In this document: in pieces, positions 1 through 33,028 of the stretch
Numbering within the stretch: the first letter of the stretch is position 1
How the letters are laid out: every line of letters begins with the position of its first letter
Assembly (NCBI GenBank): GCA_018813375.1
Contig: JAHJBU010000053.1
Coordinates: forward strand, 1 to 33,028
From: Patescibacteria group bacterium
GTDB lineage: Bacteria > Patescibacteriota > Microgenomatia > UBA1400 > PJMF01
Reading direction: 5' to 3'
DNA: 33,028 nucleotides
Made by a program: the position numbers and the translations under genes
The notes under the pieces: model-generated
Databases searched by the model: none
What the model was told of the DNA's origin: nothing
The model's input: the letters and a program-made list of their open reading frames with translations, nothing else

Positions 1-579
1 AGATTTTATATTTATTGTAACGGTGAGATAGCCGAGCCTACGTATTTTAAGGAGTACAAGGATTTTCTTCGCTCAAGAACGATTGTCATCAACTACAAGA
101 ATTTCAAAAGACTAGCTCCTTGGGATTTAATCGCAAGAGTTGTCGAAGAAAAACAAGCACTAAGATCTCGCGGAAAATTTTATGAGGAGGATGGAGATCA
201 ATGCTGGTGTGTCTTTGACGTTGATGAATATTGGGATCAAAATCCGGACAAATTTAAGGCCGCCATAAAACTGGCTAGAGAAAATAATATCTTATTAGCC
301 TGGAGTAACGAGTGCTTTGAGCTTTGGTACCTACTGCATTTTCAAGTTTTGAATACAGGCGTTCCCCGCAACGATTACCACACTAAACTCGAGAGACATT
401 TTCGAAGATCAGGAATGCAGCCATACACCAAGAACTGTAGTGTTTTCACTCAGATAATCGAAAAGCAATCTGAAGCAATTAGAAACGCCAAACGGATATA
501 TAAGACAAGCAAGGTGGAAAGAAACCCCTCGACTGCGGTATTTAAGCTAGCTGAGGAGATAAACAAACATTTTGGATAA
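1..579 (+). CDS. RloB-like protein (AbiLii-type Toprim-like partner of an AAA ATPase); N-terminus lies upstream of the window
   Basis: Frame 1 is open from base 1 to TAA 577-579; the track shows only the part from M at 349. The translation contains CWCVFDVDEYWDQ ... NILLAWSNECFELWYLLHF, the RloB-family signature (acidic DxD patch, then SN-CFE-W-LLHF). Confidence 0.8.
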   Translation, partial: RFYIYCNGEIAEPTYFKEYKDFLRSRTIVINYKNFKRLAPWDLIARVVEEKQALRSRGKFYEEDGDQCWCVFDVDEYWDQNPDKFKAAIKLARENNILLAWSNECFELWYLLHFQVLNTGVPRNDYHTKLERHFRRSGMQPYTKNCSVFTQIIEKQSEAIRNAKRIYKTSKVERNPSTAVFKLAEEINKHFG

Positions 580-586
580 ACGTTAT

Positions 587-2035
587 ATGGAAACTAAAGA
601 ACTCGATCTTGATGAAATTGAAAAAATAATAGAATCCGGTAACCCGTCCGGATTTTTAGGGGTGATTGAAACATCTTATTTTGAGTTTAGGGAGAAGCCG
701 TATTATCCTGATAATGAGCACAACACGGTTAGCAGAGAAAAATCCCGCCTAGAGTTGTTAAAAGACTTCAGTTCTGTAGCTAACAGTGGTGGTGGCTATG
801 TGGTTATTGGATTAAAGCCTAAACTTGATCCTTCTAAATTCAACCTGGAATTTGTAGATGAAGTCAAAGGCGTTAAACAAGAAAGCATTAAATTACAAAG
901 TTGGCTTGATACTTTATCATCTTTTTTGACCCCTTCATTTCAATCTGGCTTCTTGAATTATGGTTTTATTGGTTCCAAGGAAAATCAAGTTTTTTGGCTA
1001 AAAGTACCCGACGCTAAAGATATTGGATGTTATCCCTTTATTTTAAACAAGGATCAATGGGTGACAGAAGATAATTCACTTCTTCATGGTCGTTTATTGG
1101 GAGTATATTTTCGTGATGGAGCGGAGAATAAACATTTGTTGAGCGCTGAGAAAATCCAGGAATCTATCGCCTACACTCTCTCTGGTAAAAAAGGTAAGTT
1201 GTCGGAACAATCCTTTAGTGGTTTAGAAGCAAAAATAGATCAAATTTTAGCCTTACAAAATGTGTCGCCAACAAAAACATTGGACCTTGAATCCAAAAAA
1301 AAAGACATTCTAACGAGATTTAGTGAAAGACTAGATCAGGATTCAGATTTTTTTTATTTAATTGCAGTTCCAGAAAAGCCTGTTTCAGTTCGAGATTTTT
1401 GGTTAAAGGGTGAAAATACCCTCTACGAACTAATAAAAGACCCACCCACACTTCGCCATATGGGGTGGGATCTACACACGGCTATGTCAGAATATCCAGA
1501 ACCCAAAGGTACCGCGTGGGAATCGACAAATGGTGATAGAAAAATTGTATATGTAGATAAGGATGGGGTTATCGCTGTAGGGGGAACAATTCAAGAATTT
1601 TTAGATTGGGGCTTGAATCGAGACAGTACTTCAGACGTATTGAATATAAACGCCTTCGCACTTGTTGAATTTATAACCAGTTACTTCAATTTTTTAACTG
1701 CTTATGCAAAAAAGTTTGTTCAATCAAGTTTAAACTATCAGGTTTATGGAGGGTTTTCCCTACGTCTCAATAAAAAATATAGACTGGTGTTTACCATGGG
1801 TGAAAATGGCAAGCCAGCTTTCTTCAGTCAGCAATCAAACGAGATAGATCAGAATGAATGGGATTTTGGAGTTTGTAGTCCGATATTTGAAAATAGCACT
1901 CAACCCTTTGCTGCGAATTTAGTAAGCACTATTTACGCTAGCGGCTTCGGGTATGTAGAAGACAGTCCGCCTTATCTGGTTAAGAAAGAGAAGTCCTGGG
2001 TTATTAATGAGGAGGCTTACACAAAAGCGAGTTGA
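587..2035 (+). CDS. AlbA_2/Schlafen-like N-terminal domain protein with a large uncharacterised C-terminal region
   Basis: Track ORF 572-2035; ATG at 587, and an alternative TTG at 572 overlaps the RloB stop. The N-terminus ETSYFEFREK ... FSSVANSGGGYVVIGLK resembles the AlbA_2 pattern (E-x-LEFK ... AfaNt-GG-lviGv). I recognise no motif in the remaining ~330 aa. Confidence 0.5.
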   Translation: METKELDLDEIEKIIESGNPSGFLGVIETSYFEFREKPYYPDNEHNTVSREKSRLELLKDFSSVANSGGGYVVIGLKPKLDPSKFNLEFVDEVKGVKQESIKLQSWLDTLSSFLTPSFQSGFLNYGFIGSKENQVFWLKVPDAKDIGCYPFILNKDQWVTEDNSLLHGRLLGVYFRDGAENKHLLSAEKIQESIAYTLSGKKGKLSEQSFSGLEAKIDQILALQNVSPTKTLDLESKKKDILTRFSERLDQDSDFFYLIAVPEKPVSVRDFWLKGENTLYELIKDPPTLRHMGWDLHTAMSEYPEPKGTAWESTNGDRKIVYVDKDGVIAVGGTIQEFLDWGLNRDSTSDVLNINAFALVEFITSYFNFLTAYAKKFVQSSLNYQVYGGFSLRLNKKYRLVFTMGENGKPAFFSQQSNEIDQNEWDFGVCSPIFENSTQPFAANLVSTIYASGFGYVEDSPPYLVKKEKSWVINEEAYTKAS

Positions 2036-2538
2036 AAAGAACTATGGCCGACATTCAAGAAGAATACCAACTAACAGAAGAAAGGATGCACAAGTTTCTC
2101 TTACTTTTGGATATATACTTCGAAATTATCAAGGGAAATGTTAAACACCCTAGAGCTAAAGAATGGGCCAGTCTCCTTTTGGAAATCGTGTATTCGTATT
2201 TTTATTCTGTAATAGATGATAGGGAGGATTCAATAAACGTGTTTAGAATTTGGAAAAAGAAATACCCAGACCATCAAGCAGAGATATCTCGAGTTGAAGA
2301 AAAAATAGCACCACACAAAGCTGATTTTATGAAGCTTAGACACAACGTAGGGTTCCATGGTTCCACGAGCCGGAAGGGTAATAAAGTTGGTATGCAGCTT
2401 TTTGAAAAGGTCGATGGTCAGATGGCGTTGGATTTCATGCTCGCTGTGCGGAATCTATCGACACACTTAATAAGTTTACACAAAAAAATTGATAAAAAAT
2501 TGCCGACCTATCAATGTGTTATTTGTAATGACCAATGA
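2032..2538 (+). CDS. hypothetical protein (168 aa, predicted helical)
   Basis: Track ORF. Its start overlaps the upstream stop (TTGA; alternative ATG at 2044) and its stop overlaps the next start (ATGA at 2535). No recognisable motif. Confidence 0.6.
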   Translation: MKRTMADIQEEYQLTEERMHKFLLLLDIYFEIIKGNVKHPRAKEWASLLLEIVYSYFYSVIDDREDSINVFRIWKKKYPDHQAEISRVEEKIAPHKADFMKLRHNVGFHGSTSRKGNKVGMQLFEKVDGQMALDFMLAVRNLSTHLISLHKKIDKKLPTYQCVICNDQ

Positions 2539-3458
2539 AACAAGAATTAAAATATCTCACCGATTTTATCTTAAGAGTTGTTTTTCAGTGGGTAACTCTT
2601 CTTCTTTTACTGCCAACTTTATATGATTTTCTCCATGTTTATTTCCCTGAGCCAATAAAATCATATGAGCTTTCCTCTGATTTAAGGTTAGCTTTTATGA
2701 TTTTTGCGGTGTTTATTGCTATTTACAAAGTGTGGAGAAAGGAACATTCAGCCCTGCTTTCCATTCAGGGAAGGAAAACAAGGTTCACCGTAACTCCTGG
2801 TCTGTATAAGATCCAGGTTGCAAAGCATCTACAACAAATAGACAAGAAAATAGATCGGTTAAAGTCCGAATTACCTAATCTTGAGTCAGAGGGTATATTC
2901 GATCGGTTAATGGTATCGCCCTTTTCAGGGGGTAGGAAAACACAACAGAGTGTTCAAGAATACATAGAGTCTTTGATGGAGTATAAGGAAGAGCTGATAG
3001 CATTTTGTGAAAAGCATAAGGGCATATTGGGAATTGATGTTACTCTAGAATCTGACAAGTATGATGAAAATTTATCGGTTGAGTTTATTTTAAAAACAGG
3101 AAAGATTGTTCGATCGCTTGAGTTAGATTGCCCCTGGTTACCTTCAGATCCAAGTAAAGATAGATTATCTTTTTTGGGAACAGTTGATATAAGGGAAAGA
3201 GATGTTTACCGAACGAATCTTGAATATGATGACAAAGTAATAAGTTGTAATTTGAAATATTTAAAGAAGGGTCAACCAGTCTTGTTTATTAACGAAGGGG
3301 TTTACGTGGACCCCAAAGTGCAAAAACTAAGTTTTGATGTATGTATTACGTCTAAGAATAGCGATGGATTGCAAAAATTCTCTTTCGACCAAGAGGTTGG
3401 AAAAGTTAATGACTACAAGGACATTTCTGAATTAGAAGAGTTTAATAGAGAGCTTTGA
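2535..3458 (+). CDS. membrane protein with two N-terminal TM helices and an uncharacterised soluble C-terminal domain
   Basis: Track ORF, ATGA-coupled to the upstream gene. Hydrophobic stretches VVFQWVTLLLLLPTLYDFL and LAFMIFAVFIAIYKVW lie near the N-terminus. Confidence 0.65.
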   Translation: MKQELKYLTDFILRVVFQWVTLLLLLPTLYDFLHVYFPEPIKSYELSSDLRLAFMIFAVFIAIYKVWRKEHSALLSIQGRKTRFTVTPGLYKIQVAKHLQQIDKKIDRLKSELPNLESEGIFDRLMVSPFSGGRKTQQSVQEYIESLMEYKEELIAFCEKHKGILGIDVTLESDKYDENLSVEFILKTGKIVRSLELDCPWLPSDPSKDRLSFLGTVDIRERDVYRTNLEYDDKVISCNLKYLKKGQPVLFINEGVYVDPKVQKLSFDVCITSKNSDGLQKFSFDQEVGKVNDYKDISELEEFNREL

Positions 3459-3483
3459 CATAGGCTGGTGCAGGTTCTACGGT

Positions 3484-3510
3484 GTTGACATCTCATTTCC
3501 CAATGTCAAC
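3484..3510. terminator. 8-bp inverted repeat GTTGACAT / ATGTCAAC (11-nt loop) between convergent genes; a third GTTGACAT lies at ~3525
   Basis: Read directly from the sequence. It sits between the stop of 2535-3458 and the stop of the minus-strand recombinase fragment. There is no clear T-run, so a terminator role is weak; it could instead be a recombinase site remnant. Confidence 0.25.
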
Positions 3511-4033
3511 AAAATCCCCTGATAGTTGACATTCGCCAAGTGGCTTGTAGGTAACTTGTGCTGGCAGTAGAGTGCCTTTTGATGGTTTCTGTCAGTTCGT
3601 CTTTTTCTTTGGAGTACTGCTTGAATTTGCGGTTATAAAATTCCTGGGTGATTTTTTCATCGAGTTTGTCATCGTATAATTTGTCCATTCGCCTGCTAAC
3701 CGCCTCGTAGCGTGTTTCCAGCTCGCCCACGGTGCTGTTGTGATACTGGACTTCGTCCTGATGGCTTTCTTTGAGAGCTTTTTTTAACCATTCGACGATC
3801 CTTTGGTTTTTGAGTTTCAGGTTGTCAAAGCCCGACAGGAGTTGTTCTTCGACTCCTGGCTCTTTCACCCAAGTTTCCTGGGTGCAGTCGTGGTAGTGGT
3901 TACAATGCCCGTAGTGGATTGTCCTTTGCTGTTCCCAGGTAATTAAACCATTACAGCTAGCACACTTGATTAGCCCCTGAAAGAGGTATGAGTGCTTTCT
4001 GTATTTTGGGGTAGTTTTTGGGTTAATGGACAA
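3506..4033 (-). pseudogene. large serine recombinase, C-terminal fragment only (zinc-ribbon plus coiled-coil part; catalytic N-terminal domain missing)
   Basis: YLFQGLIKCASCNGLITWEQQRTIHYGHCNHYHDC matches the recombinase zinc beta-ribbon (Y-L-GL-KC-x-CG). It is followed by a coiled-coil-like stretch (YDDKLDEKITQEFYNRKFKQY). The apparent start codon lies inside the terminal IR of the adjacent IS, and no resolvase domain occurs on the other side of the IS. Confidence 0.65.
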
Positions 4034-5128
4034 TTTGCGTTGGTTTTTTAGTTAATTTTCATTGATATTTCCGTCAAATATGTAATAATTAGCACTTTAA
4101 AAGTGCTAGATAGGTGTATTTATGAAAAAAAATGGTGTCAGAACTGCGGTGAAAAGTTACAAAAATGGGGTAAAAATAGAGATGGTTCTCAACGATATTT
4201 TTGTAAAAATTGTCAGCAAACAAAAACTAGAAAAAGACCAGAGCTAACTCAGATTAATCATAAAAAAATATTTTCAGGGTGGTTGGTGGGTAAACAAAGT
4301 CTGACTGATTTTAGTGATAAATATGACGTTTCAATAAGAACTTTAATTCGTTGGTTTACTCTCTTTTGGAGTGAAGAACCACAACCAGGAGAGACTAATA
4401 TTTCTAATCAAGTTTTAATTATTGATGGTAAATATATAGAAAAGTTAGCTACTGTTTTAGTAGCTTGCGTTACTAGAAAAGTATCTTCTTGGAGTTTTAC
4501 TCAGCGAGAAAACTATGCTAGTTGGTTAACTTTTTTTAATACTCTAGTACACAATCCTTTTGCTATTGTTTGTGATGGGCAAAAGGGAATGCTTAAAGCT
4601 ATCAAAGAAAGATTTCCTCGAGTAATTATTCAGCGTTGTCAGTTTCATGTGATGAAGTACTGTTTGAGCAAATTAACCCAGAATCCAGAGAGCAAAGCTG
4701 CTCAGGAGTTACGAAATATTGTGCTTGGGATTAGTAAAGTTAAGACAAAAGAAAATTTTAGTATTTGGTTAGCTGACTACAAAATTTGGTATCAAAACTA
4801 TTATGGATTTCTCAAAGAGAAAACTTACCAAGAACACAATTTAACTCCAACTGGTAGAAAAAGGTGGCATTACACACACGGCAGATTACACGCTGCATAC
4901 TCACACCTTAAAAATTCTTTCCCCAATCTTTTCCAATACTTAAAATACCCCAAAATTCCTAACACCACTAATTTTGTAGAAGGAGCTATCAATGCTCCAA
5001 TGCAAGAAAAGTTAAGAAATCATCGTGGACTTAAACTACCGAAAAGAAGAATTTTAATCGCTCACTATTTGAGTGTAAAACAATGATTGTTTTTAACTAA
5101 AAAACCAACGCAAATTGTCCATTAACCC
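4020..5128 (+). mobile_element. insertion sequence, ~1.1 kb, with perfect 36-bp terminal inverted repeats and a single transposase gene
   Basis: GGGTTAATGGACAATTTGCGTTGGTTTTTTAGTTAA at 4020-4055 is the exact reverse complement of 5093-5128. The flanks (…GTAGTTTTT | … | TAAAGTTAC…) show no target-site duplication. Confidence 0.85.
4103..5086 (+). CDS. DDE transposase with N-terminal zinc ribbon (IS256/Mutator-like; family assignment tentative)
   Basis: CQNCGEKLQKWGKNRDGSQRYFCKNCQ is a zinc ribbon. IVCDGQKGMLKAIKERFPRVIIQRCQFHVMKY and TTNFVEGAIN resemble the IS256-type D..G..Ai...fP...QRC.vH and TN..E motifs; ISL3-like is not excluded. GTG start at 4103. Confidence 0.75.
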   Translation: MLDRCIYEKKWCQNCGEKLQKWGKNRDGSQRYFCKNCQQTKTRKRPELTQINHKKIFSGWLVGKQSLTDFSDKYDVSIRTLIRWFTLFWSEEPQPGETNISNQVLIIDGKYIEKLATVLVACVTRKVSSWSFTQRENYASWLTFFNTLVHNPFAIVCDGQKGMLKAIKERFPRVIIQRCQFHVMKYCLSKLTQNPESKAAQELRNIVLGISKVKTKENFSIWLADYKIWYQNYYGFLKEKTYQEHNLTPTGRKRWHYTHGRLHAAYSHLKNSFPNLFQYLKYPKIPNTTNFVEGAINAPMQEKLRNHRGLKLPKRRILIAHYLSVKQ

Positions 5129-5155
5129 TAAAGTTACAATTAGCGACCGCGAGAG

Positions 5156-5653
5156 TCACTGCAGTGTTTGCTTGAACTCAATAAGTTTCTGATCAATTGT
5201 TTCAGTTGTGACCCAGGGTTTCATGCGTTTAGGAATATGAAGGAAAGTATACTGAGCGTTTAGCTTGCCTTGATTTATCAACTGCATGATTTTACAACTC
5301 ACTAAATTGCAATGAGAGTTGCCCGTGGCTTCTGCCAATTTCATCTGTGAGTTTTCAGAGAGAAACGAGTTGATTGTGACTTTTTGTTTTTCATTACCAT
5401 CAACATAATCATTGCGGAATTGATTGGTACAAATTGTCTCGATGCGAATTTGGTCTTGATCTGCTCCAGAATATGTGCCCAAACCTAAAACATATGAGGG
5501 TTGATCATGTAGCAACATTGCTAAGTAGTGCTCGATATTATTGGAATAAACTAAGTAACAACAGTTAATCTGTTTTAAACCATACAAGATTCTTCCAGTA
5601 CCACCACTTAAGGCAAAACCGTAAATTTGATTGGTAGGAAAATCATCGGTCAT
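5156..5653 (-). CDS. peptidase C15 (pyroglutamyl-peptidase)-like protein
   Basis: YVLGLGTYSGADQDQIRIETICTN, GNSHCN and YTFLHIP are spaced like the Glu/Cys/His triad regions of C15 peptidases (GlG..r..i.iE..a.N; G...CN; F.H.P). At 165 aa it is shorter than typical members. Confidence 0.4.
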   Translation of the reverse strand: MTDDFPTNQIYGFALSGGTGRILYGLKQINCCYLVYSNNIEHYLAMLLHDQPSYVLGLGTYSGADQDQIRIETICTNQFRNDYVDGNEKQKVTINSFLSENSQMKLAEATGNSHCNLVSCKIMQLINQGKLNAQYTFLHIPKRMKPWVTTETIDQKLIEFKQTLQ

Positions 5654-5660
5654 GGTAAGA

Positions 5661-6287
5661 CTAAACGCCCATAGCTTTTTTCAATCTTTGCAATTCGGTT
5701 GCTGGGTTCCTAAATACTACGTCTTCGGAGTCAAACGACTCAAGATCTAGTTCACTGATGTCACTCACCCCAACCCAGTCTGCAATGGATCGATGCTCCG
5801 GATGTTTCTTATCTTTCAGAATTTCAACTTTATCTTCATAACCACCAGTTCCACCAGAATCTTCCCAAGGACAGGCTCGTTTGCCAGCAATAACTTGTGG
5901 ATAGACTTCCTTGGAATTAAGGGACACGACTTCCTCTAGAACAATTTCATGCTCCCAGTTATCGCCAAAATCATAGACATAAGTGACTTTTGGTTGATCA
6001 TCTGACAAAAACTCCTCTAACTTAGTCGTAGCTTCATCAAGAGCTTCTTCGCCTTCACCCCAGTCATCTTCTGGATTGGGAATAGAGATATGAATGGCAT
6101 TTCGATCCCAAGCAGAGCCAACAAAGAACTGGTGCAGATGATAATCTTCCCAACCAAAACTATCTTGAATGGCAATATGTAACTCCCAAAAAGTGGCATT
6201 AGAGGGTATAAGCAATCGTCTCCAAACAGGAGGTTTAATATCTTGCAAAACTACTTTGAGTTGGTAGATTTGAGGGTTTTTTGTCAT
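5661..6287 (-). CDS. pRiA4b ORF-3-like (PRiA4_ORF3) family protein
   Basis: The N-terminus IYQLKVVLQDIKPPVWRRLLIPSNATFWELHIAIQDSFGWEDYHLHQF is the family signature (YqlkV.L.gi.PpiWRrl.vp...tl..LH..iq...GW.d.HLH.F). Confidence 0.8.
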   Translation of the reverse strand: MTKNPQIYQLKVVLQDIKPPVWRRLLIPSNATFWELHIAIQDSFGWEDYHLHQFFVGSAWDRNAIHISIPNPEDDWGEGEEALDEATTKLEEFLSDDQPKVTYVYDFGDNWEHEIVLEEVVSLNSKEVYPQVIAGKRACPWEDSGGTGGYEDKVEILKDKKHPEHRSIADWVGVSDISELDLESFDSEDVVFRNPATELQRLKKAMGV

Positions 6288-6307
6288 AAGGTAAGTATAT
6301 CATCGAA

Positions 6308-6382
6308 TGGATAGCTTTCCTCCCTGCTGAAAGCTATCCATAAATTGTTTTCATTGACAGTGAAAACAATTTATATTATAGT
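6308..6382. promoter_or_regulatory. two abutting perfect palindromes (12-bp arms at 6308-6340; 13-bp arms at 6341-6373) overlapping a candidate promoter for 6392-7681
   Basis: TGGATAGCTTTC-ctccctgct-GAAAGCTATCCA is immediately followed by TAAATTGTTTTCA-ttgacag-TGAAAACAATTTA. The second loop contains TTGACA (~6354), and TATAGT follows 17 nt downstream (~6377), about 9 nt before ATG 6392. Confidence 0.45.
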
Positions 6383-6391
6383 AGATGAAGT

Positions 6392-7681
6392 ATGACTGAT
6401 CAAACCCAGACAAAAATCACCAAAAATCTCTTAGCTTCAGCTCTCAAAGAGCAACATGAGTCTTTTATGGCCCGTGATTTAGGAGTGAAAAGAGAGATTC
6501 TAGAAAATTTGAAAGAGACTGTTTTTGCTCCGCAAGTGATGGTTATTACAGGCCTGCGGCGAGTCGGCAAATCAACTTTACTTGCTCAAGTAGCCAAGAA
6601 GTATCTCAAAGAAGACTTTTACTTTGTCAATTTCGAGGACGAGCGACTACTGAACTTCCAAGTTAGTGACTTTGATGTTCTCCACGAAACTTTGATTAGC
6701 CTGTTTGGCGAGAAGAAAACATTTTTATTTGATGAGATTCAAAATGTTCCTGAGTGGGAAAGATTTGTACGTCGTCTTCACGATCAGGGATATAAGTTTA
6801 TCGTTACAGGGTCAAATGCATCATTGTTAAGCCAAGAACTAGGTACACGTCTTACTGGTCGTTCTGTACGAGTAGAATTATTTCCATTTTCGTTTAGGGA
6901 GTATTTACATTTTCGCAGAGTTAAAACTCCTAATTTAAATGTCTTAACTACTAGGCAGAAAGGTAACTTACGCAAATTGGCCGATGAGTACATTGCTTTT
7001 GGTGGTATTCCAGATGCGCTCAAATATCCGGAGTTGGGAGTTCATAAAGCACTTTATGATGATGTTTTGTATCGCGACATTGCTACTCGGTATAGGCTTG
7101 ATAACGTCAAAAGCTTAAAAGAACTGGCATTTTACTTGGTGAGCAATACTGCCAGTTTAGTGTCATACAATAAACTTAAAGATCTACTCAAATTAGGAAG
7201 CGTGAATACGGTCATTAATTATGTTGATTATTTGGAAAATAGTTGGCTATTTTTTGTGACTAATAAATACGCTTATTCAGTCAAAGAACAACAAATTGCT
7301 GCTAAAAAAATATATGGCATTGATACAGGGCTGATTCAATCGGTAGGTTTTTCGTTTTCAGAGAACAAAGGCAAATTAATGGAAAACGTGGTTTTCTTGC
7401 AACTGCGAAAAAAATACCATGATGTGTATTACTACAAAACCGCTGAAGACTACGAGGTTGATTTTTTCTTGCCCAAAGAGGGATCTCTCATCCAAGTGGC
7501 CCAGCACTTTGATTTAGCAGAGACAAAAGAAAGAGAATTAAGAGCACTAATGAGTGCAGTCAGCGAACAGAAAAAGGCTAAAAAACTGCTTATTATTACT
7601 GAAAGCGAGAAAGTTGAACTTGAAAGGGAAGGTACACAAATTCAAGCTGTTCCATTATATGAGTGGTTATTGTTGAATTAA
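6392..7681 (+). CDS. AAA+ ATPase, AAA_14 / DUF4143 family
   Basis: Walker A in VITGLRRVGKSTLL, Walker B in FLFDEIQ, then FIVTGSNASLL...LTGRSVRVELFPFSFREYL, typical of the AAA_14-DUF4143 architecture. Confidence 0.85.
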   Translation: MTDQTQTKITKNLLASALKEQHESFMARDLGVKREILENLKETVFAPQVMVITGLRRVGKSTLLAQVAKKYLKEDFYFVNFEDERLLNFQVSDFDVLHETLISLFGEKKTFLFDEIQNVPEWERFVRRLHDQGYKFIVTGSNASLLSQELGTRLTGRSVRVELFPFSFREYLHFRRVKTPNLNVLTTRQKGNLRKLADEYIAFGGIPDALKYPELGVHKALYDDVLYRDIATRYRLDNVKSLKELAFYLVSNTASLVSYNKLKDLLKLGSVNTVINYVDYLENSWLFFVTNKYAYSVKEQQIAAKKIYGIDTGLIQSVGFSFSENKGKLMENVVFLQLRKKYHDVYYYKTAEDYEVDFFLPKEGSLIQVAQHFDLAETKERELRALMSAVSEQKKAKKLLIITESEKVELEREGTQIQAVPLYEWLLLN

Positions 7682-7704
7682 ATTGTTCACTATAAAATGA
7701 CAAT

Positions 7705-8925
7705 ATGCCCCAAGATTTCCCCAAAAGAATCACTGCTGAAACTCAAGTAAAGTTTGAAATTAGTAAATCTGGATTATATGCAATAACTGTAACCGCCCGA
7801 TGTAAAAGAAAAGACGACCTTAGAGTGGAAATTGACAATCAATTTTTTAGAGAAATTCCACCAGAAAAAAATATCCAGAAATACAATGTTCCTCCTGCTT
7901 GGAATGGCTCTATGTTAAAAGGTCGTTCTCAAACTAATATTTTCATTATCTGGTTGGAAAAAGGTGAGCACATACTCGTCTTTATTCCTAGGGAGCGCGC
8001 GCAAGTAGAAAGTTTTGATTTTTGGCAAGTATTGGATACAACAAATATTGAGGTTAACCTAGAGAAACAAGCTGAAAACGGCAACGGACGACCATGGATT
8101 ACAATTGCACTTATTAATTTCCCCCTTAAATCTATTATTGCTGAGGCTAGTGTAGATTGGCATTTATTTGACGGTGATGACGTTAAACTAATTGTTGATA
8201 ACGAAATTGAGAAAAATGCCGACTCACGACTTTGGAGAAACTGGTTGTGGCATGCTACTCCTCAACAAATCATTAGTAGCTCCAAAAGAGAACAGAAGAC
8301 TGTGGTTAAAGATCTAGATCGTGGGAATCACTACCTTGAATTCTGGGCAGATCAAACTCCCACTTTGCACAAAGTAATTTTGGATTTAGGTGAATTAGAT
8401 TCAGAAGAACCAAGCGCAAATATAGACCAACCACCACCTCGTATTCCTACTGTTGATGACCCAAGATGGACCGGAGATTTTGCTGATGATACCGATCAAA
8501 TGATTTTAGCTCGTGTCTTATTTGGAGAGGCAAGAAATACTTTAGTCCCGGATGAAGCTCGAATAGCTATTGGCTGGGTTATAAAAAATAGAGTTGAAAG
8601 TTCAAGGTGGTCAAACACTTATTGGGAAGTTATTACTACTCCTTCTCAGTTTAGCTCTATTAATGTTGGTGATGACAATCGCCCATTCGTTGAAGACCCG
8701 CTTCATAAAAATAACGAAGTAGACAAAAAGGCTTGGAAACATACCTACGATATAGCAAGGAAAATCATTAAAGGTGAAATTGCCGATCCCACTCAAGGAG
8801 CGAATCACTATTATGACGATAGTATCAGCAGTCCTGATTGGGCTAAGGATCAAAAACCTACTCTAACCATCAGCTATATTAACCAGTATGAAGTGGAAGT
8901 TAGGATTTTCTTTTTAAGCTTATGA
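7705..8925 (+). CDS. protein with C-terminal SleB-like cell-wall hydrolase (Hydrolase_2) domain
   Basis: The C-terminal ILARVLFGEARN...IAIGWVIKNRVESSRWSNTYWEVITTPSQFS...GANHYYD matches the SleB/Hydrolase_2 pattern. The N-terminal ~240 aa are uncharacterised. Confidence 0.75.
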   Translation: MPQDFPKRITAETQVKFEISKSGLYAITVTARCKRKDDLRVEIDNQFFREIPPEKNIQKYNVPPAWNGSMLKGRSQTNIFIIWLEKGEHILVFIPRERAQVESFDFWQVLDTTNIEVNLEKQAENGNGRPWITIALINFPLKSIIAEASVDWHLFDGDDVKLIVDNEIEKNADSRLWRNWLWHATPQQIISSSKREQKTVVKDLDRGNHYLEFWADQTPTLHKVILDLGELDSEEPSANIDQPPPRIPTVDDPRWTGDFADDTDQMILARVLFGEARNTLVPDEARIAIGWVIKNRVESSRWSNTYWEVITTPSQFSSINVGDDNRPFVEDPLHKNNEVDKKAWKHTYDIARKIIKGEIADPTQGANHYYDDSISSPDWAKDQKPTLTISYINQYEVEVRIFFLSL

Positions 8926-9665
8926 AATTGAGGTATATACTAGTTTGTCTCTCTGTTCTAATAGGATTAGTTTTTTATTTACAATTAGCTCGACAAGAAC
9001 AAAAGACTCAAGCGACTTTTTCTCCTGTAGCTGCTAACCCCACAAATCTAGTTGATATAGGTAAACTAACTTTGGAGGATTATAAACACATTTCAGAAGA
9101 AAGCGGTGTTGTATTTGTATCAAAAAAAGATTCTCAAAAACAAATTTACTTTGATGATAAGCAGCTTCAATCATTGGAGATGTCACCTTCCCAGAAACAA
9201 GTTGCCTTTTCCTATAATCCAAACGAAACCGAAGAATTGAAAGAGAATGAACTTTCACTCATGCTTCTTGACCTAGATAGTAAAAAAGTAAAGGAGATTT
9301 TTCATACTACGTTTCCCTCTTGGGATGTAGCCGGGAATCCTGATTGGTTGGGGAATAACCATTTGGTATTCGTACGCCATTGTGGCACTTCTTGTCAGGG
9401 TCTAACGTTATTAAATATCCAGACCGGAGAGCTTAAAAACGCCACACTGTCCTATATGTCATCTTTTTCTGATCGACCAGTCTTTACTCATTTCGAAGAT
9501 TGGTTTAACACTCATTTTGAGTTAGATGGCTTTGTTAAACAAATTTTCACAGAGTTTGTAGGGGGAAAATATTATTTAGTTTTTGATATGCAAACGGATA
9601 TTGGTGAAGAAATCAACAAAAAAAAATTCCTTTTTCTTGAAAACAATCTTGCTTTAGAATCTTAA
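8922..9665 (+). CDS. hypothetical protein, N-terminally membrane-anchored or secreted
   Basis: Track ORF, ATGA-coupled to the upstream gene, with an N-terminal hydrophobic segment YILVCLSVLIGLVFYLQL. Confidence 0.6.
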   Translation: MKLRYILVCLSVLIGLVFYLQLARQEQKTQATFSPVAANPTNLVDIGKLTLEDYKHISEESGVVFVSKKDSQKQIYFDDKQLQSLEMSPSQKQVAFSYNPNETEELKENELSLMLLDLDSKKVKEIFHTTFPSWDVAGNPDWLGNNHLVFVRHCGTSCQGLTLLNIQTGELKNATLSYMSSFSDRPVFTHFEDWFNTHFELDGFVKQIFTEFVGGKYYLVFDMQTDIGEEINKKKFLFLENNLALES

Positions 9666-9752
9666 TAATCTGTTGACTTCTCTATTTGTCCACTCAGGGT
9701 ATTCTAAGTAAGTTAGCCAATCAATTCGTCCGAATTCATACCATTTCTCGAG
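9654..9752 (-). pseudogene. orphan 3' gene remnant (…LEKWYEFGRIDWLTYLEYPEWTNREVNRLLRF*); paralogous remnant at 15133-15234
   Basis: The minus-strand frame gives a 32-codon tail with no start. A second copy encodes LLERWYEFGRIDWVNELEYPEWTMKEVNRFLQY*. The nucleotide core CCAATCAATTCGTCCGAATTCATACCAT is identical in both. Confidence 0.45.
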
Positions 9753-9778
9753 CCAGATGGCACTTAATATACCAAGTT
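9750..9778 (+). repeat. junction hairpin module 3 (GAGCCAGATGGCACTTAATATACCAAGTT)
   Basis: The same module follows junction motifs at 12587-12613 (…GAGCCAGTTGGTACTTAATATACCAAGTT) and 24121-24149 (…AGCTAAGTTGGCACTTAATATACCTAATT). The best copy folds as TTGGTA-cttaata-TACCAA. Confidence 0.5.
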
Positions 9779-9904
9779 ATTAGTAAGAACAGTTTTAAAT
9801 ATTTTTTGTTATGTAATAATAGGATTATGTTAAAAAAACAATTGCTAATAAATTTATTCGCCGCCCCAATAGTTTCGCTATTGAGTTTAATTTGTCAGGA
9901 CTAA

Positions 9905-10165
9905 TCAAAAAATATCAATGCATAAATTATCTGCTTCCCCAAGAGTAAAACCTCGACCAATAATAGGCTTTGAAAACTTTTCGGCTTCTGCAAAATCTAT
10001 AAAAGTTCTGGGGGTTGGGATCCCAAATCTTTCTAGATGCTTTAAACCAGATATTTTATCAAAATCAAATCTGGGAAAGACTTTTTTTTCCGCATGATCA
10101 GTTGGAGAACCAAATTCTGTCATAGAATACATTCTATCAGAAGTTTTCTCACACCTGGATTTCAT
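9905..10165 (-). CDS. hypothetical protein (86 aa), possibly a gene fragment
   Basis: Track ORF only, with no recognisable motif. It lies between the junction-type modules at 9750 and 10185. Confidence 0.3.
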   Translation of the reverse strand: MKSRCEKTSDRMYSMTEFGSPTDHAEKKVFPRFDFDKISGLKHLERFGIPTPRTFIDFAEAEKFSKPIIGRGFTLGEADNLCIDIF

Positions 10166-10184
10166 ATAAAGTTATGATGAAGAA

Positions 10185-10214
10185 AAGTCCTAACTTGGTC
10201 TAACGCGGGGAGCA
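10185..10214 (+). repeat. cassette-junction motif, copy A
   Basis: AAGTCCTAACTTGGTCTAACGCGGGGAGCA. Confidence 0.8.
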
Positions 10215-10291
10215 TAGAGATTTTAGATTGGTATATCAACTTATTTTTTTAATAAATATTTTGTTTACACCTTTTGATATATAATTTGAGC

Positions 10292-10927
10292 ATGAATAAA
10301 AATTTGGTGGTAGTTTTTGATTTTGACGGGACTATTGCTGATTCAGCACAAGCTACTATTGGCATATTTGATCAACTTTCCAAAGAATTTAATCTTGGTA
10401 AATCAGGGAGATACTTATTCGATATATACCGGGAAAAAGGAGCTAGGGAATTAGTTAAGGAATTAAAAATTCCTCTTAGGAAATTACCCACCTTGCTAAA
10501 GCGATATAGAGAGGAGTCAGCAAGAATAATTAAGGATCTAAAGCCGATAAGGCAAGTTGATGGCATGCTTGAAAAATTGAAAAATGAAGGTTTTGCCCTG
10601 GGAATACTTACTTCTAATTCAGGAGAAAATGTCGGGAAGTTTATTGAGAAAAATAAATTATTTTTTTTTGACTTCATTTATTCAGAGGGAAGCTTTTTTG
10701 GAAAAGATAAAGTAATAAAAAAGATGTTAAAGAATCAGCATCTTGATTCAAAACAAACTATTTACGTTGGTGATGAGGCGCGAGATATTGATGCTGCTAG
10801 AAAAGCTGGGATTAAGGTTATTGCGGCGACTTGGGGCTTCAATTCGGATGAGATCTTAAAGAAGAGTAATCCAGATTATTTAGTAAATAATCCTAAGGAA
10901 TTGGTTGAGATAGTAAAAAAGTTCTAA
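10292..10927 (+). CDS. HAD-superfamily hydrolase (phosphoglycolate phosphatase-like subfamily IA)
   Basis: Motif I VVFDFDGTIADS, motif II GILTSNS, motif IV YVGDEARDIDAARKAG. I prefer ATG 10292 (MNKNLVVV…) over the track TTG start at 10274. The TAA stop lies inside junction motif copy B. Confidence 0.85.
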   Translation: MNKNLVVVFDFDGTIADSAQATIGIFDQLSKEFNLGKSGRYLFDIYREKGARELVKELKIPLRKLPTLLKRYREESARIIKDLKPIRQVDGMLEKLKNEGFALGILTSNSGENVGKFIEKNKLFFFDFIYSEGSFFGKDKVIKKMLKNQHLDSKQTIYVGDEARDIDAARKAGIKVIAATWGFNSDEILKKSNPDYLVNNPKELVEIVKKF

Positions 10928-10948
10928 CTTGGTCCAACCCGGGGAGCA
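10919..10948 (+). repeat. cassette-junction motif, copy B
   Basis: AAGTTCTAACTTGGTCCAACCCGGGGAGCA; contains the TAA stop of the HAD gene. Confidence 0.85.
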
Positions 10949-10983
10949 AGTGATAAAAAAACCTATAGATGGCTATTTTTTTC
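10949..10983. terminator. junction module 2 (degenerate copy of the A-run/hairpin/T-run terminator module)
   Basis: AGTGATAAAAAAACCTATAGATGGCTATTTTTTT aligns with the better copies at 16452, 21698, 15233 and 27653, but the stem is degraded here. It overlaps the stop of the minus-strand Fic gene. Confidence 0.35.
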
Positions 10984-11971
10984 TATCGCGATTTTTAATA
11001 TATTTTTCTACTGCCTGAACGGTAGTTACCCAATTTCGTCCCTGCTTATGAGCTTCCAGCTTTCCATTTCTGGCTAATAAATTTAAATACTCTGCACTAT
11101 AAGGAGTCTTTTTACTGATTTCAGATAAAAATTTAAACTTTTTCTTTTGGTCATTGGTTGGTTGTAGGGCTTTTAAATAAATATCCAACGATCTTTCCAC
11201 AGCCTGAGTCACAAATCTGACTAAAGGCACATACTCACCCTGATCAGCTCTGTCTAAAACTCGGTAGTATTTTTTACGGTCATTTTTAAGCAAAATAGCC
11301 AATGGATAGCCCGCTCGCATTAAGATAATATTCATCATCAATCTGGCAGTCCGGCCATTACCATCAAAAAAGGGATGAATTTTAACTAATTTATGATGAA
11401 ACATAGCTGCCAACTCCACAGAGTGCAATGTCTTTTGATTTTTAGCAAACCAACTCATCAATTTATTCATCTGGTTTGGAACTTGTAAGGCATCTGGAGG
11501 AATATGGTCTGAGCCACCAATTACTACATTCCCAGTTCGGTACTGGCCTGCAAATTCTTCCTCAGTTTTTTTGACCACCAATTGATGAAAACTCTTCAGT
11601 AAGTGTTCTGAAAGAGTTGGTTGTGCCTCATGGCTAATCAAGTCATATAAAAACTCCAGAGCAGCATGATGATCTTTAGCTTCCAGATGATCCTTCAGTG
11701 GCTTGCCCTTAATAGTTAATCCTTCACGAATGACCCAGTAAGTTTCTTTTAAAGTCAAGCTGTTGCCCTCGATTCCATTAGAGTTGCAAGTCATCTCAAT
11801 CTTAAATTGCTCGCGCAGTTTTTTAACAGCTCCAGTAGGAAGTGGACGTAAAGATTGTAAAGTTTTTAGTTTTTGGTCTAAACGGGTTTGTAGGAACTTG
11901 GGTAGATATGTCATATTATTAGTATGGTTTATATTAAAATCAATACTATCCCATATTAAGAAATAAGTCAA
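10973..11971 (-). CDS. Fic/DOC family protein (Fic-1)
   Basis: Fic motif HPFFDGNGRTARLMMN. The start is likely the ATG at 11914 (MTYLPKFLQ…) rather than the track start at 11971. Confidence 0.85.
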   Translation of the reverse strand: MTYFLIWDSIDFNINHTNNMTYLPKFLQTRLDQKLKTLQSLRPLPTGAVKKLREQFKIEMTCNSNGIEGNSLTLKETYWVIREGLTIKGKPLKDHLEAKDHHAALEFLYDLISHEAQPTLSEHLLKSFHQLVVKKTEEEFAGQYRTGNVVIGGSDHIPPDALQVPNQMNKLMSWFAKNQKTLHSVELAAMFHHKLVKIHPFFDGNGRTARLMMNIILMRAGYPLAILLKNDRKKYYRVLDRADQGEYVPLVRFVTQAVERSLDIYLKALQPTNDQKKKFKFLSEISKKTPYSAEYLNLLARNGKLEAHKQGRNWVTTVQAVEKYIKNRDRKK

Positions 11972-11997
11972 GAATTTATTGTAAATTTAGGTTAAAC

Positions 11998-12027
11998 AAG
12001 TCCTAACTTGATCCAGCACGGGGAGCA
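11998..12027 (+). repeat. cassette-junction motif, copy C
   Basis: AAGTCCTAACTTGATCCAGCACGGGGAGCA. Confidence 0.8.
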
Positions 12028-12138
12028 TCAAATATCACGGAAAGACACGCAAAATATACTTGTGTGCTATGGTTAAATAGAAGAATTATTTATGATTTTC
12101 CAGTTTGAATGTTAATCCACAAAAAGATATATTAACTT

Positions 12139-12501
12139 ATGGCTTGGTTTGGTATGTTTAGCTATTACGGCAATATTAGTGAAGAGGGACTTGTGCTTTC
12201 AGATATTTTTGGAAAAAAAATTATCCCCTGGGATGATATCTTGAGAGTAAAAACAACTTCTCACAATGAAGATTTTTGGGCATATATCATAGTCACAAAT
12301 GATAATAAATATATTGTCCGCGCAGATTGTGATGATTTTGAAAGTTTATTAGTAGAAAAAGCACTTCTCGAACTTTATAAAATAAGTAAAATGGATCCTA
12401 AACGTAAAAAAATATGGAAAAAAATAGGTCATTCATATAAACATATAAACTTCCAAGATTGGCTAGACGATAAATTTCATGTATATAACATTGCCAGATA
12501 A
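12139..12501 (+). CDS. hypothetical protein (120 aa)
   Basis: Track ORF that fills the cassette between junction copies C and D. No motif recognised. Confidence 0.55.
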   Translation: MAWFGMFSYYGNISEEGLVLSDIFGKKIIPWDDILRVKTTSHNEDFWAYIIVTNDNKYIVRADCDDFESLLVEKALLELYKISKMDPKRKKIWKKIGHSYKHINFQDWLDDKFHVYNIAR

Positions 12502-12560
12502 CTATCTAATCTGTTTATTTTAAAGTAACCATATTTCAAATATCCCTTTACCCATTTCCT

Positions 12561-12613
12561 AGTTCGAGTAGTGACCAGCCCGTGGAGCCAGTTGGTACTT
12601 AATATACCAAGTT
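12561..12613 (+). repeat. cassette-junction motif, degenerate copy D, plus hairpin module 3
   Basis: AGTTCGAGTAGTGACCAGCCCGTGGAGCCA followed by GTTGGTACTTAATATACCAAGTT. Confidence 0.6.
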
Positions 12614-12698
12614 TAGCTTCATTCAAAGCTTGGAGTGCTGATGTGTCAATCTCCAATAACGACTGCCCTAACGGGTGTGCCTGAAATGCCTCGAATTT

Positions 12699-13142
12699 TT
12701 AATGGATACGCTTCAACTTATCAATTAAATATTGAGCATCTTCTGGATGCATCCGCTTATCTTTCTCATTTTTTCCTTCAAGGAGTTGATCCATAATTCC
12801 TGTTCTTAAAATAACTGCTTTATTAGTAAGATTTTCCTTATCAAGTTGTTTTCTTAACTCATTGCCGGGGATAAATTCATCTTGTAAGTTGTAAAAATCA
12901 ACGACAACTGCCTCGCGTTGAAAATAATCAATAGGAAACTCATTGATCTTTTTACCATCCTTGAGAAAATAATGTGGTGACTGAATATGGGTGCCATCGG
13001 CACTGTTGGTAGAAAAGTTATAACAGAATTCTTTGTCTTTACCAAAAGCACTATAGGGATCACTTATTTGAAGTGGTTTATCGCCAGGGTAAACCCAGTT
13101 TCCCATCCACATTGTGATATCGATTATTTTCATACACCTCAT
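12699..13142 (-). CDS. cyclase-family (kynurenine formamidase-like) protein, apparently C-terminally truncated
   Basis: IIDITMWMGNWVYPGDKP … ADGTHIQSPHYF … REAVVVDF … AVILRTG follows the putative-cyclase pattern (DLS…PG.P; H.GTH.D.P.H; avv.D; lrTG). The protein ends ~50 aa before the usual C-terminus. Confidence 0.5.
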   Translation of the reverse strand: MRCMKIIDITMWMGNWVYPGDKPLQISDPYSAFGKDKEFCYNFSTNSADGTHIQSPHYFLKDGKKINEFPIDYFQREAVVVDFYNLQDEFIPGNELRKQLDKENLTNKAVILRTGIMDQLLEGKNEKDKRMHPEDAQYLIDKLKRIH

Positions 13143-13222
13143 GGTATCATAAACTGACTAAGCGAAGGTTTAACTTTCTCTATTTCCTCTTCGATTTGAG
13201 CAACAAGCCTAAAGTTTTCCTT
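13139..13222 (-). pseudogene. orphan 3' gene remnant (…ENFRLVAQIEEEIEKVKPSLSQFMIP*), ATGA-coupled to the cyclase-like gene; paralogous remnant at ~24590-24655
   Basis: The minus frame is bounded upstream by TAG and has no start codon. The second copy encodes …DLRLVAQIGEEIEKVYYL…. The two share TTTGAGCAACAAGCCTAA and differ mostly at third codon positions (gag/gaa, ata/atc, gtt/gta). Confidence 0.45.
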
Positions 13223-13265
13223 CTAATATAAAATCAAGTACGTTTTTGTTAGAATAATATTCAAT

Positions 13266-13781
13266 ATGGAACAACAAAAATGTTATGAGAATTACCCTGC
13301 TTGGATTGTAGTAATCTCAAATCTTATTTCATTTTCCACATATTTCATAGGCGGGTTTATTGTTTACCAAATTGGTTCCTTGTGGCTCGCGTTATACATA
13401 CTATATATCTTAATTTTGGAATTAAAATTGTTGGGGGGACATTGTGTGAACTGTTACTACTACGGAAAGATCTGTGCTTTTGGGAAAGGAAGATTAAGCA
13501 GCTTATTCTTCAAAAAAGGTGAATCAAGTAAATTTTGTAAAAATAAAATGACCTGGAAAGATATTGTTCCAGACTTTCTGGTTTCAGTTATACCTATCAT
13601 TGTCGGAATTATCTCCCTAATAATTCATTTCAACTGGTTAATCCTGTTTTTTATGGTGTTACTTTTTATTCTTGGGTTTTCTGGAAGCGCAATAGTAAGA
13701 AGTCAGCTGGCATGTAAATTTTGTAAGCAACGGAAACTAGGGTGTCCAGCTGAAAAATTATTTGAAAAAACTAAAAAGTGA
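13266..13781 (+). CDS. Cys-rich integral membrane protein (about 4 TM segments)
   Basis: Track ORF with long hydrophobic segments and CxxC pairs (CVNCYYYGKIC; CKFCKQRKLGC). Confidence 0.65.
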   Translation: MEQQKCYENYPAWIVVISNLISFSTYFIGGFIVYQIGSLWLALYILYILILELKLLGGHCVNCYYYGKICAFGKGRLSSLFFKKGESSKFCKNKMTWKDIVPDFLVSVIPIIVGIISLIIHFNWLILFFMVLLFILGFSGSAIVRSQLACKFCKQRKLGCPAEKLFEKTKK

Positions 13782-13807
13782 TTTACATAGTGGCAGTGTG
13801 AGCAAGC

Positions 13808-13837
13808 ATCTTAATCTGATTTGGTCTTATCGAGCTT
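13808..13837 (+). repeat. possible highly degenerate cassette-junction motif
   Basis: TCTTAATCTGATTTGGTCTTATCGAGCT aligns loosely with (AG)TCTTAACTTGGTCCAAC…GAGC. It sits exactly between the membrane-protein gene and the RhuM pseudogene. Confidence 0.3.
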
Positions 13838-13874
13838 TTCCTGTCCATATTAAAACTTAGTATCAAAATAAATT

Positions 13875-14600
13875 ATGGCTAAACAATTGCAAAAACCAAC
13901 TAAACGTCTCGAAATCGATACCTTTAAGCGTGAGTCGGATTTCCTGCTGTACACCACTCCTGATGGTAAGGTTAGGTTGGAAATTTTTGTTAAGGATGAA
14001 AATATTTGGTTAACTCAAGGAAAAATTGACCAACTTTTTGGAGTTCAGCGACCAGCTGTTACAAAACACCTAATAAATATTTTTGAAAGTGGTGAGCTTG
14101 AGGAAAATTCAGTTAGTTCTATTTTGGAACATACCACTCAACATGGCGCTATGAAAGGAAAAACTCAAAAATAAAGTGTTAAATACTACAACCTCGATGC
14201 CATTATCTCTGTTGGTTATCGAGTCAACTCAGCTCAAGCTACCCACTTTCGTATTTGGGCAACGGAGCGGCTAAAAGAATACATCATTAAAGGCTTCATT
14301 ATGGATGATGAGCGACTCAAGGACCCACAGCGGATTTTTGGCAAGGATTATTTTAGAGAACTACTTGAGAGGATCCGCTCGATCCGTGCCAGTGAGCGCC
14401 GAATTTACCAGCAGATTACGGATATTTTTGCAGAGTGCAGTATCGACTATGATTCTCACTCTCAAACCACCAAGGACTTTTTTGTCACCGTTCAAAATAA
14501 ATTCCACTTTGCCATAACATGCCATACGGCTGCCGAGATTATTGATGAACGAGTTGATCGTAAGCGACCCAATATGGGGCTTGCAACTTGGAAACAAGCA
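13875..14600 (+). pseudogene. RhuM-family virulence-associated protein, with an in-frame TAA at 14172-14174 and a 3' truncation
   Basis: Track ORFs 13875-14174 and 14301-14696 are in the same frame. Reading through the TAA gives …GKTQK*SVKYYNLDAIISVGYRVNSAQATHFRIWATERLKEYIIKGF…, the conserved RhuM core. Family similarity stops near …GLATWKQAP (~14600), where the minus-strand tspO gene begins to overlap. Confidence 0.75.
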
Positions 14601-14624
14601 CCAGTTTTATTTAATTCTAATTCT

Positions 14625-15095
14625 TCAATTCAAAACCACAATCGCCGCATTGAGCAAGGTGGCAAAACTAACCCACAAGAGGTACGGTACGAGTAAATAC
14701 AAAGCCAATCGAGATAATGGATAAAATTTCTTCATAGTCATCACGATCAACACCCACATCGCCACAATTACGATTAGTCCTAATAAAGGCGCTCTGAGTC
14801 CAAAAAAGATAGGTGACCAGATAAAGTTAAGACCAAGTTGCGCTAAAAAGTATTTGCCCGCGGTAGCAATCTTCTTTTTCTGCCAGCCTTGCTTCCAAAT
14901 CAAATAAAAAGAAACTCCCATCAGGAAGTATAAAAGTGTCCAGACTGGTCCAAATAGCCAGTTGGGCGGAGCAAAGAATGGCTTGTTAAGTGTGGCGTAC
15001 CAAGTAGGGATAGCAGAGATGGTAAATAGTGTACCCAGAAAACCCACTAGTTCACAGCCAACCACAGAAATAATAAGTTTGGGCAAGTCTTTCAT
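14625..15095 (-). CDS. tspO: TspO/MBR family tryptophan-rich sensory protein
   Basis: 156 aa, five TM segments. WYATLNKPFFAPPNWLFGPVWTLLYFLMG and LLVPYLLWVSFATLLN are characteristic of the family. Confidence 0.85.
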   Translation of the reverse strand: MKDLPKLIISVVGCELVGFLGTLFTISAIPTWYATLNKPFFAPPNWLFGPVWTLLYFLMGVSFYLIWKQGWQKKKIATAGKYFLAQLGLNFIWSPIFFGLRAPLLGLIVIVAMWVLIVMTMKKFYPLSRLALYLLVPYLLWVSFATLLNAAIVVLN

Positions 15096-15132
15096 CTACC
15101 TACAGTATGAAACAAATTCGCAAAATGGGCAA

Positions 15133-15234
15133 TCAATACTGTAAGAATCGATTCACTTCCTTCATCGTCCACTCGGGATACTCCAGCTCATTCACCCAAT
15201 CAATTCGTCCGAATTCATACCATCGTTCGAGCAA
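15133..15234 (-). pseudogene. orphan 3' gene remnant (LLERWYEFGRIDWVNELEYPEWTMKEVNRFLQY*), paralog of 9654-9752
   Basis: See 9654-9752. It is joined at GAGC to terminator module 2. Confidence 0.45.
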
Positions 15235-15264
15235 ATGATAAAAAGACCTATGAATAGGTTTTTT
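15233..15264. terminator. junction module 2: A-run / hairpin / T-run intrinsic terminator
   Basis: AAATGATAAAAAGACCTATGAATAGGTTTTTTAT; stem ACCTA/TAGGT. Confidence 0.5.
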
Positions 15265-15305
15265 ATTTAAACATATTTTGTTCATCAAAATTAATATATT
15301 TCATA

Positions 15306-15359
15306 GTTTACAATTAAGTTTACAAAAGGGTTTACAATTAATTGTTTTATCTATATACT
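15306..15359 (+). promoter_or_regulatory. three GTTTACAA direct repeats at exact 12-nt period, overlapping a candidate promoter of Fic-2
   Basis: GTTTACAA occurs at ~15306, 15318 and 15330. The third supplies TTTACA, 17 nt upstream of TATACT (~15354); the ATG is at 15386. Confidence 0.45.
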
Positions 15360-15385
15360 ATTTTTAGTATTTAAAAAATAAGAGC

Positions 15386-16405
15386 ATGTTTCAACCTAAG
15401 TTTACCCTAACTTCATTGCTTCTAGACAATCTTTCTAAAATTGAAAGATTCTATGGGCAGTTAGAGGCTCTTAAAATTCCCAAAAAACTAGAACTTAATT
15501 TAGAACGAGATAATTTGATTCAATCAACTTATGTTTCAAATAGTATCGAAGGAAACCCATTGTCACTGCCAGAAGTTACTAATTTACTCTTAGATGGCAG
15601 AGTGCCAGCAAATCGTGATGAAAAAGAAGTTAAAAACTATTTTGAGCTCCTTAAGAATTTGCCAAATATGACTACTAAATATTTAGATCTTGGATTAGTG
15701 ACAGATCTTCATTCTAAGTTATTAGTTGGAGTGAATGATGAAATTGCTGGGAAAATTAGAAATAAAAAAGTGGTAGTCGGTGGATATAAAAAAAATGATG
15801 GTGAGCTTAAGCTAGTGGTTAAGCACGATCCCCCTTATCATAAACAAGCACAAATAGGCGATTACTTGACTAAGTTACTATCTTGGTCAAATGAATCGTC
15901 AGAACAAGCAATTTTAAAAGCTGGAATATTTCATCATCAATATGTTTACCTGCATCCCTTTATGGATGGTAATGGTCGGACTTGTCGCTTATTAACAGCT
16001 TTCGTTTTGTTAAAAAATGAGTATCAAATTAATAAATACTTTGTTTTAGATGATTACTATGACTTGGACAGAAAAGAGTACTCAGATAAACTAAATAGTG
16101 CTGATCAAGGTGATAAAACAGAGTGGCTAGAATACTTTACGAGTGGAGTTAGGTATTCCTTACAAAGTTCATTGGGTCGGGTTAATAACATGATGAAAAC
16201 TTTAAAAGTTGAAAATAGACCTACTTCTAAAGAAACAGAAGTTTTAGCTTTTCTTGAACAGAATCAGCAAATCACTTCCAGTGATTTAGCCGATCACCTT
16301 GAAGTAAGTCGCCAACAAGCTCATAAATTTTTGGCTTCTTTATTGGAAAAAGGATTGATTGATAAAAAAGGTGAAACTAAAAAAAGTTATTATTTTATTA
16401 AGTGA
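15386..16405 (+). CDS. Fic family protein with C-terminal winged-helix domain (Fic-2)
   Basis: Fic motif HPFMDGNGRTCRLLTA. The C-terminal ITSSDLADHLEVSRQQAHKFLASLLEKGLI is HTH-like. Confidence 0.85.
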   Translation: MFQPKFTLTSLLLDNLSKIERFYGQLEALKIPKKLELNLERDNLIQSTYVSNSIEGNPLSLPEVTNLLLDGRVPANRDEKEVKNYFELLKNLPNMTTKYLDLGLVTDLHSKLLVGVNDEIAGKIRNKKVVVGGYKKNDGELKLVVKHDPPYHKQAQIGDYLTKLLSWSNESSEQAILKAGIFHHQYVYLHPFMDGNGRTCRLLTAFVLLKNEYQINKYFVLDDYYDLDRKEYSDKLNSADQGDKTEWLEYFTSGVRYSLQSSLGRVNNMMKTLKVENRPTSKETEVLAFLEQNQQITSSDLADHLEVSRQQAHKFLASLLEKGLIDKKGETKKSYYFIK

Positions 16406-16421
16406 TTCTTAGTAAGTAAAT

Positions 16422-16451
16422 AAGTCCTAACATAGTCCAGCCCGGGGAGCA
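16422..16451 (+). repeat. cassette-junction motif, copy E
   Basis: AAGTCCTAACATAGTCCAGCCCGGGGAGCA. Confidence 0.8.
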
Positions 16452-16484
16452 AGTGATAAAAAGACCTATAAATAGGTCTTTTTT
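16452..16484. terminator. junction module 2: bidirectional intrinsic terminator (best copy)
   Basis: AGTGATAAAAAGACCTATAAATAGGTCTTTTTT; stem AAAGACCTA/TAGGTCTTT flanked by A5 and T6. Confidence 0.7.
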
Positions 16485-16491
16485 GTTTGTA

Positions 16492-16500
16492 TGATATACT
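16492..16500 (+). promoter_or_regulatory. extended -10 element TGATATACT upstream of the Nudix leader (a duplicate lies at ~21738)
   Basis: Read directly from the sequence. It is followed by a ~70-nt leader up to ATG 16574. Confidence 0.4.
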
Positions 16501-16672
16501 CTAGTTTATGCACAGCATCTTGTGTACCTGCTGATTTTTCGGCACTACGCTTGAAAAAGTCAGGGTCCGTAATATGAAAAAATGGCAACTAATTTCAGCC
16601 GAAGATATTTCTCCCAGCAAATGGTTTCCTTTGGAAAAGAGAAGCTATCAACTTCCCAATGGAAAACAAATT

Positions 16673-18186
16673 TGTTAGCCCAAAATGAAAATGTCCCCTT
16701 TCTGCAAAGTAGGAATGTCCCCTTTTGGAAAAAAGCATTCATAATTTAATTGCGTAGCAATTAATGAACTGGAGGCTGGAAATGGGAGATATTGTCATGA
16801 GCGATAAAGAAGTAAATCAGATCGAACTTTTTGAGAAGTTAGCTAGAAAAGAAATAAAACAAGGAAAGGTGGCAAATATTCTTGGTTTGTCTGTAAGACA
16901 AATAAAAAGAAAACTTAGGAAATATAAGCTAGATGGAGCTAAATCATTGGTTAATAAATCTAGAGGAAAAGTTAGTAATAGAAAGATTAGCCAGGAAAGA
17001 ATAGATAAAGCAATTACATTAATTAGAGATAAATATTGGGATTTTGGTCCAACGCTAGCTAATGAAAAACTGCTTGAAATCCATAAAATAAAACTTAGCG
17101 TTGAAAAACTAAGACAAGAAATGATCAAGGCAGGGATCTGGAAACCAAGAAAAAGAAGAAAGGCTCATGTACATCAGTTACGAGAAAGAAGAGCTTGTTT
17201 TGGGGAATTAATACAGCTAGATGGTTCTCCTCATGACTGGTTTGAAGGTAGAGCTCCAAAGTGTAATCTAAATGTTGCTGCAGATGATGCAACTAATACG
17301 TTTAGTGTTAAATTTAGTAAGACTGAAACAACTCAGGATTACTTTAAATTACTTGAAGAATACATAGGTCAATATGGATTGCCAAGGGCAATCTATGCTG
17401 ATAAGCACTCAATATTCAGAGTAAATACCCCAAGTAATCTTGATCTAAAAAAACCAAGTAAACATGATAAATATGAAAGACTAACTCAATTTGGTAGAGC
17501 ATGCAAAGAATTAGGTATTGAATTAATTTTTGCTAATACTGCTCAAGCTAAAGGTAGAGTTGAAAAAGTTAATTATACTTTTCAAGATAGACTTGTTAAA
17601 GAAATGAGATTAGAAGGTATCTGTAGTATTGAAGAAGCAAATAAATTTGTTCCAAAATATATGAAAATATTTAACAAAAAGTTTTCAAAAACACCAAGAT
17701 CAACAGTTGATATGCATAGAAAGTTAAGCAAAAATATTGATCTATCAAGTATTTTTTGTCTTAAAGAAACTAGAATTCTTTCTAAAAATCTAACTTTTCA
17801 GCGAAATAATATTATTTTCCAGATTAAAACAAAAAGAACTGCATTTACCCTTAGAAAAACTCAAGTCACAATCTTAGAAAGATATGATGGGTCAATTAAA
17901 ATATTCGATTACAGAAATAAACCCCTCAAGTATGAAACTATTAAGTTGCTTCCAAGTATTAAAGCTACAAGTAGCAAAGAACTTAATTCTAAACTCGATG
18001 ATATACTAATTCGAGAAACAAAGAAAAACTACAGAAAAAAGAATCCATGGGAATCTAGCTTTGAAGAGCTAGGTAAAAATATAGGTTTTTACAAACCACT
18101 TGGAGCCGTTTAACAAAAATATTAATTACCCAAAAGGGGACATTCCTACTTAGGACAAAAGGGGACGTTTCTAAATGGTGCTAACA
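16673..18186 (+). mobile_element. insertion sequence, 1514 bp, rve-type DDE transposase (IS481 / IS1202-group-like), with a 15-bp target-site duplication
   Basis: The ends are TGTTAGC… and …GCTAACA. Each end has imperfect ~55-bp IRs carrying two AATGTCCCCTTTT-type subrepeats. The flanks hold an identical AATGGAAAACAAATT at 16658-16672 and 18187-18201. Confidence 0.9.
16764..18113 (+). CDS. DDE-type integrase/transposase (N-terminal HTH plus rve core)
   Basis: HTH in GKVANILGLSVRQIKRKL. Core LIQLDGSPHDWFEGRAPKCNLNVAADDATNT…GLPRAIYADKHSIF is typical of IS481/ISNCY(IS1202)-type transposases. The start may be the internal ATG (MSDKEV…). Confidence 0.85.
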   Translation: MNWRLEMGDIVMSDKEVNQIELFEKLARKEIKQGKVANILGLSVRQIKRKLRKYKLDGAKSLVNKSRGKVSNRKISQERIDKAITLIRDKYWDFGPTLANEKLLEIHKIKLSVEKLRQEMIKAGIWKPRKRRKAHVHQLRERRACFGELIQLDGSPHDWFEGRAPKCNLNVAADDATNTFSVKFSKTETTQDYFKLLEEYIGQYGLPRAIYADKHSIFRVNTPSNLDLKKPSKHDKYERLTQFGRACKELGIELIFANTAQAKGRVEKVNYTFQDRLVKEMRLEGICSIEEANKFVPKYMKIFNKKFSKTPRSTVDMHRKLSKNIDLSSIFCLKETRILSKNLTFQRNNIIFQIKTKRTAFTLRKTQVTILERYDGSIKIFDYRNKPLKYETIKLLPSIKATSSKELNSKLDDILIRETKKNYRKKNPWESSFEELGKNIGFYKPLGAV

Positions 18187-18650
18187 AATGGAAAACAAAT
18201 TGATGATTTCTATGTGACAACTTTAGCAGATTCAGTTCATGTGATTGCTATCACTAAAGAAAAACAAGTGGTGCTAATTAGAATGTATAAACAAGGTGCT
18301 GATGACATCATGATTCAGTTTCCTGCAGGCAGAAGAGAAGATAGGCACAAAGACTTACTAGATGTAGCAGTCAGCGAGCTAGAAGAAGAAACTGGAATTG
18401 AGGTAGGTAGATCTGATTTAAATTATCTTGGTAAGCTTGCGATCATGAGTACTAAGGCAACTGAATTAGCTCACTATTATTTAGTGACAGATGTTGAGAT
18501 AAATTCTCAACAGAGCTTAGATGAAAATGAAGAGATCGAGGTTTTATTCCTAGAACTAGACGAAATTGAAAAGTATATTGCTCAAGGGAAAATTTGGGAT
18601 GCACTTTGTATTGCTGGCTGGGATTTAGCAAAAAAGAAAAAAGGGATATT

Positions 18651-19067
18651 ATGAAAAAACAACTCATCACTGCTTGTGCTTTTTTATATCAAAATAGAAA
18701 GCTATTTACGGCTAAAAGAGCTGAGACTAAAAAGTTTTTACCAGGAAAATATGAGCTTCCTGGAGGTCATATTGAGTATGGTGAAAGTTTAGAAGAAGGA
18801 TTAGCAAGGGAGTTTGAAGAAGAATTTGGAGCAGAAATAAAAGTAGGCAAGCCGATTCATGCTTTCACATACATCAATTCAATTAAAGAAAGTCATTCAG
18901 TTGAGATTGTTTTCCTAGCTACTTTTAAAGATAGAGCTGTCATTACTTTAAATCCCACAGATCACTCTAAATCTTTATGGATATCTGAAGATGAGATAGA
19001 TCAATATTTTGATCGCAACGACAATGAATACAAAGCTATTGAGGTAGGTTTTAAGGAAATAAAGTGA
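18651..19067 (+). CDS. Nudix hydrolase (MutT-like, 138 aa)
   Basis: ATG 18651 overlaps the upstream stop (ATGA). Nudix box GGHIEYGESLEEGLAREFEEEFG. The track ORF 18594-19067 has an upstream extension that I consider spurious. Confidence 0.85.
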   Translation: MKKQLITACAFLYQNRKLFTAKRAETKKFLPGKYELPGGHIEYGESLEEGLAREFEEEFGAEIKVGKPIHAFTYINSIKESHSVEIVFLATFKDRAVITLNPTDHSKSLWISEDEIDQYFDRNDNEYKAIEVGFKEIK

Positions 19068-19292
19068 AAAAATTAGCAACGATTTTTGGTTTAAAAGAAA
19101 AAGATACGGATGTGGTTGGATGCCTACCACTTGGCAGTTTATGGAGATGTGTGGCTATGGTGCAGCCATGGGCAACGCCAAGCAAGACCTCAAAGATTTG
19201 GTAGCCACTAAAGGTGAGGGTAAATCATTTGTGGGGCCAAGTGTGGATGAGAATGGGATTTTAGAGATATTTAAGTATTTTGGATTGTTATG
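19068..19292 (+). pseudogene. 3' remnant of a Cof-type HAD hydrolase, paralogous to the end of 27710-28579
   Basis: …WQFMEMCGYGAAMGNAKQDLKDLVATKGEGKSFVGPSVDENGILEIFKYFGLL* parallels …WQFIEMCGYGAVMGNAKQDLKDLVATKGEDRSFVGPSVDENGILEILKHFELI*. The upstream part (KKLATIFGLKEKDT…) is out of frame. Its stop overlaps ATG 19290. Confidence 0.75.
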
Positions 19293-19865
19293 AAAGATCA
19301 AAATCAACTACTCTGGGAAAGAGTAAGACCACTTTTAAAGAAAGCCAAGAGAAAAGATTTTATTTTACACACAAAAAAACTTGTCAGAGCAATGAACGAA
19401 TTGTTAGAAAGTGAAAAAGGTGATCCTAAAATTTTAATTCCTGCTGCTTATTTGCATGATGTTGGTTGGTCAATGGTTGATGATAAGTTGCAGACCAGTA
19501 CTAACAAAGATGATCGGTCTTTAGCTCTACATCAACACATAGATTTTGCACCTGACATTACTAGACCTTTATTAAGCGATCTAGGATTTGATAAAAAATC
19601 AATCCAGAAAATTATTAAAATAATTATTTCACACAAATTTGTCAAACCCAAAGAGCATGACAGCCAGATGTTGATCGATGCAGATACTTTGTCTGATACA
19701 TATCTAGATTCTTTTGAAAGTGATTGTAAGTCATATCATTCTTCTCCAGTTGAGTTTTTACAATTCAGAAGTAGGAATAGTTTTTATACTAAAACCGCTC
19801 AAGATATTTTCAAAAAGCATATAAGAGTGTTAGAAGTTAACCCCAAAATTATTCTTAGGAGATAG
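19290..19865 (+). CDS. HD-domain phosphohydrolase
   Basis: AAYLHDVGW (the HD doublet), ISHK, and LIDADTLSD. Confidence 0.75.
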   Translation: MKDQNQLLWERVRPLLKKAKRKDFILHTKKLVRAMNELLESEKGDPKILIPAAYLHDVGWSMVDDKLQTSTNKDDRSLALHQHIDFAPDITRPLLSDLGFDKKSIQKIIKIIISHKFVKPKEHDSQMLIDADTLSDTYLDSFESDCKSYHSSPVEFLQFRSRNSFYTKTAQDIFKKHIRVLEVNPKIILRR

Positions 19866-19872
19866 GCTAAGA

Positions 19873-20331
19873 ATGAATCAAACTAAATATTTTAAACTTG
19901 GCATCAGAACAGATAATATTAAGAAAAGTCTTTTACCTTATACAATTCTAACTGCTATTCTCAGTCTAGGACTAATTACTTCACTTAGATTATTTAGTCA
20001 GTCCATGATGGGTGTTTACGATACTCTTTATCCATTATTTTGGATTTCAATACCTCTGAGTATTTTGCAAGAAATAGTTTTTCGAGGGTTTGGTATGTAT
20101 CAGCTCAAAAAATTATTTAAAAAACCAATTACTGTGATTTTGTTAAACAGTATTTTATTCTCGCTATTTCATATGTTTGTTCCAGAGCAACTACTTTTTG
20201 TACCCCTATCATTTTTATCTGGTCTAGCTTTTGCTACAGTTTATTATTATCATCCAAATCTGTTTTTAGTTTCACTTGCACATGTAGTAATTAACTTACT
20301 ACCAGTGTTTTACTGGGGTCTTATTGAATAA
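19873..20331 (+). CDS. CPBP family intramembrane glutamic protease (CAAX/Abi-like)
   Basis: Motifs QEIVFRG (EExxxR-like), FSLFHM (FxxxH) and HVVINL (HxxxN) within a polytopic membrane protein. Confidence 0.8.
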   Translation: MNQTKYFKLGIRTDNIKKSLLPYTILTAILSLGLITSLRLFSQSMMGVYDTLYPLFWISIPLSILQEIVFRGFGMYQLKKLFKKPITVILLNSILFSLFHMFVPEQLLFVPLSFLSGLAFATVYYYHPNLFLVSLAHVVINLLPVFYWGLIE

Positions 20332-20334
20332 GAG

Positions 20335-20364
20335 AAGTCTTAACTTGGTCCAACCCGGGGAGCA
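20335..20364 (+). repeat. cassette-junction motif, copy F
   Basis: AAGTCTTAACTTGGTCCAACCCGGGGAGCA. Confidence 0.85.
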
Positions 20365-20462
20365 TTATTTAAAAGATTGCTTTATTACTTGCTCACTTTG
20401 ATATAATTAAATTATTGTTGACTGCTGATTGTTATGGATGAGCAATTCATTGTATTATTCAG

Positions 20463-20482
20463 TAATCAACTTAAGTTGATTA
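20463..20482. promoter_or_regulatory. perfect 20-bp palindrome TAATCAACTTAAGTTGATTA, 13 nt upstream of ATG 20496
   Basis: Read directly from the sequence. It is an operator-like site in front of the three-gene operon. Confidence 0.45.
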
Positions 20483-20495
20483 TCGTTATTTAAAT

Positions 20496-20693
20496 ATGGA
20501 TAAAAAAGCTAGGTTTCTAAAAATTTATGCGAATCTACCGCTCCATCTGAGGTCGGAGATTGTTATCATGGTTGATGGTGAACCATTCACATGGCAATCT
20601 GCTAAATTGGAGATAGACAATGACTCTGATACTGGATCTTCAATACTGGATAAATTAGCAAAGATGGAAATCATCCAAGATGAAAAAAAATAA
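20496..20693 (+). CDS. small hypothetical protein (65 aa), paralogous to the next ORF
   Basis: MVDGEPFTWQSAKLEIDNDSDTGSSILDKL aligns with SVGGGGGLTRKEAVENIENDSEIGKELIDIE of ORF 20680-20928. Confidence 0.55.
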   Translation: MDKKARFLKIYANLPLHLRSEIVIMVDGEPFTWQSAKLEIDNDSDTGSSILDKLAKMEIIQDEKK

Positions 20694-20928
20694 TCATACC
20701 CCAACTGATAAGCAACAACTGAAAGAAGATATGAAGCAATTGGCAATTGCAAGGCTTAAGAGTATTCCTTCGCAGTATCAGATTTCTGTCGGAGGAGGAG
20801 GTGGTTTAACTAGGAAAGAGGCAGTTGAAAATATAGAGAATGATAGTGAAATCGGCAAAGAATTGATTGATATTGAAATAGAATTTTTAAGAGATATGGC
20901 TAAGGGTGAATTATATAAATATGAGTAA
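20680..20928 (+). CDS. small hypothetical protein (82 aa)
   Basis: Track ORF that overlaps both neighbours, which suggests translational coupling. It is paralogous to 20496-20693. Confidence 0.55.
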   Translation: MKKNNHTPTDKQQLKEDMKQLAIARLKSIPSQYQISVGGGGGLTRKEAVENIENDSEIGKELIDIEIEFLRDMAKGELYKYE

Positions 20929-21556
20929 TCTCTCTTTATTGGTAACCAGACCAAATCACGATCGTCCAACAAATTATTTATGTCATTGGTCTCAATTAGT
21001 AATTGATCTTGCAAAACAAAAAAACTTTTCTGTTTACGATCTAAAAGGAAAAAAAGCAAACAAAAAAACTTTTTCTAGTTATGTTAAAAAGAATAATCCC
21101 CAGATAATTTTTTTTAATGGTCATGGTGATGTTGACAAAATTACTGGTATTAACGATGAGGTTTTAATTGAGGTAGATAAAAATGACCACTTACTAAAGG
21201 GAAGAATTATTTATGCAAGAAGTTGTAGGTCAGCACAGATATTAGGAGTCAACTGCGTGAAGAAGAAAAAAGCTGTAGCATTTATTGGGTATAAAAATGA
21301 TTTTATTTTGTTTAATGATGAAGAAAAAATAACTAAGCCATTAAGTGATAGAATCGCCTCATATTTTCTTGAGCCTTCAAATCTAGTAATCACAACGATA
21401 ATCAAAGGAAATAGTCCAGAAGAGGCTTATGATAGGTCTCAAAAAGAATCTATAAGAAAAATTAAATTTTTATTGTCCCCAAAAGCTCCAGCGGAAGAAA
21501 AATCGTTAATTACCTACATGTGGAGAAATATGAGAGCCCAGGTTATTATTAATTAG
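20921..21556 (+). CDS. hypothetical protein with a caspase-fold-like His/Cys dyad (clan CD peptidase-like, tentative)
   Basis: A beta-strand-like IIFFNGHG and, ~35 aa later, RIIYARSCRSA mimic the strand-HG … strand-xxC arrangement of caspase/CHAT/gingipain folds. ATG 20921 is preferred; the track GTG start is at 20906. Confidence 0.4.
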   Translation: MSNLSLLVTRPNHDRPTNYLCHWSQLVIDLAKQKNFSVYDLKGKKANKKTFSSYVKKNNPQIIFFNGHGDVDKITGINDEVLIEVDKNDHLLKGRIIYARSCRSAQILGVNCVKKKKAVAFIGYKNDFILFNDEEKITKPLSDRIASYFLEPSNLVITTIIKGNSPEEAYDRSQKESIRKIKFLLSPKAPAEEKSLITYMWRNMRAQVIIN

Positions 21557-21665
21557 ACAATAAACATATTGGTGCCGATAGTTTATTTCCAAAAAAAGTC
21601 TTGTCATCTGTGCTGTAAACACCTCAGTATCTTCCCTAGCAATAGTTAATAGTTGAGACTCATAT

Positions 21666-21697
21666 CCGTTTCGTAACGAGTCCTGGGGGGGGGAGTA
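21666..21697 (+). repeat. cassette-junction motif, variant copy G (contains a G9 run)
   Basis: CCGTTTCGTAACGAGTCCTGGGGGGGGGAGTA. The ~65 nt to its left (21600-21665) are homologous to 29800-29865 and 28890-28943. Confidence 0.7.
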
Positions 21698-21730
21698 AGT
21701 GATAAAAAGACCTCTGGATAGGTTTTTTTT
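21698..21730. terminator. junction module 2 terminator copy
   Basis: AGTGATAAAAAGACCTCTGGATAGGTTTTTTTT; imperfect stem with a long T-run. Confidence 0.5.
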
Positions 21731-21861
21731 ATTTGTATGATATACTCTATTTTATGCACAGCATCTTGCGTACCTGCTGATTTTTCGGCACTACGCTTGA
21801 AAAAGTCAGGGTCCGTAATATGAAAAAATGGCAACTAATTTCAGCTGAAGATATTTCTCCC
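21698..21861 (+). repeat. 164-bp near-identical duplicate of 16452-16615 (terminator module, promoter, leader and first 14 codons of the Nudix gene)
   Basis: Aligned by eye with about 3 mismatches (ctagttt/ctatttt, cttgtgt/cttgcgt, gccgaag/gctgaag). Identity ends after …GATATTTCTCCC in both copies. Confidence 0.85.
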
Positions 21862-21900
21862 TGCTCGTTATATGCGGAGCTACAGGAGCTAGCTAAATAA
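21820..21900 (+). pseudogene. Nudix 5' remnant ORF (MKKWQLISAEDISPCSLYAELQELAK*), whose TAA overlaps ATG 21900 of the EamA gene
   Basis: The first 14 codons equal those of 16574-16615. The stop and next start form TAATG. Confidence 0.6.
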
Positions 21901-22823
21901 TGAAATCAACAACTAAGCTAATTAATACTCCTTTTGCAAATGTATTTTTATTTTCTTTCTTTTGGGCAATCTCAATTATTGTGAGTAAGTTAGCTTTTAA
22001 TGCTGGAGCTCATCCCGTTACTTTTTTAATTCAGTCGGCAATTGTTTCTCTGGTTTTATTAGCAGTCTATGTTTTACCTCAAAAACATCAAGAGTTGAAG
22101 AGTTTGCCTCGCAAAGTATTTGGAGGAATTGTATTGGCTAATGCCATTCATTTTGGTCTAGGAGCATTTTTTATTAATTCAGGTACAGCATTGACATCGG
22201 CAGTCAATGTGGGCTTTTTGAGTAAATTTGCGACTGTAACTACAATCATTTTTGCTTGGCTGATCTTAAAAGAAAAATTAACTAAATCTAAATTAATTTC
22301 TGTGGCTATTATGATAGTGGGTGTGTTTTTAATTACTACTAAGGGTCAAGTCATCGTTCCTCAACCAGGAGACATTCTGGTTCTGTTAGCTTGCACTTCT
22401 TTCTCTTTAGGAAATGTATTAATGAGAAAATTTTTGAAAAACTATGCTGTGAGCGGAGAGTTAGTCTCATTCTTGCGTCCAGTTTCAGGTTTACCAATAT
22501 TATTGATTTTTTTACTTTTTTCGCCAATTTATCCCCAACAAATACAGCCTGTTTTTAATGTAAATATTTCAAATTTAACTTTCTTGCCTTATATAATTGG
22601 CAGTAGCCTTGCTTCCTCACTATTAACAATTTTCTTAAATAGAACACTGAAAGTATCTAGCGCTTCATACATGTCAATGATGTCAATGATGACACCAGTG
22701 ATCGTGAGTGCCATGGCAATAATATTATTAGGAGAAAGCATGGTATTGATCCAACTAGTAGGAGCAATCTTGATTATTTTATCTGGAATAGCAACACATT
22801 ATTTAAAGATAGAGAAGCAATAG
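21900..22823 (+). CDS. EamA/DMT-superfamily transporter
   Basis: 307 aa with about 10 TM segments in two halves, typical of the EamA duplication. Confidence 0.8.
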   Translation: MKSTTKLINTPFANVFLFSFFWAISIIVSKLAFNAGAHPVTFLIQSAIVSLVLLAVYVLPQKHQELKSLPRKVFGGIVLANAIHFGLGAFFINSGTALTSAVNVGFLSKFATVTTIIFAWLILKEKLTKSKLISVAIMIVGVFLITTKGQVIVPQPGDILVLLACTSFSLGNVLMRKFLKNYAVSGELVSFLRPVSGLPILLIFLLFSPIYPQQIQPVFNVNISNLTFLPYIIGSSLASSLLTIFLNRTLKVSSASYMSMMSMMTPVIVSAMAIILLGESMVLIQLVGAILIILSGIATHYLKIEKQ

Positions 22824-22853
22824 AAGTCCTAACTTGGTCCACGACGGGGAGCA
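22824..22853 (+). repeat. cassette-junction motif, copy H
   Basis: AAGTCCTAACTTGGTCCACGACGGGGAGCA; begins immediately after the TAG stop at 22821-22823. Confidence 0.85.
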
Positions 22854-22988
22854 GAGTATAAAAAGAGGGATTTATCCCATAATATTTGATATTTTTTCGT
22901 AATTTTGCTACAATTATTCTTCCTTCTTTAAGTGATCTATATGAAATATCTTTTTAGTTAGGTTTTTATTTTAATTTGAAAGGATGCT

Positions 22989-24035
22989 ATGCCACAGTTG
23001 ATTTATGAGTTTAATAGTCCCAAGGGTGTTCTTAAAAATAGAAATATAAGTAATAGTTCAAGGCTTGTATTGGAAGAAGCGAAAAAATTTGGTGTTGTTT
23101 GTCAGATTATTCCTTGTACGCAGTTAATTGAACTTACTTACAAAGGCAAAAAACAGACATTTTATCATCAGGTTCCATTTTCAACTTCGGCCTTAGCAAA
23201 ATATTCTTGTAATAATAAAAAAGTTACAACAAATCTTTTATATAGCTGTGGTATTTCCGTTCCGAAAGGTTATAGAGTTAGAAAAACAAGTTCAGATAAA
23301 TATCTATTGTCTATATACGAAAATTTACAGAAACCTTTAGTAGCGAAGCCAAGTGATGGTACTTGGGGAGAAAACGTTACAGTAGGTATTACTGATTTTG
23401 ATAAATATTTAGAAGCAGTTGATTTGGCATTAGAGTATTCAGGAAAAAAGAAACCAACAGCTATTGTTGAAGAAATGTTTAAAGGACATGAGTATAGAAT
23501 TCTTGTGACAAGAAAAAAGGTAATTGGTGTGTTATATAGAAGACCGGCAAGTGTGGTGGGTAATGGTGTAGATTCAATCAAAAAATTGATTCAAGAGGAA
23601 AACAAAAACCCCATTAGAGGGGTAAAAAATGGAACAACTTCCCATTTTAAAATTAGAATGGATGAACGCATGTTAAGGCTCTTAAAGGAAAATAATATGA
23701 ATTTTTATTCTATACCTCAAAAAGGAAAAAGAATTTATTTACGAAGAGTTTCAAATGTATCTCAGGGTGGGGCTGCTATAGATTTTACAGATAAAGTACA
23801 CTCAAGTGTTAAAAAAATTGCTCTTAAAGCAATTAATGCTGTACCTGGATTATCATTTGCTGGAATTGATTTTTTATCTAAGGATATTACAAAAAAACAA
23901 ACTCAAGATTCATATATTATTATTGAAATTAATGATTCACCAGGATTTGATATTCATGATTTTCCTTATGAAGGAGAAAATAGACATGCAGCAAGAGAAT
24001 TTTTATTTTTAATGTTTCCAGAACTAAAAAAATAG
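22989..24035 (+). CDS. ATP-grasp enzyme (similar to the ATP-grasp domain of cyanophycin synthetase / glutathione synthetase-type ligases)
   Basis: PLVAKPSDGTWGENVTV … EEMFKGHEYRILVTRKKVIGVLYRRPASVVGNGVDSIKKLIQEEN … IIIEINDSPG follows the ATP-grasp pattern. An SD-like AAGGA lies upstream. Confidence 0.7.
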   Translation: MPQLIYEFNSPKGVLKNRNISNSSRLVLEEAKKFGVVCQIIPCTQLIELTYKGKKQTFYHQVPFSTSALAKYSCNNKKVTTNLLYSCGISVPKGYRVRKTSSDKYLLSIYENLQKPLVAKPSDGTWGENVTVGITDFDKYLEAVDLALEYSGKKKPTAIVEEMFKGHEYRILVTRKKVIGVLYRRPASVVGNGVDSIKKLIQEENKNPIRGVKNGTTSHFKIRMDERMLRLLKENNMNFYSIPQKGKRIYLRRVSNVSQGGAAIDFTDKVHSSVKKIALKAINAVPGLSFAGIDFLSKDITKKQTQDSYIIIEINDSPGFDIHDFPYEGENRHAAREFLFLMFPELKK

Positions 24036-24094
24036 TTTTTAATGAGTGAAGAGGACGTAGAGCGTTTTATTCAGCAAATTTAAATCTACTTTTT

Positions 24095-24149
24095 GGTTGC
24101 GGAATAGGTCCAACGCGGGGAGCTAAGTTGGCACTTAATATACCTAATT
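24095..24149 (+). repeat. cassette-junction motif copy I (left half diverged) plus hairpin module 3
   Basis: GGTTGCGGAATAGGTCCAACGCGGGGAGCT followed by AAGTTGGCACTTAATATACCTAATT. Confidence 0.7.
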
Positions 24150-24165
24150 AGGGTATGATTATAGT

Positions 24166-24591
24166 ATGAAGAAAATACTTCGTGTTGTTGGCATTTTGAT
24201 TATATTTGTAGGTGTTGTCCTCGGAATATTGCAGATCATTGATTCCTTTTCAGATAAAGTTGCTTACGGTAATATTACTAATATTTTTGAGAGAAGAACT
24301 GGAACAGAATATTCGAATGTAAAAACTGGAGGTGTTTATCCTTGCGAGTTAGAAATTACTTACAAAGATAAAAATGGTCAAGGACAGGTAGGCAAAACTC
24401 TATATGAGACGGCCCCATGTTCAAGCTTTTTCAATAGCTATTATAAGATTGGGGATAAAGTAAATATTGTATATAGCGAAAACAATCTATCTAACGTCAA
24501 AATTAACGGTTTATTTGATAGATTTGGATTCTTAATCATATTTCCACTTCTTGGATCAGGATTAATATATTTTTCTAAAAGGTTGCATTAG
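24166..24591 (+). CDS. membrane protein, DUF3592-like topology (TM, beta-rich domain, TM)
   Basis: N-terminal TM ILRVVGILIIFVGVVLGILQII and C-terminal TM FGFLIIFPLLGSGLIYF. The family call is tentative. Confidence 0.55.
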   Translation: MKKILRVVGILIIFVGVVLGILQIIDSFSDKVAYGNITNIFERRTGTEYSNVKTGGVYPCELEITYKDKNGQGQVGKTLYETAPCSSFFNSYYKIGDKVNIVYSENNLSNVKINGLFDRFGFLIIFPLLGSGLIYFSKRLH

Positions 24592-24812
24592 TTAAATAAT
24601 ATACTTTTTCGATTTCTTCCCCTATTTGAGCAACAAGCCTAAGGTCAGAGAAAGCCTTGATAATACAAGACAATTGAGTGGTTATATTATTGTTACGATT
24701 TTTGAGTTGAATTGACGTTAATCGAACCACCATTATATTTATTATTTCCATAAGTTGTTATACTGACTACATAAGGTTATAAATTACCAAAATAAATGGA
24801 GGTGAGAAATAT

Positions 24813-25568
24813 ATGAAAAAATTACTTTTTTTAGTTGCAGTTGCAACAGTCTTTGCATTTACTACTTCTCCTGTTATGGCAACTAATTCATCATCTACAA
24901 CGACTTCGTTTGATTCAATAGTAACTAAAATTCAAGAGGGGGTTGAGTATTTTTTTACCTTTAAGGTAGAGAAAAAAGTTGAGTTATTAGAAAAATATGC
25001 CGAAAAAAGATTAGTTATGACGCAAGAGTATGCAAAAGAAGGTGATGATGAAAAAGTACAAAATACGATGCAAAATTACCTTCAGATAAAAGAAAAACAA
25101 AATAATTTATTGGGCAAAAATGAAGCTGAGGGTGTCTTGGGGGTAGTTCAAGAAAGGACTATTGATCAACAGAAAACAATGGAAGTAATCAAAACTATAG
25201 TTGGTGAAGAAATGAAACAAGAGGTGATGCAGGTTCAAGAACAAGTTGTAAACCAGGTGGTACAAAGAGTTGTAGATGTGAATGGGACAGAGGGAAGGGA
25301 TGAATTTTTTCAGAAAGTTGAACATGTATGGGCTCCTGGGACAGGACCCGGAGGTGAGGCTGGAACAACTTTTGCTCCTGGGACTTCTGGTACTGGCGGC
25401 GGCGGGGTAGTTATTGAAGGAGGATCAATCCAGTTTGCACCTGGGACAGGACCAGGAGGTAATGGGGGTGTAGTGATTGAAGGAGGTGCTGAACAGTATG
25501 CTCCTGGGACTTCAGGAGGAGGAAATAGTGGAGCTGACATTAAGAACGTTGAAGTAGTGGGTAATTAA
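24813..25568 (+). CDS. secreted protein with a Gly-rich repeat C-terminus
   Basis: Strong SD GGAGGTG upstream and a signal peptide MKKLLFLVAVATVFAFTTSPVMA. The C-terminus carries repeats APGTGPGG…GVVIEGG…(F/Y)APGT. Confidence 0.8.
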   Translation: MKKLLFLVAVATVFAFTTSPVMATNSSSTTTSFDSIVTKIQEGVEYFFTFKVEKKVELLEKYAEKRLVMTQEYAKEGDDEKVQNTMQNYLQIKEKQNNLLGKNEAEGVLGVVQERTIDQQKTMEVIKTIVGEEMKQEVMQVQEQVVNQVVQRVVDVNGTEGRDEFFQKVEHVWAPGTGPGGEAGTTFAPGTSGTGGGGVVIEGGSIQFAPGTGPGGNGGVVIEGGAEQYAPGTSGGGNSGADIKNVEVVGN

Positions 25569-25571
25569 TAA

Positions 25572-25599
25572 GCTGGAATAACGTCCACGCGGGGAATCA
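25572..25599 (+). repeat. cassette-junction motif, degenerate copy J
   Basis: GCTGGAATAACGTCCACGCGGGGAATCA; the core GTCCA-CGCGGGGA is retained. Confidence 0.55.
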
Positions 25600-25606
25600 T
25601 TGTAAT

Positions 25607-25637
25607 TACTTTCACTGTTTGATATACTTTCACTGTT
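25607..25637 (+). promoter_or_regulatory. 13-bp direct repeat TACTTTCACTGTT, two copies 18 nt apart, upstream of the AbiEi-like gene
   Basis: Read directly from the sequence (~25607-25619 and ~25625-25637). ATG is at 25654. Confidence 0.4.
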
Positions 25638-25653
25638 AAGTGAATATACCTAT

Positions 25654-26700
25654 ATGAATGAAAATACGCTAATAAATCAGCTTTCAAATAACCTACCTGA
25701 AGGAATATTTCTCGAGGGCTTAGGTATTCCTGCTATGGGTTCAGTTGGACCAGATCGGCAAGGAACTCTTAAAGTGCAAGATAGAGAGTTTCCTATTGCT
25801 ATTGAGGTAAAAAATACAGGAGGAACGGCTACTTTTAGAGAAGCAGCTCGTCAAGTAAAAGCTTATTCTGTTCAAGGCGGATCCATTCCTTTTGTTGCAG
25901 GGCAGTTTTTTGGTGAAAAGACAAGGCAAGTTGCTAAAGAAGAAGGCGTCGGAATTATGGATTTAGCTGGCAACTTCTACCTCAAGAAGGACGATATTTT
26001 AATTGAAAAGATCGTTGAAAAGAACCCATTTACTAAAAAAATTCCTCTCAAGAATCTCTTCGCGCCTATTTCAAGCAGAATAACCAGAGTATTGCTCGTT
26101 CAACCTAAGAAGAGTTGGCTTTTGAGTGAACTTGCTAATGAAGCTAAAGTTAGCCTAGGACAGACACACAAAACTGTTGCTCGTATGATTGAAGAGGAAT
26201 TAGTTGAGTGGAATCAAGACAATAAACTTATTTTGGAAGATCCTACTCGACTACTGGGAGCGTGGAAAGATATGTATCCTTCTTATGAATCAAAAAAGTT
26301 TACTTTTTTCAGTTTCGAACAAGATCAAACTTCACTACTTGACTCTCTGATGAAAAAGGCAGGAGATTTATCCTTTACCTTATCTTTTTTTAGTGGGGCA
26401 GATTTGATTGCGCCGTTCATTAGGGGGGTTAATAAGTTGCAGTTTTATGTTAAACAACCAAGCGATATAGAGCGCTGGAAAGTGTCGTTGGGACTCCAAG
26501 AAGTCAAAAGTGGAGCTAACGTTGAAATATACGTTCCCTATGACGAAGGTGTGTTTTATCAGACACAAAAAATTTCTACTTTTTCTCAAACTGGTATTCC
26601 AATTGTGTCCAATGTTCAGCTGTATATGGACCTGTTTAATAATCCGGCTCGTGGAGCAGAGCAGGCTGAGCACTTGAGAGAATTGAAGCTTAATTTATAA
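25654..26700 (+). CDS. AbiEi-like antitoxin/transcriptional regulator with an N-terminal PD-(D/E)xK-like module
   Basis: A central wHTH-like stretch (WLLSELANEAKVSLGQTHKTVARMIEEELV) and a C-terminal IPIVSNVQLYMDLFNNPARGAEQAEHL resemble AbiEi-family antitoxins. The N-terminal …DREFPIAIEVKN… looks like a D…E-x-K nuclease fold. Confidence 0.5.
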   Translation: MNENTLINQLSNNLPEGIFLEGLGIPAMGSVGPDRQGTLKVQDREFPIAIEVKNTGGTATFREAARQVKAYSVQGGSIPFVAGQFFGEKTRQVAKEEGVGIMDLAGNFYLKKDDILIEKIVEKNPFTKKIPLKNLFAPISSRITRVLLVQPKKSWLLSELANEAKVSLGQTHKTVARMIEEELVEWNQDNKLILEDPTRLLGAWKDMYPSYESKKFTFFSFEQDQTSLLDSLMKKAGDLSFTLSFFSGADLIAPFIRGVNKLQFYVKQPSDIERWKVSLGLQEVKSGANVEIYVPYDEGVFYQTQKISTFSQTGIPIVSNVQLYMDLFNNPARGAEQAEHLRELKLNL

Positions 26701-26710
26701 GTAAGAAACC

Positions 26711-27697
26711 ATGGCACAAACACAAGATGACCGAACTAAAACGACTTTTATCTCAAACATTGCTGATGTTTCTTTGTCACACTTGCTTGAGTTAATGATT
26801 GCTCTTAGTGAATATAGGGAAGGACTAGTGCTTATCGGTGGTTGGGTTCCCTATCTATTGCTCAAGCATTATCAGCCTTCAAGTGTGGATTTTCAGCATA
26901 TCGGTTCTAAAGATATAGATATTGCGGTCAATCCCAAAATTGTCGATGAATCTGGCTATGCCTCTATTTTAGAAATATTAAAGCAACGAAGTTACGAGCC
27001 TAAACTAGATATAAAAGGTAATTCAATTCAACATTCTTTTGTAAAGAATGTCACTACCAACAGAGGTGAAGGGCAAATTCAAATCGATTTCCTGGGCCCT
27101 GAATACGGTGGAACCAAGAAAAGCAAGCGTCATCAACGGATTCAGAATGATTTTCTTGTCAGAAAAGCCAGAGGTGTAGATGTAATGTTTGATCATGCAA
27201 TAGATGTTGTTCTTGAAGGAAAACTTCCTGATGGAGCTGAAGGTCAGACAACCATTAAAATGGCGAATATTGTAGGGATCATGACGATGAAAGGTATTGT
27301 TGTTGGCTCTCGCTATAAGCAGAAAGATGCCTACGATATTCACAGCTTAATTTTATATTACAAATCTGGACCACTTGCTGTGGCAAAAGAAGTCAGGCCG
27401 TTTATTGATAATGGTTTAGTGAAGGAAGCGCTTGAATCTATCCATGAAAAGTTTCGTTCTCGAGAAGCAGAAGGTCCAAGTTGGGTGGCAGATTTCTTGG
27501 AGGCTACCGATGAGCTTAGAGAGCAAATCAAAACACAGGCATACCTGCAGGTCCAACGTTTTTTAACAGCTCTATATGAACTACCTCAGATTTCTGAGGA
27601 AGAAGGTCCTGCAATTCCAGAGGAGATTCCAGATATTGATAGACTTAGAGAGCAAGTGATAAAAAGACCTTTGAATAGGTCTTTTTTAATTATGTGA
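26711..27697 (+). CDS. nucleotidyltransferase, AbiEii/AbiGii toxin-like
   Basis: LVLIGGWVPYLL … IGSKDIDIAV fits the minimal NTase G-S…D-x-D pattern. It lies directly downstream of the AbiEi-like gene. The last ~15 codons read through terminator module 2. Confidence 0.5.
   Translation: MAQTQDDRTKTTFISNIADVSLSHLLELMIALSEYREGLVLIGGWVPYLLLKHYQPSSVDFQHIGSKDIDIAVNPKIVDESGYASILEILKQRSYEPKLDIKGNSIQHSFVKNVTTNRGEGQIQIDFLGPEYGGTKKSKRHQRIQNDFLVRKARGVDVMFDHAIDVVLEGKLPDGAEGQTTIKMANIVGIMTMKGIVVGSRYKQKDAYDIHSLILYYKSGPLAVAKEVRPFIDNGLVKEALESIHEKFRSREAEGPSWVADFLEATDELREQIKTQAYLQVQRFLTALYELPQISEEEGPAIPEEIPDIDRLREQVIKRPLNRSFLIM
27653..27687. terminator. junction module 2 terminator copy, not preceded by the 30-nt junction motif
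   Basis: GAGCAAGTGATAAAAAGACCTTTGAATAGGTCTTTTTT; stem AGACCT/AGGTCT. Confidence 0.6.
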
Positions 27698-27709
27698 TAG
27701 AATACTTGG

Positions 27710-28579
27710 ATGATTAAAAAAAATATTCAAGCAATTATTTTAGATGTAGATGGAGTAATTATTGGTGAGAAGATTGGTTTTAATTCCCCTCATCCTCATC
27801 CAGATGTAATTGCAGCTCTTAAAGAAATTCAAAATAAAGGCATCCCTGTTAGTCTTTGTACCGCTAAACCTCACTTTGCTATTAGTAAAGAAATTAAGGA
27901 TGCCGATTTAGATAATGTTCATATCACAGATGGTGGTGGAGTGATTATTAATCCTTTAGATAATCAGATTGTCACTCAAAATAATGTGCCTACAGAAAGT
28001 GCAGTTAAAGTTATTCAAGCTTTCTTAGATGCTGGAGTTTATACCGAGTTTTACACTGTAGATAATTACGTTATTCAAAAATCACAAGCTGTAGACATTA
28101 CTCAGAAGCACAATCATGTGATTCAAGCTGAACCTAAACAAGTAGACTCTTTAGTAGAAGCTGCCAAACAAGCACAAATTACCAAAATTATGCCCATTGC
28201 AGTTGATGAAGCTGATAGGGAAAATTTAAATAAAATCTTTGAGCCTTTTAAAGATGAGTTAGTCATGAGTTGGGGTGTTCATCCAGTTATTCTTCCACTT
28301 CAATTTGGAATTGTGACTGCTCCAGGAATATCTAAAAAACAGGGTGCGATGGAAATATCCAAAGCCACGGGAATTTCTTTAGAAGATACTTTGGGTGTGG
28401 GTGATAGTGGTAGCGATTGGCAGTTTATTGAAATGTGTGGCTATGGAGCAGTCATGGGTAATGCTAAACAAGACCTAAAAGATTTAGTAGCCACTAAAGG
28501 AGAAGATAGATCATTTGTAGGGCCAAGCGTGGATGAGAATGGGATTTTAGAGATACTTAAGCATTTTGAGTTAATATGA
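27710..28579 (+). CDS. Cof-type HAD-IIB phosphatase
   Basis: Motif I AIILDVDGVI, motif II LCTAKP, and the C-terminal GVGDSGSDWQFIEMCGYGAVMGNA. Confidence 0.85.
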   Translation: MIKKNIQAIILDVDGVIIGEKIGFNSPHPHPDVIAALKEIQNKGIPVSLCTAKPHFAISKEIKDADLDNVHITDGGGVIINPLDNQIVTQNNVPTESAVKVIQAFLDAGVYTEFYTVDNYVIQKSQAVDITQKHNHVIQAEPKQVDSLVEAAKQAQITKIMPIAVDEADRENLNKIFEPFKDELVMSWGVHPVILPLQFGIVTAPGISKKQGAMEISKATGISLEDTLGVGDSGSDWQFIEMCGYGAVMGNAKQDLKDLVATKGEDRSFVGPSVDENGILEILKHFELI

Positions 28580-28687
28580 AACAAAAAAACCTAGAAGGTT
28601 GGAATCGAACTAAATTTTACTCAAGTAGAAAGGTTTGATTTTTTTATACCCCGAATAGGACACTCTAACTTCTGTTATAATTTCCTT

Positions 28688-28858
28688 ATGAAACCACACA
28701 TATCAATCATCACCTTGGGTGTTAAGAATTTAGAGCGTTCTACAAAGTTTTATGAGGATTTAGGATTCCCTGTAGAAAGAAGTGAGGATATCACCTTCAT
28801 AAAAACTTCAAAAGTTACGAGAATGGCTTTGTACAGTCTCGAAAATTTAGCTTATTAG
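28688..28858 (+). pseudogene. VOC/glyoxalase-family gene, N-terminal fragment only (56 codons)
   Basis: MKPHISIITLGVKNLERSTKFYEDLGFPVERSEDITFIKT… is the first beta-alpha-beta-beta-beta module of VOC proteins (full length ~120-130 aa). It is too short for the track. An extended -10 TGTTATAAT sits at ~28672. Confidence 0.6.
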
Positions 28859-28863
28859 TTTAA

Positions 28864-28968
28864 TTATTTTCTGTTGGATATATCTAGTTGATCAATAAGT
28901 ACTCTAATCTCTTCTCTGGCAATAGTCACTAATTTTGATTTATACTCGTTCCGAAACGAGTCCAGCAT
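28864..28968 (-). CDS. small ORF (34 aa, MLDSFRNEYKSKLVTIAREEIRVLIDQLDISNRK), ribbon-helix-helix-like; its 5' end is the junction motif
   Basis: ATG-initiated, not in the track. It is homologous to 29756-29884 and to the frame through 21600-21690. The beta-strand-like KLVTIA followed by a helix resembles an RHH N-terminus. Confidence 0.45.
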   Translation of the reverse strand: MLDSFRNEYKSKLVTIAREEIRVLIDQLDISNRK

Positions 28969-28977
28969 GGGGGAGCG
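28944..28977 (+). repeat. cassette-junction motif, variant copy K
   Basis: ACTCGTTCCGAAACGAGTCCAGCATGGGGGAGCG; the left half forms the hairpin CTCGTT-ccga-AACGAG. Confidence 0.7.
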
Positions 28978-29012
28978 CATAGTACAGACTTCGAAGTATA
29001 ATTAAACAAATT

Positions 29013-29759
29013 ATGTTAGAAAATCAAATTTTGTGTGAACATGAAAAAGCTGACGAACTTAAAGCAAAAGAAAACCTCTGGTCAAAAATAAGAGAGGGAA
29101 TGAGTAGAATATTTTTTCACGATGCTCGACCTCCTTTAAGAAAAAGATTTGTAGATGCTCAATTAATCATTGGTTCTGATCCAGCTTCTACTGAAGATTT
29201 TGAAACAAGAGCTGAGCATATAGCAGAATTGAAAAAATATTATGAGTCTTTTTTTAATCATTTAATGGAAAAAAGGATTGATTTGCAACAAATACAAAAA
29301 ATTTTAATTTTGGGTCCTGGCTATGTAGAAAGCCAGAGTATTTTTCAAGGATTAAAAGCGTGTTGTGATGAGTCTGGAGTTCAATCATTAACTTTAGTTG
29401 ATGGTGATAGAGAAGTTATTGATTATCTTAATAAAATGAAAATTACTGATATGCCTGGGGTAGACGTTATTGTTAATCATATGGATTTTGCTAGCTATTT
29501 AGGTGATGCTAGTAATAGGTTTGATTTAATCGTTGTAGCGAATCCCGGTCCGAATACAACCGATAAAGACTTAGGAGTTAATGAATCCAATCTTGCCATC
29601 GTTCACAACCTTCTTAATAAAAATGGTCTTTTACTTGCACGAGGTGAGGTTGCAGATTTAAATGAGTTTTTAGAGAAATCACAAAATTTTATTTTTTTTA
29701 ACAAATATATTAGTGGTGCTACTATACCTTTTGCTTTTGTTACTTGGAAAAAAGGTTAA
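29013..29759 (+). CDS. class I SAM-dependent methyltransferase-like protein (tentative)
   Basis: ILILGPGYVE (motif I-like), LTLVDGDREV (motif II-like) and FDLIVVANPGP (motif IV-like NPxx). Confidence 0.45.
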   Translation: MLENQILCEHEKADELKAKENLWSKIREGMSRIFFHDARPPLRKRFVDAQLIIGSDPASTEDFETRAEHIAELKKYYESFFNHLMEKRIDLQQIQKILILGPGYVESQSIFQGLKACCDESGVQSLTLVDGDREVIDYLNKMKITDMPGVDVIVNHMDFASYLGDASNRFDLIVVANPGPNTTDKDLGVNESNLAIVHNLLNKNGLLLARGEVADLNEFLEKSQNFIFFNKYISGATIPFAFVTWKKG

Positions 29760-29884
29760 GTTTCAATTTTGTATTGCTGAACTGGTATTGAGAGTAATCT
29801 AGTCAATTGCTCAGTAAATACTTGAGTATCTTCCTTGGTGATTGTCAATAGTTTTGACTCATACCCGTTCCGTAACAAGTTCAC
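29756..29884 (-). CDS. small ORF (42 aa, VNLLRNGYESKLLTITKEDTQVFTEQLTRLLSIPVQQYKIET), paralog of 28864-28968
   Basis: GTG start, not in the track. Compared with the copy at 21600-21690, most differences are third-position synonymous changes in this frame (gga/ggg, tct/tca, tta/ttg, act/aca, att/atc, gtg/gta, cag/caa). Confidence 0.45.
   Translation of the reverse strand: MNLLRNGYESKLLTITKEDTQVFTEQLTRLLSIPVQQYKIET
29866..29884 (+). repeat. cassette-junction motif, partial copy L (left half only; GGGGAGC half replaced)
   Basis: CCCGTTCCGTAACAAGTTCAC aligns with the left half of copies G and K. Confidence 0.5.
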
Positions 29885-29898
29885 TAAGAAAAGTGTTA

Positions 29899-29941
29899 TG
29901 TCGCGATTTATGTCGTGATTCTGTCGTGATTTATGGTATAC
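29899..29941 (+). promoter_or_regulatory. three tandem TGTCGYGATT(T/C)(A) repeats (period 11-12 nt) followed by an extended -10 TGGTATACT, upstream of Fic-3
   Basis: TGTCGCGATTTA TGTCGTGATTC TGTCGTGATTTA TGGTATACT cataat ATG(29949). Confidence 0.5.
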
Positions 29942-29948
29942 TCATAAT

Positions 29949-30992
29949 ATGTATTCGCCTAAATTTATTATTACCCCTCAGCTTAATAATCAGATTGCTC
30001 AAATTGAGAAATTTAAACAAGTGGTTGAGACTAGTCGGATTATTCCTGAACAGGAAATAAGCCTTCGCTATAGATCTATGCTTGAGTCAGTGCATAGCTC
30101 CACTTCGATAGAGGGCAATCCTTTAAGTCCCCAACAAGTCCAAGATGTGATTATTGGTAGAAAAATACGCGCAATAGATCAAGCAGTCATTGAAGTTGAG
30201 AATTACAAAAAAGCTTTAGATTGGTTTGAGCAACGGGTAGAAACAAAAAAAAAGCTGTCAGCTCAAGATGCATTTAAACTTCACTCAATGGTTGTGGATC
30301 GATTATTACCAGCTAAAAAAATTGGGCAAATTAGACCTGGTCAAATTTATATTATTGATGAAATTGGTGATCAAGACATTATTCAGTACACAGGACCAAA
30401 CCCTAGTAAGGTTAAAAGTTTGTTGGACAATTTGTTTTTTTGGATTAAAAATAAAGGCAAAGAACTTCACCCCGTATTATTAGCAGGCATTCTTCACTAT
30501 GAATTTGTCTCAATTCATCCTTTTAGTGACGGCAATGGTCGAGTAACTCGTCTTTTAACTAAACTATTATTATCACTTAATCATTACGACTTCAAAGGTG
30601 TCTTAGTGCTAGATAATTATTATGCTCAAGATAGACTCGCATATTACCAAGCTTTGAGCTTAGGTAGAACTTACTCGCAAAGAAATAAGGCAGACCTTAC
30701 TCCTTGGTTGGAGTATTTTGTTGGCGGGGTAGTAATAGAGGCAGAAGCCTTGGCAGAAGAATTTAGTGTTATTAGTTTAAAAGAGGGGGAAGTACGGGTA
30801 AAGTTATCTAAAGAAGAGATTTCTATTCTTTCTTTTGTTAAACATTTTGGGCAGATTTCGCTGGCTGAAGCTAGGGATATGGTAAAAGGTACTGATAGAA
30901 CTGTTCAGAGAAGGTTAAAAAAATTAGTTGTTGATGGGTTTCTAGAACAACAAGACCAGGCTAGAAGAGCGTACTATAAACTAAAGTCCTAG
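29949..30992 (+). CDS. Fic family protein with C-terminal winged-helix domain (Fic-3)
   Basis: Fic motif HPFSDGNGRVTRLLTK. Same architecture as Fic-2, with similar N-termini (MYSPKFIITPQL vs MFQPKFTLTSLL). The TAG stop lies inside junction copy M. Confidence 0.85.
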   Translation: MYSPKFIITPQLNNQIAQIEKFKQVVETSRIIPEQEISLRYRSMLESVHSSTSIEGNPLSPQQVQDVIIGRKIRAIDQAVIEVENYKKALDWFEQRVETKKKLSAQDAFKLHSMVVDRLLPAKKIGQIRPGQIYIIDEIGDQDIIQYTGPNPSKVKSLLDNLFFWIKNKGKELHPVLLAGILHYEFVSIHPFSDGNGRVTRLLTKLLLSLNHYDFKGVLVLDNYYAQDRLAYYQALSLGRTYSQRNKADLTPWLEYFVGGVVIEAEALAEEFSVISLKEGEVRVKLSKEEISILSFVKHFGQISLAEARDMVKGTDRTVQRRLKKLVVDGFLEQQDQARRAYYKLKS

Positions 30993-31013
30993 CTTGGTTC
31001 AACGCGGGGAGCT
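30984..31013 (+). repeat. cassette-junction motif, copy M (last copy in the window)
   Basis: AAGTCCTAGCTTGGTTCAACGCGGGGAGCT. Confidence 0.8.
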
Positions 31014-31036
31014 GATTATAGACCGTTTTAGAGACT

Positions 31037-31648
31037 TTATTTTTCTTCTGTTTCAGGCACTTCTTCTGCTTGAGGAATAACTTCGGTTTCGATGGCAACT
31101 TCTGCATTAGGTGTGACTTCTAACTCAGGAGATTTTTGAGTTTCAGGAAGTACTTCAGTTTTAGTGACAATTTCTGCCTCAGGGATTTTTTTAGTCTCAA
31201 TTTTTACTGATTCTGTTTTTGCAACTTTTTTGATTTTTGACTTTTTCTTTTTTGTTTTTTTAACTTCAGCCTTGATTTCTTCTTGTTGCGGAGCTATTGC
31301 CTTGAGAATTATATCTAATTTTGCATTGATAGTTTCAAATTGTTTGCCAAAATTTTCTTGAGGTCGACTATTTGGAGCTGAAAAACTTCTTCTGCTTGAA
31401 GTATTGGGTCTTCTAGTGTTGCTACCACTATTTCTTCTTTTTTCAAAACAGTCGCTGCAATAAATTGGTTTTCCAGAGCTAGGCATGAAAGGAACTTGGC
31501 AGTTATTGCCACAATCTGAACAGATTGCATCATGCATTTGACTGCGACCAGAATTTTGTGAACCAAAGCGAGATCTTCCTTGACCTCTATCTTCAAATCT
31601 TCGCCCACCCTGAGATCTACCAGACCTATTATTATTGTAATTATTCAT
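31037..31648 (-). CDS. CxxC-x17-CxxC domain protein with an Arg/Gly/Ser-rich N-terminus and a Lys/Glu-rich repetitive tail
   Basis: CSDCGNNCQVPFMPSSGKPIYCSDCF is the CxxC-x17-CxxC motif. The tail has repeats of the type E(V/T)xPxAE. Confidence 0.75.
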   Translation of the reverse strand: MNNYNNNRSGRSQGGRRFEDRGQGRSRFGSQNSGRSQMHDAICSDCGNNCQVPFMPSSGKPIYCSDCFEKRRNSGSNTRRPNTSSRRSFSAPNSRPQENFGKQFETINAKLDIILKAIAPQQEEIKAEVKKTKKKKSKIKKVAKTESVKIETKKIPEAEIVTKTEVLPETQKSPELEVTPNAEVAIETEVIPQAEEVPETEEK

Positions 31649-31798
31649 GATTGTGGACTCTTTACTTTATTAAATATTAATTCTATTATATCAGGAAAAT
31701 GTTTAACTCAGGCAGAGAAACAAACAAAAGCCCTTTATAGCAATTTCATGAGTCTACAACTTGACAAGAGATTTTTAAAACTTAAACTTTATAAATAA

Positions 31799-32992
31799 TT
31801 ACTCCAAGCTATTGGCAATTGTAATTAGATCTTCTAAGCTGGATTGAGGACTCATTAGTGAAATCAAAATATTGTCAGTAGTCACAAAGGTAACTGTCTT
31901 AATTTGAAAATTGCCTGTTTCTGAGTTTGTAATAATTAATGTGGCCTGGTTGTTGATAGCGTTAGGCATGGCTATTTGTTTAGTGTCGGTATTAGAAGGA
32001 AAAATAGAGTCAACATAATTTGTAAAATTAAAACCAGTAGGAACATCAACCTGATTCATCACAATTAAAGAAGGGCTATTTCTAGCATAAAGCATGTCGT
32101 TTAATGAATGATCAAATGCAACTCTTATATAGTCAGTTCTGCCAGCTAGGTTATGTTTAGGAGAGTTGTTTAGGTAAAAGTTGGTAGCATAAACACGGTT
32201 ATTGGGCAATCTAGTTGGTCTATAGATATGAATATCAGTTTGTTCAGACAGTTGAGTGAGACCATGATCTGTATCTGTTGACTGTATGTATGTTTGAATA
32301 AGAAGAAAGCTAGAAGGCAATATAAGGATCGCACAAGTGATAATTAAAAAAGTTTTTTTTCCAGCTGTAAGTGGAGTAGCTGGTAGTGTGAATTTTTTAT
32401 ACGAAATTAACAAAAGAATAAGAATTATAACTGCAACTAAATAATCAAGCGAAATACTGCTGAAGATTGATGCCATGCCATTTATACCCGCTATTACCTC
32501 TTGGGTGTCATTGGTAATTTGAAAATTTGCTTTGTAAATTAAGGGCAACGTGGCGTTGATGATAATTGTTAAAACTATTGGCACAATCAGTACTATTGCA
32601 AGTGAGATAAGCCAACTTTTTTTTGAGCCATCTTTTACTTTAAAGGCAGAAAAAAGGTATATGCCGCTGGCAATTGCAAAAATGATCGGGAACCAACCAT
32701 AGCCAGGAATGAGAGAAAGAAAATCTGCTGATATTAAACCATGGCTTGCAGAAGCAATACTATATTTTAAAATTAGTAAGATTGCCATATTGCCAAGCCA
32801 CATGATTCCAGCAAGGAATGCCAATAAAATCAACAACAGAGAAATTGATTTGCAACTTTTTGGTGGATCTAATAAATCTGGAGTTGGAGTTACTAAAGGA
32901 CTTGGTTGATTGATGGGAACAACTGGTTGAGTGGGTTGTAGTGGTTGATTTGAGACGGGTTGGAGGGGTTGAAGAGCAAGGGGTTGTTGCAT
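31799..32992 (-). CDS. membrane protein with a Pro/Gln-rich N-terminus, about 6 TM segments and a C-terminal extracytoplasmic domain
   Basis: Track ORF. The N-terminus has QPLQP repeats, followed by several long hydrophobic segments. No family recognised. Confidence 0.65.
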   Translation of the reverse strand: MQQPLALQPLQPVSNQPLQPTQPVVPINQPSPLVTPTPDLLDPPKSCKSISLLLILLAFLAGIMWLGNMAILLILKYSIASASHGLISADFLSLIPGYGWFPIIFAIASGIYLFSAFKVKDGSKKSWLISLAIVLIVPIVLTIIINATLPLIYKANFQITNDTQEVIAGINGMASIFSSISLDYLVAVIILILLLISYKKFTLPATPLTAGKKTFLIITCAILILPSSFLLIQTYIQSTDTDHGLTQLSEQTDIHIYRPTRLPNNRVYATNFYLNNSPKHNLAGRTDYIRVAFDHSLNDMLYARNSPSLIVMNQVDVPTGFNFTNYVDSIFPSNTDTKQIAMPNAINNQATLIITNSETGNFQIKTVTFVTTDNILISLMSPQSSLEDLITIANSLE

Positions 32993-33028
32993 TATTTTAG
33001 TTTAGCATATATAATACTCTCTTACTTA

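Follow-up and report, generated by a model that had tools for sequence, protein, structure and literature searches.

The four head-to-tail genes that open a 33,028-nt contig of a Patescibacteria group bacterium (GCA_018813375.1 JAHJBU010000053.1:1-33028; this whole stretch is referred to as the window) are probably stacked, independent anti-phage modules in a mobile island anchored at a tRNA-Asn gene, and not one system. The locus is a defence island of known kinds, AbiL and prokaryotic Schlafen (pSlfn), accompanied by two uncharacterised accessory families, p168 and p307. Module 1 would be a complete AbiL/RloAB pair, with AbiLi on the end of a second contig (C40) and AbiLii/RloB at 1-579 of the window. 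Module 2 would consist of the pSlfn protein with p168 as its accessory, and module 3 of p307, a two-TM protein whose neighbours elsewhere are unrelated and include a SIR2 NADase-type gene. The host genome is small (1.13 Mb) and of the CPR/Patescibacteria type. Bacteria of this group have tiny genomes and were long considered poor in phage defence; here an AbiL pair and a Schlafen-type putative nuclease appear to be stacked in a CPR tRNA-Asn island.

All four ORFs lie on the + strand, packed as tightly as the preliminary description had reported, with intergenic gaps of 7, 8 and -4 nt. They comprise abiLii/rloB (1-579, open at its 5′ end), identified with Pfam RloB and PADLOC AbiLii; the pSlfn gene (587-2035, 482 aa), identified with Pfam SLFN_AlbA_2, AlphaFold2 and Foldseek; p168 (2044 or 2032 to 2538, giving 164 aa from ATG 2044 or 168 aa from TTG 2032), supported by homolog alignment and AlphaFold2; and p307 (2535-3458, 307 aa), supported by hydropathy and homologs. 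The product types first proposed for them (RloB-like, AlbA_2/Schlafen-like, helical and two-TM) were borne out by Pfam, AlphaFold2 and hydropathy. Two of the three close junctions stand as described: the RloB stop (577-579) is followed after 7 nt by the pSlfn ATG at 587, which family alignment favours over TTG 572, and p168 and p307 share ATGA at 2535-2538. The TTGA at 2032-2035 fared differently, since comparison with relatives L027-L030 indicates that p168 most likely starts at ATG 2044 (MADIQEEY..., 164 aa), 8 nt past the pSlfn stop, so that this TTGA is probably no true start/stop overlap. From dN/dS values of 0.11-0.25 against close relatives, pSlfn, p168 and p307 are real genes, as are the RloB variants (0.05). 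Within 1-3458, no promoter-like or terminator-like sites exceeded shuffle expectation, and no promoter-like site stands out inside the gene run; on C40, a strong promoter-like site (11/12, extended -10) directly precedes abiLi. To judge from spacing, the modules, which are joined almost without spacers, are probably co-transcribed from this promoter. An operon encoding a single system could also show same-strand gaps of 7, 8 and -4 nt and lack an internal promoter and terminator, and some functional cross-talk between the genes may exist.

AbiL (AbiLi/AbiLii) of Lactococcus and RloAB of Campylobacter are two-gene defence systems that join an ABC-ATPase to a TOPRIM/OLD-type protein and are grouped with PARIS (AriA/AriB); we know of no AbiL phenotype in CPR bacteria. 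The product of 1-579 matches the full Pfam RloB model (positions 1-195, E=7e-41) and PADLOC AbiLii (E=4e-26). Its first 8 codons are absent because the contig begins there; full-length relatives have 198-201 aa. All 8 sequences in the alignment retain the DxD motif (D73, D75) and E107, and the 'CEG' position of the Toprim Glu reads 'CNGE' in the clade of this RloB, at a spot where the alignment is uncertain. An ATPase had been predicted just upstream of the window, and a matching gene occurs at the 3′ end of C40: an AbiLi ATPase (PADLOC AbiLi, E=1.5e-96; Pfam AAA_21, E=2.5e-36), the sole AbiLi/AAA_21 ATPase of the assembly, whose stop is followed after 9 nt by an RloB copy 91% identical to that in the window. 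C40 and the window's contig (C8) overlap by 516 nt that are identical at nt 1-80 and 458-516 and differ only between, which fits the expectation for a strain bubble, and we infer that the C40 end most likely joins the window start. The two RloB variants have a dN/dS of 0.047 and a dS of 0.46, a divergence that would also allow two paralogous AbiL loci. Each of the six RloB loci retrieved from related genomes has the ATPase immediately upstream, and none has a homolog of pSlfn, p168 or p307 behind RloB. In the closest relative (80%/71% identity), 222 nt of non-coding DNA come after the RloB stop, and homology to the nearest AbiL locus breaks off exactly with the stop codon of RloB; in a genome of the same genus, uvrB and uvrA flank the pair.

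By sequence and predicted fold, the 482-aa protein is a member of the pSlfn defence nucleases. Pfam SLFN_AlbA_2 matches residues 33-188 of a 487-aa form (E=6.7e-7) and leaves ~300 residues unannotated. The AlphaFold2 model (pLDDT 83.8) consists of an N-terminal Slfn/AlbA_2 nuclease domain (~1-200), a disordered linker (201-229) and a C-terminal alpha+beta domain (~235-482) that is mostly above pLDDT 85 and has no Pfam family. Foldseek matched this model to the N-domains of SLFN13, SLFN5, SLFN11 and SLFN14 and to the SAMD9 tRNase domain (E from 4e-4, probability 0.97-1.0); a viral 'Divergent AAA domain' also matched (E=3.5e-6), and CbCash was the top PDB sequence match. All 32 full-length homologs carry SLFN_AlbA_2 (32/32 with Pfam), and in a family that diverges down to 31% identity, E28, E33, D60 and N66-GGG70 are invariant (E28 and E33 in 32/32). 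The Ex4ExR motif lies at E28/E33/R35, with position 35 occupied by R in 30/32 members and by K in 2/32. The published pSlfn catalytic motif is Ex4(E/D)xK, and defence and tRNA cleavage have been demonstrated for such proteins (PMC13056530; PMC13462974), bacterial defence by tRNA-cutting Schlafens having been shown only in 2026 (RorSlfn5, EcoSlfn7; Nat Microbiol 2026, PMC13056530). Since K24A abolishes CbCash activity (PMC13462974) and Arg replaces the catalytic Lys in 30/32 members, nuclease activity is not assured here. The pairing of a sensor with a membrane effector, proposed earlier for the downstream genes, sits poorly with the AlbA_2/Schlafen domain: the domain bears the catalytic motif that characterises a family of nuclease effectors, and so the protein is more likely an effector than a sensor.

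Its C-terminal domain is a candidate sensor or regulatory domain. Searched alone, it matches a protein in locus L036 in which it is fused to RHH (ribbon-helix-helix; E=2.6e-21); the same fusion occurs in P0033, and an RHH-fused copy of the domain lies beside Shedu. A TBP-like fold was rejected for this domain, since Foldseek with the full-length model gave only weak, if recurrent, matches to TATA-box-binding proteins, none of them significant (PDB 4rod_B and 7o4i_O, E about 0.5; viral TBPs, E 0.13-0.39). The pSlfn family is rare and patchy, occurring in 3/140 family genomes and absent from the other 400 genomes of a 401-genome phylum sample. Its homologs neighbour type I R-M (L004), Shedu SduA_C (L023) and Hypoth_Ymh (L021) or lie in integrase or recombinase islands (L007, L009). 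At ~20 distinct pSlfn loci, Pfam tables, tblastn and HMM searches found no RloB, AbiLi or AAA_21 neighbour, and most homologs lack both p168 and p307. A phage origin was rejected, as a viral contig collection held no relatives of pSlfn or p168.

p168 is a small cytoplasmic protein, all helical and modelled as a four-helix bundle (AlphaFold2 pLDDT 75, pTM 0.70). Nine homologs at 52-92% identity were found, and in the resulting 10 sequences R103-x5-H109, R140-NLST-H145 and a C-terminal CxxC are invariant. Pfam, PADLOC and NCBIfam place the protein in no family. Searching PDB sequences with a profile returned nothing relevant, and the Foldseek matches in the PDB were generic helical bundles (best E=0.2), the top 50 containing no HEPN entry; one of the 10 homologs reaches Ribonuc_2-5A at E=0.089. 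A HEPN identity was not adopted and is a weak possibility at most: the Rx4-6H motif is present, yet profile and fold support are both absent. In L005/6 and L027-30 the gene comes after pSlfn; L016/17 carry it without pSlfn. p168 accompanies this subclade of pSlfn as an accessory, and our preferred guess is that it acts as a regulator or antitoxin-like partner.

Hydropathy places two hydrophobic segments in p307 (about 11-30 and 48-67), forming an N-terminal two-TM hairpin, and none in RloB, pSlfn or p168; the hairpin is followed by a coiled-coil-like middle (~75-170) and a beta-rich C-terminal domain. The protein belongs to an unnamed family of ~300-aa proteins with ~10 close homologs, and a profile search of 1.84 billion proteins yielded 67 representative clusters of relatives. 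No Pfam or PADLOC family was assigned to 37 family members, and neither p168 nor p307 matched PADLOC-DB v2 at E of 0.01 or better. The extended family occurs in 3/401 sampled genomes and at three short loci in a metagenome scan. Its partners vary: a 59%-identical homolog is separated by 3 nt from a preceding SIR2_2 gene, which matches PADLOC SIR2 models (L011/12), others accompany unrelated 370- and 434-aa genes (L013 and L014), between whose products no homology was found, and others stand alone (L031-33). An HMM search of the variable genes that follow other pSlfn homologs found no divergent p307 relatives. In L011, as in the window, the p307 homolog adjoins a convergent serine recombinase; co-travel of the two was rejected, because the fragment in the window matches the C40 recombinase and not that of L011.

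This fragment is right-hand border debris. It is an internal piece of a large serine recombinase (3506-4033, - strand; residues 263-422, Pfam Zn_ribbon_recom), truncated at both ends and 84% identical to an intact 535-aa recombinase on C40 that overlaps tRNA-Asn. The fragment is cut off by an insertion sequence (4016-5132, + strand) with a Mutator-family transposase (4103-5086; Pfam Transposase_mut, E=4e-13) and 40-bp terminal inverted repeats that are 97.5% identical (4016-4055 and 5093-5132). On C40, tRNA-Asn and the intact recombinase share one orientation with the copies of the tRNA-3′-end junction in C8, the first of which lies at 10197 in the window. No junction copy was found in or beside 1-3458; the absence of any from the first 10 kb led us to reject the four genes as one cassette of a tRNA-Asn junction array.

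How the four genes relate is best judged from their occurrence elsewhere, among comparison loci that are mostly metagenome contigs, some of them short, and with p168 and p307 families of ~10 close members each. A single three-gene system of pSlfn, p168 and p307, independent of AbiL, would have pSlfn as RNase effector together with its sensor, p168 in regulation or as a further effector, and p307 as anchor or effector at the membrane; we consider it unlikely. The trio is found only in the window and in L030 (91-95% identical), which has the same order, 8-nt gap and ATGA overlap, and purifying selection on all three genes also speaks for such a system, as does the recurrence of pSlfn with p168 at 57-59% identity in L005/6. 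The p307 gene in L030, from a low-coverage contig, contains an in-frame stop, however, and in L027-29, equally close at about 91%, the place of p307 behind p168 is taken by a hairpin, a T-run and a gene on the reverse strand. L005/6 also lack p307, homologs of p307 with 46-64% identity are either solitary or neighbours of SIR2 or other genes, and most pSlfn homologs have neither p168 nor p307 beside them. p307 could represent a family of two-TM, coiled-coil membrane proteins not described before, each a shared partner of interchangeable cytoplasmic defence effectors, and the pSlfn C-domain, likewise, a portable phage-sensing module, although we regard this as doubtful; p307 may then be an anchor, sensor or pore for SIR2 (L011), for Schlafen with p168 and for the 370- and 434-aa proteins, and the C-domain may be a phage sensor reused by the RHH regulator beside Shedu. 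If so, one or two new defence architectures borne by CPR bacteria would be represented in part at this locus.

The preliminary description saw the three downstream genes as an extension of an AbiL-like system. On such a reading, AbiLi/AbiLii would have recently recruited them so that five proteins serve one pathway. Close packing of the genes on the same strand after one strong promoter, without an internal terminator, is what such a pathway would predict, but we now hold it to be very improbable. The combination is conserved nowhere: all six AbiL relatives lack the downstream genes, the ~20 pSlfn loci lack AbiL, similarity to the nearest AbiL locus extends no further than the RloB stop codon, p168 and p307 are each found elsewhere in different company, and AbiL has been described as a two-component system (PMC13064643). 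That description was to fall if no ATPase lay upstream and the four genes were syntenic nowhere else; the ATPase is found on C40, and the gene order recurs nowhere, except possibly in near-identical strains. The defence setting it assumed has held. Least probable, and only slightly credible to us, is a role outside defence, with the AlbA_2 protein a regulator that binds nucleic acid or a mobile-element maintenance factor and p168 and p307 unrelated island cargo. A PADLOC search matched AbiLii and left pSlfn, p168 and p307 without a match, the catalytic Lys is Arg here, the 62%-identical homolog in L026 sits between polyprenyl synthase and LysM genes, and 30% of pSlfn genes lie away from known defence genes (PMC13056530). 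Against this, the acidic pair and other residues of the active-site region are invariant in a family with identities down to 31%, homologs of the downstream genes repeatedly adjoin R-M, Shedu, Hypoth_Ymh, SIR2, HEPN_AbiU2 and integrase islands, and their distribution is sporadic and mobile.

If the genes are separate modules, as we favour, AbiLi would, on the model of PARIS and OLD-type systems, be the component that detects infection and then frees or switches on the TOPRIM nuclease. In module 2, the pSlfn C-terminal domain would sense a phage cue, upon which the N-terminal domain would cut tRNA and translation would halt, as in characterised pSlfn proteins. The family would extend work on pSlfn by a clade in which Arg takes the place of the catalytic Lys, an unannotated C-terminal domain also present on an RHH regulator next to Shedu, and a small conserved partner protein, p168. 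The locus also counsels caution when systems are sought through operons: where a genome is very compact, genes may overlap or abut without belonging to one system.

Compared with known systems, module 1 resembles AbiL/RloAB in its full-length RloB/AbiLii domain, two-gene unit and conserved DxD, and in that an AbiLi/AAA_21 ATPase immediately precedes RloB, both on C40 and in each of the six relatives. Unlike AbiL/RloAB elsewhere, the pair abuts three extra genes almost without spacers, and the first Toprim Glu position appears as Asn in the clade of the window's RloB, with Glu two residues on. The setting recalls large-serine-recombinase composite islands (SCC-like arrays), in that a recombinase overlaps tRNA-Asn and a fragment follows right after p307, but 1-3458 is without a junction copy. 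The p307 homolog directly 3′ of a SIR2 gene in L011/12 is reminiscent of SIR2 two-gene defence systems, whereas p307 matches no described SIR2 partner and in the window follows pSlfn and p168. p168 is like HEPN RNases (AbiU2, the RNase L/Ire1 KEN domain) in being small and all helical, with RNxxxH (R140-H145) and a second Rx5H, but in its model the motif lies mid-helix and not at a helix start. The closest parallel to the 482-aa protein is pSlfn/CbCash, with which it shares an N-terminal Slfn/AlbA_2 fold, an Ex4E acidic pair right where this domain begins, a nuclease domain with a variable C-terminal fusion, and a defence-island or mobile-element context. It resembles the 'unannotated fusion' class of pSlfn and Cluster 4 of the Cash paper, which has a C-terminal domain of unknown function and lies near R-M (CbCash, Nat Commun 2026, PMC13462974). 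It departs from characterised pSlfn in the Arg at the catalytic Lys of 30/32 members, in a C-terminal domain that falls outside the named classes (HisKinase, HTH, Ig-like, DUF262 and others) and is also RHH-fused, and in that one subclade carries the small helical partner gene p168.

The four genes open contig C8, of which window base 1 is the first base, in an assembly of 1.13 Mb that comprises 123 contigs and is 99% complete. Four plus-strand ORFs fill positions 1–3458, which confirms the packed gene run of the preliminary description with minor corrections to its starts. The first encodes RloB/AbiLii (1–579; Pfam E=7e-41, PADLOC E=4e-26) and the second an AlbA_2/Schlafen protein of 482 aa, here pSlfn (587–2035), with an SLFN_AlbA_2 match to residues 33–188 of its 487-aa form. 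The products of the last two, p168 (2044–2538) and p307 (2535–3458), matched no family in Pfam, PADLOC or NCBIfam. Family alignments place the pSlfn start at ATG 587, 7 nt past the RloB stop, and the p168 start at ATG 2044, 8 nt past the pSlfn stop. Because this 8-nt spacing recurs in four relatives (L027–L030), the TTGA at 2032, originally taken for a junction between overlapping genes, is probably no real overlap; the ATGA at the p307 start (ATG 2535) is genuine and is shared with L030. Comparison with close relatives gave dN/dS values of 0.11–0.25 for pSlfn, p168 and p307, and all three are under purifying selection.

The ATPase partner of RloB had been expected just upstream of the window. 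Nucleotides 1–516 have a second copy, 91% identical, at the very end of another contig of the assembly, C40 (C40:22789–23304), and a 426-aa ATPase ends 9 nt before that copy (AbiLi PADLOC E=1.5e-96, AAA_21 Pfam E=2.5e-36). It is the sole AbiLi/AAA_21-type ATPase of the assembly, in which pSlfn, p168 and p307 are likewise each single-copy. RloB was found in 8/140 genomes of the same family, and each of the six loci fetched from related genomes has, immediately ahead of RloB, a gene for an AAA_21 ATPase homologous to that of C40. The expectation is therefore supported by the C40 arrangement and by the same order in 6/6 relatives. In the RloB clade of the window, the position of the Toprim 'CEG' glutamate reads 'CNG' (residues 5–12, CNGEIAEP), with a Glu two residues later; all sequences of the AbiLii alignment keep the DxD and a Glu further along, and the Toprim nuclease centre of this clade is putative.

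How C40 relates to C8 depends on the two RloB copies. They differ at 44 positions, all within nt 81–457, and are identical at both ends, and both contigs break within the shared stretch. This pattern fits a strain-variant bubble in which C40 would run into C8. Only 8 amino acids differ between the variants (dN/dS 0.047), and dS is high at 0.46, so two paralogous AbiL loci are also possible. The mosaic distribution of the differences suggests either allelic recombination between strains or gene conversion between paralogs.

Transcription may begin ahead of the ATPase gene. L003, the C40 stretch that carries abiLi, has a strong promoter-like site with an extended -10 (TTGACA-17-CATAAT, TG, 11/12) at 13469–13497, which ends 6 nt before the abiLi ATG at 13504 (site and ATG together L003 13469–13506; C40:21468–21505); its closeness to the ATG suggests a leaderless start. 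The N-terminal extension 'LQVKCHN' of the ORFs of two relatives (L050, L054) is this conserved site read as protein. No promoter-like site above shuffle expectation was found within 1–3458, and co-transcription of all five genes, abiLi through p307, is plausible. The 470-nt spacer upstream of abiLi also holds a fragment resembling a tRNA 3′ half (...GGGGTAGTTCGATTCCACCCACTGAACA) on the minus strand (L003 13335–13395; C40:21334–21394). It is unique in the genome, ARAGORN called no tRNA there, and it may be what is left of an old attachment site at the left edge of the AbiL module.

Several features point to a mobile setting. On C40, an intact gene for a large serine recombinase of 535 aa runs over the 3′ end of a tRNA-Asn gene, and the junction motif repeated along C8 copies this tRNA 3′ end in the same orientation. 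The junction copies occur in C8 only from position 10197 onward and do not bound the four genes. Right after p307 lies an internal fragment (residues 263–422) of a recombinase of the same type as that on C40, followed at 4016–5132 by an insertion sequence that encodes a Mutator-family transposase between terminal inverted repeats of 40 bp. Its ends recur in part at the ends of contigs C36 (C36:3–153) and C43 (C43:12745–12827), so the element is multi-copy and assembly-breaking. From the tRNA-Asn and recombinase on C40, the confinement of junction copies to 10197 onward, and the recombinase debris and insertion sequence after p307, we place the four genes towards the tRNA end of a large mobile island. 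At 3483–3511, 25 nt past the p307 stop, a perfect 9-bp inverted repeat, TGTTGACAT-N11-ATGTCAACA, extends into the end of the recombinase-fragment ORF and could be either a terminator or what remains of a recombination site.

Whether the three downstream genes extend AbiL, as first proposed, was judged from the company that each gene keeps elsewhere. [quoted passage not shown] Homologs of pSlfn, p168 and p307 were sought in the six related RloB loci and none was found. In the closest AbiL relative, L050, whose ATPase is 80% and whose RloB is 71% identical, homology breaks off at the RloB stop codon, and the next 222 nt hold stop codons in every frame; in a same-genus genome the AbiL pair sits between uvrB and uvrA. 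These arrangements argue for a self-contained AbiL and against one system. Reciprocally, pSlfn has 32 full-length homologs, with identity down to 31%, and neither RloB nor AAA_21 was found beside it at some 20 distinct loci, drawn from metagenomes and from species-representative genomes and examined with precomputed Pfam tables, with tblastn and with our own HMMs. Loci differ in what adjoins it: type I R-M in L004, serine-recombinase and integrase islands in L007 and L009, the gene of a Shedu SduA_C nuclease 18 nt downstream in L023, and a Hypoth_Ymh gene upstream in L021. Its subfamily is rare and scattered: 3/140 family genomes carry it, and it is absent from 5/5 same-genus genomes and from all other 400 of a 401-genome phylum sample.

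The last two genes also turn up in other company. p168 follows pSlfn in L005/6 (57–59% identity) and L027–L030 (~91–95%), and is found in L016/17 behind a LAGLIDADG-like gene at loci lacking any pSlfn gene, which points to only a loose tie. Its description as helical agrees with the predicted structure, a four-helix bundle. Despite an invariant RNLSTH and a second Rx5H motif in its alignment, fold and profile searches lent no support to a HEPN identity. p307 follows p168 in the window and L030 only; the equally close L027–L029 have in its place, after p168, a hairpin, a T-run and a gene on the reverse strand. Outside the pSlfn context, p307 homologs of 46–64% identity occur 3 nt behind a SIR2 gene matching PADLOC SIR2 models (L011/12), ahead of unrelated genes for proteins of 370 aa and 434 aa (L013, L014/15), or singly, beside a divergent HNH gene (L031–L033), and p307 is separable from pSlfn and p168. 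The family (67 representative clusters of ~300-aa proteins) shares an N-terminal hydrophobic hairpin, and neither Pfam nor PADLOC names it. Two N-terminal hydrophobic segments are found in p307 and none in RloB, pSlfn or p168, in keeping with the predicted two-TM membrane protein. In L030, the closest relative, the p307 homolog carries an in-frame TAA (1904–1906) where the window has AAA (Lys187), which could be decay or sequencing error (contig coverage ~2.2x). L011 (799–9429), from another Patescibacteria-type genome, is a dense defence island. It carries an HTH gene along with a reverse transcriptase (RVT_1), and an HpaII restriction enzyme accompanied by a cytosine methylase and Vsr; a gene for a LexA-like protein comes before SIR2_2 and the p307 homolog, and a serine recombinase gene lies convergent to these.

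The pSlfn model, a confident one (pLDDT 83.8), has two domains joined by a disordered linker. Fold comparison relates the N-terminal domain to the nuclease cores of Schlafens and to the tRNase domain of SAMD9, and this domain's best PDB sequence match is CbCash, a CRISPR-associated Schlafen. For the C-terminal domain (~235–482), none of the 32 members gave a Pfam family. It is also found without the Schlafen part, fused to a ribbon-helix-helix domain, as at L036 1216–3346 (G137:C24), where RHH_1 (E=4.7e-8) and the C-domain (HMM E=2.6e-21) are followed 55 nt later by an SduA_C gene (E=1.5e-19). Because it recurs on an RHH protein we regard it as a portable module, which would suit a sensing or regulatory function, and L036 together with L023 hints at a recurrent link with Shedu.

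The order of all four genes was found nowhere else, near-identical strains excepted. Absent after RloB in 6/6 relatives, and each occurring without AbiL, the downstream genes do not extend that system: the locus is not a new extended AbiL system but a real, tight defence island holding a standard AbiL pair, a new pSlfn member accompanied by the small protein p168, and p307, an uncharacterised membrane protein whose homologs pair with SIR2 elsewhere. Two papers of 2026 show that prokaryotic Schlafens cut tRNA to defend against phage, with a catalytic Ex4(E/D)xK motif and fusion to sensor domains of varied kind, of which 17% are unannotated (PMC13056530; PMC13462974). Like the characterised proteins, the present family keeps the acidic pair (E28 and E33, invariant), but Arg replaces the catalytic Lys in 30/32 members, and we therefore class it as a pSlfn member and predicted nuclease in which Arg may serve at one defining position.

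Follow-up and report, generated by a model that had tools for sequence, protein, structure and literature searches.

Tandem islands built by large serine recombinases (LSRs) are already known, namely the ssrA-specific genomic islands of Dehalococcoides with their LSR DsiB (McMurdie et al. 2011, PMC3146451) and the tandem SCC cassettes (PMC11470126), and the ssrA islands and SCC composite islands are best read as the closest relatives of the array described here. Like the present array, the Dehalococcoides islands stand in tandem with direct, same-strand copies of the 3' end of an RNA gene between them, carry strain-specific accessory cargo and in some cases miss the integration module; also as observed here, the LSR gene always reaches into the att site with its 3' end and, in Dehalococcoides, the C-terminus of the enzyme thus changes on integration (PMC3146451). 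In contrast to the present locus, they possess a real tmRNA gene as anchor, a 20 bp repeat and a 6-gene integration module, and measure several kb or more, the vcr island cargo alone amounting to ~7 kb (PMC3146451). Here there is no tRNA or tmRNA anchor, the repeat spans 30-65 nt, the recombinase is present as debris only, and most modules comprise 0.5-4 kb with one to few genes and a promoter of their own. SCC and SCCmec elements (CcrAB or CcrC LSRs) likewise form tandem cassettes at one locus with same-strand att boundaries and a cargo enriched for defence and accessory genes, and Ccr enzymes excise recombinase-less SCC-like cassettes in trans, a likeness which we infer for the present locus (PMC11470126). 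Unlike the array, they target the rlmH 3' end, comprise 24-68 kb, often need two recombinases and have a ccr gene without known internal att site (PMC11470126).

The accretion of integrative and cis-mobilisable elements at tRNA sites and the tycheposons of Prochlorococcus share with the array the repeated integration at one site, which pushes older elements inward, as well as the partial tRNA-like repeats and fragmented integrases left behind; in contrast to it, they mostly use tyrosine recombinases, real tRNA genes and larger elements and have no regular 65-nt site-terminator-promoter unit (bioRxiv 10.1101/2020.12.28.424599). Integrons and CALINs resemble the array in their many small, mostly single-gene cassettes with similar types of cargo and in same-strand sites which directly follow, or overlap, stop codons. 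Unlike them, the array has neither an attC fold nor IntI but implicates a serine recombinase family, its promoters are cassette-borne, and its site is of a double-strand att type with a core resembling a tRNA end.

The cassette array and its repeat

The window, i.e. the whole stretch of 33,028 nt that was analysed, stems from an uncultured ultra-small CPR bacterium and harbours, at 9.66-31.0 kb, a ~21-kb stack of roughly 15 small gene cassettes. Their cargo comprises HAD, three Fic proteins, a bacterial PH-domain (bPH) gene, cyclase and RhuM fragments, TspO, two NUDIX proteins, HD, Rce1-like, EamA, ATP-grasp and DUF5667 proteins, AbiEi with a nucleotidyltransferase and a methyltransferase-like gene; extended -10 boxes are present within the cassettes themselves. 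The following sites were assigned:

9754..31012, + strand: array, about 15 intervals of 0.46-3.9 kb each
10185..10214, + strand: canonical motif, junction after 10213; an extra 503-bp cassette is inserted here in strains L022/L024
10919..10981, + strand: canonical motif with hairpin/T-run right arm; HAD stop TAA at motif positions 7-9
11998..12027, + strand: canonical motif (30-mer search, weight matrix)
12561..12613, + strand: variant site with left arm AGTTCGAGTAGTGACCAGCCCGTGGAGC, resembling a tRNA, and right arm CAGTTGGTACTTAATATACCAAGTT
16422..16484, + strand: canonical motif with terminator-like hairpin AAAAAGACCTATAAATAGGTCTTTTT
20335..20364, + strand: canonical motif; the HD+Rce1 cassette is homologous to L019 up to exactly 20363 (C of GAGC)
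21599..21730, + strand: "type-B" variant whose left arm belongs to the 80-nt repeat family D5 and ends in GGGGAG; right arm of the terminator type
22824..22880, + strand: canonical motif with hairpin of a different stem (GAGGGA/TCCC)
24095..24149, + strand: half-canonical site (AGGTCCAACGCGGGGAGC), then "b" right arm
25572..25598, + strand: degenerate site (CGTCCACGCGGGGAATC)
27635..27686, + strand: junction of AGAGAGC with AAGTGATAAAAAGACC, terminator-type right arm, left side non-motif
28879..28976, + strand: type-B left arm ending ACTCGTTCCGAAACGAGTCCAGCATGGGGGAGC
29798..29895, + strand: type-B left arm with degenerate core
30984..31013, + strand: last canonical motif, Fic-3 stop TAG inside

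The motif, AAGTCCTAACTTGGTCCANNCGGGGAGC, occurs in seven near-perfect and about nine variant copies, exclusively on the + strand and between 9.7 and 31.0 kb. With up to three mismatches the full 30-mer is found six times, always on the + strand (10185, 10919, 11998, 16422, 20335 and 22824; 0.00 expected from 100 shuffles), while its core GTCCANCNCGGGGAGC with up to two mismatches yields nine matches of the same orientation (0.01 expected), adding 12573, 24108 and 30997. A weight-matrix scan of the window returns 7 strong copies and none outside 10.1-31.1 kb. A first-pass annotation had described a cassette array whose boundaries lie in a same-strand site, with motif copies clustered and restricted to the + strand; motif scans, including the mismatch search, and junction mapping bear this out. 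The variant copies it had listed are all real but of differing types: 13808 is marginal, 24095 and 25572 retain only the 3' two-thirds of the motif, 12561 has the tRNA-like left arm given above, and 21666, 28944 and 29866 share an 80-nt left arm which ends in GGGGAG(C) and is unlike the canonical one. Its placement of the HAD and Fic-3 stop codons inside the motif is equally correct, both occupying motif positions 7-9; the remaining copies begin 2-33 nt past a stop codon, and the orientation of the motif is independent of that of the genes.

Conservation within the motif falls into two blocks, AAGTCCTAACTTGGTCCA and CGGGGAGC, with 2-3 free bases between them. Many copies form part of a longer repeat unit of ~65 nt, in which the motif is followed by 8-14 nt and then by a hairpin and T-run. 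Every right arm examined, in array sites as well as in LSR attPs, shows this hairpin plus T-run 8-14 nt from GAGC, with stem sequences varying from site to site. Junctions ending in GAGC, all in direct orientation, lie at 9753, 10213, 10947, 12026, 12588, 15232, 16450, 20363, 21695, 22852, 24123, 27653, 28976 and 31012. Those at 9753, 15232 and 27653 are absent from the first-pass annotation.

Distribution of the motif and comparison with REP elements and integrons

Motif arrays recur in 20 other CPR contigs. On a contig of 196 kb all copies fall within one ~13-kb array and on another of 86 kb likewise within a single locus; a check of genome-wide spread, as proposed at the outset, thus finds the motif confined to arrays on long contigs rather than dispersed. 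The cassette polymorphism between strains which had been sought in the same context, with breakpoints in the motif, was also found: a single 503-bp cassette with a motif copy on either side distinguishes strains of 99.4-99.9% identity. The single site of the window shows the internal polymorphisms (positions 16, 20 and 21) of the right-hand copy of L022, and the indel therefore recombined within motif positions 1-15. Judged from these positions, the event suggests gene conversion or recombination, homologous or slipped, between repeats, and this one clean indel does not fit a crossover at GAGC.

REP/BIME repeats are dispersed through the intergenic regions of whole genomes, have a palindromic unit and are associated with a RAYT transposase. 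REP/BIME identity was rejected, given the single locus on the 196-kb and 86-kb contigs and the non-palindromic motif; no gene of the RAYT type (REP-associated tyrosine transposase) was seen among the window ORFs. More generally, the motif might be an intergenic repeat of a REP-like or terminator-associated kind, or else an RNA element of 3'-UTRs, which plays no role in recombination, the polymorphism resulting from homologous recombination between repeats. The terminator-like hairpin after many copies and the single indel which recombined inside the repeat accord with this explanation, but we deem it improbable since the motif is clustered at one locus per contig and oriented independently of the genes, has no covariance-model match in Rfam and alone no stable structure, and forms hybrid junctions with recombinase gene ends (see below).

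Integron attC sites are imperfect inverted repeats of 55-140 nt (R''-L''...L'-R', 3' GTTRRRY) which fold as a bulged hairpin. As in integrons, same-orientation sites delimit small cassettes at the present locus. A genuine integron or CALIN whose attC is unusual and whose tyrosine integrase (IntI) is encoded elsewhere would account for the same-strand sites after stop codons and for the usual accessory cargo (toxin-antitoxin, GNAT, NUDIX). This origin is nevertheless highly improbable: R''/R' pairing is missing, GTTRRRY does not occur within 190 nt of five of the seven canonical copies, and the motif is neither spanned by a conserved bulged hairpin nor included in any shared one, in line with the initial assessment that the site is not attC. 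Moreover, the Pfam family Phage_integrase is found neither in window ORFs of at least 80 aa, as had been claimed for tyrosine recombinases, nor in the flanks of three other arrays, the cassettes have extended -10 boxes of their own, and the motif shows homology to the attP of a serine recombinase. Integron identity was rejected, as attC-type structure and tyrosine integrase are both lacking.

Recombinase remains and their attachment sites

The first-pass annotation had recognised no tyrosine recombinase in the window. A truncated LSR gene and two C-terminal LSR tail fragments at junctions are, however, present:

3548..4033, - strand: LSR pseudogene, zinc-ribbon and coiled-coil part, 5' side truncated by an IS
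4011..5137, + strand: IS element abutting the LSR pseudogene, Mutator-family transposase at 4103-5086, 45-nt terminal inverted repeats
9657..9778, - strand: LSR tail remnant (fragment 9657-9767), last 37 codons (attP-left arm), E 3e-13
15136..15264, - strand: second LSR tail remnant (fragment 15136-15231), 32 codons, E 2e-15, 91% identical to residues 266-297 of P0001

Strain L022 harbours a longer form of the pseudogene with 297 codons and an intact tail. This 297-aa ORF has 143 homologues, the full-length ones of which contain Resolvase, Recombinase and Zn_ribbon_recom domains and occur in other CPR contigs; many homologues are truncated. In both tail remnants of the window LSR homology begins at the GAGC junction. 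The first ends in CTCGAGC at 9753, is followed by a "b" right arm and constitutes the left edge of the array, while the second, ending in GTTCGAGC at 15232, continues into a right arm of the terminator type and thus forms an attR-like hybrid.

Intact LSR homologues contain an attP site inside the 3' end of the gene (last ~45 codons). In ungapped alignment, the attP-left arm of free-form LSR genes agrees with the motif at 20 of 29 positions in L028 and at 19 of 29 in L035, both alignments scoring above 300 of 300 shuffles, and the motif matrix reaches at least 14 bits at 2 of 156,366 background positions, both of which are LSR junctions. To the right of GAGC, integrated and free LSR genes have a constant sequence (CAGATGGGACGC...); to the left, the sequence varies and may be the free tail, a 3' end resembling that of a tRNA (GGTTCGAATCCTCGCCGGGGAGC followed by CA, L034), a motif variant (L033) or other DNA (L026). 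Among the 120 listed LSR homologues the C-termini sort into these classes as well, with "DSN" tails that correspond to a reverse-complement reading of tRNA T-loops, and in L029 the homology of one LSR ends 4 nt away from the tRNA-Ser 3' terminus. The left-arm type of the 12561 site is also fused to recombinase genes elsewhere (P0003, P0058/L033). Homology breaks off at GAGC between window position 20363 and L019, between L001 2897 and L008 5693, and between window positions 16444 and 21690; junctions 15232 and 27653 were also counted as such breakpoints.

By its attP homology and its hybrid attL/attR-type junctions, the array repeat appears to be the recombinase family's own attachment site. 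Of the initial interpretation, the cassette array, the non-attC site and the array-confined motif stand, whereas the implied absence of any recombinase and the suggested undescribed recombination system do not, the motif being homologous to the attP half-site in the LSR family's own gene. LSR half-sites are bipartite and span 25 bp (PMC3783163), which the ~29 bp left of the junction with their two-block pattern fit. No significant similarity to LSR tails was seen in the three type-B left arms, a point against an LSR-built array.

It is also conceivable, though in our view scarcely probable, that another mechanism built the array and that the motif only serves LSR elements as a handy attB resembling a tRNA-type target. 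The lack of an intact LSR in the arrays and the fusion of LSR genes to canonical-type motifs in P0038 (L030), L033 and L002 speak for it. Against it, array sites copy the whole attP architecture, beyond a target core, and a further locus, L037, shows LSR tail arms themselves as cassette boundaries. L037, from a more distant relative, shares the left flank of the window at 79% identity and carries different cassettes at this locus; no canonical motif was found in it, but it contains four LSR tail remnants, all on the same strand (E values from 7e-17 to 1e-4), of which three end in CATACCATCGTTCGAGC at cassette boundaries.

Possible growth of the array

The layout is integron-like, yet, since the motif matches the attachment site of an LSR family, a different known enzyme class is most likely the builder. 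We consider it probable that the locus is an accretion array driven by LSRs, in which small, promoter-bearing modules have integrated and the junctions are attachment sites of a CPR-wide LSR family. The 30-nt motif would represent the conserved left half-site, strand exchange would take place at GAGC or beside it, with a presumptive exact crossover dinucleotide, and the right half-site would consist of 8-14 nt followed by hairpin and T-run. The LSRs' own attP has the same architecture, mimicking a "tRNA 3' end plus terminator", and other members of the family use real tRNA 3' ends as attB. Integration would detach the C-terminal tail of the LSR and leave a hybrid site at either end; as every junction would keep a motif-type left arm, further modules could enter in the same orientation. 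Modules which lost, or never had, a recombinase may persist as single-gene cassettes with their own promoter, presumably moved in trans through catalysis by the candidate LSR family, and cassettes may also be lost through recombination between repeats.

Canonical LSRs recombine attP with attB only, and an array of near-equivalent sites counts against the LSR reading. So does the lack of a tRNA anchor: neither a tRNA nor a tmRNA gene was found in the window or in array loci L001-L020; known tandem islands of the ssrA and SCC type are anchored on a conserved target gene (tRNA, tmRNA or rlmH 3' end). No intact LSR gene was found in the window or in L001-L020 (a weak LSR-like match of 49 residues in L002 is the only one among the latter), and this, like the position of the 503-bp indel off GAGC, was likewise counted against it.

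Alternatively, the array may be a fossil of tandem islands, formerly complete recombinase-bearing elements at a tRNA-like site whose recombinase genes were deleted, and which are static save for repeat-mediated deletions, with no mobilisation in trans. LSR remnants and pseudogenes are indeed common (window, L037, many truncated homologues), and the 503-bp indel resembles a repeat-mediated event rather than a GAGC crossover. We regard this history as rather unlikely, however, compared with LSR-driven accretion. L001 contains nine and L019 five consecutive units, each with its 65-nt site intact, a promoter and in most cases just one gene, all free of recombinase debris; the same cassettes have different neighbours in different arrays; and the motif is nearly invariant among distant contigs, an indication that selection still acts on it.

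Junction motif, variant sites and right arm

Within the window the 30-mer AAGTCCTAACTTGGTCCAACCCGGGGAGCA is found six times at up to three mismatches (shuffles predict 0.00) and its core GTCCANCNCGGGGAGC nine times at up to two (shuffles predict 0.01), all six and all nine matches residing on the plus strand. A weight matrix derived from 42 copies of this 30-nt junction motif yields seven strong matches, the canonical sites listed below, and no strong match outside 10.1–31.1 kb. The motif, its uniform orientation and its restriction to the array, as reported in the first-pass annotation, are thereby confirmed. The copies described there as degenerate are real but heterogeneous.

Junction sites of the array (window 9754–31012, plus strand)
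10185, 10919, 11998, 16422, 20335, 22824, 30984 (+): canonical sites
12561: variant site with a tRNA-like left arm
24095, 25572: variant sites in which the motif is reduced to its 3' part
21666, 28944, 29866: type-B sites with a common 80-nt left arm, other than that of the motif, which ends GGGGAG(C)
9753, 15232, 27653: additional junctions ending GAGC, previously overlooked

The junction, denoted by a slash hereafter, follows the GAGC at the right end of the motif. In two copies motif positions 7–9 form the stop codon of the preceding gene, while the remaining ones begin 2–33 nt past a stop codon; variation at positions 16–21 is independent of either flank. The motif was rejected as minus-strand coding sequence ('LPALDQVRT') since a long ORF passes through none of the copies and variation does not fall on third-codon positions. 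This frame is meaningful only as a tail gained by a recombinase gene upon integration.

In many copies the true repeat length amounts to about 65 nt, and a conserved hairpin with a T-run (AAAAAGACCT-N6-AGGTCTTTTT) is present 8–14 nt beyond the motif. The extended -10-like box TGRTATAMT occurs eight times in the window versus 1.6 times expected. Five of these boxes are located just past junctions, and such a box often comes next after the hairpin and T-run. Generic promoter and terminator scans flagged the conserved hairpins and were otherwise uninformative. A 175-nt duplication of 94% identity (16444–16618 and 21690–21864) takes in terminator and promoter as well as the ~14 initial codons of the NUDIX gene; the fusion of its second copy upstream of the EamA gene suggests that 5' ends of cassettes have been reshuffled.

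The sequence GTTRRRY is missing within 190 nt in five of the seven canonical copies, no bulged hairpin spanning the motif is shared across them, and neither the ORFs of the window nor the flanking regions of three other arrays yielded a tyrosine recombinase. The array is not an integron, and the earlier assertion that its site differs from attC stands.

Cassette exchange and related loci

Five near-identical strains were recovered, and the window agrees with assembly GCA_018824425.1 (contig JAHJGL010000103.1) to 99.97% over 17.7 kb. Two of the five (L022; L024 of GCA_043824855.1) harbour, exactly at window site 10185–10213, an extra 503-bp unit which comprises the right-arm hairpin, a gene for 102 aa and a second motif copy and whose flanks are 99.4–99.9% identical; the cassette-level polymorphism envisaged in the first-pass annotation does exist. 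As the polymorphisms inside the right-hand copy were retained, recombination at this indel, the only clean one, occurred within motif positions 1–15 and not at GAGC, which fits recombination between repeats or gene conversion.

The cassette encoding HD and Rce1 proteins is 92% identical to one in contig locus L019. Homology ends at the C of GAGC (20363), past which the neighbours differ. Likewise, one 295-aa cassette is common to loci L008 and L013 with divergence after it, and an upstream cassette is common to L001 and L008 with homology ending at GAGC. These cassettes have changing neighbours. The description of the locus as a cassette array is upheld. L037, a more distant relative matching the left flank of the window at 79% identity, carries another cassette set at the same locus. 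At window 19131–19303, ahead of the HD gene, lies a 3'-terminal fragment of a Hydrolase_3 (HAD) gene with 86% identity to 28417–28589; since L019 has the complete HAD gene in this position, the HD module of the window has suffered an internal deletion.

Scanning species-representative genomes for the motif retrieved one contig, L001 from a Candidatus Paceibacterota MAG, with eight strong copies and one variant site within 7.7 kb, most copies being followed by a hairpin and most enclosing one gene. Metagenomes contributed 19 further loci; L005 and L007 together represent the counterpart of L001. Across L001 and the metagenome loci the motif is near-invariant and forms two subfamilies, the second of which shows a 12-nt upstream extension (ttCCACACACAA) and variable right sides. 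On a 196-kb contig every exact copy lies inside a single ~13-kb array, so a dispersed element of the REP type is excluded. One and the same short gene, encoding a Cys-rich protein of 63 aa, closes the arrays of L001 (19–501), L008 (1–481) and L013 (5862–6144) and has a type-B-like site CCGTTCCACAGCGAGTCTTGTGGGAGGAGC/AAGTGATAAAAAGACC after it.

Neither ARAGORN nor Rfam gave a match in the window or 20 loci, for which reason a tRNA, tmRNA or known RNA was rejected as the nature of the site; its resemblance to a tRNA acceptor end is limited to the last 11 nt of the motif. A phage origin was rejected because both the motif and close relatives of the recombinase P0010 are absent from IMG/VR contigs, and a dif/Xer-type site because the GC skew does not switch there.

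A large serine recombinase family and its attachment site

ORF 3506–4033(-), which adjoins an IS with 45-nt inverted repeats, weakly matches Zn_ribbon_recom. A longer, 297-aa version is kept in strain L022 and has 143 homologues, the named ones from WWE3, Parcubacteria and Pacebacteria; full-length members measure ~500–520 aa and contain Resolvase, Recombinase and Zn_ribbon_recom domains, as large serine recombinases (LSRs). The last 32–37 residues of the 297-aa protein are encoded again at 15136–15231(-) (91% identity, E 2e-15) and at 9657–9767(-) (68%, E 3e-13), homology starting in both cases at a ...GAGC/ junction. The claim that the window lacks a recombinase was hence mistaken. In L037 the canonical motif is absent altogether, and four LSR tail remnants are present, all on the same strand (E 7e-17 to 1e-4), three of which end ...CATACCATCGTTCGAGC/ at cassette boundaries. 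No array locus contains an intact LSR, nor was a recombinase found at array flanks of other contigs. ORF 5156–5653(-) was dismissed as the missing N-terminus of the recombinase, being a separate ORF with its own stop and no recombinase domains; it gives only a weak peptidase-C15 hint. In the homologue list, many recombinase gene calls on short contigs end ...WLPG or ...LLRG. Assembly apparently stops at this repeated site, so that metagenome contigs may systematically split arrays from their recombinases.

The C-termini of the 120 listed homologues share ...RPIWL and then diverge into classes. In the DNA of LSR genes one sequence (CAGATGGGACGC...) lies right of GAGC throughout, and several alternatives lie left of it.

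C-terminal classes and DNA left of GAGC in LSR genes
C-terminus: conserved 'free' tail (xWDDFRTLKWIDSIxxPEL...)
C-terminus: (P/R)G.DSN(L/Q).P tails, the reverse complement of tRNA T-loops
C-terminus: reverse complement of the canonical motif (P0038)
C-terminus: 12561-type variant (P0003, P0035, P0058)
Left DNA, L022: free tail
Left DNA, L034: tRNA-like 3' end, GGTTCGAATCCTCGCCGGGGAGC/CA
Left DNA, L026: unrelated
Left DNA, L033: motif variants

The homology of one LSR in L029 ends at a distance of 4 nt from a tRNA-Ser 3' end. Aligned without gaps, the attP-left arm of free-form LSR genes agrees with the motif at 20 of 29 positions in L028 and 19 of 29 in L035, each exceeding 300 of 300 shuffles. 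Merely two of 156,366 background positions reach at least 14 bits on the motif matrix, both at LSR junctions. The attP right arms carry a hairpin and T-run as in array sites, with different stems; this common architecture implies that the whole site mimics a 'tRNA 3' end plus terminator'. The left part of ~29 bp consists of two conserved blocks with 2–3 free bases between them, which fits the 25-bp bipartite half-site of serine integrases (PMC3783163). Read by their arms, the window junctions divide as follows.

Window junctions by left and right arm
9753: LSR tail; 'b' arm whose first ~10 nt match LSR P-right; attP-like remnant
12588, 24123: motif-type; 'b' arm; attL-like
15232: LSR tail; terminator arm; attR-like
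Canonical sites: motif; terminator or other arm; array site

The type-B left arms show no significant similarity to LSR tails and were thus rejected as tails of another LSR subfamily. The C-terminal tail (residues 199–235) of the homologue P0008 matches window 24602–24712(-) (49% identity, E 2e-5); another genome therefore has an LSR element integrated beside similar sequence, and window 24602–24740 may hold an unoccupied LSR target. The repeat D13, related to this sequence, also occurs at 13173–13215. A short gene of the HTH_17/MerR (excisionase) type occurs in two LSR loci, immediately before the LSR fragment in L033 (3397–3609) and ~2 kb upstream in L026 (389–577). Its product is a candidate directionality factor; the window shows no recognisable counterpart.

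Proposed origin of the array and further features

We consider it probable that the array represents LSR-built tandem islands. LSR-family elements would integrate with crossover at or next to GAGC, and a competent motif-type left arm would be retained at every junction, so that integrations stack in one orientation. Recombinase-less modules would remain as small cassettes, with excision and integration in trans possible. Classical LSR directionality is not obviously compatible with recombination between near-equivalent sites. There are two precedents. In the tandem ssrA islands of Dehalococcoides, which 20-bp repeats delimit, the LSR gene 'always overlaps attL at its 3' end', and the integrase module is absent from some islands (PMC3146451). 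Staphylococcal CcrAB excises SCC-like cassettes that are arranged in tandem and have no recombinase of their own (PMC11470126). The system is kin to known LSR-built islands rather than of the undescribed type initially considered. Among these, integron-like miniaturisation, a pseudo-tRNA site not tied to a tRNA gene and the occurrence in CPR bacteria, the ultra-small group including the host, set it apart. Assignment to the CPR is based on L001 and on the recombinase homologues named WWE3, Parcubacteria or Pacebacteria.

A more far-reaching reading, which we regard as rather unlikely, is a CPR integron-like capture platform using an LSR in place of a tyrosine integrase. Promoter-bearing single-gene cassettes with a ~65-nt attP mimic (pseudo-tRNA end plus terminator) would be exchanged in trans between tRNA-independent arrays; the reaction itself would cut and re-join the recombinase gene, whose C-terminal tail could be a built-in switch between free and integrated states. 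A literature search found no description of cassette arrays in CPR bacteria.

CPR bacteria have tiny genomes, and to our knowledge little has been reported on their acquisition of accessory genes. Together with related loci on at least 20 other contigs, this compact locus shows a recurrent way to stack and swap single accessory genes, among them Fic toxins, NUDIX, HAD, EamA and AbiE. If trans-mobilisation were confirmed, serine-recombinase chemistry would have converged on the integron layout. Motif-plus-hairpin sites and this family of recombinases (P0002, P0010 and the like) form a defined, testable site–enzyme pair, which could serve as a genome-engineering tool.

Several further features were noted. 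A second IS (16671–18187; 449-aa transposase with HTH_28 match, ~58-nt terminal inverted repeats) interrupts a NUDIX gene, flanked on either side by duplicated AATGGAAAACAAAT; its removal rejoins the gene in frame (...YQLPNGKQI/DDFYVTT..., the slash here marking the insertion point). The RhuM-family Pfam match is confined to 14301–14696 (131 aa). The adjoining 99-aa ORF 13875–14174, which has no Pfam match and overlaps the tspO end, may together with it represent one broken gene. The cyclase-like ORF 12699–13142(-) appears truncated. Tandem 63-nt and 24-nt repeats (25332–25526) encode a Gly/Pro-rich C-terminal stretch of the DUF5667 protein (24813–25568). A second strain-level indel is situated outside the array: ~470 bp of the recombinase pseudogene (L022 3100–3573) are missing from the window (3548/3556) and from L021. 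The left flank (1–9600) is accessory or defence-like and encodes RloB (partial, seen in L021), Schlafen/AlbA_2, PRiA4_ORF3, an AAA_14/DUF4143 ATPase and a cell-wall hydrolase. Ahead of this flank, L037 carries SNF2-helicase and RNase_H_2 genes together with another recombinase tail remnant (6497–6592).

Follow-up and report, generated by a model that had tools for sequence, protein, structure and literature searches.

The window analyzed here, i.e. the entire 33,028-nt stretch of a contig from a Patescibacteria group bacterium, carries three segments (G, K and L) that are orphan element-side arms of a large serine recombinase (LSR) element and not regulator genes: the cores are damaged, no LSR follows on the right, and neither a common start codon nor any similarity to ribbon-helix-helix (RHH) proteins was found. 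The region at ~9.75-31.0 kb of the window is best explained as an array of at least 13 gene cassettes, parted by direct repeats that match the 3' end of tRNA-Asn(GTT) (Table 1). We assign a probability of roughly 0.8 to this explanation as a whole, comprising both the LSR-tail origin of G, K and L and the cassette array.

Table 1. Junctions, tail segments and LSR relics in the window (positions of the window; empty cells, nothing recorded).
Feature	Position	Strand	Remarks
Short junction (AAGTCCTAACTTGGTCTAACGCGGGGAGC)	10180..10213	+	right end of the cassette starting at 9754
Short junction	10914..10947	+	minus strand reads LPGLDQVRTFLLSQPIP, then stop
Short junction	11993..12026	+	direct repeat and motif scan
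Short junction	16417..16450	+	direct repeat and motif scan
Short junction	20330..20363	+	direct repeat and motif scan
Short junction	22819..22852	+	direct repeat and motif scan
Short junction	30979..31012	+	last short junction of the window
Copy I, further tail type (LPALDLFRNQKVDLNLLNKTLYVLFTH, then stop)	24039..24123	-	only the tRNA/T-loop-like part in common
WYEFGRIDW-type tail (..LEKWYEFGRIDWLTYLEYPEWTNREVNRLL..)	9663..9753	-	such a tail is fused to an LSR C-terminus in P0006
Second WYEFGRIDW-type tail (LERWYEFGRIDWVNELEYPEWTMKEVNRFLQY, then stop)	15133..15232	-	aligns with the tail of P0006 at 57% identity (E 4e-11)
Another tail type (W-LHGLVTTRTRKWVKGYLKYGYFKINRLDSYLAMLYT, then stop)	12477..12588	-	with T-loop-like TTCGAGT
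K, RNGY-type LSR tail segment and damaged tRNA-like core (extra G)	28864..28980	-	identical in L064
L, RNGY-type tail segment	29756..29884	-	conserved part 29792-29884; CGGGGAGC core missing
G, RNGY-type tail segment	21506..21696	-	conserved part 21594-21696; core degenerated to CCTGGGGGGGGGAGT
Internal relic of an LSR gene, same family	3509..4051	-	HMM positions 267-423 of 491, both ends truncated, E 6e-33
Class-P sequence right of the boundary (CAGATGGCACTTAATATACCAAGTTA)	9754..9780	-	reads LGILSAIW
Class-P relic (..KLGILSTNW, at the boundary)	12589..12613	-	direct repeat
Class-P relic, frameshifted	24124..24149	-	direct repeat

The motif at the cassette junctions is far above chance, with 6 matches at 3 mismatches or fewer vs. 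0 expected and 12 matches to a loose core vs. 0.58 expected, and it is placed after the stop codons of the cargo genes. The cassettes measure 0.5-4 kb (~1 kb), mostly lack any recombinase, mostly hold a single gene, all lie in one orientation with their own promoter-like regions and are rich in genes for toxins, defence and accessory functions (Fic, AbiEi, HAD, Nudix). In orientation, mostly single-gene content, a site right after the stop and the type of cargo, the array is similar to integron arrays (IntI/attC). The junction element could be regarded as an attC-like or RNA structure, i.e. a folded single-stranded site, a 3'-UTR element or a tRNA-like pseudogene; a motif directly after the cargo stop codons, a tRNA-derived or tRNA-like core and a terminator hairpin 3' of some junctions are all compatible with it. 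We consider this extremely improbable, in view of an RNAalifold result on 7 copies of -1.6 kcal/mol with only a 4-bp hairpin and no conserved secondary structure, the lack of any Rfam match or tRNA call in the window, the lack of an integrase-type Pfam match (tyrosine or integron integrase) among the 20 window ORFs scanned, and a tRNA resemblance that is limited to ~25 nt of each element. An integron attC/IntI system was rejected as well: unlike integrons, the array has no attC hairpin and no IntI among the scanned ORFs, its cassettes carry promoter-like regions of their own, and its sites resemble double-stranded LSR att sites that are derived from, or mimic, a tRNA end. Xer/dif-type modules were likewise dismissed, as no XerC/XerD-type dyad was seen in the motif and the GC skew is positive from one end of the window to the other, showing no switch of the kind expected at a terminus.

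The junction core (..TCCAnnnCGGGGAGC/CA) matches the 3' end of tRNA-Asn(GTT) in the T-stem, acceptor, discriminator and CCA, and does so in the orientation of the tRNA. ARAGORN identified tRNA-Asn(GTT), ending in ..ggttcgaatccagtccggggagc/CA, in two related loci, with junction-type repeats in the same orientation 4.8 kb (L001) and 1.85 kb (L017) downstream, i.e. direct repeats matching a tRNA 3' end in the tRNA's orientation, as looked for in att repeats. The target tRNA-Asn is also present in L072 and L074; it is absent from the 33-kb window and may be located beyond its left end. In L001 and L074, rpoD/dnaG are the neighbours of this tRNA. Exact-protein look-ups with the genes at the ends of the window returned no match by which the contig could be extended. 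A real tRNA-Asn read in antisense yields WLPGLDSNQQP followed by a stop, which includes W-L-P-G-L-D-S-N; therefore, what the sequence-only reading had taken for the first 7 codons of a mini-gene is antisense tRNA, and the motif, which matches the 3' end of tRNA-Asn read backward, is not a 5' coding end. The minus-strand readings of the motif as such were reproduced, with LPGLDQVRTF.. for the 30-nt motif and LPALDLFRNQ.. for copy I. Recombination breakpoints had been placed just after these codons; in minus-strand terms, exchange more probably takes place before them, at GAGC/CA. An internally deleted tRNA, with the anticodon loop joined to the T-stem, was set aside as a source of the short motif, the match being 9 of 13.

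G (21599-21681), K (28879-28961) and L (29798-29880) constitute one direct-repeat family with 63-76% identity, and an nhmmer profile run on the window recovered them and no others (E 2e-26 to 2e-28), confirming that all three have in common a stretch of ~100 nt left of the junction motif. Their minus-strand readings also agree with those given earlier: K reads MRSPMLDSFRNEYKSKLVTIAREEIRVLIDQLDISNRK to a stop, with an ATG start (38 aa, or 34 aa from the second ATG); L reads (V)NLLRNGYESKLLTITKEDTQVFTEQLTRLLSIPVQQYKIET to a stop (42 aa from GTG); and G reads ..QDSLRNGYESQLLTIAREDTEVFTAQMTRLF.., without a start codon and with the frame open down to 21506. No start codon is shared among the three, as G has none, the ATG of K is within the tRNA-like core and the GTG of L accompanies loss of the core; the ATG of K corresponds to an internal Met of W-L-P-M-L-D-S in L068. 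Conservation of this RNGY type ends at ..TRL, after ~30 codons, and the ORFs then continue for 3-30 unconserved codons to differing stops. Cargo genes, and no LSR gene, are found to the right of G, K and L in the window. An nhmmer search over 61 genome loci gave no additional RNGY copies, and a codon-aware pattern scan of metagenomes returned 5 loci, 3 of them duplicating K, L and L001 and the remaining pair (L067/L068) representing one new variant. In L001, the distal repeat is itself an RNGY element, positioned right behind a Gp49/HTH_3 pair.

An exhaustive search of 1.84e9 proteins with the mini-ORF profile returned only P0001, P0004 and P0005, besides P0002 and P0003, which were rejected as repeat artefacts, both being repetitive proteins matched in 6 and 11 short stretches, respectively; searching a word index of proteins with this profile gave a single match. 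Residues 34-136 of P0005 (locus L069) match positions 380-482 of the 491-position LSR-family HMM (E 3e-32), and past the LSR domain the ORF proceeds in frame through TGGCTCCCCGTATTGGACTCG into LPVLDSFRNGYKSDVLDITSTDIRIFNEGMARLL, i.e. ..W-LPVLDSFRNGYKS.., a tail with 56% identity to P0001 (E 7e-12) and 44% to L (E 1e-8), and with a modest score against the tail profile alone (36 bits, E 4e-4). In L070, a decayed LSR end (..FFESDYLNARPIW) directly precedes the RNGY tail. Both of these loci linking LSR to RNGY, which come from other metagenomes, are N-terminally truncated or frameshifted relics, on 2-kb and 0.7-kb contigs, and an RNGY tail was not found on any intact LSR. The other junction types of the window (WLERWYEFGRIDW... 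and LPGLDQVRTF...) occur as LSR tails too: P0006 is an LSR C-terminus followed by WLERWYRFRRTDWASYLEYPEL.., and P0011, P0026, P0033, P0070 and P0081 are LSR C-termini followed by ..D(A/G/M)FRT(F/L)DW.., resembling the LDQVRTF of the short motif. In-frame continuity from the LSR C-terminal domain into a tail was seen at these related loci and not within the window, where an HMM search of the six-frame translation detected no intact LSR and no LSR gene right upstream of a tail, the internal relic being the sole match. This relic is adjoined by a Mutator-family transposase gene. Based on these alignments, the RNGY peptide is probably the 3' tail of an LSR ORF.

Intact LSRs of this family are convergent with tRNA-Asn. 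The last 15 nt of a 493-aa LSR (Resolvase + Recombinase + Zn_ribbon_recom) in L074 overlap the 3' end of a tRNA-Asn on the opposite strand, and P0009 in L071 overlaps tRNA-Gln likewise; together with tRNA-Leu in L081 and tmRNA in L080, these are integrated copies in which the LSR 3' end lies antisense over a tRNA 3' end. The full-length LSRs examined (480-500 aa) extend 0-7 residues beyond the point where conservation in the family alignment ceases, and long tails are found on shorter fragments. A distal att site for L074 was not found within 10 kb. In a phage LSR clade with 30% identity, near-identical genes diverge exactly after CTGG, with tails consisting of tmRNA antisense in L080 and of tRNA-Leu antisense in L081 and L077; L075, L076 and L078, with no tRNA at that position, have a 38-aa tail conserved to its stop codon, in which replacements are conservative. 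We surmise that this 38-aa form on the tRNA-less contigs represents the attP form. The switch point is exactly the antisense CCA. Conservation up to the stop distinguishes the phage-clade tail from the RNGY tail.

Additional remnants of LSR genes lie at the junctions themselves. The class-P reading LGILSAIW resembles the final codons of an LSR gene, and the sequence contains ACCAAGTTA, which is inverted relative to its partner TAACTTGGT of the short motif, suggesting that it may be a P' half-site. LSR attP/attB sites are ~40-50 bp long and imperfectly dyad-symmetric about a central dinucleotide. With the short motif, 25-nt LSR-end relics at three junctions complete a TAACTTGGT-N33-ACCAAGTTA dyad, which spans 51 bp when the short motif is joined to class-P and has its centre ~1.5 nt to the right of GAGC. 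The putative 51-bp site would read TAACTTGGTCCAACCCGGGGAGC CA GATGGCACTTAATATACCAAGTTA, with crossover presumably at CA, and the tail switch at antisense CCA agrees with the dyad centre of this candidate site.

The sequence-only reading had also proposed protein-level constraint, and this was correct in part: the ~75 nt past the motif bear a protein-coding signature in the minus frame, but as the 3' tail of an LSR and not as the 5' end of a mini-ORF family. Between G and L, codons 4-30 differ by 11 synonymous codons and 7 replacements, close to the 10 and 7 counted before. Among six copies (three from the window and three from other metagenomes), the minus frame showed a pN/pS of 0.55 with zero stops vs. 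0.57-1.19 with 3-22 stops in the other five frames, values to be read with pS near saturation (0.62) and with extra copies that came from protein- or codon-aware searches and are thus biased toward coding conservation; the observed pN/pS was reached by only 5/1000 column shuffles. In an alignment of G, L and L001, the first, second and third codon positions account for 10, 3 and 15 variable columns. The ~100 nt might conversely be a pure DNA att arm for binding of a recombinase or accessory factor, the codon-like pattern being due to chance or search bias. A sharp outer boundary of RNGY in at least 4 different cargo contexts, a small palindrome at the T-arm position (CTCGTT/AACGAG in K, CGTT/AACG in all copies) and the small, partly biased coding sample speak for such an arm, as does the recognition of LSR att sites as double-stranded DNA; however, ~40-50 bp rather than 100 suffice for an LSR att site, none of the six copies has a stop in the one frame, few shuffles reach the observed pN/pS, the ORF is directly continuous with an LSR, and the analogous phage tail is conserved exactly to its stop with conservative replacements. 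We therefore regard a pure DNA arm as unlikely. Under the LSR-tail explanation, the codon-like pattern would stem from a time when the RNGY stretch was translated as an LSR tail, which would explain such a pattern in a non-gene.

The remaining alternative is that G, K and L are independent small genes for RHH-like regulators, carried by cassettes and divergent from the cargo, with the motif stemming from their first codons. Besides the open frame with coding-type substitutions, K has an ATG and L a GTG, a promoter-like site lies ~30 nt upstream of K on the minus strand (29039-29010), and SKLLTITKED..F..QL..L is, by our own reading, superficially like the strand-helix start of an RHH protein. 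Nevertheless, Pfam hmmscan of 8 tail peptides yielded 0 families and a PDB profile search 0 matches (E<=10), the conserved part, with ~30 aa, falls short of the length of a two-helix RHH and its ends are unconserved, and promoter-like sites around K and L are at chance level (7 vs. 6.5 expected). G is startless, the ATG of K is in the tRNA-like core and an internal codon in L068, no Shine-Dalgarno is visible by eye, the opening codons are identical to antisense tRNA, L069 has this very peptide as an in-frame extension of an LSR, and no more than three such ORFs were found among 1.8-5.8e9 proteins. A conserved start with RBS and a ~45-aa domain conserved to its end, as anticipated for an autonomous RHH gene, were not found. 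The divergent layout had suggested a cassette-borne regulator, but the divergent gene belongs to the next cassette and the arrangement of mini-ORF and cargo is therefore incidental. These data largely refute the RHH-regulator reading, which we now hold to be highly unlikely, and remove a tempting but wrong annotation.

Collectively, we propose that the junction repeats would be attachment sites of an LSR family, the LSR gene being located at one element end, convergent with the tRNA, with an ORF that crosses the crossover point at the antisense CCA. As the ORF spans this point, the C-terminal tail past the conserved ...PF-(10-12 aa)-W would be encoded by whatever lies across the site: the tRNA antisense (WLPG or WLPGLDSNQQP, then stop) in a copy integrated beside the tRNA, and the right arm of the element itself when it is circular or sits behind another element. 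G, K and L would be three copies of one such right arm, of the RNGY type, each with a tRNA-like core of ~25 nt to be recognised by the recombinase and a next ~75 nt encoding ..RNGY(K/E)S(K/Q)LLTI(T/A)(K/R)ED.xxFTxQ(L/M)TRL. The tail is likely translated on the circular element, and LSR-less cassettes may have been moved in trans; in the window, the three arms most likely support neither protein production nor efficient recombination. Counting against the LSR model is that LSRs are normally restricted to attP x attB, which does not by itself account for tandem arrays.

More broadly, recombinase ORFs that cross their own attachment site would let integration rewrite the C-terminus of the enzyme. 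We can only tentatively postulate, with considerable doubt, that a widespread LSR clade in Patescibacteria-like genomes and phages targets tRNA/tmRNA 3' ends with its stop-proximal coding sequence, that the swap between a long conserved tail on the circle and a short antisense tail upon integration acts as an integration-state sensor setting directionality or stability, and that the clade also moves ~1-kb recombinase-less cassettes in trans into integron-like arrays at tRNA-Asn. A regulatory role of the tail swap is only a hypothesis, by analogy with the integration-dependent immunity of mycobacteriophages BPs and Brujita, in which attP reportedly (Broussard et al., 2013) lies inside coding sequence and the differing C-termini of integrated and free forms are used as a switch; there, unlike here, it is the repressor gene that crosses attP, and a tyrosine recombinase serves as integrase. 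LSRs are genome-engineering tools, and a naturally occurring family that combines a defined ~50-bp target at a tRNA end with a state-dependent tail would be worth testing. Literature searches turned up no account of cassette arrays built by LSRs at the tRNA-Asn of Patescibacteria (a paper on 'hypervariation' in Gracilibacteria is unrelated), and the arrays in these Patescibacteria-like genomes look like a new variant of tRNA-targeted integrative elements, in reduced-genome bacteria with otherwise few known gene-exchange routes.

A C-terminus swap between intP and intX is known for the Myxococcus phage Mx8, and intN/intC relics for the SSV-type integrases of archaea. As with the LSR here, the ORF of these integrases spans an att site in a tRNA gene, and integration changes or splits the protein end, leaving orphan pieces at the borders of elements; unlike the LSR, they are tyrosine recombinases of proviruses vs. 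~1-kb cassettes here, where the overlap is antisense at the extreme tRNA 3' end (CCA). The Mx8 and SSV integrases extend across attP, and targeting of tRNA genes was, as of a 2014 survey, known only for tyrosine integrases (PMC4383910). The family described here would be one of LSRs aimed at tRNA gene ends. Accretion at tRNA genes is a feature shared with tycheposon and Islander tandem arrays. In the tycheposon islands of Prochlorococcus, elements integrate repeatedly at one tRNA, with older elements outward and decaying amid scattered partial tRNAs and fragmented integrases, and tyrosine recombinases account for 910/937 cases (bioRxiv 10.1101/2020.12.28.424599). Compared to tycheposons, the units of the present array are much smaller (0.5-4 kb), mostly recombinase-less, and bounded by a recombinase-tail arm of ~30-100 nt and not just by a tRNA fragment.

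The best reading of the three junctions with a ~100-nt left extension (G, K and L) is that they are fossil right arms, either of large serine recombinase (LSR) elements or of cassettes that descend from these. When 5.8e9 proteins were searched by word index with the profile of the G, K and L minus-strand readings (mini-ORFs), a single match, of 55 aa, was obtained; searched exhaustively by HMM, 1.84e9 representatives yielded five, namely the 55-aa protein, P0004 (a 42-aa ORF), P0005 and two that were discarded as repeat artefacts. Residues 34-136 of the 186-aa P0005 match positions 380-482 of 491 in an LSR-family HMM built from 38 full-length relatives (E 3e-32); beyond this match the protein continues ..SEW-LPVLDSFRNGYKSDVLDITSTDIRIFNEGMARLL..., with a tail 56% identical to P0001, the 55-aa protein, and 44% identical to L, and in the DNA of its locus the reading frame runs uninterrupted through TGGCTCCCCGTATTGGACTCG. 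Since full-length members of this large family (~490 aa) carry Resolvase, Recombinase and Zn_ribbon_recom domains, the P0005 homologues are LSRs. Common to every member is ...SSE.EEKRQLL..FQNL.L.GK.....PF-(10-12 aa)-(W), beyond which the tails diverge: an antisense-tRNA type (WLPSLDSNQD, WGRLDSNQRRPKSRDLQS.., GFEPTT...), a WYEFGRIDW type on P0006, an FRTFDW type (..D(A/G/M)FRT(F/L)DW.., comparable to LDQVRTF of the short junction motif) and the RNGY type of G, K and L. Judged by these sequence matches, every matchable left-of-boundary type in the window occurs elsewhere fused to an LSR end.

The sequence-only reading had taken the junction motif for the first codons of an RHH-like mini-regulator. 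We confirmed that G, K and L belong to a single repeat family with the minus-strand translations it gave, that the short motif reads LPGLDQVRTF.. and copy I LPALDLFRN.., and that G and L differ by an excess of synonymous changes (11 synonymous codon differences, 7 replacements). Over the 25 codons past the tRNA-like part, six copies showed zero stops and a pN/pS of 0.55 in the LSR frame vs. 3-22 stops and 0.57-1.19 in the remaining frames, with added copies obtained by protein- or codon-aware searches and pS near saturation; the observed value was reached by only 5/1000 column shuffles, and pN/pS was 0.35 on the four closest copies. Variable columns among G, L and L001 (a locus in another genome) numbered 10/3/15 by codon position, a 4-bp hairpin was the sole structure returned by RNAalifold, and conservation ended at ..TRL, ahead of variable stop codons. 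The protein-level constraint is real, but the mini-regulator and its 5' end were misread. A free peptide started at the ATG of K or the GTG of L is improbable and has nothing to support it: the tails yielded no RHH similarity, the copies share no start and promoter-like sites are at chance level.

In tRNA-Asn, the counterpart of the junction core TCCAnnnCGGGGAGC(CA) is the stretch from the 3' T-stem through the acceptor strand and discriminator G to the CCA. Scanning the short motif against one genome per species, we found the same junction arrayed in the Paceibacterota MAG L019 (7 copies in 7.7 kb, a terminator hairpin after each), with further matches in additional Patescibacteria and in several MAGs that carry an Actinomycetota or Elusimicrobia label; in two loci a genuine tRNA gene ends in the core, and ARAGORN calls it tRNA-Asn(GTT). 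At L001, an RNGY-type element lies 4.8 kb after the tRNA, directly behind a Gp49/HTH_3 pair. The real tRNA, read antisense in the mini-ORF frame, gives WLPGLDSNQQP and a stop, and the mini-ORF start L-D-(S/Q) with its likeness to the short motif thus reflects a common tRNA-like core rather than a common protein N-terminus.

Much of the window, which has a GC content of 35%, consists of cassettes (Table) carrying HAD hydrolases, Nudix, EamA, ATP-grasp, an AbiEi-type pair, a putative methyltransferase and three proteins with a Fic motif. Between cassettes lies a direct repeat with the consensus AAGTCCTAACTTGGTCCAACCCGGGGAGC, present in 6 copies at <=3 mismatches vs. 0 expected, its core occurring 12 times vs. 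0.58 expected. With all junctions aligned on the end of similarity, written GAGC|, the left side comprises the 30-nt short motif, the ~100-nt G/K/L type and the types listed in the Table, and the right side a terminator hairpin AAGTGATAAAAAGACC..GGTCTTTTTT, class P (CAGATGGCACTTAATATACCAAGTT) or unique sequences. Left types pair freely with right types, a mosaic expected if site-specific exchange takes place at GAGC| or close to it.

Table. Coordinates of features in the window, and in other loci where named
Feature	Position	Remarks
LSR relic	3509-4051 (-)	Internal fragment, E 6e-33; abuts the transposase gene below
Mutator-family transposase gene	4103-5086	
Cassettes	~9.75-31.0 kb	0.5-4 kb each, mostly plus-strand genes
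Left-of-boundary type in two junctions	9663-9753; 15142-15232	
Single left-of-boundary types	12588; 24123	
Junction copy I	24039-24123	
Terminator-like cassette starts	10947; 15232; 16450; 21696	Junction positions
Fic-motif genes	10973-11971 (-); 15386-16405 (+); 29949-30992 (+)	HPFxDGNGR
Match to P0006 tail	15133-15232	57% identity
175-nt repeat	16444-16618; 21690-21864	94% identity; just right of two junctions
449-aa ORF	16764-18113	Only weak HTH Pfam matches
Secreted-looking protein	24813-25568	
Tandem 63-nt repeats	25332-25526	Gly/Pro-rich segment (..APGTGPGG..VVIEGG..) of the protein above
ORF	26711-27697	
Terminator-type right module GAGCAAGTGATAAAAAGACC..GGTCTTTTTT	27650-27685	Within 3' end of the ORF above; no junction motif leftward
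Three direct repeats	29888-29935	TGTCG(C/T)GATT(T/C)(A/T); between L and the third Fic-motif gene
Composite arm	L068 1400-1545	Identical in L067
Post-tRNA-Asn sequence	L001 14853 downwards	Plus-strand coordinates

Several minor features accompany the array. One copy of the 175-nt repeat precedes the 449-aa ORF, which from its sequence we took for an IS481-like transposase, and the other an EamA-like membrane gene; candidate identities for the repeat are an IS end and a leader common to both cassettes. The terminator-type module inside an ORF end may be a junction minus its arm or an independently moving module, and the three direct repeats right of L look like an operator.

LSR genes in other loci indicate where exchange probably occurs. 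In L074, a 493-aa LSR ends ..AAC TGG CTC CCC GGG TAG, its last 15 nt overlapping the 3' end of an opposite-strand tRNA-Asn next to rpoD and dnaG; an LSR relic in L071 overlaps tRNA-Gln in the same manner, and L072 has tRNA-Asn, one 121-aa cassette and a junction, into which the LSR relic that follows reads back. In a phage LSR clade from IMG/VR (L075-L081), ~30% identical to the window-type family, the L080 and L081 genes are nearly identical as far as ..CATAAACTGG and differ beyond it. These near-identical enzymes have different targets, L080 running antisense into tmRNA and L081, like L077, into tRNA-Leu. L075, L076 and L078 have a 38-aa tail without a tRNA at that position (LDMTSPQSNLLLQQFVDSLSDVVYLSRIREYKKCA and a stop in L075 and L078), L076 differing by conservative replacements only; the DNA similarity of L076 to L075 and L078 does not extend past the stop codon. 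In this clade the tails switch exactly at the antisense CCA. In the window, similarity ends at GAGC|CA, and the short motif joined to class P forms a 51-bp dyad TAACTTGGT-N33-ACCAAGTTA, which together indicate the same switch position; class P, read on the minus strand as ..LGILSA(I/N)W, resembles the final codons of an LSR gene.

We propose that the LSR would bind a ~50-bp site whose left half is a chromosomal tRNA end or, in the element, an arm that resembles one, and whose right half is the last LSR codons or a look-alike sequence. Exchange would fall on the CA within the terminal CCA; the tRNA body would remain on the chromosomal side, hence the tRNA would never be disrupted, and the right arm of the element would become distal, carrying the tail-coding segment. 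In the free circle, the LSR ORF would enter the right arm and acquire a long tail, on which selection presumably acts, and once integrated beside a tRNA it would stop within a few codons. A terminator-like sequence, similar to the post-tRNA terminator, opens many cassettes, including all of L019; such a start would restore an attB-like site at the tRNA with each insertion, which could explain tandem arrays built by an LSR.

This system may be compared with intX of Mx8, intN/intC of SSV and the tycheposon islands. It resembles the tycheposons in tandem accretion, partial tRNAs and fragmented integrases, and the Mx8 and SSV integrases in a recombinase ORF crossing attP in a tRNA gene, but differs from them as follows: 1) the enzyme is an LSR; 2) the overlap is antisense to the very end of the tRNA; 3) the units are small and mostly lack a recombinase. 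The Mx8 and SSV integrases, known for such an extended ORF, are both tyrosine recombinases, and as of 2014 no integrases but the tyrosine class were known to target tRNA genes (PMC4383910). Full-text literature searches found no description of an LSR-built cassette system at tRNA-Asn, which is not proof of absence. The G/K/L feature itself is an orphan relic; its parent system we regard as a new form of tRNA-targeted integrative elements that merits follow-up.

No LSR lies right of G, K or L, and the relic beside the Mutator-family gene is the sole LSR sequence in the window; an IS insertion probably destroyed the recombinase serving this island. The cores have decayed as well, with an extra G in K placing LDS.. 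out of frame with W-L-P, a G-run in G and loss of the core in L.

The same junction (GGTTCTAACTTCGTCCACTACGGGGAGC|CAGCAAACCAAGCG, then a hairpin) is arrayed in units of 0.6-2 kb in much higher-GC MAGs of other phyla (L007, L022, L033, L057 and L063, labelled Actinomycetota, 50-55% GC; L018, Elusimicrobia; L043; L060), which could be real cross-phylum spread or mis-binned contigs. The sequence right after tRNA-Asn is kept between 34%-GC and 58%-GC genomes (L001, L017; CAGTTAGTCGTTACTCT vs. CAGCTCGTCGTAACTCT) and may be a conserved right half-site. In L068, a truncated RNGY arm is joined to a piece, GGTTCTAACTTGGTCTAA, that is like the short motif but lacks the GGGGAGC end; the composite reads WLPMLDSLRNGYKSQLLTISRSDIEIILDQVRTFYID and a stop on the minus strand, which suggests nested or recombined arms. 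Each left-arm type has a different small palindrome at the tRNA T-arm position, roughly -32 to -17 relative to the boundary (K, CTCGTT/AACGAG; 9753 type, AATTCG/CGAATT; short motif, AAGT/ACTT; tRNA, GCTGG/CCAGT), and this palindromy is retained across the arm types of the window despite sequence change.
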